Part shown: positions 1-64,000 of the stretch, piece by piece | Layout of the letters: each line of letters begins with the position of its first letter | How positions within the stretch are numbered: position 1 is the stretch's first letter | Source: a virus | Direction: 5' to 3' (one strand) | IMG/VR virus record: IMGVR_UViG_3300028800_000084 | Coordinates: 7,286-71,285 of that record | DNA: 64,000 nt | The notes under the pieces: model-generated | Told to the model about the DNA's origin: nothing | What the model saw: only the letters and a program-made list of their open reading frames with translations | The model's database searches: none | Program-made: the position numbers and the translations under genes

Positions 1-1740
1 GCGCTGCGCCACTTCCGCGTTGGCGTTGGTCGTTATTTCGTTGAGCTTGGTCTGCTCGTCTTGCTGGCGCTGCGCCTGTTGCTGGTTGTAAGTGTTAGTC
101 GCTGAACTGACCTGTTCGTTGCGGCTGGCGAGGTCATTCTGGACGGCCACGGCGTCGAGGTTGGCGGCGTCCTCTTGCAGCTTCTCCTGCGACTTGCTCT
201 GAATGTCCTGAAGTTTAGCCTGATAGTCCGACCACGCCTGTTGCGAGGCTTGCGCGGCGTCCTGCTGCGTCTTCAGGCGGTCGGCAGTCGCTTTCGTCTC
301 AATGTCGTCCACGGCGGCATCGAAGTCGGCGGTCTTCTGCTGGCGCGCCTGGTCGAACGTGTCCTGCGCTTGCTGCTGGCGGAGGTCGAAGTCGTCCTTC
401 TGCGTGGCTTGCTGTGCGTTGAAGGCGGCAACGCGGTCGGCGTCGGCGGCAAGGTACTTGGCGCGGTCATCGACCAACTGCTGCGTGGTCTTCAGGGCGT
501 CGTTTTCCGCCTCGCGTCTCTCTACCACTGGTAGAATGTTGTCGGACAGGTTGGTAATGTCGCCGTTCAGCACTTGCAGGCGGTCGCTGAATTTCTGGAA
601 GGTCGCCGCCGCGTCCGTCGAATATTGCGCGGCGTTCTTCAGCGTGGGCAACTGGCTCTCTATCGCCGCCGCTTCGTCCTTGTCGGCTTCAATCTTCTTC
701 TTAATAGTGTCCGACGACTCGCCTAGCGCCTGATCTGCCGCCACCTGGCTTTGTATCCATAGATCGGACGCCGCCGCCGTGTTCGCCGCTGCCGTGCGGG
801 CTGCTACGGCGCTGTCACCGAGCGCATTGTTGTAGCCTTCCAGTTCAGCCGCCGCCGCGTCGGAGCGGGCTTGAGCGTCCTGTAATTGCTTGCCGAGTTC
901 CTGGAAGCCCGGTTGCGTGGAGGCCAGAAGGAATTGGATACGAGCCGCCAGATCGCCCTGGTTGGTCTGTTGCGCAGCAAACGCGCCGCCTTCCGAACCG
1001 TTGATGCGGGCAATCTCAGCGTCAGCCGCCGCCTTGTCCTGCTGCGCTTTGGCGATGTTAGCCTGGATTTGCGGAGCGGTCTCGGTCGCGGCGGCGTTGA
1101 ACTCGGTCTTCAGGGCGTCAGCGGCAGTTTTCAGGTTGTTAGAGGCGTCCTGCGTCTCCTGAACGAACGCCTCGTAAGCAATCGTCAACACGCCGAGAGC
1201 GGCAATAACCGGCGTCAGCACCGCCAGCACTGCCCCGAACGAGCCGAACAGGGCGTCGCCGCCTGCTGCCAGCGTCCCGAACAGGCCGCCCGCGTTCTGC
1301 AAGTTCTCGCTCAGCGTGGGCAAAAGGTCACTGATGCGCTGCAAGCCCTGTTCGAGGTAGATGACCGCGCCAACGTCACGCAAGCCGGGTGCGCCACCAA
1401 CCGACCCGGCGACCGAGAAGGCGTGACCAATGCCGAACAGGGAGCTACCACCAGAAGAACCGCCTGTTGCACCGCCCTCGTCACCGGCGTCCGACGCGGC
1501 CTGAATAGCCTCTACCGTGTTTGCCAGTTCCGCGTTCATGGCTTGCAGGTTAGCGGTTGTGGCAGCGAAGCCCTCGTTCATAGTGGTGATGAACGCTTGC
1601 GCTGACTGCGTGGCTCCGGCGAACGCGTCGGTAATAGTTTCGGCTAGACCCTCAAAGCGGGAGGATGCAGACGAGATAAAGTCGTCAAGACTGCCGTCGC
1701 TCTCAACTCCTACGCTTAAAGGTTCCGGCTGGTCGCTCAT
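1..1740 (-). CDS. Tape measure protein (3' part runs off the window)
   Basis: Open frame from ATG at 1740 (MSDQPEPLSVGVESDG...) to the window edge. Ala/Gln-rich helical sequence with a hydrophobic segment (FGAVLAVLTPVIAALGVLTIAY), downstream of the tail chaperones. Missing from the ORF track because it has no stop in the window. Confidence 0.85.
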   Translation of the reverse strand, partial: MSDQPEPLSVGVESDGSLDDFISSASSRFEGLAETITDAFAGATQSAQAFITTMNEGFAATTANLQAMNAELANTVEAIQAASDAGDEGGATGGSSGGSSLFGIGHAFSVAGSVGGAPGLRDVGAVIYLEQGLQRISDLLPTLSENLQNAGGLFGTLAAGGDALFGSFGAVLAVLTPVIAALGVLTIAYEAFVQETQDASNNLKTAADALKTEFNAAATETAPQIQANIAKAQQDKAAADAEIARINGSEGGAFAAQQTNQGDLAARIQFLLASTQPGFQELGKQLQDAQARSDAAAAELEGYNNALGDSAVAARTAAANTAAASDLWIQSQVAADQALGESSDTIKKKIEADKDEAAAIESQLPTLKNAAQYSTDAAATFQKFSDRLQVLNGDITNLSDNILPVVERREAENDALKTTQQLVDDRAKYLAADADRVAAFNAQQATQKDDFDLRQQQAQDTFDQARQQKTADFDAAVDDIETKATADRLKTQQDAAQASQQAWSDYQAKLQDIQSKSQEKLQEDAANLDAVAVQNDLASRNEQVSSATNTYNQQQAQRQQDEQTKLNEITTNANAEVAQR

Positions 1741-1859
1741 TGCGCACCGCCTAGTTGTGCGGTATAATGGGCATTGTTGGCTAGGGAATAGCTACTCGAA
1801 AAGCGGTTAATCCTGCCGCCTGCCAACGACATTATAGGATTTAGCGAAAAGGATACGCT

Positions 1860-2786
1860 ATGCTGTATCTTCCCTTTCCCTTCAAACACTGCACGAAGTG
1901 TGGCGAATACTACCCACCCACGTTCGAATACTTTGCAAAAGACAAAATAAGTAGCGGAGGCCAACGGGCGCAATGCAAGTTTTGTTGCCGAGAAAAGACG
2001 CGCGAATGGCGGCAGAACAATCTTGAGAGGGCAAAGGAAAATGTGCGCCGTTATCGGGAACAGCACAAAGAAGAAGCGCGACAGCGTAGCGCCCAATGGC
2101 GACGCGACGACCCTGAGAAGGCACGGCAGTCCGAACGGCGTTACCGAGATTCTCATCCTGAAGTCCGTCGGGCGAACAGACTTCGTTGGGCAAAAAATAA
2201 TCCCGAAAAAGTGTACGCATCGAGTCAGCGTTGGCGTCATTCTCATAGCGATAGAGTTCGAGAAACGGAACGAAAGCGCAGACAGACTAACCCCGATGTG
2301 CATCAGCGAGCATCTAAACGATACAGAAACGCTCATGCAGAAATTCTGAAAGAAAGAGATCGACAACGCAGAGCCGCGAATATTGATACCGCACGAGAAA
2401 AAGGTAGGCAGAAAGAACACCGAAGGCGGGCAAAGATTAGAGCGTTGCCAGCGACGTTCACCGATGCAGATTGGGAGCGCGCACTTACTCATTTCCACGG
2501 CGGATGCGCCTATTGCGGCAATCCGCCTAGTTTGTTCGACGTGAATACGGTGCTTCAGCACGAACATCACATTCCCGTAAATCCCGACTACGAACTGAAA
2601 GGAGACAATCCTGGATACACAGCGGACAACATTGTTCCTGCTTGTCAGTCTTGCAACTTTAGCAAGGGTAACAAAAACCCTACGCAATGGGCAATTAAAC
2701 GCTTTGGCAAAAGACGCGGTGAGTCCATCTTGAAACGCATTCAGGAGTATTTCGAATGGGTTCGGCAACGGAAGGTCGAACACTAG
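1860..2786 (+). CDS. HNH homing-type endonuclease with N-terminal CxxC zinc finger, antisense to the late operon
   Basis: CTKC...CKFC at the N-terminus, Arg-rich helical middle, CAYCG...HEHHIP...NIVPACQSCNFSKGNK HNH motif. Confidence 0.9.
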   Translation: MLYLPFPFKHCTKCGEYYPPTFEYFAKDKISSGGQRAQCKFCCREKTREWRQNNLERAKENVRRYREQHKEEARQRSAQWRRDDPEKARQSERRYRDSHPEVRRANRLRWAKNNPEKVYASSQRWRHSHSDRVRETERKRRQTNPDVHQRASKRYRNAHAEILKERDRQRRAANIDTAREKGRQKEHRRRAKIRALPATFTDADWERALTHFHGGCAYCGNPPSLFDVNTVLQHEHHIPVNPDYELKGDNPGYTADNIVPACQSCNFSKGNKNPTQWAIKRFGKRRGESILKRIQEYFEWVRQRKVEH

Positions 2787-3304
2787 CTTTCTCCGTTCAA
2801 GGCCATGCGGACCGCCTGACGCCAATAGACTTCAAGTAGCTTAATAGCCTCCTCCCTGAGGAGGTCGCGGGCTACATCCATCTCGGCTCCCCATCCTGAC
2901 AGAGAAAACCCCAAGACTTGCCGAGGGCCATAAACGTATACCGCTTTCGGTTGAATATTCTTAATGGTCACAAGGTCGCCAATGAAGTAATCGGCCACGA
3001 GTACCCTGAACCCGTTCTCAATTGCGCCGCTTCTCAAGTAATGGGAACCGTCCGTTTCAACCAGTCCCTCCGGTATCATGACATGCAGGTAGTACCACTT
3101 ACTCTTTTCCGTCCCGAAAGCGAACGGGTACACCGCCGACGCAGGCGCAAGGTCGGGCATGAGAGCGTCTACGGCGTCCTGCAATTCATCACGGAACTCC
3201 GTCTGCAACAAGCGCCGAAAAATGTCACGCGCACGGCGCGGCGCTGACCGCCACGTGTCGATGCGTTCCTGGTTGACGGAAATCTTGAACTTGAAGTAAC
3301 TCAC
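2783..3304 (-). CDS. Putative neck/tail-completion protein
   Basis: Position between tail chaperones and tape measure; RSGAIENG...AVYVYG resembles HK97 gp10-like motifs. Confidence 0.45.
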   Translation of the reverse strand: MSYFKFKISVNQERIDTWRSAPRRARDIFRRLLQTEFRDELQDAVDALMPDLAPASAVYPFAFGTEKSKWYYLHVMIPEGLVETDGSHYLRSGAIENGFRVLVADYFIGDLVTIKNIQPKAVYVYGPRQVLGFSLSGWGAEMDVARDLLREEAIKLLEVYWRQAVRMALNGES

Positions 3305-3630
3305 TTCACTACCACGCTCCGCACGCGCCCCGACGAAAAGAGTGCGTCGAGTACCCGCTGGTTGCGGGCGCGAATGTACTGTTCCTCGTCGCCGTGCAGG
3401 ATGTCGTCAAGCGTGTACTTCGGCTTGCCGTCCGTCCAGCGTTCCAGTAACTTGTTCTCGGCCCATACGCCGAACGTCATGACAGCGCTATCGAAGGACA
3501 GGGCGGTGATGATGTCGGAGACACCGAGCAGATCACTCGCCCACTGCCGGACGTTCAGCGCCTCGCTTGGCCTTTGGTTCATGGTCTTTTGCAGCATCCA
3601 CAGGTGCCACAGACTTGACTTGTTGTTCAC
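3301..3630 (-). CDS. Tail assembly chaperone, C-terminal (probably frameshift-accessed) part
   Basis: Overlaps the end of the upstream chaperone in the +1 frame; G/GT-type arrangement before the tape measure. Confidence 0.6.
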   Translation of the reverse strand: MNNKSSLWHLWMLQKTMNQRPSEALNVRQWASDLLGVSDIITALSFDSAVMTFGVWAENKLLERWTDGKPKYTLDDILHGDEEQYIRARNQRVLDALFSSGRVRSVVVK

Positions 3631-4021
3631 GAAAGCGGATTAACGCTTGCGCAGGTTGACCGAACCAGCGATAGACGGCCAGCTTATCGGAGTAGCCAAG
3701 TTCGTCTATGCCAATTTCGTCGTCAGCCTGCGGAACGTCCACCACTTTCGGGCTAACTACCGCCCATTTTATCAGGTCGTCCAACCACGTTATCCACTCG
3801 CTCACCTTCTCCGGCGTCAGTTCTTTCGCCTCGGAGATGCTGCCGCCGTCGATGAGCATCTTGTTCACCGTGGCCGACAGGTAGTCAGGCACTTTGCCCG
3901 TCTTGAAAAAGAACGCCGCGTCCATCGGACGGATGAACACGGTGTCGCCGTACTCAGGCAGAACGAACTCGATACCCTTTGCCCGCTTCTCGCGCATCTG
4001 CTTCGCCGTTGTCGTGGTCAT
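3533..4021 (-). CDS. Tail assembly chaperone
   Basis: ATG at 4021 (MTTTTAKQMREK...) directly after the major tail stop; WAVVSPKVV...DEIGIDEL resembles tail chaperone motifs. Confidence 0.7.
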   Translation of the reverse strand: MTTTTAKQMREKRAKGIEFVLPEYGDTVFIRPMDAAFFFKTGKVPDYLSATVNKMLIDGGSISEAKELTPEKVSEWITWLDDLIKWAVVSPKVVDVPQADDEIGIDELGYSDKLAVYRWFGQPAQALIRFREQQVKSVAPVDAAKDHEPKAKRGAERPAVGE

Positions 4022-4023
4022 GG

Positions 4024-4563
4024 CTAGGTCGTCGGCGGAAAGGTAATCGGCGTCGTCAGCGTGGCCGTCGGTCGGCGGTACTCCTGATAGATGTAGCCGA
4101 ACGTCGGGTCTTGAATAGCCTTGCATGAGAACTGAGGAACCATGATTTTTCCGAACGTGTTCTTGTAGTTCCAGCCCTTCGTGACCTTGCAGTAGGGATA
4201 GAAGAACAACACGTCGCCAGTGGCGGGCAAGACCTGGGCAATCATGCCGAAATAGGGCAAGAGCGCGTTGTTGACCGGGAACACTGTGTCAGCCCCGCTT
4301 GTGGACGTGGAGATGCCGGTGAACACCGTGAGCAGGCTCGTGTCGAAGCCCGCCGTGTCAAGCGTCAGCGTAGCGCTGATGAGTTGTGTTTCCTCGTCAG
4401 TGATTTTACTGTTGCCTTGCGCCTCATCGTTGATGGCGTCTTGCGTAAATCCCATTTCCTTCGTGCTTTGCAGCGTGAAGGGCGTGCCGTAAGTGCCGCC
4501 GCCGAGCCATGCCGCGACAAGCACCTGTTGAACAGAGAATGGATACAATTGGGCTGTTGCCAC
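4024..4563 (-). CDS. Major tail (tube) protein
   Basis: 179 aa, beta-rich and Thr-rich; sits between the tail terminator and the chaperones. Confidence 0.75.
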   Translation of the reverse strand: MATAQLYPFSVQQVLVAAWLGGGTYGTPFTLQSTKEMGFTQDAINDEAQGNSKITDEETQLISATLTLDTAGFDTSLLTVFTGISTSTSGADTVFPVNNALLPYFGMIAQVLPATGDVLFFYPYCKVTKGWNYKNTFGKIMVPQFSCKAIQDPTFGYIYQEYRRPTATLTTPITFPPTT

Positions 4564-5040
4564 TTAAGAACTCCTTATCGCATACATCTTGCCGTTGAAA
4601 CTGTACAGGCAAGCGTCGGAGAGCAGTTTGTCGCGCAGGTTCTTCGTCGTGCGTCCCCAAAGAAATTGCAAGCCGCCATTGGCGGGGTCAATACGCGCCT
4701 GATTGAGTAATCCGTACATAATGACTTCCGCCGCCGCCAGCGTGTCGTAGCCCGCGTTGCCGTTGTCGTACAGACGACCGTAGATAGGCGTCTGCGTTGA
4801 GCGCACATTCATCCCGACCGCCTGTCCGTCCATCGCTTCCTCGGCATCCCAAAACACGCAGCACGGCTTCAGTTGGCCCGGACTACCGTCGGGCGGTTTG
4901 GTGTACGCCTGGGCCAGCGAGGTGGGGTTGATACCCTTGCGTCCTATTGCCGTGAAATCGTATATGCCACCGATGAGCAGGTCAGTGAGCGGCGCTGAAG
5001 CGTTGCAAACGTCCACGATAGCCTGCACGAAGTCGCTCAT
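4564..5040 (-). CDS. Putative tail terminator
   Basis: Synteny (immediately upstream of major tail); size and KPCCVF core. Confidence 0.6.
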   Translation of the reverse strand: MSDFVQAIVDVCNASAPLTDLLIGGIYDFTAIGRKGINPTSLAQAYTKPPDGSPGQLKPCCVFWDAEEAMDGQAVGMNVRSTQTPIYGRLYDNGNAGYDTLAAAEVIMYGLLNQARIDPANGGLQFLWGRTTKNLRDKLLSDACLYSFNGKMYAIRSS

Positions 5041-5444
5041 GGCTTTATCGTCAGTGTCGCCAGGAGTATTCCCGGCACGGCGTTGATGAAATCAGTTACT
5101 TCGTACAGCAGACCGCCATACGGGAACTGGTCGGCCCGCTGAACGTCGGTGTCGGGGATACCAGGGCACTGTTTAAATCCCACAAGCACGCCGTACTGAA
5201 CCGACAACTCGTTCATGAGGTTGTCGATTTGCTCCGACGCGCCGCGTATTGGGTGCAGTACTTCGAGCCGTACCACTTGCGGCGGCAGCACGATGACCTC
5301 GTTCGTCAGTGGGTCAGGGCGCGTGATGACGACAGTGAAGGGCCTCGCCCCGATGAGACGGGCCGTATCATAGCCGCGGATTTCAGTGTTGCCCCGCTGT
5401 GGGTTCGGCGCGAGTGTTCCTGCCCACAAGTCAGCCCGGTTCAA
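5037..5444 (-). CDS. Putative head-tail adaptor/closure protein
   Basis: Synteny; DTDVQRADQFPYGGLLYEV beta-strand motif typical of head-closure proteins. Confidence 0.6.
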   Translation of the reverse strand: MNRADLWAGTLAPNPQRGNTEIRGYDTARLIGARPFTVVITRPDPLTNEVIVLPPQVVRLEVLHPIRGASEQIDNLMNELSVQYGVLVGFKQCPGIPDTDVQRADQFPYGGLLYEVTDFINAVPGILLATLTIKP

Positions 5445-6571
5445 AAGTTCACCTCCGCAGGTGTCTTATGCCCGTTGGAGCGCAGCGCCGTCAGCGCTTG
5501 CTCGTTGCGGGCGCGATGCTCCGGCGTGTCGGTGTTAACGGGCGGCTCCGGCTGGTGCGGTGCGCCGAGGTGCTTGCCGAGGACAGCGATGAGCTTGTCG
5601 GCGGCGATTTTGTAGGTGTGATTGTCCCGGAGCCACTGTGCCGCCTTGAGCGCATTCGCTTTAGCCTCATCCTGGTTCAAGTACAGCCAGCGCATCTTTT
5701 CAACCACCTCATCCAACGACGGTTCAGCCCACAGGCCGCCGCTGCCCCGCATCCCGCTCTCGACCAGCGTAAAGCGCTCTATCGGGATAGCCCACTCATC
5801 GCAGTCATCGGCAGTTCCGCTGAAGCGCGTCACAACCGTTGGAATACCGCACGCTGCGGCCTCCCGCTGGCTCATCCCGTAGCCTTCGCAACGGGCCGGA
5901 CAGATATAGGCGTCGGTCTGGCTGTACACGTCGGCGATATGTTCCACATCCGCCCGCCACACGGTAAAACGGTCGTCGGGCGAGTAGGAAAAGTCCAGGT
6001 TGGGCAGGCTACCGGGACGACATTTGATGAGCAGCCGCACGTCTTTGTTGTCGTGCGGAAAGGCCTTGTAGAAGGCCGACCAGACTAGATCATATCCCTT
6101 GCGATTGCCGCGATCTGCCAGGGCCATGAACGTGTACGGCTGATTGTGCCGCTGACCGAGGATGGGTGTTTCTTCGGGATCGATGCCGCCCGGCACCACT
6201 TCGATAGGCACTTTAACGCCCGCGTCCTCGAACACTTCAATCAGCCACGGCGACGGCACGAGCAAAAGCGTTGATTTCTGGTTCACGCTGTCGGCCCATC
6301 CCGGCGGGAGTGTGCAGCTTTCGTGCATAGACCATGCCACCGACCGACCCGGCACATGGCGGAACTCATTGGGCGGTGAGATTTGCAGCGTGACGTGGCT
6401 GAAGTCCAGCCCTTGCGCCCGAAGATACCACGCTGGCTTGTCATCGAGAGTGTCCAATTCAAAGGGGTACACGCCGTGTCCGGCGCGGATAAGCTGCTGC
6501 GCAAAACCACGCGAGAAACGCCCGTATCCATCATAATATAGCCATTTGTACCCCCCGATATTCAGCTTCAT
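5441..6571 (-). CDS. Glycosyltransferase (GT-B, GT4-like) inside the head-tail module
   Basis: DGYGR N-terminus, RKGYD, PARCEGYGMSQREAAACGIPTVVT (EX7E signature). Confidence 0.9.
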   Translation of the reverse strand: MKLNIGGYKWLYYDGYGRFSRGFAQQLIRAGHGVYPFELDTLDDKPAWYLRAQGLDFSHVTLQISPPNEFRHVPGRSVAWSMHESCTLPPGWADSVNQKSTLLLVPSPWLIEVFEDAGVKVPIEVVPGGIDPEETPILGQRHNQPYTFMALADRGNRKGYDLVWSAFYKAFPHDNKDVRLLIKCRPGSLPNLDFSYSPDDRFTVWRADVEHIADVYSQTDAYICPARCEGYGMSQREAAACGIPTVVTRFSGTADDCDEWAIPIERFTLVESGMRGSGGLWAEPSLDEVVEKMRWLYLNQDEAKANALKAAQWLRDNHTYKIAADKLIAVLGKHLGAPHQPEPPVNTDTPEHRARNEQALTALRSNGHKTPAEVNF

Positions 6572-6684
6572 AGCGCTATAGCTCCCTGAACGTGGGCTTG
6601 AAGCGGCTTAATTATCCGCTTGACACCTGAGTTTCCTAGCTCAGTGCCCATTTCCTCGCTAGGTTGCAACTGTAGGAGGTTGCG

Positions 6685-6846
6685 ATGCTGTATATCCCCC
6701 ATCCCTTCCGTTATTGCTACAAGTGCCGACAGTACAAGCCCTACACTCAATTTCCTAAGAACAGAAGCAAGCAAGACCATCTGGCCTCGGAATGCCATGA
6801 GTGCAACAGGAAGCACGTTCGCAAGTGGGTCAAGATGCAAGGATAG
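6685..6846 (+). CDS. 53-aa zinc-finger mini-protein (HNH N-terminal module only, possibly a remnant)
   Basis: MLYIPHPFRYCYKCRQYKP...ECHECNRKHVRKW, similar to the N-terminus of 1860..2786. Strong SD AGGAGG upstream. Not in the ORF track. Confidence 0.65.
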   Translation: MLYIPHPFRYCYKCRQYKPYTQFPKNRSKQDHLASECHECNRKHVRKWVKMQG

Positions 6847-6848
6847 TC

Positions 6849-7562
6849 TCATTGCCCGCCCCATCCTGACCGCCGGAAGCGCGGGCCGTAGGGCGGCGCG
6901 TAGGTCAGCGACGTTGCCGGAACGCCGACTACCCACGGGATAGCCCGGACACGCGGCGGTTCGGGAACCATCGAGGCGAACAAGAACTGGTGGCTAGCGT
7001 TGGAAAGTACCTTGTAGTCCTCGACCATCTTTTCGATATTCGCTGTGATTTGCGATTTCTTTTCTGACGTTTGGCCTGCCGTATAGTCTGAGAAACGGCT
7101 AGCGTTGAATTGCAAGTCCAGTGCGTCGTAGTACAAACCGAGAAAGAAATTCGCAAGCGCCAAGTTATAGTTCGCGTTTAGCTCATCGTCCGTGAAAGCT
7201 GTCATACCACCTTGCGTTACCTCAAGGATTGCAATTGCAATTCCCGTACCAGTCAAGCCGGATGCGTTAACGGTGAGCATTGACTGTGCCGCATGTTGAA
7301 GGTTTCCCAAGAAGGACACGACATAGGGTGAGTTATTGTTGACTTGAACATTTCCCAAACCGATAGTCGAAAGCGCCGCTAGTGCATTTTGCAGCACGTT
7401 ACTTCCGGCATTGTAAGACAACGCAGTGGTAGTTTGTCCGTTAAAGGTAGCTGTCCAGGTTCCTCCCGTAGCGTTGGAGATTAGGATTGACTGAACTTCA
7501 GACGTACCTTGATCGGCTATTTTTTGGCGTGCTAAAGCCAATTGACTCGCAGTCATTGACAT
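6849..7562 (-). CDS. Putative head-tail connector with inserted beta-domain
   Basis: First same-strand gene after the major capsid; FTDDEL...DYTAGQTSEKKSQ connector-like motif. Contains an EVQSI..ATGGTWTATFNGQTT..LSYNA module. Start inferred from SD GGAG. Confidence 0.6.
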   Translation of the reverse strand: MSMTASQLALARQKIADQGTSEVQSILISNATGGTWTATFNGQTTTALSYNAGSNVLQNALAALSTIGLGNVQVNNNSPYVVSFLGNLQHAAQSMLTVNASGLTGTGIAIAILEVTQGGMTAFTDDELNANYNLALANFFLGLYYDALDLQFNASRFSDYTAGQTSEKKSQITANIEKMVEDYKVLSNASHQFLFASMVPEPPRVRAIPWVVGVPATSLTYAPPYGPRFRRSGWGGQ

Positions 7563-7684
7563 AGCGCTATAGCTCCTTCTGGGGTATACTGTGAGGATAT
7601 ATCGGCTAGGTTCGCTACCGAAAAGTGGGACACATCCGACCACCTGCCGATTGCATCTCGGATGTCAGCACAAGGATGAGTGCT

Positions 7685-8449
7685 ATGGATACCTCGACTA
7701 AGCGCTGTTCCGTTTGCAGCAATGAATTTCCGGCAACAACCGAATATTTCTACAAGAAAGGTGGACGCACTTCGCTGTTTGCGTGGTGCAAGAGATGTCA
7801 CCTCAATCGCATTGCGCCGACAACTAAAGCATGGAACGTAGCGCACCCTGAACAATGCAAAATGCATCAGGAAAGATACCAGCACGGACATACACGTGCG
7901 AAGCATACTTACAGACCCACGAGTGAATGTCCGATAGAAGAACAAGAGAGACGGCGCGCAGCGGGTCGGACTCGGGATAGACGCCGCAGAGAACGGAACA
8001 GAGAAAAGGCCAAAGAACGGTCTAGGACATCTTTCGCCCTTTGGGTAAAACGGCATCCAGACCAAAGTCGAGCTAGGCGTCATAAGCGAGAAGCTCAAAA
8101 ACGCAATCTCCCTGCCACGTTCACCGCTTTGGATTGGAAGCACGCCAAGCGGTTCTTTGCCATTAACGGCGTTGAGTGTTGCGCCTATTGCGGTCGTCCC
8201 ATCGGCTTGTGGCATACGCTTGCTCAAGACCATTTCATCCCGCTGAGCAAAGGCGGAGCATACACTGCCGACAACATTATCCCGGCGTGTCACGGGTTCG
8301 ACGGGTGCAACAACTCCAAATCCAACCGCGATCCAGTTGATTGGCTCACGGAACGCTTTGGCGCGCGCAAGGCAAAAGCCATCCTGAACCGCGTCCAGGA
8401 TTACTTCGCCTTCGTTACCAATCGAGATAGTCACGACGACCTCAGCTAA
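7685..8449 (+). CDS. HNH endonuclease, antisense to the late operon (paralog of 1860..2786)
   Basis: CSVC...CKRC, LPATFT..DW, CAYCG...DHFIPLSKGG...NIIPAC...CNNSKSNR. ATG at 7685 follows AAGGA. Confidence 0.9.
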   Translation: MDTSTKRCSVCSNEFPATTEYFYKKGGRTSLFAWCKRCHLNRIAPTTKAWNVAHPEQCKMHQERYQHGHTRAKHTYRPTSECPIEEQERRRAAGRTRDRRRRERNREKAKERSRTSFALWVKRHPDQSRARRHKREAQKRNLPATFTALDWKHAKRFFAINGVECCAYCGRPIGLWHTLAQDHFIPLSKGGAYTADNIIPACHGFDGCNNSKSNRDPVDWLTERFGARKAKAILNRVQDYFAFVTNRDSHDDLS

Positions 8450-9620
8450 TGGTCGGGTTGGAGTAAGTTCCTGCGTTACCGGCTGAGAACTCGAAAGCTG
8501 CGCCCGCAAAACGAGACGAGCCGCAGCTAACGCCGAATTCCAACTCGAGATCTACTTCGGAAAGCGGGAACGTGGTGTTCCAGTCGGGTTTTTCCAGCAC
8601 CTTCACGCCCAAGCCGAACGACGGACGGTAGTTAACGGCAAGCGCGTTCTGCACGTTGCCCTGTGCACCGGGGCGGAACATCGTACCGTAGCCTTTCGGG
8701 ATTCGATAAGTCGCGTACAGCGAGATTTCGCCGTAACCGGAGTTGTAGACGCCGATGAAGCGCCCGCCGCTGGTCGGCGTGTAGCCGAACTGCCCTTCGA
8801 TGAAGTACTGGTTGCCAGTCGTCTGACCGCCTCGGTCAACCTGCGTGCTGCTGATGCGGATGGGCCGCTCGTAGTTGGTCAGGGCCAGGATGGTCTGCAC
8901 GTCAAACTCCGACACATACGCCTTGTACGTGCCGCCCAGACCGTGCTGCGAAATGTTCTGCGCAGTCAGGTCGAGCGCGTCGGCGTAGGTGTAGTTCGCC
9001 CCGGTGTTGGGGTTGTTGACCGTGCTATCGTAGGCGGTGTAGTGCTGGTGAGAAGCGGTGAACACCTGCCCGTTCCACTGCGGCGGCGCATACTGAAGCG
9101 TGCTTGACCCGTCGCACCAGCCCACATCGTAACCGGGTGTGGAACCGAGCGCGTTCTCGGTGTTGTTGAGCATTCGGGTCAGGAGCGCCTTGTCCCACAG
9201 GTTGCGCAACATCTGGTTGCCAGCGCGGACTTCGGCCAGGATGTACTCCGGGTCGGCGTCCTCCATCGCTCGCCAGTCGCCGCCGATGGCGTAGCTGTAC
9301 ACCTTGCGGTCAATCATGTGACCGACGATGTTGGCGCGTATCAGTTGCGGACGAGCGCCACCGGACACCACTTCCATATCGGGGATAGTGCCGCCGTTGG
9401 GATACACGATGTCAATCTTGGTGGTCGGGTAGAACGCGTCGCCCCACACCGTCACCATTTCTTCGTTGAAGTCCTGTGCGCCAGCGCCAATCATGGCGCG
9501 TAGCTGCTCATAGGTGATATTGCCCTTCAGTTGGACGAGGGCAAGGCGTCCGCCGTCCACACCAGCCGGGATAGGCTGATTGGCGGCGAGAACTCCGTGA
9601 AAAGCCTGTGCTAATGCCAT
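8442..9620 (-). CDS. Major capsid protein
   Basis: 392 aa, downstream of the protease/scaffold and decoration genes; strong SD AAGGAG. Call rests mainly on synteny and size. Confidence 0.75.
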   Translation of the reverse strand: MALAQAFHGVLAANQPIPAGVDGGRLALVQLKGNITYEQLRAMIGAGAQDFNEEMVTVWGDAFYPTTKIDIVYPNGGTIPDMEVVSGGARPQLIRANIVGHMIDRKVYSYAIGGDWRAMEDADPEYILAEVRAGNQMLRNLWDKALLTRMLNNTENALGSTPGYDVGWCDGSSTLQYAPPQWNGQVFTASHQHYTAYDSTVNNPNTGANYTYADALDLTAQNISQHGLGGTYKAYVSEFDVQTILALTNYERPIRISSTQVDRGGQTTGNQYFIEGQFGYTPTSGGRFIGVYNSGYGEISLYATYRIPKGYGTMFRPGAQGNVQNALAVNYRPSFGLGVKVLEKPDWNTTFPLSEVDLELEFGVSCGSSRFAGAAFEFSAGNAGTYSNPTIS

Positions 9621-9631
9621 TGATGTCTCCT

Positions 9632-10081
9632 TTACGCCGTGCTAGCCGGTGCTGATTGACCAGGACGGACGAAGAGAGAGTGCGGCGACTGCGCGTTGCC
9701 AACGATGAAGTCGTACACGCCGCCCGCTGGCGCTGCCGTGTCCAGACCGCCAGCCACGGTTTTCGAGACGTACAGCATTTGCCCATCCACGAAATCCACC
9801 GCGCCGATAAAGCCGAACACCGGGCCGGAGATGGTCACTGAACACCAGCCGTTCAGCCCGACGGAGGTTTCGCCGTACTGGTTTTGCAGGCCCGTGACGA
9901 TACCAAAAGCGTGGCCCGCTTTGGCCGATGACCCGATGGCCTGCTGAACCTGATCGTTGTCATCGAGATACACCACGTCGCCCAGATTGACGGTTCCGCC
10001 AGCTTGCTTATCCACGATAATCGAGCCGCGATCCCAGGTGGCACTAATGGTGTTGCGAGAGGTAATAGTGATTGCTGTCAT
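9632..10081 (-). CDS. Head decoration/cement protein
   Basis: AGGTVNLGDVVYL...GQMLYVSKTVAGGL Gly-rich beta motif; lies between scaffold and capsid. Confidence 0.7.
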   Translation of the reverse strand: MTAITITSRNTISATWDRGSIIVDKQAGGTVNLGDVVYLDDNDQVQQAIGSSAKAGHAFGIVTGLQNQYGETSVGLNGWCSVTISGPVFGFIGAVDFVDGQMLYVSKTVAGGLDTAAPAGGVYDFIVGNAQSPHSLFVRPGQSAPASTA

Positions 10082-10092
10082 TGACCTTCTCC

Positions 10093-11709
10093 TTAATGCG
10101 GCGCGACGAAGCCGCGCGCGCGCTGTGCAGCTTCGTCCGTATAACGCCCGGTCTTGGGGTCGTAGCCGTAGGACGCACCCGGTTGGCTCGTCTCACTGAC
10201 ACCGACCCGCGCTGCGCCGCCGGACAGGGCCACCTTGAGCATGGCTGCCTGCGGTTCGTACTTGGGCCACGCGGCGCTGGCTGCCGCTTCGATGTTTTCG
10301 AGCTTCTGACCACCGTCCATCGCCGCCATCTCTGCCACGATGTACATCTTGAAATTGTTCTGAGCAGAAGCCATCACCGGCTGATTTTCCGGGCGGCGAA
10401 CTTCCCAGGTAGCAAACGGACGAGCAGCGGCTGCGTTCATGGCGCTGTCGAACTCGCGCTGCTTAAACTCGGCGATAACGGCGCGGTCTTGTTCCCGTTC
10501 CTTCTTCTGTTCGGCAATCAGGCTTGCCATTTCCGCAACCTGCTTTGCCATCTCTGCGACTTGCTTGCTGTTGTCGGTCATCTCAGCGGCGGGGGTCGCT
10601 GCTGGCATGGTCTGTCCTCCAAATTCCTTGACGTAACATTCGCTGATGTGCTGGCGATGCCCCATAGGGAGCATCTCGTTCACGGCGCTCGGCTCCATCT
10701 CGCGGCAGCGCATTTCAGCGCAGTGCTGGCGCGTGGCGTCGGGCATCATCTCGTAGACAGCGCTCGGAGCCATCGTCTTGATATGGTCGGCGGCGATACT
10801 GTGCCGTTCCTCGGCTGTCATTTCCGTAACTGGCTTGTCGGCCATAGGTTCCTCTCTCATCTCACTGGTTGTCTCAAACTGACCGCCCAACGCTTCGAGC
10901 GCCGCACGCTCCATCGGGGCGAAGTCAATTACCTCAAGGTTCAATCCCCTCAGGTTTTTCGTGCCATCGGCGTTGCCCCCGAATTGACCCTTGCCCCAGA
11001 TGGAATTAGACAGCGTACTGCCCGCAGCTTTTCGCCGAATGACCATCTCATGAAAGGGCGTATTTCGGTATACAAAGGCTTTGCCAAAAAGCGTGTCGCC
11101 ATGCTGAGCCGCGCCGACCCAGATTGCCACGTCGTCGGGGAACTCCCACGATGAATTAGCTTCGCTGACATGCCCCTGCCGACCGGCTGGCTTTTTGGTG
11201 ATGACCTGTTCACGGATGTTGTCGAGCAGCGGTTGGTCGTACTTCAGGTTGTTGTCCGATACGGCGTTGAGTTTGCCTAGTGGTCGCACCACAAACAGCG
11301 GCTTCGGGTCAGGGACGCTCCCCGTCCCGTCGCAGTTAACGCAGCCTTTACCGCCGCAATCGGGGCAGGTCATGGCAATGAGGGCGTCGTAGTCCACGCC
11401 GGGGGCAATCGGCACATCGGGAACTGGCCCCTTGAAGGCAAAGGAGGGCGTAGACAGCCGGATTTCGTGAACGGGTTTCTCGTCGGGCTTTTTGCCGGAA
11501 TGAGATAGGCAATACTCGGCTTCCGCGCCGCTGTAGAACTTGTTAATGGCGGCGGCAATGCGCCCCTTGACGCCCGCCAGGTCGGCGTCAGGAATGTCGG
11601 CTTTGTTGCCCTCAAGACCCGTTGTCACTGCCTGCACTGCCGCATGTTCGGCGTCGTCAATCGGCAGTTTCTTCTCGCCCTTTTGCGGTTCGTAAGCAAA
11701 TTCAGTCAT
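10093..11709 (-). CDS. Prohead protease-scaffold fusion
   Basis: Core N..Y, GH, SIWG, IDF motifs like gp21-type proteases. C-terminal coiled coil with many (V/I/A)xE(M) motifs. Small DnaJ-like CxxCxGxG zinc insert. Confidence 0.7.
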   Translation of the reverse strand: MTEFAYEPQKGEKKLPIDDAEHAAVQAVTTGLEGNKADIPDADLAGVKGRIAAAINKFYSGAEAEYCLSHSGKKPDEKPVHEIRLSTPSFAFKGPVPDVPIAPGVDYDALIAMTCPDCGGKGCVNCDGTGSVPDPKPLFVVRPLGKLNAVSDNNLKYDQPLLDNIREQVITKKPAGRQGHVSEANSSWEFPDDVAIWVGAAQHGDTLFGKAFVYRNTPFHEMVIRRKAAGSTLSNSIWGKGQFGGNADGTKNLRGLNLEVIDFAPMERAALEALGGQFETTSEMREEPMADKPVTEMTAEERHSIAADHIKTMAPSAVYEMMPDATRQHCAEMRCREMEPSAVNEMLPMGHRQHISECYVKEFGGQTMPAATPAAEMTDNSKQVAEMAKQVAEMASLIAEQKKEREQDRAVIAEFKQREFDSAMNAAAARPFATWEVRRPENQPVMASAQNNFKMYIVAEMAAMDGGQKLENIEAAASAAWPKYEPQAAMLKVALSGGAARVGVSETSQPGASYGYDPKTGRYTDEAAQRARGFVAPH

Positions 11710-11711
11710 AG

Positions 11712-13196
11712 TTAACCGCCTGACCTGAAAAGTAAGTCGGTGAAGCGCTTCGAGAGCGGCCCCACAATATCCGTAACGGCCTTCTTTGATGCGCCTATTG
11801 CCTGCTCAACCAACTGGCGCAGCTTAATCACGACCGCTTTAGCGTCCGATACTTCGTTCCAGACTACCGAACAAAGACACCACGGGTGGAAAATCGGCAT
11901 GTGCGATGGGTCGGACTTGGGATACGGCCCGCCCGCCTGCTGTACGTCGCACTCGTCATATTCTTTGTGCGACGGCGACACCCTCGGAGAGTACGTTTCA
12001 ACGAACGGATTACCTTGCGCAGCCAACCAGTCGGCCCGATGACCTGCCGCCGCCGTCTCCGACACAGCTAACCGCATGGCCTCGTAGCCGCCTTTGCCTT
12101 CCACGAGGAACGCTTCTAGCCCACGCGCCATGTCTACCACTGGTAGACCCCGCGCAATCGCCCCGCTCAGGTAGGCATCGAGCTTGGCTCGCATATCACC
12201 GGCGGCGTTCCAGATGCGGTCGCTCAGCTTCTTGCCGTCCGACCCGACCCACAGATGCAGCGGGTCGTAGTCCATGCCGTCATCGTTCTCGTTGACCGCT
12301 GTTCCCGCGAACGGCGTCAGCGTGGCGAACTCGTACATTCGCCGTAGGTCATCCGGTAGGTACTTGCGCATCATGGCGGCGTGTCGTTCCACGGCAGCGG
12401 TGGCGGCAGAGCGCATCAGACCATACAGCGCCGCGAAGTAATCCGAACGAGGGATGATTGCGCCCTGCTGCACGACGTAGGGTTGCAGCGTGCCGTCCTG
12501 GTGTGGACGCCCTAGCATGGCATGGGTGACGAGGCGGGCAATGCCGTGCTGAACAACGGCTAACTGCGTAATCGGAATGAGGCCGTTAGAGGCGGCGTTC
12601 TGAGACAACAAATGAGACAAGTTTGCCACGAGCGGCGCGATAAACTGGTCGCGCAAGGTCGGTTCGACAGCACTTAGTACGTCAAGGCGGGCCATTTCAG
12701 GCGTGCGGCTCATCTCGTTGACCGACGCCGTGCGCTGGTAGCTAAAGCCGTCCTGTATGGCAAGATGCCGTACCGCCAAATCGCGGGCCTGCCGCTGCCA
12801 CTCGCGGTCAGAGAGGGCGCTGGTCGCCAGTTGTTTTTCGGACTGACTTACTGCGCTGTCGAACTGGCTAAGAACGAGCGCCGCCAACGGTTCGGACGGC
12901 GCGGGCATCTTGACGACGTAATCCACCGGCAAGCCCTTCTCCGTCACGCCGACCACGCGCATGGTCAGGCCGTAGCGGGCGGCGAGGGCCAGGTCTTCGC
13001 CACTGAAAGAAAGTCCCTGCGGGTGATTATGAATTAACTCGCCTCCGCAGGCCCGGTCTAGTTCCTGCGGCGTGAACGACACGCTGTTGCTGTCGCCCGT
13101 GCGCTCCACGATAAGGTTGCCGCGCAGGTCGAACAGGGCGGCGTGTTCCTGGGCATGGTCGGCGCGGATAGCCTGAGCGAAGTCGTTAATTGCCAC
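11712..13196 (-). CDS. MuF/gp7-like minor head protein with N-terminal JAB/MPN-like domain
   Basis: C-terminal LSDRIW...RLAVSET...HPWCLC MuF signature; N-terminal HNHP...SFSGED. Confidence 0.75.
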   Translation of the reverse strand: MAINDFAQAIRADHAQEHAALFDLRGNLIVERTGDSNSVSFTPQELDRACGGELIHNHPQGLSFSGEDLALAARYGLTMRVVGVTEKGLPVDYVVKMPAPSEPLAALVLSQFDSAVSQSEKQLATSALSDREWQRQARDLAVRHLAIQDGFSYQRTASVNEMSRTPEMARLDVLSAVEPTLRDQFIAPLVANLSHLLSQNAASNGLIPITQLAVVQHGIARLVTHAMLGRPHQDGTLQPYVVQQGAIIPRSDYFAALYGLMRSAATAAVERHAAMMRKYLPDDLRRMYEFATLTPFAGTAVNENDDGMDYDPLHLWVGSDGKKLSDRIWNAAGDMRAKLDAYLSGAIARGLPVVDMARGLEAFLVEGKGGYEAMRLAVSETAAAGHRADWLAAQGNPFVETYSPRVSPSHKEYDECDVQQAGGPYPKSDPSHMPIFHPWCLCSVVWNEVSDAKAVVIKLRQLVEQAIGASKKAVTDIVGPLSKRFTDLLFRSGG

Positions 13197-14928
13197 TGCT
13201 GCCCACCTCGCCCTGCCAGACCTGCGCACCGACTATGGACCAGGGATCGCCCACGTTGCTCGGATTGCCCTTCTGCTGGTTGAGCAGCACGGGCGCGGGG
13301 TAATCCGTCCAGAACGGCATCCCGTCGTTGTTGCTTGGATAGTCGGATGCTTTCGCCGCCTCAAGCCGCGCCTGCTTCAGTCGGGCGTCGTATTCGGCGT
13401 ACTGCGGTAGACGCTGCGGCGTGCCTTGCGCTCGCGCTGACGTGGCCGCCGGGTCATCAAAGTAGCCGGACAGGGCAATAACGTCCTCATCGGTAATCTT
13501 GCCGGTGGAGGACAGGAAGCTGCCCCACTGGTACTTGATGAGACTATCGCCCTGGTCGATGTCGGGCCATTCAATCTTGACCGGGCCGAGGACGATGGAC
13601 GGGTTGAGCAACTTATAAGTGCGCAGCCAAATATCAATCAGTTCCAGCAGCCCGCCCCGCGCCTCAATGCCGAGTGTCGGGTCAGCGCCCACGCCTTCGA
13701 GTAACAGGCGACGGAACTTGATGTACTGCGCAAAGGGAGGCTGCTGCGTCTCGGTGGACGCTTTCGAAGAACTAATCGCCCCGCCCCACACGTACTCCGG
13801 GATGCGCGTGTGGTTTAGTAGCAGGAGGAAAAGCTGCCTGATAACATCAAGACTGTCCTTCGTAAAGCCGACCGGCGGGGCGACCATTTTCACGTCGCCG
13901 CCCTTGCCAAGAATAATGGCGAGATTGCGGTCAAAGCGGAGCAGGTTGCGCGTCTGACTGTTGCCGTTTTCGTCCTGGTAGGTTTCCTGCGTGCTGTTCA
14001 GCGCCAGCGTTTCGGCGGGATTGTCCAAGCCGACGAAAGCGGGCGTCGGATTGCCGAGCATCTCCACGCCGTCGGTCGTCTTGTACATCAGGTTGTCGTA
14101 GCGGTACATAATCGGCAATGCCGCTTCGTACAGCACGTGTCCGTGAATTTCGTTAGGGCCACGTTCGTTGGCAAAATGAACCATCGGGATACGCCCTATC
14201 AAGTTCTCGTACACATCCACCACGTCGGCCCGTCCGTCGTAGTAGTGAACCGTGACGGTTCGCTCGGTGTCGGTGTACTCATCGGTGACGATGCTGCCGA
14301 TGTACTTGGTGCGGACGGTCACTTTCAGAATTTGCCGATAATCCGAGGCGCTGTAGGCCACATTGACCGTCTCCGGCGAAGCCACGCTGAACGTGCAGTC
14401 GGGGTTGATGAACACGTACTGGTCGCCAAGCGCGTAGCTATCCACTACGGTATTGATGAGGAAGCCCTGCTCTCGTTCCAGCATCCGGCGCAGTTGCATG
14501 TTGGTGTAGTCAATCGGGGAGCCGGTCACGGCGGTCGGCTTAGCGGGCTTGACGACCGCCGCCGCATGGAGCGCTTTGGTCGGCTTGCCGTCCTCGTGAA
14601 CGCTCTCGGTGTCCGTCGCCGTGCTTTCCACGAGCGCCGCCGAGATGCCGTCCCCGAAGGCGTAGCTGGCGATGGTCTGGCAGATGGGCGTGGCGAACAG
14701 GCCGCCGATTTCAAGCCCCGGCGCTTTGCCGCGCCGCAGGTTATCGTAAAAGACATAATCTACAAGCGAAGTGTCTTTACTAAGAAGAATTCTAGAAGCC
14801 CACATGGGCTTCACCATCGACCAAATACCAATAATTTCGGCTACGCGGCGCGGCGAGAGGGACTTAGCTATCCCCCTCGCTAGTTCCGCAACAGTGCGGC
14901 GTGGCGGCTTACCGGGAACGAGTGCCAT
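13186..14928 (-). CDS. Portal protein
   Basis: 580 aa at the head of the capsid module; IPMVHFANE, TRIPEYVWGG motifs typical of SPP1-like portals. Confidence 0.8.
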   Translation of the reverse strand: MALVPGKPPRRTVAELARGIAKSLSPRRVAEIIGIWSMVKPMWASRILLSKDTSLVDYVFYDNLRRGKAPGLEIGGLFATPICQTIASYAFGDGISAALVESTATDTESVHEDGKPTKALHAAAVVKPAKPTAVTGSPIDYTNMQLRRMLEREQGFLINTVVDSYALGDQYVFINPDCTFSVASPETVNVAYSASDYRQILKVTVRTKYIGSIVTDEYTDTERTVTVHYYDGRADVVDVYENLIGRIPMVHFANERGPNEIHGHVLYEAALPIMYRYDNLMYKTTDGVEMLGNPTPAFVGLDNPAETLALNSTQETYQDENGNSQTRNLLRFDRNLAIILGKGGDVKMVAPPVGFTKDSLDVIRQLFLLLLNHTRIPEYVWGGAISSSKASTETQQPPFAQYIKFRRLLLEGVGADPTLGIEARGGLLELIDIWLRTYKLLNPSIVLGPVKIEWPDIDQGDSLIKYQWGSFLSSTGKITDEDVIALSGYFDDPAATSARAQGTPQRLPQYAEYDARLKQARLEAAKASDYPSNNDGMPFWTDYPAPVLLNQQKGNPSNVGDPWSIVGAQVWQGEVGSSGN

Positions 14929-15297
14929 TTAGCTGTTCTGCATGACCAACGACACGCTCTGCACGAACTTACCGACGAACTCGCCGCTGGTAATCTTGTA
15001 CCACTTGGTGCCGCTCGGTGACTGCGCGGCGTCCAGCGTGACCGGCAGCACCGCGCCACGGGTCAGCTTGCCAACCACCTGAGCGTTATCAGCAGGCGAG
15101 GCGTACACGTCCACGCTGTCCCAATTGGTCGTGCCGTGCAGGATGGTGGTCGAGGCGGGCGCGGGTGCGACGTAAGGCGGCGGCGCGGAGACGATAGCGG
15201 CGTCCACGTCGGCAATAAGCGCCTGCAACTTATCCTTGAGGGTAACGAGCGCCTGAACAGCGCGGGGATGATAGGTGTTGGTCGGGTCGGGAGCCAT
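14929..15297 (-). CDS. SH3-like domain protein
   Basis: VYASP...VVGKLTRGAVLPV...WYKI...GKFV is a bacterial SH3 pattern. ATG follows AGGAG. Confidence 0.6.
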   Translation of the reverse strand: MAPDPTNTYHPRAVQALVTLKDKLQALIADVDAAIVSAPPPYVAPAPASTTILHGTTNWDSVDVYASPADNAQVVGKLTRGAVLPVTLDAAQSPSGTKWYKITSGEFVGKFVQSVSLVMQNS

Positions 15298-15315
15298 AGG
15301 GTAATCTCCTAAACG

Positions 15316-15347
15316 CAAAAACCTTCTGGTAGTAAGCCTAGAAGGTT
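15316..15347 (-). terminator. Intrinsic terminator upstream of the SH3/portal operon
   Basis: Minus strand AACCTTCTAG-loop-CCAGAAGGTT followed by TTTG. Confidence 0.55.
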
Positions 15348-15388
15348 GTTGTGTTATTCACAATGGCGCAATTGTTCGGACGAACGTT

Positions 15389-15622
15389 CTAGTCGAACGG
15401 CGGCGGCGTCCATTCCGACTTGACGACGATAAGTTTGCCGTCGCGCCGCTCCAAAACGCCCTGTCCTTCGAGGTAGGTCAGGTGAAAGTAGAGCGTGGTC
15501 TGGCCGATAGCGTAACCGTGTTTGTGCATCTCAGTCAGCAAATCGCGGAGTGAAGGGCTATTTCCCTTGTGTTCAGCGGCGTACTGGCACAGCACCTCGA
15601 AGATTTCGCTGCGGCGCGTCAC
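15389..15622 (-). CDS. LexA-type winged HTH DNA-binding protein (no protease domain)
   Basis: MTRRSEIF...GNSPSLRDL...TLYFHLTYLEGQGVLER matches the LexA N-terminal domain pattern. Confidence 0.75.
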   Translation of the reverse strand: MTRRSEIFEVLCQYAAEHKGNSPSLRDLLTEMHKHGYAIGQTTLYFHLTYLEGQGVLERRDGKLIVVKSEWTPPPFD

Positions 15623-15837
15623 GGCTGCTTTATTTCTTCATGGTCGTAGTTGTCTCTGATGTGCGCTCGAAAGAACGCACCGATGGACGTGGCCTCGCGG
15701 AGCCGCCGGTACATGTCCGGCTCGACGGCGCTGTACACGAACACGCGCTTGCCGCGGACGAATTCCACTTCGAGGGTGCGGTCGGTTTCGGAGTATCCGA
15801 TGGAGAGAATGTCTGTTGAATGTACGGGCGTTCGGTT
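15619..15837 (-). CDS. KTSC domain protein
   Basis: VHSTDILSIGYSETDRTLEVEF...Y.YSAV...SIGAFFRAHIRDNY. Confidence 0.9.
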   Translation of the reverse strand, partial: NRTPVHSTDILSIGYSETDRTLEVEFVRGKRVFVYSAVEPDMYRRLREATSIGAFFRAHIRDNYDHEEIKQP

Positions 15838-16120
15838 CACCACGTCCTCCGCGCCAGCGCCGCCTCAAGCCGTGCCACGAGTTCGCGCAGTTCGCGGCCA
15901 CGGGCGGCGTGCTCAGCTATCGATAGAAAGTCGCCGTGGTCGGTGAAGACCACAATACCGCCCGTTAGAACGTACCGCGTTGCCACGCTAACCGAGGCGA
16001 ACGAGAAGTTGCGGTCTGCTCCAACAAGCGTTACTTGTGTCCCCAGAGAGTTTACACTGAACGGGTCAGCAACAGCAGCGGCGACAGTTCCATCAGTGTC
16101 AAGCGCCATATAGAAGTGTG

Positions 16121-16876
16121 TCATCGCGTGTACTCCGGGCCGAACGGCGCGAACGGCCCGCACACGTCGGGCGAGAGCGGCTGTTCGCCCATGAACGGCA
16201 CAACATCGAACTTGACCGGATGAATGTCAGGCGGAAAGTTCACTTCCGGCGGTCCACCTGCCGTCACCTGAGCGTGACTTTGGTATTTTCGCATATTTCG
16301 CATAATTCCGGCGTCCCCAATCCAGGAATAATGGAATAAATGAATATCTGGCTCCGTCGGGCGTAGTACCCGATAATCAGGGTCAAGCGTATGTTCCGAA
16401 AGGTTGTGCCGCCCGAAAGACACGCCCTCATGCCGAAAACCTTGCACAACAATACCGCACCGGAGCCGCCAGCAGCGAGCTTGCCCGTCTGGATAGATGT
16501 CGCCACGGACATGCAGCCGGTCATGGGCGAACTCATGGCGCGGCAAGACAAGTAGCGTGGCCTCATTCTCTAACTTCTGGCACATCAGATTAGCCGCCGT
16601 TGGAAATAGGCACTCGTCACCGTCCACGCGGCACGCGGCGTCGTAACCCAACCGTTCGGCCTCGTTGAACACCTTTGTAGCGAAATCGCCCCAGTTGTAG
16701 CGCCATTCGTCCACGATAACGTGCGCACCGATAGATTGCATGTACTCCAAACTACCATCGGTCGTCTTGGGGTCAGTGATAGCCACGATGCCCGCAAAGC
16801 TGTCCTTGAATACCGGTAGGTGCAAGCGGAGGAACGGGAGTTCATTCGTGAACATGAGGACGAGTGCCAGTCTCAC
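16121..16876 (-). CDS. Glycosyltransferase (GT-A, GT2-like)
   Basis: NEL..L, TTDGS, VDGDE (DxD), HE and HY motifs. Confidence 0.8.
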   Translation of the reverse strand: MRLALVLMFTNELPFLRLHLPVFKDSFAGIVAITDPKTTDGSLEYMQSIGAHVIVDEWRYNWGDFATKVFNEAERLGYDAACRVDGDECLFPTAANLMCQKLENEATLLVLPRHEFAHDRLHVRGDIYPDGQARCWRLRCGIVVQGFRHEGVSFGRHNLSEHTLDPDYRVLRPTEPDIHLFHYSWIGDAGIMRNMRKYQSHAQVTAGGPPEVNFPPDIHPVKFDVVPFMGEQPLSPDVCGPFAPFGPEYTR

Positions 16877-17338
16877 TTCTTTGCCTCCCGCGCTTTCACG
16901 GCTTCCGGCAGCGCCCGCACAAGCGCGAAAAGAAGTCGCCCCGCCGCGCCGTCGTCAAGCACGCCGTAGCCGTCGTAGATTTTTATCATCACGTTGCCAG
17001 CCAGATGGGGCGGCGCAGTTAGCACGGACACCTTGAACGTCAGGTCGTCGGCAATCACGGTCGCCTCGCCGTACAGGGGTTTGTCAATTGCCATTGGGCT
17101 TGTCCAGTCCGTACCGCCTGTCCCAATCCGCCACGCACTCGCGCATCACGTCCAGCATTTCTCGCATCTCGTCACTGTTCGGGTTGGTGCCGTAACCGCC
17201 GCCATTGACGCATACGCCTTCCTTGACGACGGCGATAATCAGACCGCCCGGCTTCATGGTTCTGCCGGGAAACGCCTCGTTGTGTTCCTTCTGAACGAAC
17301 GCCAGCGGCGAAGGTTGCTTATCCCAATGTTCCATACT

Positions 17339-18046
17339 TCACTCCTTCTCTATTGCGACGAACGCGACCGTGAAATAATGCTCGTGCGGCAGCGTGCTAA
17401 TCTCGCGGTGCAGCACCTTGTACGGCGCGATGAGGGCGGAAAAGGTTTCCTCCGAGTAGACGCGATAAAAACTTCCGTCCGTCTCGCTGTAATCTTTTCC
17501 GCGCACAGGGTCATATTCGGTCGTCAGCAGCAGCAGCCCGCCGGGACGCAGGCACCGCATCATCTCGCGCATGGCGAGTGCGTCGTCGTGAACGTGTTCG
17601 ATAGTCGATATGCAGGTGATTTTGTCCAAATCATCGTCGGGGTACTGGATGGCCTGCAAATCCACTTTGTCTGTCCACAGCGTTACGTGCGGCAAGTACG
17701 AGGACAGTTCCTCGATGGTGTCACGCCACGCCTGCGGCGGCGGAACGTTGCGGGCGAAGTCGCGCTCTGCCCAATAAAAGTTGTCGGACGCCGTAATGAT
17801 ACTCACGTAGCGGCTGAGAAACAGCGGCCAGAAAGTTAGCCACGAGCCTACGTCCAGCACGTGGTCGGTGTTCTTGAAGTCGCCATAGCGGAGGCACATC
17901 TGACTGTCCCACGAGCGCCAACCCACCATGTAACCGGCTTCCAGCGCCCGTGAGTAGTCCGTCGGCGGCAGCGCGGCGAAGAAGGCCATCGTCTGCGCCA
18001 CGAAGTCGGCGTAGGGCAGCGCGGCGAGGTCGGCGGGCGTGGTCAT
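17339..18046 (-). CDS. Class I SAM-dependent methyltransferase
   Basis: VLDVGS, ITCISTIEHV, LRPGGLLLLT. Confidence 0.9.
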   Translation of the reverse strand: MTTPADLAALPYADFVAQTMAFFAALPPTDYSRALEAGYMVGWRSWDSQMCLRYGDFKNTDHVLDVGSWLTFWPLFLSRYVSIITASDNFYWAERDFARNVPPPQAWRDTIEELSSYLPHVTLWTDKVDLQAIQYPDDDLDKITCISTIEHVHDDALAMREMMRCLRPGGLLLLTTEYDPVRGKDYSETDGSFYRVYSEETFSALIAPYKVLHREISTLPHEHYFTVAFVAIEKE

Positions 18047-18329
18047 AGTGACATCCTGCCCGCGCCAGACCATCCCGATATGTCGAAGCCGTCCGGGAAC
18101 TGCTTGCGCAAGGCCCACATCAGGGCGTTCACGGTATCGTTGTTGTAAGGGTCAACCGTCAACCACAGGAAGCTGCGCGCCCCGACCACGGAGACGGGCG
18201 TCGGGGTGGCGGTCAGGAAGTCGATAACCGGTTGTCGAGGAAACACCGTCGCACTCATCAGGGTGATAGTCGCTTTGAGGGTTAGCGCCGCCTCGTTCTC
18301 GTCGTCGGCAATGTCGCGGTAGGTGGTAA

Positions 18330-19751
18330 TCATCGCTTCCTCCGTCTGGGCGTCGGCTTGCGCGGCGCTCGCTTACGTGCTTCCTGCGCTGCTGCCGTGA
18401 GCGCGGCTGAACGCGCCGGGTCGTCCGTGGCGGCGGCAATGGCATCGGTAACGTCCGCATAGTCCGTTTCCACGTCCTCTAGCACGTCATTCCACGGGTC
18501 AACGTCAATGGCAGCAGGGTCGGTGTTCCAGCGCGTGTTCAGCGCCGTGAAGATGCCCCGGTCGGTCATGTTCCAAGGTGGCTTGCTCAGAACCTCGTGC
18601 GGCTCGTCCGTGACCGTGAAGCCGAGCGCCGTGAGCCGGTCGAGGACGGGCTGGAACTTCTCGTGGGTGACGTGGCGCTCACCGACGATGTAGTGGACGC
18701 GCTTGAGCGTATCGTCGGCGGCGTGGAACAAGATGTCCATTTCGCTTCCCTCGACATCCAATTTCAATAGAGAGATGTACTCATAATCGCCCGTCATGAG
18801 TTCTTCCAGCATCACCTTGTCGGAAACGATGACTGCTGACCCCTCAACGGCATCGGACGCCTTAGCAAGATAATGACCACCGCTGTTGATTGGGTCAACG
18901 GTCAGATAATTCAGCGTAGGGTCGTAGGTGAGCGCCGCCCTCACCGCAATTACGCCGTCCAGGTGTTCGGTGTTCCGCCATGTCAGGTCGTAATTGCCCA
19001 GCTCCGGCTCAATCGCCAGCACGCAGCAGTCCGGGTACAGGTGCTTGACCCATGCCGCGAAGTCACCTAGCATTGCTCCGGCGTCAATGACCGTCGTCAG
19101 CGGGAAGTCAGGCAGCGGATACGACTGCGCCTCCTGCACCGCGTGGCGGTCGGCAGGGCCGTACTGGTTCGTGCGGGTCAGCACAGTGACGCCGTTGAAC
19201 GTGTACGGTTCGTAGGGCGGGCGCGGCGCGACTTTGCGATACACGTAAGTCAGGTCGTCCTGCTCAACCAGTTCAAGGCTCTCTGCGAAACTGGCGACCG
19301 CCTCAATGACCATCGGACTGTTGCTATCATGGGTTGCCACCAAGCCGCCGTCAGTGACGTGAGGGAGCCACGCCTCAAGGTCAGCCGCCGCCTGCCCGTG
19401 GTCGCCGTCCAGGAAGAACAGCGAAATGGGCTTGTCCCAGACCGCCGCAGCCTGAAGGGAGCGCATGTTTACCGGTTGGACGCGGGCGGATAGGCCGAAC
19501 CGCGCCACGTTGGCCGTCCACGCCTCACGGTCGGCGTCTCCAAACGGGTAGTTGTCGGACGGGATGTGCGGGTCAACGGAAAAGACGGGCACATGAGCGT
19601 GCAGCGCCAGGGCAATCGTTGATTTGCCCCGAAAGCAACCCACCTCGACTATCACGCCGTCGGAAATCGTCGCCGCGAGGCGGTTCAGAAGCCGAATTTC
19701 GCCCGGAAACATGAAATTGTCGTACAGGTCGAACACCAGTTCAATTCCCAT
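18330..19751 (-). CDS. Double methyltransferase (Methyltransf_24-like fused to FkbM-like)
   Basis: VEVGCFRGKST...FLDGDH...HD in the N-half; VIDAGAMLG, AIEPELGN, LKLDVEGSE in the C-half. Confidence 0.85.
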   Translation of the reverse strand: MGIELVFDLYDNFMFPGEIRLLNRLAATISDGVIVEVGCFRGKSTIALALHAHVPVFSVDPHIPSDNYPFGDADREAWTANVARFGLSARVQPVNMRSLQAAAVWDKPISLFFLDGDHGQAAADLEAWLPHVTDGGLVATHDSNSPMVIEAVASFAESLELVEQDDLTYVYRKVAPRPPYEPYTFNGVTVLTRTNQYGPADRHAVQEAQSYPLPDFPLTTVIDAGAMLGDFAAWVKHLYPDCCVLAIEPELGNYDLTWRNTEHLDGVIAVRAALTYDPTLNYLTVDPINSGGHYLAKASDAVEGSAVIVSDKVMLEELMTGDYEYISLLKLDVEGSEMDILFHAADDTLKRVHYIVGERHVTHEKFQPVLDRLTALGFTVTDEPHEVLSKPPWNMTDRGIFTALNTRWNTDPAAIDVDPWNDVLEDVETDYADVTDAIAAATDDPARSAALTAAAQEARKRAPRKPTPRRRKR

Positions 19752-20244
19752 CAGATTTCAACCCTTCTCAGTGGCGGGATGATGACATACTGCGCGTAAG
19801 CTTGCATACTGACGCTAATCACCCATCCAATCAGGATGCTCAGGTCGCGGTCGCTGCAATGTTCCTTGCGCCCTTCGGCAACCGCCAGTTCAATGGCCTT
19901 ATCGAAATACTCATCGCGGCTTGGATTTCTTTTCGTCTCACTCCACTCCACGAAAGCATCACCGGAACGGTTCATGACCCGGCTCATTTTAGCGGGGTCG
20001 TCGTAAGCCAGATAAAAGCAAACCTTACCGTTGCCTTGCCCGAAGTCCAGCGGCCTTGCGTCGTCCGGCAGCACACTATCGTAACTTAGCCACAACTTGC
20101 CGTCCCAAACGCCCAGACTGACCGTATCGCCCAACGGCAGAAATTTTACCGCCGGGTTGCGTTCGAAGGGGCCGTTGTTCCACAGTTCCATGTCGGGCGG
20201 CAGTTTCGACAGCGCCCGCACGAGGTCAGCCACAGTTAGTGTCA

Positions 20245-21915
20245 TTAGCGTTTCCCCCCATTGCGCACTCTCCACGCCAGTTCGTCCGTTCGCTCAATCG
20301 TCTGCCCCGGTGACAGCGCCTTTTGCAAGGTCGGCGCAACGAGGCGCGGCACGTCCAGCGCCTTCCACAGGCCGTGCGCCACCTGGAACATGGACGTGCC
20401 GCCCCGGTACACGCACTGCACGGCCAGCGTCCAACTGCTCGCCGCGTCGTCGTGCGAGCCTTCCGGCGCTTTGAGCGTGTTCACGTCGATGATGGACAGT
20501 TGCAGTATCGTTACGCGGTCGAACAGGATAGGTCGGCAGGCTTCCAGGTGCAGCCCGCCCGCCTCGTCCTTCGTCTCGCCAATCACTTCCGCCAGCGCCT
20601 TCTCGCCCGTGTCGTACAGGGCGTTCTTGGAGCGCTCCGACGTCACCCACCCGGCGTCCCGCTCGGTGTTGCCGCGGCGGTTCATGCCGCGCCGCAGATT
20701 AGCCCCGCGCTCCTTCGACTGTGCGAGGAAAGCGTGACCGTGGTTGTTCAGTTCGAACAAGTCGGCGGCGTTGTTGTAGTAAAGCGACAGGTCGTAGGCG
20801 TAGTTGGCAAACTGCGTCGGCTCCACCTTGTTCTGAATAACGGCGCACTGCTCCAGTGTCTCGGCGTCCACGACACAAGCGAAACTGTCATCGCTATCGG
20901 TCGTGCCGCCCGCCGGGTCAGCGCCCAGCCCGTAAGTGCGGTCGGGGCGGGGCAGGATATAGAGCCTGAGGCCCGGTATCTGCGGAGCGTCGGCGGGCGT
21001 CAGCAAGGGGTCGCGCACTTGCGACACCGCCCGCAGCCAGGCCGGGCTGTAGCGCACGCTCAAGCTACGCGCCGACAGCGCCTCATCCGCCGTGCGCGGG
21101 TAATGCTTGTAGAGGCGGTCGAGCGTGCCGTAAGTCGAGAGCGCTTCTTTCTCCTGTTCGGCGTACCACTCCGCCGTGCGGTTGGGATTGTCGAACACGC
21201 CGAGGAAGGCAAAGCCCCACAAGCCGCCGCCCGCCATCGCCACCCGGCACAACTGCTGGAAGTGCGAGCCGGGCGTGTCCTCGTTGCGCGTCGAGAGGAC
21301 AATCAGCGTGTTATCCCCGGCGTCGATGGTCGGGCGCACGTTGGAGATGAGCAGCGCCAGGTCGTCGGTAAAGTCGGCCTCGTCAATGACGACATCGGTG
21401 GCGGCGTTGGAGCGCCCGCCGGAGGAAGCCGGGAGTGCCTGGGCGCGGCTGCCGTTCGCCAGCCGGAACTCGTGGGCGCTGTCGGCGGTAATGTCCTGCT
21501 GCAACCACGGCGGCAGTCTGTCGTACATGCCGTGCAGACGCTCCAGTAGTTTTATAGCCTCATCGTCGCGCTGCGAGAACAGCAGCACTTCCCGTATCGG
21601 GCGGAACAACATCTTATGCAGCTTATCAGCCACCACCAGCCACGTCAGGCCGTTCTGCCGAGCCTTGAGGATAGCCAGGAACTTATGCAACGCGAAAGCA
21701 CCGAGTGCCCGCGCCTGCGCGTCCCACAGGGCGAACGGTATCCACGATGCACTCACGTTGTCGTAAATCTGGCAGTAGTGACTGATGAAATACGCGCTGT
21801 CGGCGGCGCAGCGCTCCCGTTCGGCGGCCACCTGCGTCTTCGTCGGCGGACGCGGGCGGGCAAAGGCGGCGTCGGCCAGGAAGGGCAGCAGGTCGGCGGG
21901 TAGGCGGTCAGGCAA
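20245..21915 (-). CDS. Terminase large subunit
   Basis: LKARQNGLT (Walker A-like), VVIDEA (Walker B), GADPAGG...DDS and HDD nuclease motifs. Start inferred as TTG at 21915 after AAGGA. Confidence 0.92.
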   Translation of the reverse strand: MPDRLPADLLPFLADAAFARPRPPTKTQVAAERERCAADSAYFISHYCQIYDNVSASWIPFALWDAQARALGAFALHKFLAILKARQNGLTWLVVADKLHKMLFRPIREVLLFSQRDDEAIKLLERLHGMYDRLPPWLQQDITADSAHEFRLANGSRAQALPASSGGRSNAATDVVIDEADFTDDLALLISNVRPTIDAGDNTLIVLSTRNEDTPGSHFQQLCRVAMAGGGLWGFAFLGVFDNPNRTAEWYAEQEKEALSTYGTLDRLYKHYPRTADEALSARSLSVRYSPAWLRAVSQVRDPLLTPADAPQIPGLRLYILPRPDRTYGLGADPAGGTTDSDDSFACVVDAETLEQCAVIQNKVEPTQFANYAYDLSLYYNNAADLFELNNHGHAFLAQSKERGANLRRGMNRRGNTERDAGWVTSERSKNALYDTGEKALAEVIGETKDEAGGLHLEACRPILFDRVTILQLSIIDVNTLKAPEGSHDDAASSWTLAVQCVYRGGTSMFQVAHGLWKALDVPRLVAPTLQKALSPGQTIERTDELAWRVRNGGKR

Positions 21916-22252
21916 GGTCGGCGTCCTTCTTCGGCAAATACCCGCAGCCAATAAGGCGTTCCGTCAGGTCAGCAAAAGCCAGAGGACCGAAATTGTGCCC
22001 AGGGTGCGGGAATGGCATCTCAAGGCACTCCGGGTAGCCAGCTTGAGAAACTTCTACAGCGCGGGCAATCGTGTCAACGCCGCTCCGCAAGAGCGCATTG
22101 CTTGTACGAGAACGTATCTTTAGCTCCACGAAAGGGCCGCGCACCGCGATATATTTGCCCGCCTCAAGCGAAGGCATATCGTACAACTCCTCGATAATCT
22201 TTGCCTTGCCGTACCTCCCTATCAAAACGCGCAGTTCATCGCGCAGCGTCAT
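21908..22252 (-). CDS. RNA polymerase alpha C-terminal domain-like protein
   Basis: ELKIRSRTSNALLRSGVDTI...NFGPLAFADL parallels alpha-CTD L.L..RS.N.L....I...NLG.KS..EI. Confidence 0.65.
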   Translation of the reverse strand: MTLRDELRVLIGRYGKAKIIEELYDMPSLEAGKYIAVRGPFVELKIRSRTSNALLRSGVDTIARAVEVSQAGYPECLEMPFPHPGHNFGPLAFADLTERLIGCGYLPKKDADLA

Positions 22253-22659
22253 TCATCCTTCTTCTGCTGGTAAGACAACGGGGATACCCCACCTAGTTTT
22301 TTCTTCGCCTGCGCTTTGTTGAATGCAATCCGTTCGGCAGGCGTCATCTCTCGCTGTATTACAACTGGCGCAGGTTGTATTACATCTTCCGCCCCGTTGC
22401 CATTTTGTAATACATTTTTGGACGGCTCAGGTGATTTATGTATTACAAGTTTTACCTTGCGACCCTTCGGCGGCTGATTTTGTATTACATCTGGCACGGG
22501 TTGTAATACATCAGGGATGGAGTAGGGCGGGTTGTAATACAACCGCAGAGCAGTCCGCCAGACCTGCGACCGCTGGCGTTTCGGAATGATGGACAGCCGT
22601 TCTAGCAGGTCGGCGTCCTTATCCGTGTTCAACCGCAAAGTAACTACCACCGTCGCCAT
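22249..22659 (-). CDS. RHH-like small DNA-binding protein with repeat-derived tail
   Basis: VVVTLRLNTDKDADLLERL...RSQVWRTALRLY is a strand-helix-helix pattern. V(I/L)Q repeats in the tail arise from DNA palindromes. Confidence 0.6.
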   Translation of the reverse strand: MATVVVTLRLNTDKDADLLERLSIIPKRQRSQVWRTALRLYYNPPYSIPDVLQPVPDVIQNQPPKGRKVKLVIHKSPEPSKNVLQNGNGAEDVIQPAPVVIQREMTPAERIAFNKAQAKKKLGGVSPLSYQQKKDE

Positions 22660-22702
22660 TTGTAATACATTCCTTCCGATGTAATACAAAAAGTGTAATA
22701 CA
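22355..22702. repeat. Ten copies of palindrome TGTA(A/T)TACA
   Basis: Copies start at 22355, 22376, 22406, 22439, 22481, 22502, 22533, 22661, 22680, 22694. Confidence 0.95.
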
Positions 22703-23955
22703 AACGTTCTGGCGCGTCAAGCTTTGAGTCAAATTTGACCCAATTCCCCAATTGGGGAAATCCGCCCTTTTGCGATTTTTCGCGGCGCAAAATTTCCGCG
22801 CCCGGTTCATTTCGCCCACACCCAGTACACGGCGTAGCCGAGCACGACCACGTCCAGCAGTATCCAGAACGCACACCAGAACACCCACCACGGCAGGCTC
22901 TCTTCAAGGCGGTCGGACTTTATCGGCTCTGGTTGCACAGCAGGGACGCGGGACGGCGCGTGTTCGGCGGGGATATGCGGCGGCGGAATTAACCGTCCAT
23001 CGACTTCAACGCGCATGTCCGCCAGTTGCCGGTTGTAGGCAGCCTGCGCCTCGGCAATCTGTCGTTCGTAGTCGGCCCGTGCATCGGCAAGGGAGCGCTC
23101 GCGGGGCGGCTTCGGTTCAATGGTCATGGCGTCACGTCCTCGAACCGGTAGCCGGGCGGCACCACGGGCAGCGCTGTGACCGTCCAGCCCGCCTGCCGGA
23201 ACTGCGCTACGATGCTCTCGTGCTCGGCCAGCCACACGACCAGACCCTCGTCGTCACGCGGGCCGGGAAAGTCGAGCAGGCCCATCTTCAGACGCTCATT
23301 GATTATCGTCACTATGGCCTCGCGCAGCGAAGCCTTATACTCCACCGCGCGAGGGCGCACCTCGGCGGGCGTCAGCGCGTGGACGATACTGCGCTCCTTC
23401 GCCCGCTTTGCCATCTCCTGCGGGTCGTCACCGTTACGCTGTCCGTACTCGTGCCATGCGGCGGCGAAGTCCAGATTGTCGATGTCCATCTTCTACCTCC
23501 CGTAATCCGTGCAATTTACCTTGTCTATCACCGGGTTAACGCCGAAGAAGCCGCACATCTGCCCGACAGTCAAGATGCCGTAGTCAGTCGGTTCCATGAC
23601 CTCGAACGCTTGTAACGCGCCGCTCGGTAGTTGTACTGCGACGTAATCCCCGCCGCGTTCCGTCCATAATCGTTCGACCGTTCCGATAGCGATAGGCAAC
23701 GCGGGATGCGCATTGATAGCTATCAGGAGCAGCAGAAGGGCTACCAGACCTGCGGCTAAACCCGCCACATTGTCATCATCCATTCGTTAGCTCCGTTCGT
23801 AGCTCGTGCGGGACGAGCGCCCTTTTGATTTTCTGCGCCGGATCGCCAGCGCCCTCACAGGAACTATTACCCGGCGGCCTAAAGACATGCGTTTACTTGC
23901 GTTCTGTCCCTATGCCCGCCCCTATGTGGTTGGCGTCCTACTGCCGTTAGAGGTT

Positions 23956-23983
23956 ACTTCCGATAAGAGTATTTATCAGTAGT
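23956..23983. other. dif-like Xer recombination site
   Basis: ACTTCCGATAA-GAGTAT-TTATCAGTAGT: 11-6-11 architecture with ATAA/TTAT inner arms, intergenic. Confidence 0.6.
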
Positions 23984-23988
23984 GAACA

Positions 23989-24750
23989 TCACTCGCCCTT
24001 ATCGCCTAGCGCCTTGTCCTCGCCGCGTGCCAGCGCTGGCACCACGTTAGCGAGTCGTGGTAGATGCGCCTCTATCGCTGCCATGATGTCGTCGAGCGCT
24101 TGCACTGGGTCCAGGTTAGCGCGGGCGCATAGAGCGTCATAGCGCAGCATGGCAACCTCTAGCTCAGGCCGTACGCCGCTTAGCTTGTTGAGGTGCGTCC
24201 TGGCTATTCCCCCTACCACGGCCAGGTCACGGGGCATGGCTGATCTCATCTTGTCGGTTGAGGTTAGTTCGTCTAGTGCGAGGTCTTCGACACGTTGCCA
24301 TTTAGATGTTACCGCTTGCTTGCCGTCTAGTGCGGCTTGTTGGGCGTGCTCAATGCTCACAGTAGGCTTAGGCACAATGGCGCGTGCTTCGTCGTGCAGT
24401 TCGTCGTGCCAGCGTGCCAGTGTGCCAGTGGCGACATCGGCATTAAGGACAGCGCGCGCTGCGTTTAGGCCGTCCTCACTGAGAGGATGCTCCCGACCAG
24501 CGTGAAGCATGGCAACCACGGCGTTAAGCTTTTCCTGGCTTGTCCAAGCGCGCGGGCTGGCACGTTTTCCAGTTCGCTTACTTTCGTCGGGTTCACTGCT
24601 TTGGGTACTTTGTACACTATCCGCGCTTGCCCTACGCGCAGCGCTACGCACGGGCGCATCGGCAGCGCTACGCACCGACGGCACCGCGCTAGAGCTTCCC
24701 GCGCTTGTGCTTCCGCGCTTGCCGCGTGTTGCGCTTGTTCTACGTGCCAT
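23989..24750 (-). CDS. Putative terminase small subunit
   Basis: First large gene of the packaging arm; HTH-like WTSQEKL...GTLARW followed by a helical oligomerisation region. Confidence 0.55.
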   Translation of the reverse strand: MARRTSATRGKRGSTSAGSSSAVPSVRSAADAPVRSAARRASADSVQSTQSSEPDESKRTGKRASPRAWTSQEKLNAVVAMLHAGREHPLSEDGLNAARAVLNADVATGTLARWHDELHDEARAIVPKPTVSIEHAQQAALDGKQAVTSKWQRVEDLALDELTSTDKMRSAMPRDLAVVGGIARTHLNKLSGVRPELEVAMLRYDALCARANLDPVQALDDIMAAIEAHLPRLANVVPALARGEDKALGDKGE

Positions 24751-24809
24751 AGTCCCCTCGCTTATCGTTGGCCGCGATTATGGCGCATCGCGCAGTACAG
24801 CGCAACGTG

Positions 24810-25052
24810 CTAGGCGCTTTCATCGGGCAGCGGCGCATAGGGGGTATCGGCAGCAGCACCTACAACAGGCTTGCTAGGCCAATGGTGGTTGCCTCCTCGC
24901 TTAGGCTGTTCTACTGGCGTGCTAAGCATTGTAGTCAATCCGTCTCGGATGACTTCGGACATTTTTCGATGCTGGTTAAAAGCCTGTTGACGTAGTGCCT
25001 CATAGGTACTTTCGTCAATCAGGAATGTAACCCGCTTGAGTTTTTCAGGCAT
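24810..25052 (-). CDS. Ribbon-helix-helix regulator
   Basis: LKRVTFLIDESTYEALRQQAFNQHRKMSEVIRDGL; SD GGAGG. Confidence 0.8.
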   Translation of the reverse strand: MPEKLKRVTFLIDESTYEALRQQAFNQHRKMSEVIRDGLTTMLSTPVEQPKRGGNHHWPSKPVVGAAADTPYAPLPDESA

Positions 25053-25137
25053 AGGTTTTACTTCCTCCTGTTTTTAACTCTAATCCGAGATTGTCAGATT
25101 GTCAAACACGAGTTTTAGCAATTTACAAATTGGGGTA

Positions 25138-25166
25138 TTGACAAGATTATCATTATGGATTATTCT
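25138..25166 (+). promoter_or_regulatory. Sigma70-type promoter of the early region
   Basis: TTGACA-17 bp-TATTCT. GATT(G/A)TCA repeats at ~25089-25104 and 25145 may be operators. Confidence 0.75.
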
Positions 25167-25435
25167 TATGACAGTGAAGGAAAACAACAGCCCCGACGAA
25201 CGAACCACGGCGGGATGAACGGGAGTGACCGGCTCCAAAGGCGCGAAAGCGAACAAACAAGCGGCGACCAGCAGTTAACGTAACACTGCACGATAAAAGC
25301 GTTTTTGACGGATTAAATGAAGATAACCAGCGATTAACTAGCACGAACGGTTAACCGCTGGATTGAAACAACATAGGATAGCGAACCGTTGTTTTGTTCG
25401 CTATCCCATTGTCGCTTTAATCAAAAGGGCAATAA

Positions 25436-25921
25436 ATGACAGTAGAAATCACGCTCACAAGGGGCTACACAGCTTTGATTGACGATGATGATAGAGAGTT
25501 GGCGCTTCACAAATGGCATTCCCGTGAAGATGCGACAACAGTGTATGTAATTCGCAGTACTCCACGGATTAATGGAAAGCAGCAAACCGTTCTTCTCCAT
25601 CGGTTGATAATGTCAAGGATGATAGGTCGCCAACTCGGTACACAAGAATTCGTTGACCACATCAACCGGAACGGGTTAGACAATCGGCGCGAAAATCTAC
25701 GGTTAGCCACCAGTTCCGAGAATTCGCACAACAGCCGAAAGCATGTTGACAACACATCGGGATTTAAGGGAGTGACGCGCGATAACAACAAATGGAAAGC
25801 GCAGATATGCGTTAATCGCAAGGTTATCCATTTAGGAAACTTCAACACTCCCGAAGAAGCACACGCCGCGTATGTAGAAGCGGCATTGAAGTATCACGGA
25901 AAATTCGCAAGGAATGAATAG
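25436..25921 (+). CDS. HNH-AP2 endonuclease
   Basis: LHRLIM...VDHINRNGLDNRRENLR, NTSGFKGV..KWKAQI...LGNF.TPEEAHAAY. Confidence 0.93.
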   Translation: MTVEITLTRGYTALIDDDDRELALHKWHSREDATTVYVIRSTPRINGKQQTVLLHRLIMSRMIGRQLGTQEFVDHINRNGLDNRRENLRLATSSENSHNSRKHVDNTSGFKGVTRDNNKWKAQICVNRKVIHLGNFNTPEEAHAAYVEAALKYHGKFARNE

Positions 25922-25932
25922 GATAACCAACC

Positions 25933-28900
25933 ATGACACAACAAATTGACCTTCGTTTTGACAGCATCAGCGCGTACAACTGCGCAAAGAAGCTTGTTGA
26001 AAAGCACGGCTTTACGCTTTCCGTTGTCGTGATCAGCGGCTTGCAATTCTATCGCCTCACAAAGCAAAGCGCCTAGACGGTCAAGGTCTAAGCGCTTATG
26101 CACCACAGAAAGCAAAATGTTCTACCACGGAGGATTGTACCATGTTCAGCTTACGAAGTCTATTCGGCAAGAAAAGTCAACCAATTGTAGACAACACGCC
26201 AGCGGCAAACCCGCACGAACGGCTGTTATCGCTGATGTCCTGGCACTATGCCCGCGCCGAACACTACCGCGCCACGTATGACGCGACGCGGGATATGCGC
26301 TCGTACAGCTATTACATGCACTCGATTATGGCGGTTGCGCGGATTAACCAGCAGCTAGCCAGCGTGCCCGCACAGCAGCAATTGAGCCTGTTCTAACCTG
26401 GATAGCTGCCCTAAGCGGAATTAGGGCAGCGGTTCCCGGTTAAAGCACACGTAAAGGATTTACCACATGTACAGTCTAAAGGATGAATACAAGCGGGCCT
26501 ATGGCATGATACGCCAGTACTATGGCGGCAAAGTATGCGAATCAACGCGGCAAGAAATCGGACAAGTTCTCTTGCGAAATTACACGCCAAAAGCGCTTAA
26601 CGCTGCCCGCAAAAGCTATTTCAATTTCATTGAGGGCTAAATGCACATCAATTACACCAGCTATTCAACGGCGCTGCTGCTCAGTATGCGCGAAAGTTAC
26701 GGCGCAGCGCTAAACAAGCTGTCCAATGTGGACAATTACGCTGTTCAGCCCAACACGCTCACATGGAAAATTCAGGCAGTGCGGCGTAACCTGAGCGCTA
26801 CTATGCGCGAATTGTTCTATCGGCTTGACGGCGAACTACTGCCATCTGGCGACTAAACCCATAGACGGCGAGTCAATGAGGATTGACTCGCTGCCTTTGT
26901 GCAAAGTTACCACGAGAGGATTTATCACCATGGTCGGCTATGACTTTGAACTATGGGCAGCGCAGCAGGAAAAGATACGCCAGCAGCAGATTAACGTTCG
27001 TGTTGCGCAGCAGGAGCTAGCCGCGCGCCGCGCTATGGGCGATACGAATCTGGAAACATTCGAAATGATGCTCCAGGGACAAGAAATGATACTCGCCCGA
27101 ATGGAATATCGGGACGCCGTATGGAATCGCGGTTACGTCATTCATTCGGACTACTGCTTTCGTCGTTACCTCACCTATAGCGCCGCTGCGCGCAAGGATT
27201 GACCGCCGTGAATACCGACTATAGCCTACTCACCGAGACTGAAATTGAGCGCTTGCAAGCGAAAGCGCAATCCAGCGCGGAATCGTTTGCGCTAGATGCT
27301 GCCTGGAAAGTAGTCCGTATGCGCGCACACGTTAAGGCGCAGCGGCGCGGTGGCCTTAACGCTGCCTCATTGGACATTCTCAAGCGTGAATTGTCCGAAC
27401 TAGAGTTTTGGGCGCGTTATCAAGCCTACCTCTACCAGTACAAACAAGCGCCGCTCTATCTCGGTGCCGCTGCCTTAACTGACGCTGCCTATAAAGCCTT
27501 TGTACAGGCAGTTACGGACTATGCCGATTGGATTGAATACGCCAATGGGCAGCCCGACTATTACAGCGCGTCGCCATCTAATACCGCGCTCATTGAATCC
27601 TACTGGCAATCGTACCTCGACACTTGCCACAATTTACACCCGTTTATGGTTTGATTGCTCCCGTGAATCGGTAACACACGTTACCGGTTTACCCGTGCAA
27701 TAAAGCCTTATATCCAGGAGTGTCTATACCATGAATAAATTTGACGCTGCCCGTAAGTTTGCCGACGAAACACGCCGCATCAAGCGCTATGAGCAGGAGC
27801 ACGGCGCGTTGTTCGTGCTGCAAGCTATGTACAGCGGTACGCGCGTGTGGAATGTGAGCGACGTGAAAATTGAAGATGACCGCTTGCAACCGTTGAACGT
27901 TGATGTTATCCGAAAGATGATTATCGCGGGATACCTCATCGAACGTTCCGACCGCATGATTGTCCTGGCACCGCGCGCCTATACCGCGCTCGGTATCCGT
28001 TACCCGCAAAAGATGACCTATCGCCGCTGGCTCTATACCTATCAACACCAGATGAGGAAGGATTAACTACCGTGGAAACTGAGAATCGCCTGGAGCATGA
28101 AATATCCCGCACGATGAACCGCATGGCCGCGTCTGAGGTGTATCATTTCGCCGCTGCGCTGGCTGTGTGCGGCTCTATCGCTTTCGCGCCTGGTTACGAG
28201 GGCGGGCCGCTGCTGCTGTGGGCGCTGGACATCCCAAAGCACACGCCGCGTAATGAGGTTGACCGTTATCAGCCGACTAATGATGCGGTTCTGCAAGCGG
28301 ATTTTGTCGGCACATTCTGCCGGTTATCCGACCGCCGCATACAAAACCTCGACATCGGGCTTTATTAGCCTATACCGCACGACGGGACCCGGCCCGGCAC
28401 CGCGCATCGAGCGCGCGGCGTGCACGTGTCCGTTTGTTCTCCCTATACCATTGGAGGATTGACCTATGTTCTACCTGCCCTTCCCGACCGTCCTGACCCG
28501 GCGCGGCGTCAGGCTGTACTACGCCGATGACCGCCGCTACTATTCTATACCGGAGTAGGAAGAAATAACCTTACGCCGCGCACTGCATGTCATGGCCGCG
28601 CCTATATACGCCGCGACTACTTCACCAGTGGCATTATTCTGGACAGCGAGATTGGCCGATGGTCATCAGGGAACGGTCAATATCATGGTCCAGGAGGGCT
28701 GGATAGAGGAAATCCGCCCTGATACGTGGTGGATTATCACGCAGCAAGGTTGCATTGACAGCGGCGAGTCTATCGCCACATTGACGACCTGAGAAAACTC
28801 CTCCGAGACGCAAGCTAAGGACTAGCGCCCGCCGACCGGCGCTCGGTCGGCACTCGCCCACGAACGGAACGAGAACGAAGGAACTAACAACTACGTGATG

Positions 28901-30164
28901 CAAATCATTACCGACCTTGACCAGCGCACGCCGAACCACAGCATCGGCCCGACCGGGCGCGTCCGATGGGACGGCTCCCTCGCCTGCGGACACACAGCCC
29001 TGGTCAAGCGCAACGTCGGGGGGATAATCGAAGGCCGTACCCGCATACCTGCTGTGAGCCGGACGGCTACGCTGAATATCTCGAAGAACAGAGGATGCCA
29101 TGACCCGCGCCTATCTTGACGCCCTGACGCGCCCGCAACTGACCGAGATGGTCATGGACATTCAGTCCGCCCGTGACGCCGACCGTGCCTATGCTCGCCG
29201 CATCGTGGCCGAACTTCGGGCGGACGTGGCGCGGCTTGAGCGCGAGAATCTGGACCTGTACCGGCGGCTGGACAAGCCAGCGACCAGGCGGCGACAGAAA
29301 GTAGTTAGCTATAGCGAGGAGGTGGATTTCGAGACGCTCAGCCCAGACGAACAAATCGCCTGGATCACCCTGCACCCGGAGCAGGTATCTGCTCACACGA
29401 CGTAACCGACCTATATCACCGAAAGGACTGAACCCGTGTACGACTTTAACAAAGCAGGCCATGAGTACGGCATGACCGATTACCCGAACAGCGAAGATGC
29501 CTGGGATCATTTCATCGCCTATACGCCGGAAGCCTATGAGGACTATCGGCAGGCGGAACCGGACGACCAGCGCCAAGCCAAAGAAGATTTCGGATGGGGC
29601 TGGCTCGAAACTTACGAGCCGCCTGCACCAGACGAGGGCTAGACCGCACTATACCGGGCCGCGCATGGTCACAACGCGGAGAAGGAACACAACCATGATA
29701 ACCTTTATCGCCCACGAGAAGAACGCACTTCGCAGAGCCGCACTTATCCACTGCCGATTCTTCTTTGTAAAATCGCGGCGGTGGATCGAAGTCCGCGACC
29801 GGCTTATCCAGTCCGTTCCGTTGCCGGAAGCGACTGGCGACGACCGCCACGAACATTGGAACGCACGCGAGGATGCGTTCTGGCGCGAAGTGGAGAGCAT
29901 TGAGGGTAAGCTATGAAGCCTGACACGACCGCCGTCTACTCGCTCACCGCCGACCGCCTTGAGCCGTGCCACATCGTGCCGGCGCCGTTCCCGTCGGTCT
30001 ACTTGACCGATGCGGGCGAGTACCTTGTCGAGTGCCAGTACCACATCTTTCGCGTGCCGTCGGAAGCGCTGGCGCTTTCCGTGTGCCGCGCCTACGCCCG
30101 TGGCAACGAGGAGGCGTATGCTGCCTACGTCGTGCGCTTCGGCGTGGTCGAGCCGGAGGAATAA
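25933..30164 (+). other. Cluster of small hypothetical early genes (e.g. 25933..26076, 26142..26396, 26467..26640, 26641..26856, 27199..27654, 27731..28066, 28072..28368, 29100..29405, 29436..29642, 29913..30164)
   Basis: Short co-oriented ORFs, many with GGA..ACC-ATG type SDs, separated by long hairpins and ending at the terminator at 30182. Confidence 0.7.
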
Positions 30165-30181
30165 CCAACCATCCTATATAC

Positions 30182-30227
30182 AACGAGCCGCCGTGATCCT
30201 GCTATGGGATCACGGCGGCTCGTTTTT
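30182..30227 (+). terminator. Strong intrinsic terminator
   Basis: AACGAGCCGCCGTGATCC-loop-GGATCACGGCGGCTCGTT followed by TTT. Confidence 0.9.
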
Positions 30228-30317
30228 GATTCCACGTACCAGTGAGGTATACTCTCTGGCATCGTTTTCGGTCGGCGCTAGAACGTCGGCCCGTTTCGCT
30301 CACTAGGAGGTATCCCT

Positions 30318-31100
30318 ATGAGCAGTCGATCAATCGTACCCCAGAACCAACCAGCAGACAACCTTTCCATCGTCGTTTATCGACCAGACGGATCGGACAT
30401 CGGCATACCATTTCGCGCTGACTTGGACGAAAAACGCATGTGGGGATCACAGCGTCAGATAGCTGATACCTTGCGCGTTACTGTTCAGGCTGTCGGGCAA
30501 CAGGTCAAAAACTTCAGGGAACAGCGCGGCGACAAGGCGGAACGAAGTATAAAGAAGTTCCTTATACTTGCCGAGGATGGCAAAACGCGCGAAATCGAAC
30601 ACTACGATATGACGCTCATTGCCTATATCGGCTTCCGGTCACAGGCTACCGAAAGCGTAATCGCTTTTCAGGAATGGGTCGGTGAAGTTCTAGACAAAGC
30701 GATAGCCCCTAAGCCGATGACACAATCCGAACTCATCCTCGCTCAAGCGCAGTTCGCCGTTGAAATTGAACGGCGCGTGGCAGCACTGGAATCGGAACGA
30801 GCCGCTATACCGGCTCTCGCCAATGAAATCCAGGACATCAAGGATAAGCTGGTAGACGCTGACTATATGACCATCCGGCAGTATTGCCAGCAGCAGGGGC
30901 TACGGGTCACAGATACCGTCAAGAAAGCCTGGGGTCGGGACGCCGCCGCGCTCAGTCGGTCACAGGGCGTGCAAATTCTCCGCTTCATCGAGGGCCGCGA
31001 TAACGTCGGGCGCTACCATATCGGTATCCTGACCGCCGTCTGTGTCGCCAAGCTGAAGATCAACCCGAAGCAGTTAGGCTTGATTGGAGACGGTTCCTAG
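30318..31100 (+). CDS. Antirepressor-like protein (RhuM-like N-domain plus C-domain shared with 56065..56823)
   Basis: WGSQRQIA...AEDGKTREIEHYD...IGFRS...FQEW; C-terminal half aligns with the Bro protein at 56065. Confidence 0.75.
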   Translation: MSSRSIVPQNQPADNLSIVVYRPDGSDIGIPFRADLDEKRMWGSQRQIADTLRVTVQAVGQQVKNFREQRGDKAERSIKKFLILAEDGKTREIEHYDMTLIAYIGFRSQATESVIAFQEWVGEVLDKAIAPKPMTQSELILAQAQFAVEIERRVAALESERAAIPALANEIQDIKDKLVDADYMTIRQYCQQQGLRVTDTVKKAWGRDAAALSRSQGVQILRFIEGRDNVGRYHIGILTAVCVAKLKINPKQLGLIGDGS

Positions 31101-31448
31101 CCCTACAAACGGCTAACGAGCCGTCCCACTACCGCATCGCGCCGCCTATGCCCCTGTTTGCCCCTAAAAAGCGTGCTGGCGCTTGATGAGGCCGATGCCC
31201 AGGAAGATACCAGCGACCGCCGCCAGCACCGCTGTCACGATGTCGATGTCCTTGAAGGACAGGGCAATCAGCGGTTGCAGTGCGAACACCAGCAAGAACA
31301 AACACAGCACAATCCAGCCCCAGAATGTAAAGTTCACGATTTCAGCCTCCCCGTAAAAACAGCCACGCAACGAACCCCGCCGCAATCCAGAACGCACAGA
31401 ACAGCACGAACGCGCACGCGAGGTTCTCCGAGCGGCGGCGCGGCGCGG

Positions 31449-32312
31449 TCACGGCTTGTCGCTCGGTGCAGCGGCGTCACGGTCATCCTTCTTGTTGGCG
31501 TCATTAGCGGCGTCCGTTTGCGGCGTGTCGCCACCGGCGGCGTCCTGAGCCAGCGCGTTCAAGACACGGCTAAGTTGCTGGTTGGAAAGCTTCAACTGCC
31601 CATTGGCCGTATCGAGCGACTTCTCCACGCGCTCGGTCAGTTCGCGCAAGTCTTTGTACTGGTCGGGGACGGGCAGCACGGTATTACGGATGGTGACAAT
31701 CAGTTCTTCCAGCAAGCCCTGAATAACGACAACGCTCTCTTTCGTCTCCGATAAACTTTTTTCCAATTGAGCGTTAATGCTGTTTCCCATCTCATCCACC
31801 TTCCCCGCCACCGCCTCTATCATGGCCTCTTTCGCCTGCACCACTCCTTGCAGGACGGTTTGACTGGTCACGGCCAGCGCCGCCTGAAAGCCCACCACAG
31901 CGGTCGTCTGGTCCTGAATGCTCGTGCGCCACGCCGCCGCCTCTTTGTCGTGCGAGGCCAGTCGGTCAGCCTCGATGCCGTGTCCAATCTTCTGCTCGGT
32001 AGTCGAGGCGTCGATGGCTTTGGCGACGTTCTTCTGTTCTTCAATCTCCGTGGCGAACATCGTCAGCAGTTTTTCGATGAGGGCCGCCTGCGTCTTGCGT
32101 TCTTCCGTGGCCGCTGCCGCTTCCGCCGCTGCCAGCGCGTCGCGGTTGTCCTGTTCTTTTGTTTGGGCGTCGGTCTTTTTTTCGTTGAGAGTGTCCTGTG
32201 ACTTGCGGTGTTCGCGGCGCGTCCCGACAAATTGAAGCAGCAGCGCCGTCGGGCCGGTTGCCGACGATAGGAAAACCATCACCGCGAGTAGAACAATAAT
32301 CCAGGTTGGCAT
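31449..32312 (-). CDS. Membrane-anchored coiled-coil protein
   Basis: N-terminal hydrophobic segment followed by a long heptad-rich region. Confidence 0.6.
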   Translation of the reverse strand: MPTWIIVLLAVMVFLSSATGPTALLLQFVGTRREHRKSQDTLNEKKTDAQTKEQDNRDALAAAEAAAATEERKTQAALIEKLLTMFATEIEEQKNVAKAIDASTTEQKIGHGIEADRLASHDKEAAAWRTSIQDQTTAVVGFQAALAVTSQTVLQGVVQAKEAMIEAVAGKVDEMGNSINAQLEKSLSETKESVVVIQGLLEELIVTIRNTVLPVPDQYKDLRELTERVEKSLDTANGQLKLSNQQLSRVLNALAQDAAGGDTPQTDAANDANKKDDRDAAAPSDKP

Positions 32313-32912
32313 AGCCTCTAGTCTAACCGAACTGCCGTTCTACGTCAATCATGGTCGCTCACGTTGCCCTGCCACGACGGGTTCACGCCGTGGTCGGTCG
32401 CTTGCATGGCGCGGAACGCCACGAAGAACGTGGGCAGCGCTGCCAGCAGGTCGCGGGCGCTCGTTGACCAGATAACGCCGTCGTTGTCATATTGAATTTT
32501 CGCCGCCCGGTACAGCGCCTCAAGCGCGGGCAGGTTGAACGGCGGTTGGTCGTCGGGGTTAGTCGGCATCGTTCATGGCCTCCTGTTCGGCGCGTGGGTT
32601 GCCCCTCAGTGGACACCAGTCAGGGCGTTCGTCGCTGCTGTCGCTAATGAACCGCCCTTCGTCGGGGCGGAAGCGGCTGCTGCTGTCTAGCTGCGACGGG
32701 TGCTGGCAGAAGCGCTGGTAAACCGGGTGCAGCCCCGACTTCCACAACGTCTGTCGCCAGTACTTGCACGGGTAGCAGTGTTCAGCGGTGAATGTGTGTT
32801 TACTTGGCATGTTTCGCCCGCTTCCAGCGCCACTCGCGCCAGCGGTCTTGCGCGGTGACAACGATAATCACAAGCGCCGCGCAGACGAGAACGCCCGCGC
32901 ACAGATTGACCA

Positions 32913-33281
32913 TCACGACTGCACCTCCGCCATCTTCACGCCGAGCGCCCGACAGACCTGCTCAATCACGGCGATAGGGTCACTATGGAGCATATTGCTG
33001 GTGTAGTGTAGCACGCGCCAACCGTGCAGCACCGCATAATTTCCCTTGAAGGCGTCTCCTTCAAACCCGTAGCCCCGAACATGCCTCCCCTTGGACAGCG
33101 TGCCGCCGTCAAGTTCGACCATCAGCTTTTCAGTCTTCCATGCGAAGTCAGCAATCCATTCGCGGGCCGGTAGCGCAAACTGATATTCGCGCTCGTAGGG
33201 CGGCGCGTCGGGCGGCGCGAATATATCCCACCACGCCATGAATGCCGCTTCCAGTTCGGAAGGCTCTCGTTTTTTTCTCAT
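32913..33281 (-). CDS. PD-(D/E)XK endonuclease (DUF559/Vsr-like)
   Basis: EREYQF...W.ADFAW...VELDGG...H...D..K.N.A...GWRVLHYT. Confidence 0.8.
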   Translation of the reverse strand: MRKKREPSELEAAFMAWWDIFAPPDAPPYEREYQFALPAREWIADFAWKTEKLMVELDGGTLSKGRHVRGYGFEGDAFKGNYAVLHGWRVLHYTSNMLHSDPIAVIEQVCRALGVKMAEVQS

Positions 33282-34073
33282 CGCTCCACTCCCCACACGT
33301 CGGCCATGATTTCGAGCGCGTCGTACATCTGCGCGCCCCGTTCCACCGAGCCGAACCGCGACAGGCTCAGCCGCCCGGCGATGGCAATGATGTCCGCAAG
33401 GCGCGTGCGCGGGGACACGACCAGCCAGCGCACGCGCAGCGCCCACCAGAACAGCGTCTCTATCACGGCTTATACTCTCCGCATATCAATCTAAGAACGG
33501 TGTCATAGAAGCGGTCGATACGCTCCGGGTCGTAGTCTAGCATGTCGGCTACGTGCGGATTGACAACTGGAACCACTTTTTTCAAAAGGGATTGCGCCAT
33601 CTCAAGATACCACTTATCTTGCCGTTGTGCATAGTAAGCTTCAATGCCGCTCACGTAATACCCCACCGTGAACATTCCGTCGTCCGGCATTCCTATCATT
33701 GCCGTGAAATCATCTACCAATCGCGTGGCGGTGTCCTCGGCAATCTGGAAATCTCGTCGGCGCGTCCATTTTCCGGTATAGGCCAGAAAATCCCGCGCCA
33801 CCTGACGAAATAAAAATTCTTTAAAGCGCGTCCAATGCGACCGTTCAGAATCCGAGAACATATATCGACAATGCAACTCCTCACCCTCGTAGTTAACCGT
33901 AAACTCGAAATACGATCCCCATTCGCCCTGATCACTCTCAACTCGAACGTCTGGTGCATCGACCATGTAGAGTTTGAAGTCGTCGGTATAGTCGGTTCGG
34001 CTCAAGTCGCCTGCTTCGTTTTCTTCCCTATCGTCATTGGGAAGTGAGTTAAAAAAGTCCTTAAAGGCATCGC

Positions 34074-34772
34074 TCACGGTGTCACCGCCTTCAGGTAAAT
34101 CACGCCGCTGCCCGTTTGCCCTTCCTTGAGTTGGTTCAGCACTTCCACGCTCACCCGCAGCGTGACGTAACACAGTCCGTCGTTGTTGGCCGTCTCGCAA
34201 ACGGTGAACGCGCCAAGCTTAACGCAGGTGTCATCGCCGTAGCCGTCGGTGATGTGCTGGCGCTGCCGGAGTGCCCGTTCGGTTTCCTCCTGGTTGATAG
34301 CGGCATCGGTGGCCGTCATGGTTCCGTTGCCGATGTCCACGTAACCCTTTGTGGCCTGCTTCTGCTCGTCCACCTTCGCCGCCGACCTGATATAGCCGCT
34401 GGTCAGCTTGCCGCCCGACGCCGATTGCGCCGCCAGCAGCACCGGCAAGCGCCGCTCTGGTTCCACCTTCAGTAGTTCGCGGGCCACCCGTTCGGAAGGT
34501 AAATGTATACCAGTGGTAGAGATTTCGTCCACGAGGTCGGCGGCGTCCATGAGTTGATAAGCCCGCTTGTCGTGGAAGTGCCAGCGCTGTACACAGTACT
34601 GCTCAAACGTGCCGCACTTGCGGTACAGGCCGCGCTCGTTGATCTCCCGCAAGCCGCGCCACATCTCTAGCATCCCGTCGGCAATACGCGCCTCACACGC
34701 CACAAGCGCCGCCTCGTCCTCTAGCGTCCACGTGTTCAATTCGCCCGTAGAAGGCGCTTGTTCGATGTCCAT
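34074..34772 (-). CDS. Conserved phage DNA-binding protein
   Basis: GLREINERGLYR..GTFEQYC..RW...RAYQLM.AA and ERVAREL motifs of a common phage family. Confidence 0.5.
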   Translation of the reverse strand: MDIEQAPSTGELNTWTLEDEAALVACEARIADGMLEMWRGLREINERGLYRKCGTFEQYCVQRWHFHDKRAYQLMDAADLVDEISTTGIHLPSERVARELLKVEPERRLPVLLAAQSASGGKLTSGYIRSAAKVDEQKQATKGYVDIGNGTMTATDAAINQEETERALRQRQHITDGYGDDTCVKLGAFTVCETANNDGLCYVTLRVSVEVLNQLKEGQTGSGVIYLKAVTP

Positions 34773-34776
34773 ACCT

Positions 34777-35232
34777 TTACCTCGCTTTCGTTGAAATTGA
34801 AACGTTTTGCGTGCCGTGAATAATGCGCTCTAGCCGCCGCGCCTTGTACTGCCGACTGCCGTAGCGGTTGGAGCAGTACCGCGAACAGAAGCGCCGCCGC
34901 CGTCCGCCGTGGAAGCGTTCGGGGAGCGGCTTGCCGCACTCGTCACAGGTGCCGCGCTCCCGCAGGTGGCGCAGCGCCGACTGCCACAGCCACGCCCGCC
35001 GCGAGCAGGCTTTCGAGCAATATTTCCGCCGATGACCGTGGATGGGCGTGTACTCGAACCACTGACCGCACGGCGCGCAGAACTTGCGCACGGCAGCCGC
35101 GACCGTCCGGCGTTCCCGCTGGCCCTGGCGAACCATCGCCTTCAGACAGCGCAGGGAACAATATTTCGTCTCGCGGTGATAGCGCTCCGAGTAGCGCACG
35201 GGCCGGACGTGGCAGAACGCGCACAGGGTCAC
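34777..35232 (-). CDS. Zinc-finger repeat protein
   Basis: Three CxxC...(K/R)(Y/F)CSxxC units. Confidence 0.7.
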   Translation of the reverse strand: MTLCAFCHVRPVRYSERYHRETKYCSLRCLKAMVRQGQRERRTVAAAVRKFCAPCGQWFEYTPIHGHRRKYCSKACSRRAWLWQSALRHLRERGTCDECGKPLPERFHGGRRRRFCSRYCSNRYGSRQYKARRLERIIHGTQNVSISTKAR

Positions 35233-36263
35233 GGCGTCACCTGATGAAGCACGCGCTTATTCCGCTTCCAACGCCGCCCGTATCGACTCCGCAAAAGCCC
35301 GTACCAGAGGAACACATACCGAATCGCCAATCGCTTCAATACGATCCTTCCAGTGATATGTGTCATCAGTAAAGCGCGCAGGCTCGTAAGGATGGGGTCG
35401 CTCCCCAAGCGGTGCAGCCCAGTATTGCTCACGCGCAAGTCGCTCCAATTGACCGGAAAGCCCATCAAAGCACTTTCGGCCCACGTCGGATTTTCGCGCC
35501 GGGAGGATTTGTTCGCCACCAGATCGTTCGGAAGTGAACGTTGATGCTGCCAACTGCGGGCCGTCTGCCCCTTGTAATCCCGTGCGTTCGGCGTAGCGTA
35601 GCGAATTTGCGTAGGCAACGCGGGTGATTTCCGGCGAAGTTCCGCCTTGTCGCCGCCAATCGTCCGCTTGTAATCGGTAGCGCGAGGTGTCGCCCAGGGC
35701 GACACCTGAAGACGCATGAAGCTCTGCTGACCGTTCGCCGCCCGATAACGCGGCATCCCCAGACTGGTGAATACCACTCTGGATGGGGACGGCAGGCGGC
35801 AACTGCCGTCCCCATCGGAACTGGTCGGCGTCGGGTATTTCCCCATCTGCATCGGAAGCAACGGACGGCCCGCGTTGTTCGTACTGTTGACCCCCTGCCG
35901 TGCATGAGTAGCTATCGGTGTGAGCCACGCACCACCACCGTTTACGCTCATGGGGAGCGCCGACGGCGGAAGCTGGTACAACGCCCCATGAACAGTCGTA
36001 CCCCAACGCGGTAAGGTCAGCAACGACTCCGACGGCGGGAGCGGCAGCAACGATCCGTCCTCCGTCTCGAATAGGGGCGCAGATTTCGTCGGCGTTTTCC
36101 AGGAACACGATTCGGGGTCGAAGTTCGCCAATAACACGGGCGAACTGGTGCCAGAGCCAGCGCGGATCGGCTGTACCGCGTCGCTTTCCGGCTCCGCTGA
36201 CGGGCGTGCAAGGCCATCCTCCGGCCATAACCGTAACTGATTTGAGATTGTGTCGTCCGACAT
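35229..36263 (-). CDS. C5 DNA methyltransferase second chain (TRD-like repeats plus motif IX), in an alternative frame
   Basis: Four (W/Y)xTP repeats and NPTWAESALMGFPVNWS. Own SD GAGG upstream of ATG at 36263. Confidence 0.7.
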   Translation of the reverse strand: MSDDTISNQLRLWPEDGLARPSAEPESDAVQPIRAGSGTSSPVLLANFDPESCSWKTPTKSAPLFETEDGSLLPLPPSESLLTLPRWGTTVHGALYQLPPSALPMSVNGGGAWLTPIATHARQGVNSTNNAGRPLLPMQMGKYPTPTSSDGDGSCRLPSPSRVVFTSLGMPRYRAANGQQSFMRLQVSPWATPRATDYKRTIGGDKAELRRKSPALPTQIRYATPNARDYKGQTARSWQHQRSLPNDLVANKSSRRENPTWAESALMGFPVNWSDLRVSNTGLHRLGSDPILTSLRALLMTHITGRIVLKRLAIRYVFLWYGLLRSRYGRRWKRNKRVLHQVTP

Positions 36264-36429
36264 CGTTTATGTCCTCAAATATGTCGCTGCGTGGGTTGCG
36301 CAACGCGATCACGTCCCGGCGAAAAGGATTAATTTCAACATGCCAGCGGGGGGTAAAGCCCGCTTGACGAAAAGCCAAACCGATTCCATCCTGACCTGCG
36401 AAAGGTAAGCCAACCGTGTACGCGCTCAC
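35257..36429 (-). CDS. C5 cytosine DNA methyltransferase catalytic chain
   Basis: PFAGQDG (I), GGWPC (IV), LENA (VI), PHERKRWW (VIII), RIEAIGDSV (X). Confidence 0.88.
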   Translation of the reverse strand: MSAYTVGLPFAGQDGIGLAFRQAGFTPRWHVEINPFRRDVIALRNPRSDIFEDINDVGRHNLKSVTVMAGGWPCTPVSGAGKRRGTADPRWLWHQFARVIGELRPRIVFLENADEICAPIRDGGRIVAAAPAVGVVADLTALGYDCSWGVVPASAVGAPHERKRWWCVAHTDSYSCTAGGQQYEQRGPSVASDADGEIPDADQFRWGRQLPPAVPIQSGIHQSGDAALSGGERSAELHASSGVALGDTSRYRLQADDWRRQGGTSPEITRVAYANSLRYAERTGLQGADGPQLAASTFTSERSGGEQILPARKSDVGRKCFDGLSGQLERLAREQYWAAPLGERPHPYEPARFTDDTYHWKDRIEAIGDSVCVPLVRAFAESIRAALEAE

Positions 36430-36707
36430 GCCCGCCGCTCCTTCCGCGCCGCGCCGGACAGCGCGTCGTCGTCGGGCAGCAGCGCCACGATAATCCGCCA
36501 GCGAACGAGCGTGCCGGGCTGTGAGCGGTTGTTCTCCAATTGGCTCACGTCGGCAAAGGTCACGCCAGCGCGGGCGGCGAGTTCCTTCTGCGTCATACCG
36601 AGCGCCCGCCGCACGTCACGAACGGTCGAACCGACGGTCACAGCGCACGGGTCGGGCGGCAGCAGGGCGAAGTCGGGCGGCGTATAGTCGTCGGGTAGCA
36701 GGGTCAC
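36426..36707 (-). CDS. XRE-family HTH protein
   Basis: VRDVRRALGMTQKELAARAGVTFADVSQLENNRSQP. Confidence 0.85.
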   Translation of the reverse strand: MTLLPDDYTPPDFALLPPDPCAVTVGSTVRDVRRALGMTQKELAARAGVTFADVSQLENNRSQPGTLVRWRIIVALLPDDDALSGAARKERRA

Positions 36708-36851
36708 TTTGCCGCCTCGCTTTCGTCCCAATCGGGCGGTTCGGGCAGCGCCTCCCAGACGCCCGGTGGCGTTTCCACAACGGCGGTAATCGTGGCGTGC
36801 AGGTCGTCAAGTAACTCCTGCGTATAGAGCGGGTCGTTATCTCCGAACAAG

Positions 36852-38657
36852 TCATTCATGGTCATTCTCCTGCCAGACCGAACCGATGTCGATGCGCGTG
36901 TGCGTCACTTTCTGGAAACCGCGCCCCGGCGAATAGAACGTTTCGATGCGCTTGCCCTGCGCGCCGAACCAGCGGTCTTTGACCAGGGTCAGGTAGGCGA
37001 GGTTCGGGTCAATCGGTTCGTCGCCCGCCTTTGGCTTGACTTGCCGCGTTTCCAGGTCGTAGCCAGGGCGATAGACAGTCAGGAACCGCGTGGCGTTCTG
37101 TTCAATCACGCCGCCGCCCTGTGCATCGGAAATCAGCGGCTCTTTGTCGGCGCGGTCGGACGGGCCGCGATTGGCCTGACAGGTTGCCACGACGAACAGA
37201 CCCACGTCCCGCACGCAGTAGCGCAGAGCGTCACAGATAGCAACCGTGCCGGGATATGTGCCCATGCCGCCTTGCGACACGTTTTGCAAGGAATCGACAA
37301 TCATGATTTTGCCGCCGCGTCCCTTGAACAGTTCGCCCGTGCGTCGGATTTTGTCGGGGTCGGGCGAGTCGTGCTTGTAGAAAGTGATAGGCATTTTTCC
37401 GGCGGCGTCATAATGCTTGAAAATGCCCGCGCCCGCCTGTCCCGTGAAAATGTCGCGGGCGTTAATGCCCTGCATGTAGCTAACGATGCGATGCGTGTAC
37501 CATTCCGGCGTCATTTCGGTGGTGAACACGAGTACCGGCGCTTGCTTGGCGAACTCAATAGAGAACTGCATTGCCAGCGTGGACTTGCCCGCGCCCGTCC
37601 GCCCCAGAACCATCAGCAGGTCGTTGGACAGAAAGCCGCCGGTCGCTTCATCCAACTCCTGCACGCCAGTCTGATAGCCTCGAATAGCCTTTGGCGTTTG
37701 CGCCCACGCTTCCGCTGTCCCTTTTGCCGTTGCTGCCACGTCGGACATACCAATCAAGTCCTCCTCCGGTTTCACGACGGTTACGGTAGGTCGGGGCGCT
37801 GGTGAACGAACCACTTCCGGCGCGAACGGCTGCGCCCGTCCTTTTTCCAGGCCGCTGCGCACGGTCAGGTCAATCTCGTGGTCAGTCAGGCCCAGGCCGC
37901 GCCCCTCGGCGGTCAGCACGTCCTCCGCTTCGCCCGCGTCAAGATTACCCGCGCCGACCAACTTGCCGAGGATGAAGGCCGCTTTGTTCAGTTCATTGTT
38001 GCGCTGCCCTTCGGAGGCTGTTCGCAGTTTGGCGATGGTGTTGTCGATAGTTGCCCGCGTCAGGCGTCCGCTGGACAGAGTGAGCAGCGGGCGCGGCGGC
38101 ACGACGACTGGCTCCGGCTTGAGCAGTTTAAGCAACCAGTCCGGGGCGTCCACCGGCTCCGCTTCCTCAAATGACACTTTCCAGGCATAGGACGCACCGG
38201 AGGGATGGATTGACGGTGGGGCAACCACATAACCACCATCGCCGCGAAAGTCCAGACCGGGCAACTTTCCGGCGAAGTTATGAACCTCAAATCCGGGATG
38301 CTTGAAGTAAATGTGCTGCCCTTTGCCAGTCGAGCCAGTCGGCGTTTGTGGCACGCCGCCGCGTTCCTCCACCGCCTTCAACCCTTCGGCGCTATCCACG
38401 TCCAGGACGACTACGCCCGACACGCGCCCGGTGACGAGGCCCACGTTGCCTTGCGGACAGTCGGCCCACCAGGTGAGTATCTGGTCGCTGTCAGCCCGCT
38501 GCGTCTGGTAGGGTATCCAGGTTGCCTGCCCGTCGGGGGATTTAGGCAGCAGTGCGGCGTTGGGTCGCTTGTCGTGCGGCTGCAAGGGAATGACCGATAG
38601 CCCGCGCTTTTCGTAGGCAAAGGCTTGCGTCAGAGGGTCGGTCGCCAGATTAATCAC
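36852..38657 (-). CDS. Prim-Pol primase fused to DnaB-like helicase
   Basis: NVGLVTG..VVVLDVD, TGKGQHIYF, DFRGDGGYVVAPPS.H; GRTGAGKST Walker A, IVDSLQ, QANR. Confidence 0.92.
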   Translation of the reverse strand: MINLATDPLTQAFAYEKRGLSVIPLQPHDKRPNAALLPKSPDGQATWIPYQTQRADSDQILTWWADCPQGNVGLVTGRVSGVVVLDVDSAEGLKAVEERGGVPQTPTGSTGKGQHIYFKHPGFEVHNFAGKLPGLDFRGDGGYVVAPPSIHPSGASYAWKVSFEEAEPVDAPDWLLKLLKPEPVVVPPRPLLTLSSGRLTRATIDNTIAKLRTASEGQRNNELNKAAFILGKLVGAGNLDAGEAEDVLTAEGRGLGLTDHEIDLTVRSGLEKGRAQPFAPEVVRSPAPRPTVTVVKPEEDLIGMSDVAATAKGTAEAWAQTPKAIRGYQTGVQELDEATGGFLSNDLLMVLGRTGAGKSTLAMQFSIEFAKQAPVLVFTTEMTPEWYTHRIVSYMQGINARDIFTGQAGAGIFKHYDAAGKMPITFYKHDSPDPDKIRRTGELFKGRGGKIMIVDSLQNVSQGGMGTYPGTVAICDALRYCVRDVGLFVVATCQANRGPSDRADKEPLISDAQGGGVIEQNATRFLTVYRPGYDLETRQVKPKAGDEPIDPNLAYLTLVKDRWFGAQGKRIETFYSPGRGFQKVTHTRIDIGSVWQENDHE

Positions 38658-39733
38658 ATCGGCCTCCATTCGGCGGTGTTCGGGTCGCGCTGTTCGCGCA
38701 CGCCGTTTGTCTCTCGATACCAAAAACTCGTATTCTCATCGAACCATGTGCGAGGCTTGCTTGGGTCAAGCGGTGGCGCAGCGGGATGCTCGGCTAACCA
38801 CACGCCGATGTTCGATGCGACGTGCGAGAAGGGAACCATCTTGCCTGCCCAGAACCGCGTTCCGTTTTTGTCCGTCTCGGCCAGCTTTGCTTTGACAAAC
38901 CGCGCCACATCGTCCGCCGTCACGCCGCTGGCGGCCAGGGTGAGCGCCGCCGTCACGTTGGCTGTCACCGCATCGACGCCCCAGGCGGGCGTAAACCGGC
39001 CCGGATGGGACGCACCCCATGTGTGGTAAAGACTAGCTGCCAGGGTCAGAGAGGCAGGCGTAACGCCGTCGTGAACGAGCTTGGACGTGAAGCGCATGTA
39101 CGAGCCGTAAGCAAAACCGGGCGGGAGTGTTTCTTTGCCAATGGTTGCAATCCAGGCGTCGAGCAGTTCGGCTTGCGGTTGGGGCTTGCGCTTTGGCGGT
39201 TCGTCAACCCGCTCCGCGTTAGCGGTTGCGGGAAGAGAGTAGTCTATGCTAGTGCTCTCTGTATATAGTATTTTACCCTTTGGGGAAATTGCATTTTGAC
39301 CTTTGGGGAAATTAGAAGCGCTTCCCATTTTGACCTTTGGGGAAATTGAGAACTGGTCAAATAACGGTAAAAACCCAGACCAATTGATGCGAATATGCTT
39401 AGTCGGCTTGCTTCCGAAATGGTACAACGCCGTGATGATCAACTGCTTCTTTTCTAGAATAATCAGAGCGCGGTCAAGTTGCTTTGGCGTAACTCTGATT
39501 TCGTTCCACCACTCGGTGCGTTTTTTGGCGATCCATAGTTCCCCGTCATGGCTGACGGACAATTTCGTTACGCCGTTTCGTCCCGGCAGATGCCAATAGA
39601 CGATCTGACTCAGCACCAGACCGGCGATTAAGTCGCCCGCCATATCAATGTAGGCTTTTTTGAAGTCGATGGTGTCCCGTGACGACTGCTCCCAGTTGAG
39701 GAATCTCGCAACTAGCGGATCGACTTCGCTCAC
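38654..39733 (-). CDS. Replication initiator (winged-helix, O-like)
   Basis: LSQIVYW...WIAKKRTEW..E wHTH motif; internal iterons; sits upstream of the primase-helicase. Confidence 0.8.
   Translation of the reverse strand: MSEVDPLVARFLNWEQSSRDTIDFKKAYIDMAGDLIAGLVLSQIVYWHLPGRNGVTKLSVSHDGELWIAKKRTEWWNEIRVTPKQLDRALIILEKKQLIITALYHFGSKPTKHIRINWSGFLPLFDQFSISPKVKMGSASNFPKGQNAISPKGKILYTESTSIDYSLPATANAERVDEPPKRKPQPQAELLDAWIATIGKETLPPGFAYGSYMRFTSKLVHDGVTPASLTLAASLYHTWGASHPGRFTPAWGVDAVTANVTAALTLAASGVTADDVARFVKAKLAETDKNGTRFWAGKMVPFSHVASNIGVWLAEHPAAPPLDPSKPRTWFDENTSFWYRETNGVREQRDPNTAEWRPM
39270..39347. repeat. Three iterons, putative replication origin
   Basis: ATTTT(ACC/GAC)CTTTGGGGAAATT at ~39270, 39293 and 39327, next to an AT-rich tract. 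Confidence 0.8.
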
Positions 39734-39795
39734 AGCACGCCGCCATTAATAAAGTTTAATTTGCCGATAGAATCCGAACGTGGTAAACTGTTCAT
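39730..39795 (-). CDS. 21-aa leader peptide coupled (GTGA overlap) to the initiator
   Basis: MNSLPRSDSIGKLNFINGGVL* with SD GAGGAGG. Confidence 0.6.
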   Translation of the reverse strand: MNSLPRSDSIGKLNFINGGVL

Positions 39796-39866
39796 TGTTG
39801 CGTCCTCCTCTGACGCTACAAAGCGGTGCGCTCGAACGTGTCAGGCGTTCGGGCCGCTTTGTTTAT
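39761..39866 (+). ncRNA. Candidate antisense RNA (with promoter) against the initiator leader
   Basis: TTGCCG-17-TAAACT with extended TG. The RNA contains TCCTCCTC (anti-SD) and ends in an ACAAAGCGG...CCGCTTTGT hairpin followed by TTAT. Confidence 0.6.
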
Positions 39867-40239
39867 AGGATAGGTGTGATCTTACCTCATCTTCGCTCAT
39901 CGCGCTACCACAGCTTCGCTTGCGTCGGGCGCTTGCTCGGCGGCGGCACGTTCTCGCGCCTAAATTCCGTAATCTCATCGTCGTGCCACGTAGACGAGCA
40001 ATCGGGGCAGAACCACAAGTCAGCGCTCGGTCGCCCGTCGTCGTCGTTCGGCACGATGAGACGCCCGCCACAGTTCGGACAGATGTAGGGTTTTCTTTTG
40101 GGTCGGTATGGGGTAGAATTGAACATGATACGCTCCTTTACAGCGTAGCCAGATAGTGGAAGCCCGCGCCAGCGGGTTTTTCCATGTCAGGCGTAGAAGA
40201 TAGGCTTCATTCTAACATTTTTAGCCGCCGTTGGCAACG

Positions 40240-40920
40240 TCAACCAATCCACTGAATGCCATGCTCAACAAGATAGCGCTTCATATCCCGCCGGAACGCC
40301 CACGCGCCCTGCCGCTTGACGGTCTTGCGGCAATTGGTGAACAACTGCCCGTGCCAGATATCCAGGTGCGGCTCGTTCTTGTCGGGGTTCGTCCACAGGT
40401 CGTACCAGCCGCAATCGAACCGCTGCCGGTTTTGCGCCGTCCACGTCAAGGCGTCGGCCTCAATGATGGTCAATCGCTCCGTCGGCATGAACGGCCCGAC
40501 CAGTTTCAGCACGTCAGGTGAGTTCTCGATGCACGTCACATGCTCTACGTTCTGGTTAGCCAGCAGCCCGCGTACCACGCAGCCCAGGCCCAGGCCCGCC
40601 ACCAGCACGCTCCCGCTGGCCTGCATGACAAAGCCCAAGTGCGTCCGCAGTTCGAACGGCGTATCCTCCATGACCACCGCGCCGGGCTGTTCGTCGTAGA
40701 GCGTAGCCTCAGTGAGAAAGCGCAGATAAGTGTACGTGCCGCGCGGTAGGTGAACAGGATACCCATGTCGATTGGTAACGGTGTCTTTGGCGAGCGTCAG
40801 TTTTTTCGTGAACCACAGATTCGACCACGCCGCCGGGATTGCGTCGGCTTTCATGACTGCGAGATAGTCATTCACGTCGCCACCTGCCGCGCCACGTACC
40901 AGCGCTCCCAGGCGCGGCAC
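40240..40920 (-). CDS. Spermidine-synthase-like SAM-dependent methyltransferase fold protein
   Basis: VMEDTPFE, VLVAGLGLG, VTCIE.SPDV, IIEADA, WYDLW. True start probably ~40875. Confidence 0.75.
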   Translation of the reverse strand: MPRLGALVRGAAGGDVNDYLAVMKADAIPAAWSNLWFTKKLTLAKDTVTNRHGYPVHLPRGTYTYLRFLTEATLYDEQPGAVVMEDTPFELRTHLGFVMQASGSVLVAGLGLGCVVRGLLANQNVEHVTCIENSPDVLKLVGPFMPTERLTIIEADALTWTAQNRQRFDCGWYDLWTNPDKNEPHLDIWHGQLFTNCRKTVKRQGAWAFRRDMKRYLVEHGIQWIG

Positions 40921-42300
40921 GCGGCCAGCGCCAGACCCGTCACGTCGTCTGCTCCCTCGTGGTAGCGCCCGCCGCTGTTTGGCGTCAGGTCAACGCCCAC
41001 GCTACCATCGCCGTAGATGGTAATTTCGAGCTTCGCCTCATTGCGCAGCGGCAGTGTCAGGGTGTCTCTCAAGTCGGCGCTGTAGCGTGGCACAAGCATC
41101 CACGTCGTTCCATCTGGTCGCGTACCAACCAACCCTTCACCCATTTCCTTAACGTCCGTCCAGCCGAGCAGTTCAGCTATGTGCCGGTCGAGCGCCGCGC
41201 CCGCCGGTTCTGTCGTCCAGTCTGTTGACATTTTCACCCCTTCAGGTGTACCCTGTTCATGTATGCTCTCGATAACCGCAAGCCGAGCGCCACGTGTAAC
41301 CCCTTCGACGTGGCGCTCGTGCGTCTAGCGCTCCAGCGCGTGGACGGACAGGCGGCGCTTGGCGCGGGCGGGCACGAGGTCAGGCGTCTTGTTCATCGGG
41401 CCACAAGTCCTTAATTGCCTCGAAGTCGAAAAACCCTTCCCACTCACTCCGGTACAGTGCGCAGTACTTGTTGCAGCATTGGAACAACGTCCCGGCAGGC
41501 GTCTCGCCCTGGTACAGCACCTTGCCGCCGTGACACACCGGGCAGCGCGGCGGCAAGGTGAACGCCATGAGCAGCAGCATCCAGAATGACGGCGAGTGCC
41601 GGTTCACGTTGCGGGCGGGCGCGAGGGAAGTCATCATTGCTCCCTCTGATTCGGATAATGTCGGTCTACCCATTCTCGAATAGCTGGACGTAAATCAACG
41701 CCCGCCCAAAACACAAGGGTGTCATCCGATACCCAAGCTCCGCCGGTAATCTTCTGTGTCGGGTCAATTTCAGGGTAGGCGTGGTACAGGTCGCCTAGCA
41801 TGGCCGCGTTATCGCTGGTGACAAGAACTCCATCACTGAATACGTTGTGTTCGTCCGAAAATCGCCAGTAGGTACCCCCGTCGGCGTCGGGAACGCCCTG
41901 CGGCTCCGTGTCACGCCCGCAGTTGGGGCAGCCAATCCCTTCCGGTAATGCGTCGTTCATGACGGCTCTGGAAACGGGTCGCGCCCGCTGCTGTCGCTGT
42001 TCAGCCAGTCTTGCCAGCGGATTTCATCGAACGAGGTAGGGTGCAGCGCAGCTTCAGCGTTCATCCAATAATACTCCGGGTCGCAGGGGTCAGGGTCAAC
42101 GTTACGAGCCAGCAGTCGAACCTTAATATCGGTGTATTCAATGTAGCGGCGATGCTGGCGAAACAGAGCGGACTTCGCTTTGCCCGACGTTTCGGCCACG
42201 ATAAGTTCAATCGCGTAATCGTCCACCAGCGGCCCGCCAAGTTCGGGGTCGATGGCTTCCACGTGTTCAAAAGGGCCGCCGTCTACCACGTATAGGTTGT

Positions 42301-42711
42301 TCATTCCTTCTCCCCTCCGTAGTCGCCGTGTGGAAGGTCGTAATCATCGGGCGTCTCGCGGAATACCTCGTCGGCCAGCGTCGGCAGCGTAATCCTGATG
42401 CGCAGTCCGAGCGCCGCCGTGTCGCCGTCGTACAGTTCGAAACCGCCGACAATCTCGATGATTTCGCACATCACCGCCTCGCCGTCCAGGAACGGGGCGA
42501 TTTGCGCGGCGAGGTCACGCGGGACAAAACCGACGTGTTTCACGCCATCAGCTGTAGCCACGTGGATTGCCAGGGCGTTCTTGTCATACGGGTTCGTCGG
42601 CTCCGGCACTATCCTACATGGTTCGTTCCCCTTGAGCTTGGCGAGGATGCTCTGACGACCGTCATGGGTCACGCCCGCTGCTTTCGTGACAATCGTTCGT
42701 GTGTTAGTCAT
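42301..42711 (-). CDS. HIRAN domain protein
   Basis: AGVTHDGRQ...PEPTNPYDKNALAI...VGFVPRDLAAQIAPFLD. Confidence 0.9.
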   Translation of the reverse strand: MTNTRTIVTKAAGVTHDGRQSILAKLKGNEPCRIVPEPTNPYDKNALAIHVATADGVKHVGFVPRDLAAQIAPFLDGEAVMCEIIEIVGGFELYDGDTAALGLRIRITLPTLADEVFRETPDDYDLPHGDYGGEKE

Positions 42712-42713
42712 AG

Positions 42714-44672
42714 CTAGAGCGGCACGCTTTCTGTTGCTACTTCCTTGATGACCTCAAATCCGGTGAAGTCCTTATAAAACTTCCCGCTGCCCACTTCGGT
42801 TTCCTTGCCCTGTACCCAGGTCGCTTTGACTGCCAGCGTGTAGCGCTTGCCCGCTTCCCACTTCTCTGGTGTGAAGCCCGCTTGCTCAAGTTTCAATTCC
42901 AGCTGGTCGCAGGCCCGTCCACTCACGTTGAGCGGATACTTTGACTCGCCGCCGGTGTTCAGGTTGAAGAAAATCGCGTAGCTCAGCTTACCGTTGTTCA
43001 CGTTGCGGGCGATAGCGAAACCTGTTTCCGACTTGGCAGGCTTATCGCCACTTTGCACAGCAGGCGGTTGAGTCGCACTCGGTGGCGCATCCTGACGCGC
43101 GGGCGGCGCGGCGGAAGCCACTGGCGGCTGCGCAGCGGCGGGCTGGACGCGGCATGACGGGTGGATGTTGTCAGGATGCGTTACGAACTGCTCCATGAGT
43201 CGCACGGCATCGTCCCACGTCGCATCCGGCGCGTACAGCGTCACGCTGAAGCGGACACCCTTGTAGATTGTGCAGCCCCGGTCAGTCGGCCACACGGCCA
43301 GCGGTTGGTAGTTGTACACTCGGTCTGTCCTTTCGTTTTTAGCCGTCAAATCGGGGCTAGGAGCCGCCTGTTCGCGTTCGGGCGGGTCGTTAGCCGTGTC
43401 GGGCGCGGCAGGGGCGTCTTTGCGTCCAACGGGACGGAGGTCTAGCCGTGTGTCGGGAGTTTTACTCCCTACGCCGTGGTCGCCCAGGTCAATGACATAG
43501 AGTTCGCGGTCAGGGTAAGTGTTGTCCCGCCGCACTCGCATGACAGGTTTCCCGTTGTAGGTAGCGTCAAAGCGGTCTTCTGGCGCTTGCGCGTACCACT
43601 CCGCAACAGTTACCCAGGCGAGTTCTTCGCGGTCTGCGGGCTGTCCGTCGGCGGTGCGAGGGAACGCGGCGTACAGCTTAACTTTCGACACCGTGCCGAC
43701 ATAGCCGTACTCGTCCAGCGCCTTGGCGAACGGCAGCCCGCCAAGCGCTTTCTGGACATCGGCAGGACTAACACCGTGTTCGGCGCTGACGAGCGGAAGC
43801 AGCAGAGCTTTGACAGCGGCGCGGGTGACGCGCTCAAGACCATCTTCCGGTGCGCCGAGGAAGTCTTTGACGTGTTCCACGAGCAACGCGTCGTGGATAA
43901 ACTTCTCTTGGAACGCCGTCTCGATGTCGGCGGCGGCGGTGATGTCGTGGGCGTCAGCCCAGAACGCCTTGCGGGTCTTCTCGTCTTCAACCCAATGTTT
44001 CGTTGCAGGACTGTCTACCATTGGTATACCTTTCGGTTTGATTTGCAGCGGGCCAGCAGGCAACTTCTCAAAGTGTTCGCTCAGTGGTGTCCCTTGTTCG
44101 CGGGCAGCGGTTTCGACTGCCAACACCGCCCCGTCCATCTTTTCCGGCGCATTACGTAAGTTGCCGCCGAACACCGACAGCACGAAGTCTTCGCCAGCGT
44201 GCGCCCGCATGGACAGGATGCGCAGACTACCCGCCTCGCCGCGCCAGTCGGGGAAAGACGATTTGTGTACCTTGCCGTCCAGCATCAGTTCAATCTTGAC
44301 CATCTGGTGCAGGTTGCCGTCCGTCTGGCAGTAGGTCGTCTGCCACTGCACGTCAACGCTGCCGTTCGGCTCCACCAGCGCTTCGCGGTCGGCACGGGGC
44401 AGGCGCGTAATCTGGTCAACAATCCGAGCGTCTTTGATGTCGAAGTGCAGGCACAGGTCGCCGCTGTACAGGTTCCACACGTGCGCCTCACGGTAGAGAC
44501 TGTGCTGGATACGCTGCACAACGGACGTTCCCGGCAGCGGTTCGCGCCCCATCGCGTGCTGCGTGCCGTCGGTCTGACTGTTCGGCACGGTAAGGACTGT
44601 CTCGAACGGGCTGCCCACGTCCGCGCCCGTCGTCGGGCTGTCGTCGGCGGTGCGGGGCGTGTCGTTAGCCAT
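42714..44672 (-). CDS. Large multidomain hypothetical protein (possibly recombination/ssDNA-binding)
   Basis: Long ORF with Pro/Ala linkers in the replication arm; function not recognised. Confidence 0.5.
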   Translation of the reverse strand: MANDTPRTADDSPTTGADVGSPFETVLTVPNSQTDGTQHAMGREPLPGTSVVQRIQHSLYREAHVWNLYSGDLCLHFDIKDARIVDQITRLPRADREALVEPNGSVDVQWQTTYCQTDGNLHQMVKIELMLDGKVHKSSFPDWRGEAGSLRILSMRAHAGEDFVLSVFGGNLRNAPEKMDGAVLAVETAAREQGTPLSEHFEKLPAGPLQIKPKGIPMVDSPATKHWVEDEKTRKAFWADAHDITAAADIETAFQEKFIHDALLVEHVKDFLGAPEDGLERVTRAAVKALLLPLVSAEHGVSPADVQKALGGLPFAKALDEYGYVGTVSKVKLYAAFPRTADGQPADREELAWVTVAEWYAQAPEDRFDATYNGKPVMRVRRDNTYPDRELYVIDLGDHGVGSKTPDTRLDLRPVGRKDAPAAPDTANDPPEREQAAPSPDLTAKNERTDRVYNYQPLAVWPTDRGCTIYKGVRFSVTLYAPDATWDDAVRLMEQFVTHPDNIHPSCRVQPAAAQPPVASAAPPARQDAPPSATQPPAVQSGDKPAKSETGFAIARNVNNGKLSYAIFFNLNTGGESKYPLNVSGRACDQLELKLEQAGFTPEKWEAGKRYTLAVKATWVQGKETEVGSGKFYKDFTGFEVIKEVATESVPL

Positions 44673-45111
44673 TGCGGTTCGCCTCCGCGAGGGCCGCGCG
44701 ACCCTTATCCGTGATGTAGAGATCGGCGTTGATAAGATTGCGTCCTCGCAGGTCATCCACACGGTTCGCTACAACGTTGCTGTGTGTTGAATGCCCAGGG
44801 TCGATGCAGACGTAGTTTCCACTGAACAGGCGATGCGCTAACCGCCAACCGTCCACGAGCTTTTGCAGTAAGCGCTTGTCGGAAACGCTCAGCGCCTTGC
44901 CCGCTGGCGCGTCCGCTTGCGCCGGGGCGACGGGCGGCTCGACGATGCTGGTCGGCGCGTCCCAGTCCGTCCGCGTGACCACTGGCCCCCACGGGGTTGG
45001 GTCTTGCGCCATCCTCTGCAATTCGTACAACTTGGTCATAGCCTCTATCGGGCTAAGCTCGTCAATCTTCATGTCCCGCAGGAGTTGTGTTATACTTTGC
45101 TCGTTCGTCAC
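44665..45111 (-). CDS. Protein with MutS C-terminal-domain-like N-terminus
   Basis: LRDMKIDELSPIEAMTKLYELQRMA resembles the MutS CTD (L..L..D.L(S/T)P.EAL..LY.L). Confidence 0.55.
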   Translation of the reverse strand: MTNEQSITQLLRDMKIDELSPIEAMTKLYELQRMAQDPTPWGPVVTRTDWDAPTSIVEPPVAPAQADAPAGKALSVSDKRLLQKLVDGWRLAHRLFSGNYVCIDPGHSTHSNVVANRVDDLRGRNLINADLYITDKGRAALAEANRNG

Positions 45112-45163
45112 GTTCGTTCTCCTGGCCCGGCGCGAACCGGGCCTTCCGCGTTCTCGGTCGATG

Positions 45164-45895
45164 TTAAGCTGTCCCCAAATTGCCGATCATGGCGGACAGA
45201 TGCCTTGCTTGCGCATCCCTAGCCGCATCCCAAGCCGCATCCCAAGCCGCACCCCTAGCCGCATCCCAAGCCGCACCCCTAGCCGCAGCCCTAGCCGCAG
45301 CCCAAGCCGCACCCCAAGCCGCATCCCTAGCCGCATCCCTAGCCGCACCCCAAGCCGCATCCCTAGCCGCATCCCTAGCCGCACCCCTAGCCGCATCCCT
45401 AGCCGCATCCCAAGCCGCATCCCAAGCCGCAGCCAAATCTTTATCAGTCGCTTTGCTGTCAAGCCACAACCGCTTGACCTCTATTGCCTTCCAGCAGGCC
45501 ACGTCAGGTTCGCGTCCTGCATTCCGCTCGTTCGTAAGCGCGCCTTCGGCGCACCAACAGGCGAACTCGTGCAACGTGCGCGTCCCGTCAACAAGCGACA
45601 AGCACGTTCGGTTACTGGCGACCAACTTATCACCGCCCCGCTGCACATCCCCCCACATGGCGACCCGCTGTACCATCGCCCCTGGTGCAAAACCGAGTGC
45701 GTCCATGATGTTGATGCTGGCGTGATAGCCGTGACTGCACAGCACAACCGGCGGCTTGACTTTCATCGTCTTGCCGACGACGGGGCGTTTTCCTTCATCG
45801 TTAGCAGTCAGGCCATTATCTGGTAAAAAGTGCCACGCGATAATGGCGTCTTTGCGAGGAACGAAAGTGGAGGTATCATTGTTTTTGTTGCTCAA
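45164..45895 (-). CDS. Conserved phage protein with AA(W/R)(D/G) repeat tail
   Basis: LCSHGYHAS...DALGFA...DKLVAS.R motif followed by the repeat tail. Confidence 0.75.
   Translation of the reverse strand: MSNKNNDTSTFVPRKDAIIAWHFLPDNGLTANDEGKRPVVGKTMKVKPPVVLCSHGYHASINIMDALGFAPGAMVQRVAMWGDVQRGGDKLVASNRTCLSLVDGTRTLHEFACWCAEGALTNERNAGREPDVACWKAIEVKRLWLDSKATDKDLAAAWDAAWDAARDAARGAARDAARDAAWGAARDAARDAAWGAAWAAARAAARGAAWDAARGAAWDAAWDAARDAQARHLSAMIGNLGTA
45211..45433. repeat. 12-bp tandem repeat array
   Basis: About 18 units of GCCGCA(T/C/G)CCC(A/T)A. Confidence 0.95.
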
Positions 45896-45963
45896 TTCCT
45901 AATCCTTTCTGAGTGACCGCCCTGTTCTCGCAGGGCGTTTCGCGTTCTCGGTCGATGTACATA

Positions 45964-45992
45964 ATGTTACCGCGTAGTAAGTTTCTTGTCAA
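45964..45992 (-). promoter_or_regulatory. Sigma70-type promoter
   Basis: TTGACA-17-TAACAT on the minus strand. Confidence 0.7.
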
Positions 45993-46203
45993 CAGGTATT
46001 TTCGGAGGACGGCCCAGACGTTTCGCGCCGTACCGTTCCTCCACAGAGCGGACGGTGGTGTACCAAGCGAAGCCGCGCACGTCCAGGTCACGGACGGCTT
46101 CGCGCAGTTGCCCGGTACGCGCCCAATAGCGGATTGTGTTGACCGATATGCCGGTCAGTTTCGCCACTTTCTTAATCGGTATCATCGTTGTTATTTTCCC
46201 CAT
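45967..46203 (-). CDS. MerR/excisionase-type HTH protein
   Basis: IKKVAKLTGISVNTIRYWARTGQL...GRPPK. Confidence 0.75.
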   Translation of the reverse strand: MGKITTMIPIKKVAKLTGISVNTIRYWARTGQLREAVRDLDVRGFAWYTTVRSVEERYGAKRLGRPPKIPVDKKLTTR

Positions 46204-46232
46204 CTACGCTCCCCCCAAAGCTTATCGTGTCG

Positions 46233-47216
46233 TTAGCCATTGTAGATGTACTCCACGGTGCGGGTCGCTTGAGGTACTCCGAATTTGATAAGCTTGTAGT
46301 CCTCTAGCGCCTTGACGGTTGACGCTTGAATCCAGCGGACGTGATGGTTTCTCGCGTCGTACAGGTCGTGTCCGCCGCGCCGATTGAGAATAATCTTGCC
46401 GCCCTCCTTCAGAACATCCAGCGCCTCCCGCTGTGCCTTCGTCAGCGCCTTGCCCGCTGGCGCGTCCGCTTGCGCCGGGGCGACGGGCGGCACAAGTGAT
46501 TGCACGTCCTCGCTATCGAGCATAGGGGCAACTGCGCCGTTATCCCATTCAACCTTGAGTAGCCATTGCATACCGCTCAAGTGAAGCTCTTTCACGGTTC
46601 CTGCTTTCCAGGGACGGAATTTACTTTCCACGCGGTCGCCTACCTTGAACGGGACGTTCATCATCTTCGAAATCACCAGCCCGCTCTCCCACAGATGGTT
46701 TTTATTCCACTGACCCTCGGAGATTTTCAAATCGTGCAGAAAATCGTCGTTGCCGATGCGGTCGTAATCGCCGTCGCCTACGTAGACGAGTTTGCACGGA
46801 CTCACCGAGTAGGTGTGACACGTCGGGCAGTACATCGCTTGCCAACTCGTGCGCCGTACCACTTCGCCTGCTGGACGCGGCGGATAGTCGCCCGTTGGAA
46901 CAAGGATTTCCTTGCGGCACATTCCACACTTCGGACATTCGGCGTTGCCGTAGCCAGTGAACGTGCCACACGGTGACTTAACGCTGTCACCGAACGGCAA
47001 ATCGTCCGCCGTGTCCGCCGTCCCGTTCCGCTCGGCAAGCAGCAGGTCGATGATGTTGCGTAGCGTAGAGATATGTTCGACTGCCTCGCGGAAGTCGTCG
47101 TGTACATTACCCACCTGAGTAGCGCCCCATGCGTCGATGCTGTCAAGCGAACCTTGAATGTCGTCCAGCGCTTGACCGTCCGCCGCTTTTGTTGTATGCT
47201 CACTCGTGCTTTTCAT
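46233..47216 (-). CDS. Multidomain hypothetical protein (zinc ribbon, SH3-like, C-terminal wHTH-like)
   Basis: CPKC/CPTC, FKVGDRV...GTV, LTKAQREAL. Confidence 0.6.
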   Translation of the reverse strand: MKSTSEHTTKAADGQALDDIQGSLDSIDAWGATQVGNVHDDFREAVEHISTLRNIIDLLLAERNGTADTADDLPFGDSVKSPCGTFTGYGNAECPKCGMCRKEILVPTGDYPPRPAGEVVRRTSWQAMYCPTCHTYSVSPCKLVYVGDGDYDRIGNDDFLHDLKISEGQWNKNHLWESGLVISKMMNVPFKVGDRVESKFRPWKAGTVKELHLSGMQWLLKVEWDNGAVAPMLDSEDVQSLVPPVAPAQADAPAGKALTKAQREALDVLKEGGKIILNRRGGHDLYDARNHHVRWIQASTVKALEDYKLIKFGVPQATRTVEYIYNG

Positions 47217-47595
47217 TCTTTGCTCCTGTTCTCGTGACGCCTCGGCTTCGGTCGGGGCGTTGCTCTTTGTTCGATGTTAGGCCGTTTCCAGGCTGATGAC
47301 ATAATCAATTAGCTCCTGCGTGGGGTCGTCCGCCTCGTCAAAACTTTCGCCCCACTCCTCAATGTCGCGGCGGTCGCCAAACTCCGCAAAGCCTTCTGGC
47401 TCAACCATCAAGCGGTCGTAGGGTTTCAGGATAATGTCGCTGCCCTTTGTCCACGGGCGAACGGCGTAAATTCGGACGGTGGGCCACGCTTCGCGGTCGG
47501 TCGTCACTTCGCGGCAAGCTTTATTGCGGGCTACTTCGCTGTTCAGGAAATCTCCGAGGTTCACGTTTGTCTCCTCTCGTTCGTTCGATGTGTTC

Positions 47596-47624
47596 ACTAT
47601 ATCGCACATCGCAATAAAAGTCAA
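47596..47624 (-). promoter_or_regulatory. Sigma70-type promoter
   Basis: TTGACT-17-TATAGT on the minus strand. Confidence 0.7.
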
Positions 47625-47809
47625 CCCCGACCACGGCGTTCATTCTTGTACACAGAAATCCACAGGCGCAAGTCTGCCTCGTAGATTATCCAGTTGTAAC
47701 CAACCTTCGTGGCCTTCAGTTTGCCGCGCTTAATCGCCAACCGCACCGTTGCGCCGGTTCGGTCAGCCATGCGCGCCGCCTCGGTGACGCTGTACAGAGT
47801 TTCGCTCAT
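47621..47809 (-). CDS. Excisionase-like HTH_17 protein
   Basis: YSVTEAA...TVRLAIKRGKLKATKVGYNWII.EADL. Confidence 0.85.
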   Translation of the reverse strand: MSETLYSVTEAARMADRTGATVRLAIKRGKLKATKVGYNWIIYEADLRLWISVYKNERRGRG

Positions 47810-47973
47810 GTTCCCCTCGTGTTCATCCACATAATCAGGTCAGCAAGCGTTATCCACAGCCGCCGACCATCGCGCAGCACGGTCAGATTGTGGTTTTCCG
47901 CCGCCTTGTAAATAGCCGCTTGGGAGCAGCCCGCAATTTCAGCGGCCCGCTTCGGCGTCAAGTGTCGGTTCAC
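47806..47973 (-). CDS. Second excisionase-like HTH protein
   Basis: LTPKRAAEIAGCSQAAIYKA...DGRRLWITLADL. Confidence 0.7.
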   Translation of the reverse strand: MNRHLTPKRAAEIAGCSQAAIYKAAENHNLTVLRDGRRLWITLADLIMWMNTRGT

Positions 47974-49556
47974 GATTGACTTACCCTCCTCCACGCCGTC
48001 TCAGCGTTCTGCTTTGCCTCGTCCACGTCCATCGCCTCGCCCTGCGCCACCGGCCCATCGCCCCGGCGCAAGTCCCACACGAACCAGTCGCCGCTCGCCC
48101 CGTGGACGATGAGGACGTAGCGCGGGTTATCGTCAATGAGAACGCTGGCTGAGTACACGTCGTCGGTAGTGTGCAACCAGGGCGTCATCGTTCATCCTTC
48201 CCCGTCGCGGCGAGCAGCACCAGCGCCGCCGCCAGGGTCGCCTCCAACTCGTCCACGCGCTGTTCAAGCGCTTCTATGCGCCGGTACACGTCCTGCATCG
48301 TCGTCGGGCCAGCGGTGGACGCGAGTGTGAGGGACGCCAGCGGCACATGCGCCCGTCTGCCGTCGCTGTCCCAGACGACCCAGGCCCGATCAGCGAGTAG
48401 GTCAACGCCCGCCGCATCGAACACGCCCGTTCCGTAGATTTCGTGCTGAACCTTGTTGCCAGGGCTGAACTGGACGTTCATCGTTTACCGTCCATCCAAC
48501 GGATAAACAGGCTCGCTCCCAGAGAGAGCAATAGCCAGAAAAGGACAATGAGCAACGAGGGCGGTGTGTGCGTCAAAGCGCTGCTCACTATCCACGTCAT
48601 AACAAAACAGAAAACTGCGAGAAAGCCATACCATATGGCGGGAAGCCGCTTAACGTTCATGGCGTATGTTCCTCATTGTGCCGCGCCAGCAGGTCAGCCG
48701 TGCGCTGTGCGGCCAGGGCGTTGTAGTCCAGTAGGTCGGACGGGTCGGCAGGCGTATAGTGCGGGTTATTTTCACGGATATATTGTTCCTCGTATGCTTC
48801 CGCCAGTTCCGCCCGCGCCGCGTCCCGTTCCCGCGTCAGGGCGTCCACCAGGGCGAGCAGGTTAGCTACGTGTTCGGGTGCGTGAGCAATGAACTCGGCG
48901 TCATCAACGTTGTACACCTGAGCAATCAGAGTACCGCCACCCACCACGGCAACCTCAACCCATTCACCGCCGTGTCCTCGCGGTGCTGGACGGGTGTCCC
49001 AGATGTCAGTTCCCAGAGCATCTAGCTCTGCTACAATTTCCGCCACGTCGGTCATTTCGCCGCCTTCGACTTTCGCTTACCCATCGGCGGCTTGTGTGGC
49101 TTGCCTAGAATGTAGGCGATGTCGAGTTCGCAACGGGCGAGAAAGCTGTCGGCTTCTGTCAGTGCCGCCGCCAATTCTTTGCGCTCCTTGTTTATTTTGA
49201 TGCGGTTGAGAAGGACGCATAGCAACGTTTCTCGGCTTCCAATCTCGTTGTAATCCAGGTTGCTGTTGTAGTTGTGTTTTGCGACCCGGACGATGAGAAG
49301 CTGATAATCCAGTTCATCGAACGTCATGTCCAGGTACGTCTCGATAGGCGGTAGTGTCACTTTATTTTCTTCTGCCACGGTTCCTCCCTGTGAAAACACA
49401 CGTCCATTCGCGGCGGCCTGTCGGCCCGCTCCAGCACGCAACCGACAGACCAGTACTCGGCAATCTTCAGCGCCGTCGCGTCCCGGCGGGCGGGGTCGGC
49501 GTCCAGCACCGCCAGCACGCAACCACAGCAGGGACGGCGCAGCACCCACACGGCGC

Positions 49557-50147
49557 TCACGTTGCAACCTTGAATGTCAGGCACCAGGCGTCGTACAGTT
49601 TCGCGGGACGGGCGTTTAGCTGTTCCATGACGAACTGCCAACTTATCAGTTCGCGCCGTGTCCCAAAGCGCGGAGGGAGATCCCACTGAGCAATGCGGTC
49701 GTAGAAGCCGCACCACACCTTCAGGAACTCACGTGGCCCGTCAAACCCTTCCGCCCGTGCATCGTCGGCGCTGATGCTGCGCGCGTCCTCACGTTTAATT
49801 GCCGTGATGCAGATACGCAGTTGAACATAGCCGATAGCCTGTAGCTCAGCGTCATTGTACGGCTTTCCGTTCGGGGCGCGGTCATCGAGCATCATCACAC
49901 GCTCTTTGCCGGGATAGTACCAGATTGACCGCTTTCCACGGCCTGGACACACGGCGTAACTCTTGCCGACTTCCCAGATTTTTCGCGTAGAGTATGGTTC
50001 TTCCCGTACAAGTCGAACGTCCGTAATCTCTATCGGCTTGTCCATGTACCCGTTTGCCCAACAAACCTGACCCGGCTTGAAAGGTTGTCTCGTTTGAGTT
50101 TTCTCACCCGCGAGGATTTTCTCTATCAATTCAGCCTTAAACAGCAC
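49557..50147 (-). CDS. ASCH domain protein
   Basis: ILAGEKTQTRQ and ITAIKRE...ISADDARAEGF. Confidence 0.85.
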   Translation of the reverse strand: MLFKAELIEKILAGEKTQTRQPFKPGQVCWANGYMDKPIEITDVRLVREEPYSTRKIWEVGKSYAVCPGRGKRSIWYYPGKERVMMLDDRAPNGKPYNDAELQAIGYVQLRICITAIKREDARSISADDARAEGFDGPREFLKVWCGFYDRIAQWDLPPRFGTRRELISWQFVMEQLNARPAKLYDAWCLTFKVAT

Positions 50148-51792
50148 CGTCCACCTCCTCGTCCAAGTCCTGCTGCACCTGCTCTAGCGCCGCCAGTTGC
50201 CGTTCAGCGCTCGTGCCGTCCTGGATAGCGGACAGCGCGGCGATGCGATAGGCCGACTTGCGGGCGGCGGGCAGAGCCGAGGCGCGGATAGCTGTCACGA
50301 GTTTTAGCAGCGCGGTGTCCACGGCGTCGAAAGCGCCCATGATTGAGGCGTAAGTTGGTAGTGTGTCCATCAGTCGTTCCCTTCGTTGTAATCGTCGTCA
50401 AGGTCAAAGTCGGGCAACGGTTCGTCGTCGTCATCGAAATCTGGCTCGTCGTCAAAGTCGTCGTCTGTGGGGTTATCGGTGAACAACCACGGGAAACAGA
50501 AGTAATCAATGTCTTGACCGGGATAAGTTGCCATAGTTATTTCCCTCCGTACACGTACTTATGTGCCACACTCACGCAGTTCTGCCTGCTGTTGGCGCTG
50601 CCCGCAGCCACGTCCGCACCGCAGTGAACGAGCGTCCAGTCGAAGGCGCACGGGCCACGGTTCTGTGCGCCGCGCCGGATGGTCAGTCCGTAGTCGTCAG
50701 CCACCAACCGCGCCGCCTGCGGAGACACTGACCACAATGCCGAGACGGGCGCGTGGAGGTCGCTCACAGCTTCATCCACCAGTCCCGGATGCTGTCCGGG
50801 TGTTTGTTCCCATAACGCAACCTGAGTTGGAAGCCCGACGGGTCGAACGGCATCAGCGCGTCATCAACGATAGCCTGCTTCTTTGCGGATTCGATGTCGG
50901 CAAGTTTTGTTTCCAACTCGTCCCGTTCTTCCTCAGCTTTATCGCGCTGTCCTTCCAAATCTCCGATGTCGTAGTCCAGGTCATCGATGCGCCGCTCAAG
51001 CCGTGCGATTTGTTCGCGCAGTTCGCCCTCGTCGCTCATGCCGTCGCCACCCAAATCCGCCCGTTGCGGCACTCAATGAGATTGAACCGCCTGAGGCGCT
51101 TGATTACTTCACGGGCAATGTACCCGACGCCCTGTAACGCCTCGTTAAGCCAGTAATGCCCATCTGCGAACACGGCCCGGCTCTGGATAATCGCCAGTGC
51201 GCCAATCTCGGTTACGGACAATGCACGGCGCGTTTTCCTCTTTTCCTCAACAGGCTTGTAGAGACTAGGGCCGACAAGCGCCGTTTGCGCAATCTTGCGC
51301 CGCTCCGCGTCTCGCGCCATTCCGCTCATAGCGCGGGAGGATAAAGATTGCCTTAAGTTACGATTGTGCTTCACTTGCCACCTCCGAACGGCTTGCCGCG
51401 CCGTCGCACCGGGCGTCCGTTGCCGTGCCGCGTCGGGCGCGTGCCGCCGAGCGTGGGCGCGGTCGGTGCCGTCGCGGGCACGGTGTGACCGACGTAGGGA
51501 GTTTTCTTACCGTCTGCTGGCATATTGTTTTCTCCTTAATGTCCTCTATTACCGTTCTTCCAGTTGTCGGGCGGCGGCGGCATCAGGTGATATATCTCGC
51601 CTCTCAGCGCCCATGCCCGTCCTGCGTCGTCAATCTTTTCGCCTTGATTATGACCGCCGTCTAGAATGAGCGTATCACCATCGTAAAGCCGGATGCCGTA
51701 GACGCCCGCGCAATAGCGAACGACGAACGCGCTGCGCTGACTGCCAATCCAGGCGTGTTCCGTGTCGTCTACAATTTCTTCGTAGTCGTCAA

Positions 51793-52635
51793 TCACGTTC
51801 CCTTCTTTCGTTCCGCGCTCGGCTGCGCTACGTAGGCGGCCTCTGTTGGGCATAGCCCCTTCTTTCTGAGTTTGTCGAAAAACTCATCAACCTGTTTCAT
51901 GATAGTTGTCGCGGTGCCCTCTCCGCATTTCTCGCACAGCCATTCGTAAGCGTCTTCGTCATTTTTGCTGCTGCTGCAAGCTCGGCACATGGGAACGATG
52001 TTTGTTGGGATTGTGCCAGGGCAATCCGCATCTTGAATGGAAATCCAATGGTCTTTTACGAGCGGCTTCTCCTTTCTGCATACCACACAGCGATACCCAA
52101 AATAAGCACAAGCGTATAACCAGTCGTCTTTTGTCAAAGTGTGAGGTAGCTCGGCTTTGCGCCTGTACCTTTGCAACATTGCGGCGTTTCGTATTTCTGG
52201 GTGCGTACGGCGCCACTCCGCAACCATTTTCGTATTGCACGCATGACATCTTGAAGGAAACCACTTCCCGTCCCTGTAGTACCCGACAAAGAATTCTTTA
52301 GTTCTCGGAAATACACCCTTGCAGTCGGGACACTTTTTAAGCCCCGCTTGCCGAAGCTCGTGCGCCTCCTTTAGTTTCGGGTGAGCGTCAAGGTATCGTT
52401 CTCTATGCGCCCTTTGGTGTCTGGCGATAGATTCTGGTTTCGGAGGATGGTTTTTGTAACGTTCTCTCGAATATGCGCGTCCTTTCTCGGTGTTAGCCTC
52501 TGCGCGTCTACATTCATTACAGTCTGGACGCAGGCCGTATTTGCCGTGCTTGTTGGGCGTAAAATACCCCCTGGTTGCCGGTAGCTCTCGGTGGCATTTC
52601 GTACAGACTTTTGTCAGGATGTCAGCGCTTATCAT
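51793..52635 (-). CDS. HNH endonuclease (third paralog, co-oriented with its operon)
   Basis: Two zinc fingers, LPHTLT..DW, CVVC...DHWI...NIVPMCRACSSSK. Confidence 0.85.
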   Translation of the reverse strand: MISADILTKVCTKCHRELPATRGYFTPNKHGKYGLRPDCNECRRAEANTEKGRAYSRERYKNHPPKPESIARHQRAHRERYLDAHPKLKEAHELRQAGLKKCPDCKGVFPRTKEFFVGYYRDGKWFPSRCHACNTKMVAEWRRTHPEIRNAAMLQRYRRKAELPHTLTKDDWLYACAYFGYRCVVCRKEKPLVKDHWISIQDADCPGTIPTNIVPMCRACSSSKNDEDAYEWLCEKCGEGTATTIMKQVDEFFDKLRKKGLCPTEAAYVAQPSAERKKGT

Positions 52636-52804
52636 TATCTATGCGCTCCCATTTAACTACCTTGCGGTAGCCGTTCCGCTTGAGAACGTACCGCACGTTA
52701 TATTCGTGCTCTCCCGCCATACGCGCTACGTCAAATACGGTATGCCCATTGTTGAGCAAATCTACAACCCACTCAATTTTCAGCTTTGTTCGCGTTTTTG
52801 CCAT
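52622..52804 (-). CDS. Small HTH protein at a divergent promoter region (Cro-like position)
   Basis: GHTVFDVARMAGEHEYNVRYVLKRNG. Confidence 0.6.
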   Translation of the reverse strand: MAKTRTKLKIEWVVDLLNNGHTVFDVARMAGEHEYNVRYVLKRNGYRKVVKWERIDNDKR

Positions 52805-52840
52805 TCGGTGTTCTCCATCGTATCTCTATTATATTACCAC

Positions 52841-52869
52841 TTGCGCAAAAAGCAATCCCCGATTATACT
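52841..52869 (+). promoter_or_regulatory. Rightward promoter in the divergent control region
   Basis: TTGCGC-17-TATACT. Confidence 0.6.
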
Positions 52870-52915
52870 CAGGCGTAGTATCAAGTTTTGTCAACACACG
52901 AAAGGACGTTCAATT

Positions 52916-53410
52916 ATGGTTTCCATTAAGGGCTTGTCCCGCAACGCCGTAATCGCCGCTCTGTACAACGGCTCTACACCGCTTGGCGTGGGCTTTATGC
53001 ACTTCGACCCGAAACCGATGACTGAAGCGGACGCCGCTAAGCGCTTCGACGGCCAGGGTTATTTCGATTATCTGGATGGGCGCGTGATGAAAATCCGCAT
53101 CGACCCGACCAGCGACGAAATCGACCCGCGCCTGTACGACCGCGACAACGGCGACGGGGCCGCTCAGCGTGTCATTGACGAACTGCGGGCCACGAACGAC
53201 ACCAACTCCGACGTTATCGCGCGGCGGGCGCAAGAGGCCACCTACGCCAGCGCGCAGGAACTCAAGACGCACCTGCACGAGTGGGACAAGTACACCGAAG
53301 ACGGTGACGTTGCCACGTTCACGATAGGCCTGTCCGACGTTGCACCGTACCTCGCGCCCAAGCTGGACGCTGTGCTGAACGACAAGACCGACGCCGACAC
53401 GGACGAATAA
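52916..53410 (+). CDS. Conserved viral hypothetical protein
   Basis: ATG at 52916 after AAAGGA; ALYN.S.PLG.GF...YFDYL.GRVMK...LYDRDNG.G.A motif. Confidence 0.75.
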   Translation: MVSIKGLSRNAVIAALYNGSTPLGVGFMHFDPKPMTEADAAKRFDGQGYFDYLDGRVMKIRIDPTSDEIDPRLYDRDNGDGAAQRVIDELRATNDTNSDVIARRAQEATYASAQELKTHLHEWDKYTEDGDVATFTIGLSDVAPYLAPKLDAVLNDKTDADTDE

Positions 53411-53413
53411 GCT

Positions 53414-53731
53414 ATGTCACAAATCATTATCACGGGCGCAAGTGACGACCTCATTGAAATCGACGGCGACCTGAGTGAGGAGTTCAACTGGTACGTCACC
53501 GAGGACGACGACCGCCGGTTCCTTGCCGTGTCGGACGGGACACTACTGGCGGTACAGTACGACGGCGACGGGCTGTGGCGGTTCGTCGTGTTGGTGACAG
53601 GCGCGGCACAGTACCAGCACGAGCCAGGCAGCGTTGCCGACGACACCAACGATGTGGTGACGCTGACGCAAGACGCGCCGTTCGCCTGGGTGCTGTTCGG
53701 CGCGGATAAGGCCGTGCGGAAGGGGAAGTAG
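53414..53731 (+). CDS. Conserved phage hypothetical protein
   Basis: GASDDLIEIDG...EEF motif. Confidence 0.7.
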   Translation: MSQIIITGASDDLIEIDGDLSEEFNWYVTEDDDRRFLAVSDGTLLAVQYDGDGLWRFVVLVTGAAQYQHEPGSVADDTNDVVTLTQDAPFAWVLFGADKAVRKGK

Positions 53732-53736
53732 AGATC

Positions 53737-54639
53737 ATGGAGCGCTCAATAGACGTATCGGCAATCCGCACCCAAACAAAAACCCGTTGGATAAAGTCGC
53801 AACGGCGCAAGGTGTCGCTTGTGGATCGGATTGACCAATCTGTATCATGGTGGCTCGTCATTATCGCTGCCACGATTTACCTGTTGAGCGCTCCGCACAC
53901 GGCGGCAACGTTTGACCGTCTCACGCCGGGATGGGGATGGGTCGCTCCGTTCTTTGTGGAGTTCGGCTTGCTCTACGTGGCCTTCACCAGAAAGAAGCAG
54001 CGACAGAACAACGAAACCGTCACATGGTTAGTCTGGGGACTAGAGATACTTCTCTTTGTAACCGCTGTTATCGTCAACGGGGCGGGCGCATTTACGGCGG
54101 CAGTCACGAGCGCCCATCTGGAAGATCTATCATTTAGCGATATGGTCAGCGGATTTGGGACGCTTCCGGCGACCAGTCAGGTAGCTCTTGTCTTGGTTCC
54201 CATCGCAGCCCTGATTATCCCTATTGGTACAAGTGCAGCAGGAGAGGGGTTGGCGGCGCTGGTTTTAGAGCGGAAAGAAATAAAGGATGATTTAGAGGTT
54301 CAATGGGCTGAAGTTGAAGCGCATCAGCTTTACGTCGCGTTTTTTGAAGCGCTTATTGCCGCAGAGGTTACGGTTGGCAGGGCGCGTAAAATGGCGCATT
54401 CCTACGCAGCCGGAATAACGGAAACGGCGGAAATCGTGGACGACAGCGAACCGCCGACGGAAAAACTTGCACTTCCTAAAGGAGAAGCAAAGACGCGGCT
54501 CGACGCCCTTCTCTTGAGCGATCCGGCGTCCGTCCGCTATTCCGCTACGCAACTCATGGAACTTACGGGCGCTGGCAAGACGGCGGTTTATGATTGGAAA
54601 GCACTTCACGGCAACAGCAACGGGAGTAAGCATGATTAA
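53737..54639 (+). CDS. Multi-TM protein with C-terminal HTH (DUF2637/Spd-like architecture)
   Basis: About four hydrophobic segments, then SATQLMELTGAGKTAVYDW. Confidence 0.6.
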   Translation: MERSIDVSAIRTQTKTRWIKSQRRKVSLVDRIDQSVSWWLVIIAATIYLLSAPHTAATFDRLTPGWGWVAPFFVEFGLLYVAFTRKKQRQNNETVTWLVWGLEILLFVTAVIVNGAGAFTAAVTSAHLEDLSFSDMVSGFGTLPATSQVALVLVPIAALIIPIGTSAAGEGLAALVLERKEIKDDLEVQWAEVEAHQLYVAFFEALIAAEVTVGRARKMAHSYAAGITETAEIVDDSEPPTEKLALPKGEAKTRLDALLLSDPASVRYSATQLMELTGAGKTAVYDWKALHGNSNGSKHD

Positions 54640-54848
54640 ACGTTTAGTAGGCAAAGGAAACCTGACGACCATTCTTTTTGTCATCGGCACATGGTTGTCG
54701 TTTCGAACAGCAGCAATAGCTCTGATGGGGGATCGCCTTCAACTATCGGATGTCGGTTTCTACATCACCGTAATTATAGGAATGTGCATTGTGCTGTTCG
54801 ATGAGTTGTGGACTTCACCGCGCACGCATAAAATGTTTGAGGCTGAGC

Positions 54849-54995
54849 ATGTGCGCGATGTGGCAGATGGCGGCGGCGGGCTTGGACGCAGCGTATGACG
54901 GCGTGCTGTACGTGGGCGACCGATCGGAGGACGAGCGAGCGGCACTGGACGCCGACGTATCGTTCGAGTGGGCAACGGACTTCTTTGGAGCGTAG
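54849..54995 (+). pseudogene. C-terminal remnant of a HAD-family phosphatase
   Basis: LYVGDRSEDERAA..ADVSFEWA.DFF (HAD motif IV) with no upstream DxD motif. Confidence 0.5.
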
Positions 54996-55480
54996 CGCCC
55001 GCACACGACGCGGGAGGGGAGCGAGGGACGATGGACGAACGAGAACGGATTGAGCGTGCAGTGATAACAGCGCTGGCCTTTGGCGGAGACGGCGACGCTC
55101 TCGCGGCGGGTCAGTCGCGGCGCATTGCCGCAAGGATTGCCAACGCTCTAGTCGCCGCCCCACGCGACACCTGGGCGGCGACGTTCGATGCGCCGCCCGC
55201 GCCCGCGTGGTCATCCGAGTGGCCCACCGAACCGGGCTTCTACTGGTTCTACGGCGAACTTACACCGAGCGCTCCGAAACGAATGACCGTCATGGCAGTT
55301 CGACCAGCCGAGGGCGAAGGATTACCGCTACCGGTCTACGGCGTGGACGTGTTCGGCTTCGACAAGCGTTTCTGGCAGTTCGAGGGCATGAGCGGCCTGT
55401 GGCTGCCCGCTACGCTGCCACCGACGCCCTAGCGCTCTAGGGTGTATGCACTGCATACGTCCTTGTGCTAGAATAGTCCC

Positions 55481-55753
55481 GTGCGTGGAAAGTTAGCTCA
55501 GAGGCAGCGATCTTCTAACGAGTGGGTGACAGCCCAAAGTGACATAGGGAGTTGGCTACGACACTCCCCTTGAACTGCTGTTGAAGCGGAACACAAGTAG
55601 CCTCAAGAGTCGATAACGCTCACGGACGGCACGGGGAAACCGACTTTGCAAGTAACCCGACCGCGAAGGCAAGCGACCACGAGAAAACGTTGCAAGGCGG
55701 AAGTCGGGCGAAATGACCAATAGCCCTTTGGCGTAGCAGCACACCACGCACGG
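55481..55753 (+). ncRNA. Candidate structured non-coding RNA
   Basis: Extended -10 TGcTAGAAT; closing helix CCGTGCGTGG/CCACGCACGG; several internal hairpins; no credible ORF. Confidence 0.55.
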
Positions 55754-55796
55754 CACCGACCGCCACGAGCCGACAATCGCAGCGGAGCATGATCAC

Positions 55797-55832
55797 GAGC
55801 GGGGCTACCTACGCGGGACGGCCCCGCTCTTT
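55797..55832 (+). terminator. Hairpin terminator
   Basis: GAGCGGGGC...GCCCCGCTC followed by TTT. Confidence 0.6.
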
Positions 55833-55836
55833 GCTG

Positions 55837-55929
55837 TCAACCCGCCGCGTGCAGCACGAGCGCCACAGCCAGCGCCAGCCCGATGACGACACCGAGCGCG
55901 AACCAACTGAGCGCTTGACGACGCGACAT
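55837..55929 (-). CDS. 30-aa single-TM peptide
   Basis: MSRRQALSWFALGVVIGLALAVALVLHAAG; SD GGAGG; upstream extended -10 TGcTACAAT. Confidence 0.6.
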   Translation of the reverse strand: MSRRQALSWFALGVVIGLALAVALVLHAAG

Positions 55930-56064
55930 GTGCGCCTCCGTAGAACGATGGGCGGGATTGTAGCACCGAACGGCGCTATGAGATATAATTAACCCTAATG
56001 CTAAACGCAAAACGCCGGGGCATGAATCCCGGCGCAATGCTTGTCATGAAAGGTAGGCACTTCC

Positions 56065-56823
56065 ATGAGCAATAACGCTCTAATCATACCTGATAACCCC
56101 CAATCCGACAATTCTTTCCATTTCGAGTTCAACGGCATACCTTTTAACGCTATCATAGGGAACGACGGCGACCCGTGGTTTTACGCCACGGACGTATGCA
56201 AAGCATGTGAGATTGACAACGTGTCTCAGGCGGTTTCTCGGCTAGATGAGGACGAAAAAGCCACTATCATTTCAAATGATACAGGGCGCTCGCATCTGAT
56301 GGTCAATGAGCCAGGGCTTTACGCCTTAATTGGTAGTAGCCGTAAAAAGACATCGAAGAACTTCAAGCGGTTCGTTAACCATGACGTTATGCCCGCACTC
56401 CGCAAGCGTGGAACCTATAGCATCAAGACGCTAAGCCCTGCTGAGATGCTTGTGGCCCAAGCTCAGCAAATGCTTGACCACGAACGACGGCTAGAACGCC
56501 TTGAAGCAGAATCGGCGGCGGTTCCTCAACTGGCAAACAAAATTGCGGACATCAACAACCGACTTGCCGACAGCGAGTTCCTGAGTATCTTACTGTGGTG
56601 TAAGACACAGAACATCAAGGAAGGGTTGCAGAGCGTGGCGCTACGGACGAAATGGGGCAAGGAGTGTGCGGAGTACAGCCGGACGAACGGCGTCCCGATT
56701 AAGAAGGCACTGGACGAACCGCACGCGCCCGGTCGGTATCATATCAGTGTGCTCAGCGCAGTGTGCAAGCCGAGGTCGTCCGTGCCGAAGCGGCAACTCG
56801 AACTTCCGACGGGAGGGAAGTAG
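56065..56823 (+). CDS. Bro-N antirepressor
   Basis: DPWFYATDVC...RLDEDEK...VNEPGLYALI..SRK...FKRFV.HDVMPALRK.G.Y. Confidence 0.92.
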   Translation: MSNNALIIPDNPQSDNSFHFEFNGIPFNAIIGNDGDPWFYATDVCKACEIDNVSQAVSRLDEDEKATIISNDTGRSHLMVNEPGLYALIGSSRKKTSKNFKRFVNHDVMPALRKRGTYSIKTLSPAEMLVAQAQQMLDHERRLERLEAESAAVPQLANKIADINNRLADSEFLSILLWCKTQNIKEGLQSVALRTKWGKECAEYSRTNGVPIKKALDEPHAPGRYHISVLSAVCKPRSSVPKRQLELPTGGK

Positions 56824-56825
56824 CC

Positions 56826-57320
56826 ATGCTGCAAATGTCACCTTTCGTCACCGATGGCTACTGGCTTGGCGTACCCGACGGCGACCGCCGCGCTCTGGCG
56901 CTGTACAAACGGCACTACACCTACCGCGAGTATAAGGATGGTCGCAATCGGACTATCTTTGTCGGCCCCGGTGAAAAGATGGTATTGCTTACGTTCCAGT
57001 GTGACGCGCTGTTTGTGTGGCGCAAATTCATCAGCCTTGACCATCAGGAAGGCGCGAATTGCGCTGTGTTCAGGAATGAAAGCTCAATCCTATCCAGCAC
57101 GCTTATTCTTGAGGCAATGGACATGGCATGGCGGCGCTGGCCTGGGGAGCGCCTGTACACCTACGTCAACGGCGGCAAAGTTGCCAGCGGCAATCCGGGG
57201 TACTGCTTCAAGTGCGCCGGATGGTCGGTATGTGGCACGACAAAGGGCGGGTTGGTGGTGCTGGACGTGCGACCGCCGTCCGCCGCGCCGGGGCAGTTGC
57301 CGCTGCCGGGGGAGAAGTAG
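56826..57320 (+). CDS. Mom-like GNAT-fold DNA modification protein
   Basis: RHY, GPGEK.VL, C.VFRNE, LYTYV, NPGYCF..AGW. Confidence 0.6.
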   Translation: MLQMSPFVTDGYWLGVPDGDRRALALYKRHYTYREYKDGRNRTIFVGPGEKMVLLTFQCDALFVWRKFISLDHQEGANCAVFRNESSILSSTLILEAMDMAWRRWPGERLYTYVNGGKVASGNPGYCFKCAGWSVCGTTKGGLVVLDVRPPSAAPGQLPLPGEK

Positions 57321-57323
57321 ACG

Positions 57324-57632
57324 ATGACAACTAACGTAACTCTGAAATTCACCCTCGGTACACTTATCGGCGCTCACCGCATTGAGCGCGGTTGGAGCCA
57401 GAGGGAACTCGCCAAGCGGCTCGGTATCTCACCGCAGTACATGAGCGACATTGAAAATGACCGCCGCGTACCGAGAAACTCCGTCATTCAGGATGTTGCC
57501 GATCTGTTCGAGATTGGTGCCGACCCGCTGTACTACGCTGTCGGTAAGCTCCCCCCAGACATTGACGGTGATTACCGTTCCTCGAAAATCCAAGCGGCGT
57601 TTGACGCGATGCGGGCTGAGTTGATGTCATGA
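57324..57632 (+). CDS. XRE-family HTH protein
   Basis: GWSQRELAKRLGISPQYMSDIENDRRVP. Confidence 0.9.
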   Translation: MTTNVTLKFTLGTLIGAHRIERGWSQRELAKRLGISPQYMSDIENDRRVPRNSVIQDVADLFEIGADPLYYAVGKLPPDIDGDYRSSKIQAAFDAMRAELMS

Positions 57633-58146
57633 GCGAACAAGCCGAATATAACCTCAACCGCGAAGAACAAATCGAGATGTCCCGCATTGACGCCGACTAT
57701 CAAACTCAATGGGACGAACTAGAGACAAAACACAGGTTGGAAAAGGATAAACTCTACAACGATTGGGTAATGCAACGCGAAGCGCTTACCGCCCGCAGCA
57801 AAGAGCGCAACGCCGCGCCGCGCCAGCACGAGGACGGAGGACGGACGGAATGAGCAAGGGCGACGAGACGCTATTTGAAATAGAAAGCAACGATGTCTAC
57901 GCCTCAGTTGAGGTCATTCGCCATTATGACGCCGTGACTGGCGTTCCATCAATCAGGTACTCCGTCTTTATTGACGATATGGGAACGATGGTGCTGCCTG
58001 AAAATAAGATGTTCGGATTCGTCAATCTGCTTAACGCCGCTATCAGTCGGGTCGTTGAGCTAGAGCAAGGCGGTGCCACGTGAGCGCCGCACAGGACGAG
58101 CGCGGGCGGGCGGTTGCGCTGGCGCGAAACAGTGCTATTTTGCCTA

Positions 58147-58181
58147 TTGCATTGTACCGCATTGTGCGCTAATATTGCGGT
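58147..58181 (+). promoter_or_regulatory. Promoter for a leaderless mRNA with inverted-repeat operator
   Basis: TTGCAT-17-TAATAT, 6 bp before ATG at 58182; TACCGCA...TGCGGTA inverted repeat. Confidence 0.65.
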
Positions 58182-58379
58182 ATGAAAACAAAGCGAAGCA
58201 CCAGTATACGGTTGTCGAATGAGGCTAAGCGGATACTCGAAGGGGCATCTGACGAAGCTGGAATTAGCCAGTCGGCAGCAATGGAAATCGCCATTCGTCG
58301 TTTAGTAAAATATCCCATAACCGAAAACGCTCTGGATGCCGCAAGCGCCAGAGCGTTAGCCACGCAAAAGGAGAAATAG
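58182..58379 (+). CDS. Ribbon-helix-helix regulator
   Basis: KRSTSIRLSNEAKRILEGASDEAGISQSAAMEIAIRRL. Confidence 0.8.
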   Translation: MKTKRSTSIRLSNEAKRILEGASDEAGISQSAAMEIAIRRLVKYPITENALDAASARALATQKEK

Positions 58380-58380
58380 C

Positions 58381-60735
58381 ATGGCTGAATGTAGTGTACC
58401 TCAAGATTACACATCGTTCCTCATGTCCAAACAGGCTATCGTCAAGCCGAGCGGCATTGATGTGCGCCCCGACGAAATTAACCCGCTCTTGTTTCCCTTT
58501 CAGCGGGACATTGTACGCTGGAGTCTGAAACTCGGTCGGGCAGCACTGTTCGAGGAATGTGGACTCGGCAAGACTTTTCAGTACCTCGAATGGGCGCGGC
58601 TTGTTCACCAGTATACGGGCGGCAAGGTGCTTATTCTTGCGCCGCTGGCTGTGGGACACCAGATAGGTCGTGAAGCGCTCAAGCTCGGCTTCTCTGTGCC
58701 GCAAGTCAAGCAGCAGTCCGACGTGGGTGACGCCCCGATTGTCGTCACCAACTACGAACGACTGCACCTGTTCGACGCTACGGCTTTTATCGGCGTCGTC
58801 CTCGACGAGAGTTCTATACTTAAGGCGTTCACTGGAAAAACTAAGCAGGCTTTGATAGACGCTTTCAGGGAAACGCCGTTCAAGCTCTGCTCCACGGCTA
58901 CGCCAGCGCCCAACGACTACATGGAACTAACCAACCACTCGGAGTTTCTGCGGGTCATGCCGGGCCACGAGATGCTGGCCCGTTGGTTCATCAATGATAC
59001 TATGAGCTTTGGCACGTATCGGCTGAAGGCCCACGCTGAACAGGACTTCTGGCGCTGGCTGACCTCCTGGGCAGTGTGCCTATCGCGGCCCGCTGACCTC
59101 GGCCCGCAGTACGACATTCCCAACTTTGACCTGCCGCCGCTCAACATCCACGAACATCGGACGGACGTAGCTCAGGCGACGATTGACCGGACGTTTGCCG
59201 AAGGGATGCTGCTGCCCGACACCGCGCCGTCGTCAACCACACTGCACCGCGTCAAGCGCGAGTCGCTGACCGACCGCGTAGCAGAAGCGGTGTCCATTGT
59301 CGCCGCTATCCCGCAAGAACGTCCCGTGATTATCTGGTGCGACACCAACTACGAGGCCGACGCGCTCATGGCGGCGTTCCCCGGTATCCTAGAAGTGCGC
59401 GGCGACCACAGTGCTGACGTGAAAGAGGAACGGCTGACCGCTTTTAGTGACGGCAACGCGCGGCTCATCCTCACCAAGCCTGACATCGCCGGGTTCGGTC
59501 TGAACTGGCAGCACTGCGCAGATCAGGTGTTTGTCGGCGTGTCATTCAGCTTTGAAAAGACCTATCAAGCGCTCCGCCGGTCATGGCGCTTTGGGCAGAC
59601 GAAACCCGTCGAGGCCCATCTGATTTACGCCGAAACCGAGGGTAACGTGCTGGCGACCTTAAAGCGCAAGCAGGAGGACTTTAAGCTGATGCAACAAAAG
59701 ATGAACGCCGCCATGAACGAACACGGCCTATTTCGCGATGACAGCAAACTGTCTCTCACGTCCGTTGCCTCAAACGCCGTTCAGGGCGCGAACTGGACGC
59801 TGTACCTGGGCGACTGCGTGACTGAAACCGCCAAACTGCCCGACAATAGCATCGACTTCGGTATCCATTCGCCGCCCTTTGCCAACACGTACATCTACAG
59901 CAGCGCCGAGGCTGACATGGGCAACTGCGCCGACGACGACGAGTTTTTCCAGCATTATGAGTATCTCATCAAGGAACTCTACCGCATCACGCGCCCCGGT
60001 CGTCTGTGCGCCGTCCACTGCAAGGATTTGCCACTATTCATCAACCGTGACGACGCAGCAGGATTGCGTGACTTCCCCGGTCATATCATCCGGGCGTTTG
60101 AGGCGAACCGCTGGATATTCCACAGCCGCGTGACTATCTGGAAAGACCCGGTAATTGAGATGCAGCGTACCAAAAACCACGGCCTGCTTCACAAGAACTT
60201 TGTAGACCGCGCCGAGGCTGTCCGGCAGGGCATGGCGGATTATCTACTTTTATTCCGCAAGTGGCCCATTGACGGCGGCGAAAGCGTCAAGCAACACCGC
60301 GTCCCCGGCGATTACATCGGCACGAACCCGCCGACCGAGTACGATACGCATCCCGGCAAGAAAAGCCGCCAAGCGAACTACTCAATTGCCGTGTGGCAGC
60401 GCTACGCCTCGCCAGTCTGGTTTGACATCGACATGACCAACGTCCTTAATTACCAGATTGCCAGAGACGACAAGGACGAGAAACACATGGCCCCGTTGCA
60501 ACTGGACGTGATCGCCCGCGCCGTGGACATCTGGACAAATCCCGGCGATACCGTCTTTAGCCCCTTTGCCGGGGTTGGTAGTGAAGGGTTCGAGTCAATC
60601 AAGTTGCACCGCAAGTTTATTGGCGTGGAACTCAAGGAGTCCTACTTCAACCAGGCGTGCAAGTATCTACGGGACGCCGACCAACTGGCGGCACAGGTTG
60701 ACTTGTTTACCTATAGCAACGTCGAAGTCGAGTAA
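58381..60735 (+). CDS. SNF2-type helicase fused to N4/N6 DNA methyltransferase
   Basis: GLGKT, LDESS, TATPAPN, RRSWRFGQ; then GDC, HSPPF, H.AP, PFAGVGS. Confidence 0.92.
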   Translation: MAECSVPQDYTSFLMSKQAIVKPSGIDVRPDEINPLLFPFQRDIVRWSLKLGRAALFEECGLGKTFQYLEWARLVHQYTGGKVLILAPLAVGHQIGREALKLGFSVPQVKQQSDVGDAPIVVTNYERLHLFDATAFIGVVLDESSILKAFTGKTKQALIDAFRETPFKLCSTATPAPNDYMELTNHSEFLRVMPGHEMLARWFINDTMSFGTYRLKAHAEQDFWRWLTSWAVCLSRPADLGPQYDIPNFDLPPLNIHEHRTDVAQATIDRTFAEGMLLPDTAPSSTTLHRVKRESLTDRVAEAVSIVAAIPQERPVIIWCDTNYEADALMAAFPGILEVRGDHSADVKEERLTAFSDGNARLILTKPDIAGFGLNWQHCADQVFVGVSFSFEKTYQALRRSWRFGQTKPVEAHLIYAETEGNVLATLKRKQEDFKLMQQKMNAAMNEHGLFRDDSKLSLTSVASNAVQGANWTLYLGDCVTETAKLPDNSIDFGIHSPPFANTYIYSSAEADMGNCADDDEFFQHYEYLIKELYRITRPGRLCAVHCKDLPLFINRDDAAGLRDFPGHIIRAFEANRWIFHSRVTIWKDPVIEMQRTKNHGLLHKNFVDRAEAVRQGMADYLLLFRKWPIDGGESVKQHRVPGDYIGTNPPTEYDTHPGKKSRQANYSIAVWQRYASPVWFDIDMTNVLNYQIARDDKDEKHMAPLQLDVIARAVDIWTNPGDTVFSPFAGVGSEGFESIKLHRKFIGVELKESYFNQACKYLRDADQLAAQVDLFTYSNVEVE

Positions 60736-60757
60736 CCTCTATCGCACGTCACGTCAC

Positions 60758-60782
60758 GAGCCGGGTTGTTCCCGGCTCTTTT
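60758..60782 (+). terminator. Intrinsic terminator
   Basis: GAGCCGGG-loop-CCCGGCTC followed by TTTT. Confidence 0.8.
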
Positions 60783-60834
60783 CGTTCTAGCTCCCCGCCT
60801 TGCCTAGCCCACCCTGCGCGTCCGGCACTACGGG

Positions 60835-61089
60835 CTAGACCTCTTGCCACACGCCGCCGGTTAGATAGCCGTGCCAGTCCTTGCCGCCGTTTCGCCCATA
60901 GCACAAGATGGACGGCGTGACGGTTATCGTGCCGTCGGCGTTCTCTACCACCGTATGCTTTTGCAGGCCGCCAGTGCCGAACCCCGGCGCGGGAACGTGC
61001 ATGAACCACACGCCGTCTTTGTTCTTGCCGTACTCGCCCATTTCGAGGGCGTACTCATCCTCTGCTAAGTCGTGCCGTTTCCCTTGCAT
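60835..61089 (-). CDS. Small protein, DUF6527-like
   Basis: ITVTPSIL...WHGYL..G.W. Confidence 0.55.
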   Translation of the reverse strand: MQGKRHDLAEDEYALEMGEYGKNKDGVWFMHVPAPGFGTGGLQKHTVVENADGTITVTPSILCYGRNGGKDWHGYLTGGVWQEV

Positions 61090-61093
61090 CGTG

Positions 61094-61651
61094 CTATGTC
61101 CCCGGCTTCGTGACCACGGGCGGCGCTACGTTCAGCCCGCCCGCCGTGCTTGCCCCGCCGATGCTCGCGCCCGTTGACCCTGGCGGCGGCACGAGGACGG
61201 GGCTAGGCGTGAACGCGGGCGCGGCGTCCACGCCCTGTACGACGCTGTTCGCCGTCTCCTGCTTCACGAGTATCTCGAACGGTACAACAGGCGGAACCAG
61301 CTTGACGCCCCGCGCTTTGGTCTGTGTCACCGTCGTGCCGTTCGTGGTCGTCGTTACGGTCGTTGAGCCGAGCGTGGGCAAGTACAGCGCGATTGCAAGG
61401 TGGAAAACTTGACTCCCGGCGGCGGTAGCAACGGCGGTGATAATGAAGTTGCGCCAGTCGAGGAAGGTCAGCGGCAGACTCGTCACGGACAAGAGCGTAA
61501 AGACCAGTGTCCACAGCGTACACAGGCCCAGGACAGCGAGGATTTTCTTGAGCGGCGCTTGCGTCGGGTCTTTGAAGAACGCGCCCTGTTCGCAGACCTG
61601 GCTGAGTATCGCGCCGACGACGGCGTTGAGAATGACGAGGTTAGTATCCAA
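61094..61651 (-). CDS. Membrane protein, possible holin
   Basis: About three TM segments at the N-terminus; low-complexity tail. Confidence 0.45.
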   Translation of the reverse strand: MDTNLVILNAVVGAILSQVCEQGAFFKDPTQAPLKKILAVLGLCTLWTLVFTLLSVTSLPLTFLDWRNFIITAVATAAGSQVFHLAIALYLPTLGSTTVTTTTNGTTVTQTKARGVKLVPPVVPFEILVKQETANSVVQGVDAAPAFTPSPVLVPPPGSTGASIGGASTAGGLNVAPPVVTKPGT

Positions 61652-61662
61652 CGTTCCCTCCC

Positions 61663-62382
61663 TTAGCCGAATAAGCCCGCTTTTCGCAAGCGTTCGGTCA
61701 TTTGCGCTTCATTCTGAGTTTGGAGTTGACGCTCAATCCACACCCGCGTATCAGGGTGAAGCTGGATTTTGTCGGCACGGGATCGGTACCACTTCGCGGT
61801 ATCAGGCTTGCCGAGCGCCCGACCTGCGCCCATCCAGTCCGCCAACATCTCACGGCGATGCGCATCGGGCATATCCAGCGCGACGGGGATGTACCATAGT
61901 GTTTGTTCAAGTTGCCGCTGCGCTTCAGGATCGGCTTTCCACCAGGGCGTATCGTGTCCATACAACAGCGCCGCCTCTTTGCCGTCGGCTGCGCGGTTAA
62001 TGGTGGCGTGAGTCATACCGCCGTCATAGGACTGCGGCAGGAACGGCGGGTGCGGATCGTCGTTGCGCAGCAGCCAGAACTGCCAGTGATGCTTATTGCG
62101 CTTCTGATGCAAATTCCAGGCGTAATCAAAGGCCCGTTGCACCTTCTGCGGCGTTTCCATCCTCGGCGTCAATTTGCCGTCAGGCAAGAACACCTTCGTC
62201 GTGGCGCTGGCAATTTTCGGCCCATAGAAATAGGCGACGTAGGGAAACCACTCATCGGGCAGAAACTTGTCCCAGTCGTGGAAGATGAGTTGCCAGATCG
62301 GGACACTTAAACTCAAGCCAGACAGAAATACAAACCACTTATGCTTGAGCATATATCGGAGATATTGCCAGTGGTGGAGCAT
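61663..62382 (-). CDS. HD-like (DUF5662-type) protein
   Basis: HKWFV, HDWDKF, H..RNKHHWQ.W, EM.ADW.GA. Confidence 0.7.
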   Translation of the reverse strand: MLHHWQYLRYMLKHKWFVFLSGLSLSVPIWQLIFHDWDKFLPDEWFPYVAYFYGPKIASATTKVFLPDGKLTPRMETPQKVQRAFDYAWNLHQKRNKHHWQFWLLRNDDPHPPFLPQSYDGGMTHATINRAADGKEAALLYGHDTPWWKADPEAQRQLEQTLWYIPVALDMPDAHRREMLADWMGAGRALGKPDTAKWYRSRADKIQLHPDTRVWIERQLQTQNEAQMTERLRKAGLFG

Positions 62383-62385
62383 AGA

Positions 62386-63006
62386 CTAGGCGCTCACCAC
62401 AATGCTACCGAGCGTAGCCGTAGCAGGCAGCGCAAGGTTGGCGGGCGTAGCGCTGGCGTCGTTGATTGAGCCGCCGTTCAGGTTGACGCTCGTGACTGCC
62501 AGAACCGCGCCGCCAGTCGTGTTGCCCGGCTGAACCGTGTACGGAAAGAGGATAGACGTTGAGCCAGTGCCGCCGCCATAATCTACGATAGACCCATCGG
62601 ACAGCGTGACCTGCGGCGTACCAGTCACGTTCACGGGCTTGTCGAACACGAGCGCTACCGTGATAGGATCACCTGCGGCTTTCGTTCCGTCGGCGGTCGG
62701 GGTTGTCACGCTTTGGATGACCGGCGCGGCGTCCGTGGGCGGCGTGGACGTGGGCTGGCGGGACACGATGAAGGCGCGGGTGTCCGCCTGTTCCGTCTGA
62801 TGGTTTTGGTTGCGCAAAAGAAGTCTTTGCGCGATTTCCACTTGCGCATTTAAGTCGGCAAGTTCCTGGTTAAGCGCGGTGTTCTCATCGGCCAGAACCT
62901 TGTCGTAAACGTCCAGATCGGCAAGCGCTTTGTCGAAATACCGCTGATCAGGGTAAGCTGTCGAATCAGGAAAAGTGATACGTGCGGGCGGGTTGAAGGT
63001 GTTCAT
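62386..63006 (-). CDS. Coiled-coil plus Ig-like domain protein
   Basis: GD.I...FDKPV.VTGTP....Y..G.G...F.YTV..G....L......LNGGSI.D.....A.L.LP repeat-domain motif. Confidence 0.65.
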   Translation of the reverse strand: MNTFNPPARITFPDSTAYPDQRYFDKALADLDVYDKVLADENTALNQELADLNAQVEIAQRLLLRNQNHQTEQADTRAFIVSRQPTSTPPTDAAPVIQSVTTPTADGTKAAGDPITVALVFDKPVNVTGTPQVTLSDGSIVDYGGGTGSTSILFPYTVQPGNTTGGAVLAVTSVNLNGGSINDASATPANLALPATATLGSIVVSA

Positions 63007-63019
63007 TTAGACGGTTCTC

Positions 63020-63898
63020 CTATTGATAGTTCAAGTATACATCTGTTCTATAAGAACGAGATAAGCGACTGAGCCACACCAGCGCCACCGGAAGCGCCAG
63101 CGTGAGCGCGGGCAGCAGCAGTCGTACCTCATGCCAGGTGCCGAACACGGCGAACAGCGCCATATACGGAACGGCCACTAGCGCAATTCGGCGCGTCCGC
63201 AACGACACGGCGTGATAGCCGAACACGACCGCCGCCAGCACGGGCGCGAACAGCGGCAATTTCCATTGAGCCTCACCCAACCACCAGCCACTTGTGTTGC
63301 GCTGCCACGTCTGCGCAATCGACAGCGAGTTCGGCACGGGGCCGAGCGCCAACCGCAACCCGACGAACATCACGCCCCATGCGACAGCGGACGGCAGCCA
63401 CAACCGCCAGTCACGCGGACGCAGAGCGAAGGCGACAAGGGGCAGCAGCACCGTCGTCTCGCGGTTCAAGGTCGCTACGGCGGTCAGCGCGGCGAAGGGC
63501 GCTATCCAGGCGGGTCGGTAGGTCAACAATAGTAGTCCGGCACACAGAAACACCACCTCAAGGGCGCTGTATAGAGCAAAGCCCCATACCTCGAACATGA
63601 CGGGAAGGTATAGTGCCACAAGCGCTACGCCGAACAGTGACCAGTTAGGCGAAACCGACACCCGCAACCACACATACAGCGCTAACAACATCACCGGCAG
63701 CACGATAACGTGAGCCGCAATGTAAGCGGGCGCGGACAGTGGCAGGAAGACGCCGACCAGCACGCGGTAGTGAAACGGCGCGGTAGCCATCAGTGCCGCC
63801 GTTGCCGCCGCGCAGTTAGGGCAAAATGTCGGCAGCGTGGCGGCGTAGTACGCGCCAGCGAGAAGGCCGAGGGCGGCGACACAGGCCGCGCGTATCAT
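63020..63898 (-). CDS. Polytopic membrane protein, GT-C-like
   Basis: About 9 TM segments; APFHYRVL, ATLNRET, E.RLLLP motifs. Confidence 0.55.
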   Translation of the reverse strand: MIRAACVAALGLLAGAYYAATLPTFCPNCAAATAALMATAPFHYRVLVGVFLPLSAPAYIAAHVIVLPVMLLALYVWLRVSVSPNWSLFGVALVALYLPVMFEVWGFALYSALEVVFLCAGLLLLTYRPAWIAPFAALTAVATLNRETTVLLPLVAFALRPRDWRLWLPSAVAWGVMFVGLRLALGPVPNSLSIAQTWQRNTSGWWLGEAQWKLPLFAPVLAAVVFGYHAVSLRTRRIALVAVPYMALFAVFGTWHEVRLLLPALTLALPVALVWLSRLSRSYRTDVYLNYQ

Positions 63899-64000
63899 AT
63901 GACCTGCACTACTGCTGCAACAGACGACGGAGGCGACAGGCTGATCTCCACCTGCGCGACGACCAGTCCGACGCGCGCCAGTTGTTGGAGAAGTATTTCG

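Follow-up and report, generated by a model that had tools for sequence, protein, structure and literature searches.

Two antisense HNH endonuclease genes in a phage genome lie behind divergent int-alpA-class RNA leaders that are candidate cis-acting translational brakes or switches

The window analyzed here is a 64,000-nucleotide stretch of viral DNA (positions 7,286 to 71,285 of IMG/VR record IMGVR_UViG_3300028800_000084). It carries an HNH endonuclease gene encoding 308 amino acids at 1860-2786 on the plus strand, antisense to its neighbours (gene 1), and a second encoding 254 amino acids at 7685-8449, also on the plus strand (gene 2). The gene 1 product matched PHROG 1035 'endonuclease VII' (E = 3.4e-20) as well as HNH PHROGs, and scored 21.3 bits against Pfam HNH (E = 3e-4; cut-off, 21.4 bits). 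Gene 2, which matched HNH PHROGs and is 41% identical to gene 1 over 148 amino acids (E = 2e-30), lies between two minus-strand genes, one tail-protein-like and one for the major head protein, which match the PHROG major tail and major head families. A third HNH paralog, at 51793-52635 on the minus strand, is 25% identical to gene 1 (E = 2e-19). It is co-oriented with its operon, and its ATG overlaps the end of the co-oriented upstream open reading frame (ORF).

Genes 1 and 2 are each preceded by a plus-strand leader, at 1774-1860 (copy 1) and 7599-7687 (copy 2), and the two leaders share a three-way junction of helices P1, P2, and P3. Ahead of each, a -10-like box could be read from the sequence: TATAAT at 1763-1768 (plus strand), 5 nt before P1, for copy 1, and TATACT at 7585-7590 (plus strand) for copy 2. 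A sigma-70 scan called neither leader promoter because the -35 hexamers are poor; the -10 boxes alone were visible. Upstream of the third paralog, neither the core pattern described below nor an Rfam E-value scan gave a match, confirming an earlier observation that this paralog is leaderless.

Copy 1 matched Rfam family RF02996 across the junction and its tail (1774-1846, plus strand; model positions 1-71 of 71). P1 consists of 1774-1781 with 1822-1829, P2 spans 1784-1797, the J2/3 strand GAAAA occupies 1798-1802, and P3 (1803-1806 with 1816-1819) closes a loop at 1807-1815. Complementary to this P3 loop is TAGGATT at 1835-1841, which we call site 1 or the decoy (duplex energy, -6.5 kcal/mol). 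It is followed by a further hairpin, P4 (1842-1860), with arms TAGCG (1842-1846) and CGCTA (1856-1860), the 3' arm ending on the A of the ATG. The P4 loop, AAAAGGATA (1847-1855), contains the Shine-Dalgarno sequence (SD) together with a second complement of the P3 loop, site 2 (AGGAT, 1850-1854; -5.9 kcal/mol). In copy 2, also on the plus strand, the RF02996 match spans 7599-7665 (model positions 1-71 of 71), with P1 at 7601-7606 and 7646-7651, P2 at 7609-7619, GAAAA of J2/3 at 7620-7624, P3 at 7625-7628 and 7640-7643, and the P3 loop at 7629-7639. Site 1 is TCGGATGT at 7658-7665 (-11.5 kcal/mol). P4 (7667-7684) has arms AGCAC (7667-7671) and GTGCT (7680-7684), with the ATG at 7685, and its loop AAGGATGA (7672-7679) holds the SD and site 2 (GGATG, 7674-7678; -7.3 kcal/mol). 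The P3 loop, site 1, site 2, and the P4 arms all differ between the copies, yet they match within each copy.

Every sequence block quoted in a first-pass annotation of this DNA was found in its place in both leaders. The compensatory changes that it reported are present in the outer stem (GTTGGC 1776-1781 with GCCAAC 1822-1827, versus ATCGGC 7601-7606 with GCCGAT 7646-7651) and in the inner stem (GCGG 1803-1806 with CCGC 1816-1819, versus GTGG 7625-7628 with CCAC 7640-7643). So are the pairings between the loop and downstream sequence (AATCCT 1809-1814 with AGGATT 1836-1841; ACATCCGA 7632-7639 with TCGGATGT 7658-7665), AAGGAT in the SD region at 1849-1854 and 7672-7677, and the ATG at 1860 and 7685. 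P4, the hairpin whose loop displays the SD copy, is absent from that annotation. Single-sequence folding of the leaders was similar to that of shuffles and no better (z = -0.65 and -0.67). The MFE structures of both leaders recovered P1 and P4 and missed P2 and P3; both P3-loop pairings cross P1 and are thus beyond the folding tools used.

At Rfam gathering scores, a scan of the whole window returned no match. The RF02996 (int-alpA) matches scored 32.0 bits for copy 1 (E = 6.5e-5 when 401 nt were searched; 0.01 for the whole window) and 33.3 bits for copy 2 (E = 3e-5; 0.0048 over the whole window), the curated gathering score being 35.8 bits. An Rfam search, the check proposed with the first-pass annotation, thus placed both copies in a known class over its full length, rather than in a new one, with scores just under the threshold. 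Both copies carry all conserved blocks (CUAG, CGAAAAGCGG, and CCGCCUG) and align to model positions 1-71 of 71. The last model positions are unpaired in the RF02996 structure line, and in both window copies this tail complements the P3 loop. A core pattern, CTAG-N5-20-CGAAAAGYGG-N5-16-CCRCCTG, occurred in the 64-kb window at the two leaders only and had 0 matches in each of 100 dinucleotide shuffles; in viral contigs it gave 119 instances, 83 of them non-redundant. Seventeen of 20 pattern-found viral loci scored 38-60 bits, above the gathering score. Three named records also exceeded it, with 44 bits for Enterobacter phage Tyrion, 38.5 for Salmonella phage BIS08P22, and 45.1 for an E. coli prophage. 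The window copies align column for column with above-threshold RF02996 members.

Judged by sequence, both leaders are divergent, just-below-threshold int-alpA members and not a new RNA class. They share with int-alpA the P1/P2/P3 junction, the CUAG, CGAAAAGYGG, and CCRCCUG blocks, and a tail bearing the loop complement. They differ in the enlarged P2 loop of copy 1 and the short P1 of copy 2. The Rfam model stops at site 1, with P4, site 2, and the SD outside it. Rfam classifies int-alpA as 'Gene; sRNA'; our data point instead to a cis leader. The name int-alpA derives from neighbouring integrase or alpA genes; a search for such genes in the record of 71,285 nt, whose estimated completeness is 63%, gave no PF00589 or PF05930 match. 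We take the source of the RF02996 motif to be Weinberg et al. 2017 (NAR 45:10811). The main text of PMC5737381 does not name the int-alpA motif. A literature search found no functional study of int-alpA.

The 83 loci were picked by a strict core pattern and many are mutually related, so the counts given here are not independent events; the features tested across them (P1-P3 covariation, ORF, loop complements, and P4) were not used in the pattern search. Among 62 sequences, 93.3% of P1-P3 cells were paired, versus 69.8% after shuffling, and the junction covariation score was 0.496 versus 0.120, with none of 500 shuffles attaining 0.496. Sliding the register gave covariation scores of at most 0.099, and RNAalifold independently produced the same three helices. 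Near-invariant junction letters were C-UA-G, C-GAAAA-G, and C-CU-G. The larger alignment thus bears out the covarying three-way junction that had been proposed from the two window copies. The motif also has a fixed position: at 73 of 83 loci, an ATG that has an SD and opens an ORF of 45 or more amino acids lies 31-60 nt downstream of the core, compared with 7.7% at random same-strand positions and 2/80 on the opposite strand. In 32 of 65 representatives a TANNNT ended 3-12 nt upstream of P1, versus 8.9% at random positions. Clustering of the proteins encoded downstream of the 83 loci gave 53 clusters. Roughly 16 of these 83 proteins are of the HNH type; among the remainder are replication initiators, DUF1376 proteins, Dam methylases, and numerous small unknowns. 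The leader is not specific to HNH genes, and the 'RNA-HNH unit' of the first-pass annotation gives way to a leader that precedes 53 unrelated protein clusters.

Both complements of the P3 loop recur across the loci. Site 1, just after P1, was present at 77 of 83 loci (mean of 24 and maximum of 35 in loop permutations), site 2, at the SD, at 72 of 83 (mean, 34.5; maximum, 43), and both together at 68 of 83 (mean, 17.2; maximum, 27). With one locus per distinct loop, the counts were 54/59, 49/59, and 45/59, respectively. The suggestion that the loop has an alternative partner in the SD region held up in this sample, with both complements far above permutation controls. A P4 stem of at least 5 bp was found in 50 of 65 representatives (shuffled mean, 24.2; maximum, 35) and one of at least 4 bp in 62 of 65 (shuffled mean, 43.9), the P4 control being noisy. 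In 48 of 62 cases, 5 or more nucleotides of the P4 loop were complementary to the P3 loop, and site 1 adjoined the P4 5' arm (gap of -1 to +2) in 33 of 56. The two pairings with the P3 loop are nearly equal in strength: mean duplex energies were -8.75 kcal/mol for site 1 and -8.35 kcal/mol for site 2, and site 1 was the stronger in 29, equal in 3, and the weaker in 17 of 49 loci.

These features suggest that the int-alpA-class leader probably regulates translation in cis, as a brake or as a two-state switch. Each antisense HNH gene would have its own transcription start and a leader of ~90-100 nt, in which the P1/P2/P3 three-way junction would form and function would centre on the P3 loop. This loop would have two targets and, because overlapping loop letters are used, would make one pairing at a time. 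On site 1, the decoy directly 3' of P1, it would form a pseudoknot and leave the ribosome binding site free; on site 2, in the P4 loop and including the SD, it would make a loop-loop 'kissing' contact and cover the binding site. The start codon directly adjoins the 3' arm of P4. By covering or freeing the binding site, the leader would brake the translation of a potentially harmful nuclease in cis, or switch it between two states. Either state may be the default if the pairings form in the RNA, and candidates for what would shift the balance and so control translation are co-transcriptional folding order, temperature or Mg2+, a ligand, or a junction-bound protein. A brake that never switches would have no obvious need for a decoy, a consideration counted against this reading. 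The leader sequence was not found in the RNA runs searched.

A trans-acting sRNA, as which Rfam types int-alpA, would be transcribed separately and use its P3 loop to pair with other messages. The loop is exposed and antisense-like, and AAGGAT in the SD regions of both window genes would permit some cross-pairing. We nevertheless consider this reading quite unlikely, since 73/83 motifs stand at a fixed 31-60 nt before a same-strand ORF start, each P3 loop fits the SD region downstream of itself, only 5 of 65 representatives have a T-run after P1, and 7-/8-mers complementary to the two loops number only a handful each elsewhere in the window. The same strand-specific, fixed-distance coupling to start codons (2/80 on the other strand), and the inclusion of the SD itself in the complementarity, make it very improbable that the motif is a DNA-level element, such as a recombination joint, homing site, or cruciform, and not RNA. 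In favour of a DNA element, the ~98-nt leader alone is conserved (87-93% identity) in enterobacterial phages and prophages whose flanks differ on both sides, and P2 loops are often palindromic; the counts of G-U versus A-C (24 versus 19) are not decisive as to which strand is the RNA.

A constitutive 5' structural cap, which would protect the transcript from 5'-end-dependent decay or damp translation to a fixed degree with no two-state switching, is consistent with P1 beginning within a few nucleotides of the predicted transcript start in both copies, with the -10-like box directly upstream in about half of the family, and with the analysis having turned up no trigger for switching. It appears doubtful, given that a plain stabiliser needs no loop covarying with two downstream sites, and it leaves unexplained both the near-isoenergetic pairings and why the junction is invariant in phages that differ greatly in base composition. 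The 'ribozyme-like fold' of the first-pass annotation found no counterpart: neither leader matched an Rfam ribozyme (hammerhead, twister, pistol, hatchet, hairpin, or HDV-like) at E up to 10, and the sole entry returned, a Hairpin ribozyme (E = 6.7), lay on the minus strand within an HNH gene. The small three-way junction with conserved junction letters is superficially hammerhead-like, but the hammerhead core has conserved strands longer than the 2, 5, and 2 nt of the leader junction, and self-cleavage is hardly credible.

RNA leaders are known to restrain phage homing-endonuclease genes. Hairpins that hide the ribosome binding site control such genes of T4 (I-TevI, I-TevII, I-TevIII, and segB) and Aeh1 (mobE), as described by Edgell, Gibb and Belfort 2010 (PMC2988022). 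Like the leaders proposed here, these structures limit homing-endonuclease translation and adjoin the cassette's own promoter; according to the same source (PMC2988022), they are simple hairpins relieved by a late promoter inside the hairpin. In contrast, the window leaders combine a three-way junction bearing an anti-SD loop with a decoy copy and a predicted promoter upstream of the whole fold, and they have no sequence relationship to the T-even and Aeh1 hairpins. In translational riboswitches such as preQ1-III and SAM-II, the SD is hidden by an aptamer loop or pseudoknot strand. The resemblance lies in a conserved junction or pseudoknot core, pairing of the SD with the structured domain, and two exclusive states; the differences are that the gene context of the window leaders suggests no ligand and that the downstream genes are functionally diverse. 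A riboswitch of known class was rejected, since a scan of the window up to E = 1 returned no Rfam riboswitch family, as was one with a coherent metabolic context, the 53 downstream clusters being of unrelated function.

The int-alpA motif has reportedly been catalogued as an orphan since 2017. Our results extend the class beyond what the Rfam threshold detects and place it before free-standing homing-endonuclease genes inside structural operons. Its bona fide members share an extension outside the Rfam model, a second copy of the loop target in an SD-presenting hairpin at the start codon. Above-threshold members in a Salmonella P22-like phage, an Enterobacter phage, and E. coli prophages offer tractable hosts. 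More speculatively, and with a rather low probability, int-alpA may be a widespread phage-borne RNA sensor whose invariant three-way-junction core binds a conserved cellular ligand or factor and so chooses between the decoy (translation on) and the SD hairpin (translation off). If so, expression of nuclease, replication-initiator, and accessory genes would depend on the infected cell's state, and an orphan 'sRNA' would turn out to be a translational riboswitch of a new class, its expression platform built on a decoy. For the preferred reading, a cis-acting translational brake or switch, the leaders suggest how phages tolerate many selfish nuclease genes: each such gene may bring its own portable promoter-plus-brake module.

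The two folded RNA leaders, copy 1 (1774-1860, +) and copy 2 (7599-7687, +), each precede an HNH endonuclease gene. Every string and coordinate quoted for them in the first-pass annotation was present in the window, and comparison with Rfam returned a full-length match to int-alpA RNA (RF02996) for each. Copy 1 (1774-1846) scored 32.0 bits and copy 2 (7599-7665) scored 33.3 bits (gathering score, 35.8), with whole-window E-values of 0.01 and 0.0048, respectively; both align to positions 1-71 of the 71-position model, and this is the sole meaningful Rfam match for each leader. Because both score under 35.8 bits, a default gathering scan of the window is empty. The whole-window Rfam E-value scan gave no further int-alpA copies. 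The CUAG, CGAAAAGYGG, and CCRCCUG blocks are all present in both leaders, and the corresponding core pattern (CTAG-N5-20-CGAAAAGYGG-N5-16-CCRCCTG) matched only these two leaders in the window, with 0 matches in 100 shuffles. Since Rfam already lists this class of RNA, the window leaders are new sub-threshold members in a new gene context. Elsewhere in the window, a stretch at 30028-30226 (+) with a terminator-like hairpin at its end matched the Burkholderia sRNA BcKCsr2 (22.5 bits; gathering score, 40; E 0.74), probably by chance.

Searching IMG/VR viral contigs with the core pattern matched at least 117 stretches. Including the two in the window, there were at least 119 core instances, 111 with adequate flank, which yielded 83 non-redundant loci among the matches listed; these loci are partly akin to one another, and all were gathered with one strict core pattern. 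Of 20 core-pattern loci scanned, 17 exceeded the RF02996 threshold, at 38-60 bits. Enterobacter phage Tyrion (44 bits), Salmonella phage BIS08P22 (19309-19391, 38.5 bits), and an E. coli prophage (45.1 bits) were also above it. As viral loci with the same core pass the Rfam threshold, the window copies are divergent members of a real, common class. One viral contig (L007) carries two above-threshold int-alpA copies (8870-8937 and 9211-9278) about 340 nt apart, directly after a run of tRNA genes, and a type II hammerhead ribozyme match at 4576-4645 (-; 49.1 bits). At another locus with an int-alpA leader (L075), a RAGATH-18 RNA was matched at 3144-3205 (-; 76.9 bits).

The leaders fold as a three-way junction of helices P1, P2, and P3, for which compensatory stem changes between the two copies had been reported in the first-pass annotation. 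For a larger alignment, 62 sequences were picked by distinct P3 loop plus P2, with three of 65 representatives left out for their odd tails. The structure paired 93.3% of cells (69.8% in shuffles), and its covariation score of 0.496, against 0.120 for shuffled alignments, was reached in 0 of 500 shuffles, which bears out the earlier claim; slid registers scored at most 0.099. All four Watson-Crick pair types occur at P1 positions 3-7, and GC, CG, AU, and UA occur at P2 positions 1-2. The variable P3 pair was CG in 47 sequences, UA in 14, and UG in one, and never C-A, though the search pattern permitted it; the remaining P3 pairs are uninformative because that pattern fixes them. RNAalifold recovered P1, P2, and P3 unprompted. 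Single-sequence folding of the window leaders was not significant (z of -0.65 and -0.67), and P2 and P3, helices very short for this method, were absent from the minimum free energy (MFE) folds. A tally of G-U versus A-C as a strand test was neutral (24 versus 19). In a plain listing across loci L003 to L119, P2 loops frequently contained a self-complementary 4-6-mer, with TAGCT in 16 of 65 and GGCC, TGATCA, TTGCAA, GCCGGC, CTTAAG, and GGATCC among the other words; copy 1 has TAGCTA (1789-1794), and copy 2 (TCGCT) has no such word.

In 73 of the 83 loci among the matches listed, an ORF of 45 aa or more opens 31-60 nt past the core with an ATG that has an SD-like word; the rate was 7.7% at random positions on the same strand, and the opposite strand gave 2 of 80. 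A TANNNT ending 3-12 nt upstream of P1 was found in 32 of 65 representatives (8.9% at random positions), and at least a 5/6 match to TATAAT in 19 of 65 (2.5%); a T-run after P1 was present in 5 of 65. The layout is that of a 5' leader rather than an independent small RNA. A sigma-70 consensus scan called neither window leader promoter.

In the window, HNH gene 1 (1860-2786, +) and HNH gene 2 (7685-8449, +) are both surrounded by minus-strand genes, the latter with a tail-protein-like gene (6852-7562) on one side and the major head protein gene (8445-9620) on the other. Their proteins are 41% identical across the C-terminal 148 residues (E 2e-30). A third HNH paralog (51793-52635, -), 25% identical, has the same orientation as its operon, and its start overlaps the preceding ORF; neither the core pattern nor Rfam gave a match there, in agreement with the earlier statement that it lacks the leader. 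Contigs from four DNA sequencing runs over 1000-9600 showed 0 joints and 0 indels, and some span the leader-HNH junctions (e.g., 1677-2106 and 7408-7955); no RNA run was listed as containing the sequence. Relatives without the HNH cassettes were sought through the flanking proteins at 2786-3304 (-) and 6852-7562 (-), and none was confirmed. Genes for an integrase or AlpA were not found in the 71,285-nt IMG/VR virus record, of which the window makes up bases 7286-71285. A glycosyltransferase-like gene (5444-6571, -; PHROG 2170, E 3.3e-24) lies within the structural gene block. Nearby, in the region 6620-6846 (+), a 53-aa ORF (6685-6846), antisense and flanked by minus-strand genes, begins MLY.P.PF..C.KC like HNH gene 1, to which it is 36% identical over 50 aa (E 3e-9); it is a putative N-terminal remnant or paralog of that gene. 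Its leader has no three-way junction. A first hairpin, CCTAGC/GCTAGG (6635-6663), has a C/T-rich loop, and a second, GCAAC/GTTGC (6666-6683), carries the SD in its loop, abuts the ATG, and resembles P4, the hairpin at the start codon of copies 1 and 2.

The leader had been proposed to form a mobile promoter-RNA-HNH unit. It does stand before both antisense HNH genes, but specificity for HNH genes was not upheld: the 83 downstream proteins, among the matches listed, fall into 53 clusters. About 16 of the 83 are HNH type, an estimate from clusters and a ten-protein check. Pfam counts were DUF1376 (6), HNH (5), HNH_3 (4), Dam (3), and HNH_5 (2), with Rha, portal protein, a TnpB-like domain, NUMOD3, and NUMOD4 among the singles; the TnpB-like single is a Cas12f1-like TNB (TnpB-type) domain. 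By PHROG, there were nine replication-initiation O-like proteins, six to seven primosomal proteins, four DnaD-like loaders, and several HNH families. With 12900-13290 of one locus (L009) as the query, only the leader of ~98 nt matched, at 87-93% identity, while both flanks differed. Of 5,426 E. coli genomes, 44 had this leader, as did eight phage records (Enterobacter, Salmonella, Edwardsiella, Pantoea, and Klebsiella); the enterobacterial phages and prophages carry it in the interval from the lysis genes to terminase, ahead of small genes of no assigned function. Given the diverse downstream proteins and a conserved leader amid differing flanks, the leader is a portable module and not HNH specific. 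The comparison suggests that module exchange may break exactly at the start codon, with the downstream genes differing.

The P3 loop has two candidate partners, as the first-pass annotation had noted for the window copies: site 1, a decoy complement just 3' of P1, and site 2, at the SD. Site 1 was defined as a complement spanning 5 nt or more located 6-26 nt past the core, and site 2 as a complement ending 0-13 nt before the start codon. Both complements recurred: among the matches listed, site 1 was present in 77 of 83 loci, site 2 in 72, and both in 68, whereas dealing the loops among loci gave means of 24, 34.5, and 17.2 and maxima of 35, 43, and 27, respectively. When each distinct loop was represented by a single locus, site 1, site 2, and both were present in 54, 49, and 45 of 59. 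Few occurrences each of 7-/8-mers complementary to the two window P3 loops were found in the window. The two pairings are mutually exclusive because their loop letters overlap, and their energies are near equal (means of -8.75 kcal/mol for site 1 and -8.35 kcal/mol for site 2); of 49 cases, site 1 was the stronger in 29 and the weaker in 17, with 3 ties. For sites 1 and 2, respectively, the values were -6.5 and -5.9 kcal/mol in copy 1 and -11.5 and -7.3 kcal/mol in copy 2.

Site 2 was noticed in the alignment to lie inside the loop of P4, the 3' arm of which extends to the start codon. P4 pairs TAGCG (1842-1846) with CGCTA (1856-1860) in copy 1 and AGCAC (7667-7671) with GTGCT (7680-7684) in copy 2, all on the plus strand; the arms give one more compensatory difference between the copies. 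Single-sequence MFE folding also yields P4 for each of the two leaders in the window. The loop complements and P4 were assessed by permutation tests, with the partner columns out of register in the MAFFT alignment. A P4 stem of at least 5 bp occurs in 50 of 65 representatives (shuffled tails: mean, 24.2; maximum, 35), and one of at least 4 bp in 62 of 65 against a shuffled mean of 43.9, a weak control. In 48 of 62, a stretch of 5 nt or more in the P4 loop is complementary to the P3 loop, and the gap from the end of site 1 to the P4 5' arm is -1 to +2 nt in 33 of 56. The RF02996 model stops at site 1 and so covers neither P4 nor the SD copy.

Among the papers searched, none gave a function for int-alpA, reported a second complement or P4, or mentioned the accession RF02996. 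In one, int-alpA is a table entry among predicted sRNAs, without follow-up; in another, the words denote gene order. The main text of Weinberg 2017 contains neither "alpA" nor "HNH"; its supplement may cover the motif, pseudoknot, and gene context.

The analysis establishes the fold, both complements of the P3 loop, the mutual exclusion of the two pairings, and their near-equal energies; pairing in the real RNA, an effect on translation, a default state, and a trigger are inferences. The leader is rather likely to be a cis-acting translational brake or switch. In one state, the P3 loop would kiss the P4 loop and cover the SD; in the other, it would form a pseudoknot with the site 1 decoy, leaving the SD free. 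Hairpins that hide the ribosome binding site, described for T-even homing-endonuclease genes in PMC2988022, are the functional precedent for such a brake. Because site 1 is transcribed first, a kinetic pulse, open first and closed at equilibrium, is one option. The junction, invariant despite very different phage base compositions, leaves room for binding of a ligand or factor.

Follow-up and report, generated by a model that had tools for sequence, protein, structure and literature searches.

The genes of the phage studied here raise the question whether promoter-like sequences on the opposite strand of their first codons drive short antisense RNAs against the very genes in which they are embedded. 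An earlier note had listed eight such sites (s1 to s8) in the window, i.e., the whole 64,000-nt stretch of DNA that was analysed, and had read them as one genome-wide design. The source is an uncultured soil phage with a 71-kb record, for which CheckV gives a completeness of 63%. A total of 142,570 positions were scored with a sigma-70 weight matrix of E. coli-like frequencies, whose consensus may not be that of the phage host; the 120 genes tested have starts from our own crude caller. All eight quoted -35/-10 pairs were recovered with the coordinates, strands, and spacers given for them. They scored 10.7–12.7 bits (top 0.03% of all positions), as compared to 8.5 bits for the experimentally known P22 promoter Psar with the same matrix. 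The intergenic sense promoters of the phage reached 13.5–16 bits, indicating that it clearly uses host sigma-70 promoters. Six of the eight promoters lie, as claimed, within codons 1–16 of the main ORF, whereas s2 and s4 are located upstream of the main start in leader ORFs. A hairpin begins 28–48 nt past the -10 box at seven sites, but the only hairpin at s1 is 109 nt away. Five to seven candidate units are well formed and there are about 10 in all; since they are confined to 26–56 kb of the incomplete record and absent from structural genes, the term “genome-wide” was too wide.

The involvement of two antirepressors was borne out by homology: the gene at 56065..56823 encodes a Bro-N/Ant protein and has a paralog at 30318..31100 (28% identity, E 6e-30). 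In the former, the antisense promoter s8 (TTGTCG-17-TATGAT; 56083..56111, minus strand; 12.3 bits) occupies codons 7–16, its -10 box ending at +19. The predicted RNA of ~74 nt (56003..56076, minus strand; folding z -4.35) displays the anti-SD UGCCUAC in the loop of a 5' hairpin, and its terminator (56035..56012, minus strand) is followed by TTTGCGTTT. In the paralog, s1 (TTGTCT-17-TACGAT; 30333..30361, minus strand; 11.0 bits) spans codons 6–15 with the -10 box ending at +16 and a predicted start at ~30326 (minus strand). The distal hairpin (30182..30224, 20-bp stem), which serves the upstream operon as its plus-strand terminator and lacks a U tail on the minus strand, is the only candidate stop for s1 transcription, giving a predicted RNA of ~150 nt. 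A sense promoter of the same gene (TTGATT-16-TATACT; 30226..30253, plus strand; 13.5 bits) is convergent with s1.

The gene at 38654..39733 codes for a replication initiator and carries three 22-nt iterons. Its proposed status as a target holds via a 21-aa leader ORF (MNSLPRSDSIGKLNFINGGVL; 39730..39795, minus strand; SD GAGGAGG), whose TGA overlaps the initiator GTG (39733). The s2 promoter (TTGCCG-17-TGgTAAACT; 39761..39789, plus strand; 12.6 bits) lies inside this leader with its -10 box ending at leader position +7. The 5' hairpin of the predicted ~71-nt RNA (39796..39866, plus strand; folding z -4.3) presents CUCCUCU, the anti-SD of the leader, in its loop, and the terminator hairpin (39825-39858, plus strand) is followed by TTGTTTAT. 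At s4 (TTGACA-18-TACCCT; 41225..41254, plus strand; 11.7 bits) the -35 box lies over codons 1–2 of the gene 40872..41231 and the -10 box ends at +7 of an 8-aa leader ORF (41234..41260), the stop of which overlaps the GTG start of the main ORF. The predicted ~136-nt RNA (41261..41396, plus strand), which folds only weakly (z -1.7), contains an internal hairpin (41285-41318, plus strand) and a terminator (41354-41388, plus strand) followed by TTGTTC. It would cover the region upstream of the leader only, leaving the main RBS out of reach.

The remaining targets have no assignable function, and their designation as host-interference genes could not be upheld. The gene 39905..40126 encodes a 73-aa zinc-ribbon protein; its antisense promoter s3 (TTTTCT-17-TAGAAT with a weak -35 box; 40091..40119, plus strand; 10.7 bits) covers codons 3–12, the -10 box ending at +8. 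A predicted RNA of ~59 nt (40126..40184, plus strand; folding z -3.1) contains a canonical terminator, GCCCGC-GCCA-GCGGG followed by TTTTT (40162-40181, plus strand), and the sense start (~40202) of a strong promoter (TTGCCA-17-TGtTAGAAT; 40209..40237, minus strand; 16.0 bits) lies ~20 nt past its 3' end. In the gene 44665..45111, s5 (TTCATG-17-TGtTATACT, also with a weak -35 box; 45068..45096, plus strand; 12.1 bits) spans codons 6–15 with the -10 box ending at +16; the folding of its predicted ~50-nt RNA (45103..45152, plus strand) is not distinctive (z -0.5), and the terminator is atypical because the T tail TTCCGCGTTCTC after the hairpin (45124-45143) is interrupted. The s6 promoter (TTGCGA-16-TATCAT; 45852..45879, plus strand; 10.8 bits) covers codons 6–15 of 45164..45895, a gene with an uncertain TTG start, and its -10 box ends at +17. 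Its predicted RNA of ~64 nt (45886..45949, plus strand; folding z -4.25) contains an atypical terminator hairpin (45918-45937, plus strand) followed by TTTCGCGTTCTC, and ends ~8–16 nt before the sense start (~45957) of another strong promoter (TTGACA-17-TAACAT; 45964..45992, minus strand; 15.3 bits). At s7 (TTGACC-17-TATGCT; 47172..47200, plus strand; codons 6–15 of 46233..47216; -10 box ending at +17; 12.7 bits) a ~66-nt RNA is predicted (47207..47272, plus strand; folding z -4.9), whose terminator (47234-47263, plus strand) has 13 pairs, four of them G-U, and a C(UUCG)G loop, is followed by TCTTTGTT, and is stable only as plus-strand RNA. Two sites were absent from the earlier list. The cassette x26 (26067..26184, minus strand) has two overlapping antisense promoter matches at the gene 26142..26396, scoring 13.7 and 8.8 bits (TTGGTT-16-TAGACT, -10 ending at +16; TAGACT-17-TGgTACAAT, -10 at 26139..26134), and a terminator (26097..26067, minus strand) followed by TGCTTTGT; RNA from one of these promoters would miss the main RBS. 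Site x49 (TTCCCA-16-TGcTACAAT; 49010..49037, plus strand; codons 7–16 of 48657..49055; -10 ending at +19; 11.6 bits) was classified as promoter-only, since it has no terminator and its gene is overlapped by the one upstream.

The placement of the promoters is non-random. In 7 of the 120 genes, an antisense match that scores 10.5 bits or more has its -10 box within positions +1..+20, a range of 2,400 of 64,806 coding nt that was picked after the listed sites were known. The comparison with codon-shuffled 5' ends, which the earlier note had suggested, yielded 1.07±1.01 genes (maximum 5) for position-preserving, column-wise permutation, and synonymous resampling yielded 1.00±0.85 genes (maximum 4); none of 1000 runs with either null model reached 7. 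Eight of the 25 antisense matches of at least 9.5 bits inside genes had a -10 box ending at +7..+19, and the sense strand showed no such excess in the same 5' window (two matches). The parameter-free core TTGNNN-N16-18-TANNNT had five antisense matches in +1..+20 (2400 nt), where the rate in gene bodies predicts 0.77 (P = 1.2e-3). Under looser criteria the excess was modest: about twofold for at least 8 of 12 hexamer matches (12 genes versus 5.9±2.3; P = 0.01), with P = 0.02 for another one. The phage record contained seven matches in +1..+20 and seven in the following 14 bins combined. The same binning at a rarity-matched threshold revealed no peak in 17 control loci (438 called genes, 333 kb, P22 included), where four matches in +1..+20 compared to 1–6 per later bin, and among non-redundant Bro-N homolog loci a top-0.1% antisense match occurred in 4 of 51 (~2.1 expected; no peak). 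Synonymous recoding reached the observed score in 0.1–2.5% of cases at s2, s3 (0.1%), s5 (P 0.005), s6 (P 0.009), s7, and x49 (P 0.002); rare codons, ATA, GTA, CTA, AGA, and TTA among them, are used at these sites. At s1 and s8 the peptide alone yields 8–10 bits (P 0.08 and 0.18), and its “IVP” motif is also preserved in protein homologs.

Promoters and terminators are also coupled. Seven antisense-facing intergenic terminators have a same-strand promoter of at least 10.5 bits 25–150 nt upstream; with a chance of 0.039 per terminator, 7 of 17 corresponds to a binomial P of 1.9e-6, although the denominator becomes 15 once two misclassified rows are removed. None of the five sense-facing terminators among those listed has such a promoter. 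Hairpins were more stable on the antisense than on the sense strand at s2 (-20.2/-12.0 kcal/mol), s4 (-17.2/-6.8), s7 (-21.1/-9.6), and x26 (-17.5/-14.9), the G-U pairs at s2, s4, and s7 becoming A-C mismatches in the mRNA; those at s1, s5, s8, and x58 are roughly equally stable on either strand. The antisense side also carries the T tails at s2, s4, s7, x26, and at s3 and s8, the two sites for which the earlier note had reported U-tailed hairpins. Eight of ten predicted RNAs fold better than their shuffles (z -2.6 to -7.5), and the anti-SD is located in the 5' hairpin loop at s2, s6, s8, and x58. The claim of 50–75 nt anti-RBS RNAs agrees with the predictions at most sites, but not with the long predicted RNAs of s1, which lacks a U tail, and s4, which misses the main RBS.

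Chance and base composition would offer the simplest explanation, according to which promoter-like strings arise spuriously in AT-rich, rare-codon 5' ends next to ordinary intergenic hairpins, without any regulation. By plain hexamer scoring the eight sites are indeed weak (8–9 of 12), such matches of at least 8 of 12 are frequent (1.66 per kb per strand), and A+T is 52% in the first 10 nt of genes versus 40–44% further in; the loose criterion gave only the twofold excess. Paralogy reduces the number of independent events, s1 and s8 lying in paralogs and s5, s6, and s7 having a common upstream module. Moreover, antisense promoters in bacteria have been described as often non-functional noise, and antisense transcription as pervasive and rarely conserved (PMC3419515). 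Nevertheless, this explanation is improbable given the null models that keep position-specific codons or the protein sequence, the lack of a peak in the control genes, the Bro-N loci, and on the sense strand, the promoter–terminator coupling, and the strand specificity of hairpins.

Two further alternatives accept part of the signals. The hairpins could act in the sense mRNA, as 5'-UTR operators of a phage translational repressor or as elements of processing or stability, with the resemblance to antisense promoters as a by-product. In the mRNA, the sequences complementary to the predicted 5' hairpins would present the SD in a loop and hold the start codon in a stem, s5, s6, and s7 have a common 18–21 nt motif adjoining the hairpin, and four hairpins are about as stable on both strands. 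However, this would leave the enrichment of -35/-10 pairs with 16–18 nt spacing inside coding sequence unexplained, the T tails and G-U pairs point to the antisense strand, and no hairpin sequence common to all sites was found, which makes it a very remote candidate. Alternatively, promoters and terminators may be real and the RNA incidental, the units being mainly DNA-level devices: polymerase that is bound to the embedded promoter or fires from it would hamper the facing sense promoter through occlusion, collision, or a “sitting duck” complex, and the terminators would do no more than shield upstream genes and promoters from this antisense transcription. Convergent sense and antisense promoters, with predicted starts only ~66–80 nt apart, are present at s1, s3, s6, and s8, the antisense terminator stops 8–20 nt before the sense start like an insulator, and the RNAs of s4 and one x26 promoter miss the main RBS. 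By contrast, no sense promoter reaching 9.5 bits is located near s2, s5, and s7, where there is hence nothing close to interfere with, and the anti-SD loops, the position of the RNAs exactly over the ribosome-binding region, and the precedent of P22 sar argue for RNA–RNA pairing. We thus regard this alternative as rather unlikely.

The closest known counterpart is the sar RNA of P22 (annotation BK000583: ant from 15091; sar promoter 15097..15125; sar 15090..15021; terminator 15021..15058), a ~70-nt RNA over the ant RBS with an opposite-strand promoter in the first codons of the antirepressor gene and an intrinsic terminator adjoining the upstream gene. The weight matrix located Psar with its -10 box ending at +7, similar to s2, s3, and s4 (+7/+8), and the s8 target is a Bro-N/Ant protein. 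Unlike sar, most phage sites start 9–12 nt inside the ORF, and the design is repeated on about 8–10 genes, most of which are not antirepressors. The likeness covers the sar geometry, not an arc/mnt-type context, and the predicted RNAs matched no Rfam family in sequence or structure, sar included. Replication initiators and transposases whose leader or RBS is covered by a short constitutive antisense RNA are also known, from IncFII CopA/tap/repA and IS10 RNA-OUT/RNA-IN; there, too, the antisense promoter lies within the 5' coding region, and the promoters are convergent with a short overlap. The phage initiator, too, carries iterons, but the phage context and the many cassettes per genome differ from both, and no sequence relation is expected. 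For P22 itself, four antisense RNAs against regulatory genes are described, sas, oop, 23as, and sar (PMC13397905); as described, their geometries differ (3'-end overlap, internal, C1-activated), whereas the phage repeats one stereotyped 5'-end geometry. Among type I toxin–antitoxin RNAs, SymR is reported to be encoded opposite symE and to block translation by overlapping its start codon and RBS, and Sok to block the leader ORF mok, on whose translation hok depends (PMC4147584). The hok/mok/Sok logic as outlined there also appears at s2 and s4, where the stop of the leader ORF overlaps the main GTG and the leader SD would be covered by an antisense RNA. The phage targets, however, are not known toxins (73–359 aa, with a replication role or no assigned function), and the likeness is one of layout rather than of differential RNA stability or post-segregational killing.

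The preferred reading, to which we assign a probability of about 0.6, is that small convergent units in the early/regulatory 26–56 kb produce sar-like cis-antisense RNAs, about 60–75 nt long, which lie over the SD and start and repress translation initiation. The earlier idea of a repeated design is supported in silico by positional enrichment, promoter–terminator coupling, strand-specific hairpins, and the Psar/sar/ant geometry, and on these grounds eight to ten backward-facing units probably make short translation-blocking RNAs. The proposed “distributed RNA immunity layer” is unsupported, as nothing indicates lysogeny and neither an integrase nor ParA was found in the 63%-complete fragment. 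In each unit, a moderate sigma-70-type promoter at approximately codons 3–16 of a protein gene or short leader ORF would direct transcription back over the start codon and SD, starting at ~+9..+12 of the ORF where the -10 box ends at +16..+19 (class A), or at the start codon, like Psar, where it ends at +7/+8 (class B). It would be ended by an intrinsic terminator whose stability and U tail are confined to the antisense strand; where the gene has a promoter of its own, this end would lie some 8–20 nt before the sense start. The predicted product of 59–74 nt (about 136–150 nt at two sites) would be fully complementary to the translation-initiation region, often displaying the anti-SD in its 5' hairpin loop. 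We infer that these RNAs are made and repress their targets by blocking ribosome binding, perhaps also via duplex cleavage, and face-to-face promoter interference may add a second effect. The outcome would be threshold or delay control of both Bro-N antirepressor paralogs, of several genes without assigned function, and of the replication initiator, the last via a leader peptide to which its translation is coupled, in the manner of hok/mok/Sok.

The IMG/VR record, of which the window takes up positions 7,286-71,285, has a size of 71,285 bp, is linear, and shows a CheckV completeness of 63% and a G + C content of approximately 58%; rhizosphere metagenome runs contain DNA of this record. Its gene map was produced with a home-made, self-trained codon/RBS caller and corrected by hand in four places, where the genes 45164..45895 and 34777..35232 were added and two weak calls on the + strand were removed. 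Structural genes extend up to about 24 kb on the - strand and are followed by an early block on the + strand (25.9-31.1 kb) and a long - strand block (31-52 kb), which includes the genes of a DnaD-like/O-like initiator (38654..39733, -), a primase-helicase (36852..38657, -), and methyltransferases. A Bro-N/Ant antirepressor-like gene (56065..56823, +) is located in a + strand block that starts at 52.9 kb. For most of the remaining genes, homology searches gave no match of known function. The nearest homologs of the primase-helicase are 71% and 57% identical on the protein level. Intergenic sense promoters reach 13.5-16 bits in the sigma-70 weight matrix used below (for example TTGCCA-17-TGtTAGAAT at 40237..40209), which argues that the phage uses host-type promoters.

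Searches of GenBank phages by megablast and blastn revealed no close relative (one 190-nt match at 73%), and IMG/VR scans with a 652-aa protein, the primase-helicase, Ant, and the presumed large terminase (20245..21915) found partial matches of 28-53% at best. When metagenome, viral, and genome contigs were scanned with a profile built from the primase-helicase alignment, matches reached at most 55%. Within the initiator gene, a 22-nt iteron (CATTTTGACCTTTGGGGAAATT) occurs in three copies (one at 86%) at 39269-39347, which by comparison to lambda O/ori probably represent the replication origin. An 880-nt gap without genes (25053-25932), adjoined by the gene of an Arc-like small repressor (24810..25052), contains long hairpins (25327-25409) and strong, divergently oriented promoters whose -10 boxes lie at 25077 (-, 15.4 bits) and 25161 (+, 15.0 bits), and is a candidate for the main switch region. 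Between two - strand structural genes (15316-15351), a hairpin carries T tails on both strands and may terminate transcription bidirectionally; no promoter scoring 10.5 bits or more was found near it. An HNH/endonuclease VII-like gene (51793-52635, -; phrog_1035, E 5e-21) overlaps ORFs that were favoured by the caller.

The earlier note had claimed that about eight genes carry an antisense sigma70-like promoter in their first ~15 codons, and all eight hexamer pairs were recovered at their positions, two on the - strand (s1 at 30333 and s8 at 56083) and six on the + strand (s2 to s7 at 39761, 40091, 41225, 45068, 45852, and 47172). As plain hexamer matches these sites are weak (8-9 of 12), and matches of that quality are frequent in the record (1.66 per kb per strand). 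A 9-of-12 hexamer rule retains four of the eight (s4 at 41225 is not among them) as well as x49, an additional antisense site at 49010..49037 (+), and separate promoter and terminator scans also list s6, s7, s8, and x49, together with terminators at 39830, 47234, and 56035. Scored over the whole record with a matrix of E. coli-like sigma-70 frequencies, spacer penalties, and a TG bonus, which may not suit the phage's host, the eight sites obtained 10.7-12.7 bits and rank in the top 0.03% of 142,570 positions. All of them have -35 and -10 boxes 16-18 nt apart and a -10 box with T1, A2, and T6, and are putative sigma-70 promoters.

The placement of these matches relative to gene starts was highly uneven. 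At 9.5 bits or more, the record contains 78 positions, 25 of which are antisense within genes, and in 8 of these 25 the -10 box ends between nucleotides 7 and 19 of the ORF (+7..+19); the background for this placement is 2,400 of 64,806 coding nt, and the same interval holds two matches on the sense strand. At 10.5 bits or more, antisense matches ending in +1..+20, an interval picked post hoc after seeing the sites, were found in 7 of 120 genes (a list lacking 51793..52635 and including the doubtful 52622..52804, which also underlies the matrix nulls and the loose rule). Enrichment over shuffled 5' ends, on which the earlier note had made its proposal depend, was borne out: codon permutation gave 1.07±1.01 and synonymous resampling 1.00±0.85 such genes, and neither null reached 7 in any of 1000 runs each. 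The permutation swaps codons among genes at the same codon position and so keeps the A+T-rich 5' composition, and the resampling uses 5'-end codon usage. On the corrected gene list, the parameter-free core pattern TTGNNN-N16-18-TANNNT had 5 matches (0.77 expected), whose -10 boxes end at +16, +16, +17, +17, and +19. A loose 8-of-12 rule gave a weak signal (12 genes vs 5.9±2.3, P 0.01). The -10 ends fall into one class at +16..+19 (genes 26142, 30318, 44665, 45164, 46233, 48657, and 56065) and another at +7/+8 (two leaders, gene 39905, and a weak site on gene 45967), the latter being also the position of P22 Psar. The set of antisense promoter signals is confirmed and non-random.

When 17 other loci (333 kb, 438 called genes, P22 included) were analyzed with a rarity-matched threshold, 4 matches were obtained for +1..+20 and between 1 and 6 for every later bin, compared with 7 in +1..+20 and 7 across the next fourteen bins together in this record. 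P22 also served as positive control. Its annotation places ant at 15091.., the sar promoter at 15097..15125 on the opposite strand, the sar RNA at 15090..15021, and the terminator at 15021..15058, and the matrix recovered Psar with a -10 end at +7 and 8.5 bits, less rare than all eight sites here. Among 51 non-redundant Bro-N homolog loci in IMG/VR, a top-0.1% antisense match near the start was present in 4, with approximately 2.1 expected, and a general tie of Bro-N genes to antisense promoters was rejected.

A scan for hairpins with T tails detected 22 intergenic terminator candidates, many of which are oriented against the neighbouring genes. Seven antisense-facing terminators (26067, 30184, 39825, 40162, 41354, 47234, and 56012) are preceded on their own strand, at a distance of 25-150 nt, by a promoter scoring 10.5 bits or more, compared with none of the five listed as sense-facing. 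With a coupling chance of 0.039 per terminator, a binomial P of 1.9e-6 was computed for 7 of 17, the true denominator being 15 because the terminators at 55797 and 60758 are actually sense-facing. Extension to all loose terminator calls, intragenic ones included (n=117), gave a weak signal (9 of 42 promoters vs 4.2 expected, P 0.02). Several hairpins are well formed on the antisense strand only, with antisense vs sense energies of -20.2 vs -12.0 kcal/mol at s2, -17.2 vs -6.8 kcal/mol at s4, and -21.1 vs -9.6 kcal/mol at s7, where the stem of 13 pairs includes four G-U and carries a C(UUCG)G loop. A G+C-rich hairpin followed by a T/U tract on the antisense side, as in intrinsic terminators, was found at s2, s3, the second hairpin of s4, s7, s8, and x26, a further antisense site (26067..26184, -) on gene 26142.. 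with two overlapping promoter matches and a - strand terminator. The hairpin of s1 has no U tract, the tracts of s5 and s6 are interrupted and thus atypical, and x49, in gene 48657..49055, consists of a promoter only, with no terminator.

With RNA starts inferred from the -10 boxes, the predicted RNAs would cover the Shine-Dalgarno sequence (SD) and start codon at s1, s3, s5, s6, s7, and s8, while at s2 they would cover the SD of the leader; s4 is the exception. For s3, the RNA would begin close to 40126, at the ATG of a gene for a 73-aa zinc-ribbon protein, and extend for ~59 nt to the terminator GCCCGC-GCCA-GCGGG-TTTTT, ending ~20 nt short of the start from the gene's own 16-bit promoter. 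The same build is shared by s6 and s8, with predicted RNAs of 64 and 74 nt. At s6 the sense start lies 8-16 nt past the predicted antisense 3' end, and at s8 this end lies ~7-12 nt within the sense transcript, just downstream of the sense start. With its promoter at 56111..56083 in the Bro-N gene and its terminator at 56035..56012, s8 has the sar-type geometry as judged by sequence signals. The predicted RNA of s7 (~66 nt) is intra-operon, s5 combines a good promoter with an atypical terminator and an undistinctive fold (z -0.5), and the RNA of s1 (~150 nt) would run to a bidirectional-looking 20-bp hairpin of the upstream operon. The sites s2 and s4 are outside the main ORFs, in leaders of 21 aa (MNSLPRSDSIGKLNFINGGVL, 39795..39730) and 8 aa (MNRVHLKG, 41260..41234), both of which end in GTGA with the TGA overlapping the main GTG. 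At s2, the 71-nt predicted RNA carries a hairpin loop CUCCUCU opposite the leader SD GAGGAGG, and at s4 the predicted RNA of ~136 nt leaves the main RBS out of reach. A further candidate, x58 (58327-58430, -), has a terminator (58356..58327) followed by TTTCGGTT directly 5' of a helicase/methyltransferase gene (58381..60735), in whose first codons there is only a weak antisense promoter (TTGGAC-15-TAATCT); its predicted RNA of 79 nt has an anti-SD in the loop (z -3.9). Contigs from four DNA runs covering 39000-57000 were near-identical to the window, with no listed variant inside a cassette. Among the sequencing runs listed for 39600-47400, none was an RNA run.

Some of the sites are related by descent. 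The genes 30318..31100 and 56065..56823, which carry s1 and s8, are paralogous (28% identity, E 6e-30), and the two promoters agree at 10 of 12 hexamer and 10 of 17 spacer positions, the spacer being 17 nt in both. Since most synonymous recodings of the encoded peptide still give 8-10 bits (P 0.08 and 0.18) and protein homologs likewise retain its 'IVP' motif, this agreement is not counted as clean DNA-level conservation. The sites s5, s6, and s7 have in common a module beside the hairpin, including an 18-nt perfect repeat, and may therefore have one origin. If such paralog and module groups are collapsed, about five independent events remain at 10.5 bits, which equals the maximum in 1000 permutations. 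At s2, s3, s5, s6, s7, and x49, the observed score is reached by only 0.1-2.5% of synonymous recodings and the hexamers use rare codons (synonym share 0.03-0.13), which points to selection at the DNA rather than the protein level.

The 18-nt repeat (45147-45164 and 45941-45958; 0.07 expected by chance) is flanked by the antisense hairpin on one side and a TAACAT -10 box on the other, and this box belongs to a strong sense promoter at 45964-45992; at 45161-45166 the -35 box is missing. In the same region, a perfect 50-nt repeat (44889-44938 and 46442-46491; peptide PPVAPAQADAPAGKAL) occurs in two otherwise different genes, and the starts of the genes that follow are also similar (44658-44689 vs 46226-46257), which looks like a local module duplication or recombination. 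Gene 45164..45895 contains a 12-nt tandem repeat (45176-45487; 18 registered overlapping copies of a 108-nt unit), which therefore gives a long 4-residue repeat in its protein and caused the gene to be missed by the caller.

A single cis-antisense RNA over an RBS is textbook knowledge (sar, SymR, Sok, RNA-OUT, and CopA), and plasmid CopA-type control and IS10 RNA-OUT follow the same logic as the cassettes described here, which consist of an antisense promoter in the 5' codons, a predicted RNA across the start or SD, and an upstream hairpin or terminator. The closest system is P22 sar, whose geometry is the same. The logic also applies to SymR/symE and Sok/mok/hok, as far as excerpts of PMC4147584 describe them, and an excerpt of PMC13397905 reports four antisense RNAs with differing geometries in P22. 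The arrangement at s2, with the leader stop over the main GTG and the predicted RNA over the leader RBS, resembles hok/mok/Sok and CopA/tap/repA and predicts translational coupling. A cmscan of the whole window against Rfam at gathering score gave 0 matches (RF00262 sar included), and at E<=1 the regions 39600-47400 and 55400-56200 gave only a chance sX6 terminator match. The cassettes are thus not members of the P22 sar family RF00262, though they would work alike.

We assign a probability of roughly 0.6 to the reading that the cassettes encode sar-like anti-RBS antisense RNAs as described. Of the repeated RNA design proposed in the earlier note, the signals, placement, terminator coupling, and strand specificity stand, whereas the RNAs and the repression are inferred from them. 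Constitutive promoters of moderate strength would drive short RNAs complementary to the translation-initiation region of the mRNA that they overlap. Base pairing would begin at the anti-SD or terminator loop and keep ribosomes from binding, and the outcome would be a threshold or delay for each gene. For the initiator, it is the leader peptide whose translation would be blocked, with the effect carried over by translational coupling, as in hok/mok/Sok (excerpt of PMC4147584). Cleavage of the duplex and interference between the facing promoters would probably accompany this as side effects. The main rival is that such interference, or insulation, is itself the function of the same elements; it would make use of the same promoters and terminators, and we regard it as unlikely.

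Chance was to be expected at first because the plain hexamer matches are weak and frequent, but the matrix and placement data say otherwise and make it improbable. Still less credible is that the elements are operators in the sense mRNA. The proposal that sar-like RNAs silence 'host-interference' genes and form an 'immunity layer' found no support, and neither a PF00589 integrase nor a PF01656 ParA match is present in this 63% complete record.

A literature search at the level of titles and abstracts found no account of a phage in which a 5'-end cassette recurs on many genes, which is a weak negative. If the sar-like reading is true, the novelty would be a phage that applies a single stereotyped cassette to eight to ten unrelated genes, a modular and reusable regulatory part, and promoters would be systematically writable into N-terminal codons, with codon choice paying the cost. 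A high-scoring antisense promoter with its -10 box ending at +7..+19 combined with an antisense-only terminator upstream of the SD would provide a sequence-only rule for such RNAs in uncultured phages, and the cassettes are short enough for use as synthetic parts in laboratory host tests. More tentatively, and on balance doubtful, one portable 5' control module may act as a general RNA-level gate on about 10 early genes, including both antirepressor paralogs and, by way of a coupled leader peptide, the initiator. It would lead from a sense promoter and an antisense terminator through an SD displayed in a hairpin loop and the start codon to an antisense promoter fixed at codons 4-15. If this is true, the tight -10 ends (+16..+19 in seven genes, +7/+8 in four) would represent a rule for the reach of the RNA into the ORF, and a bank of constitutive cis-antisense RNAs, in place of protein repressors, would control much of the early programme of the phage.
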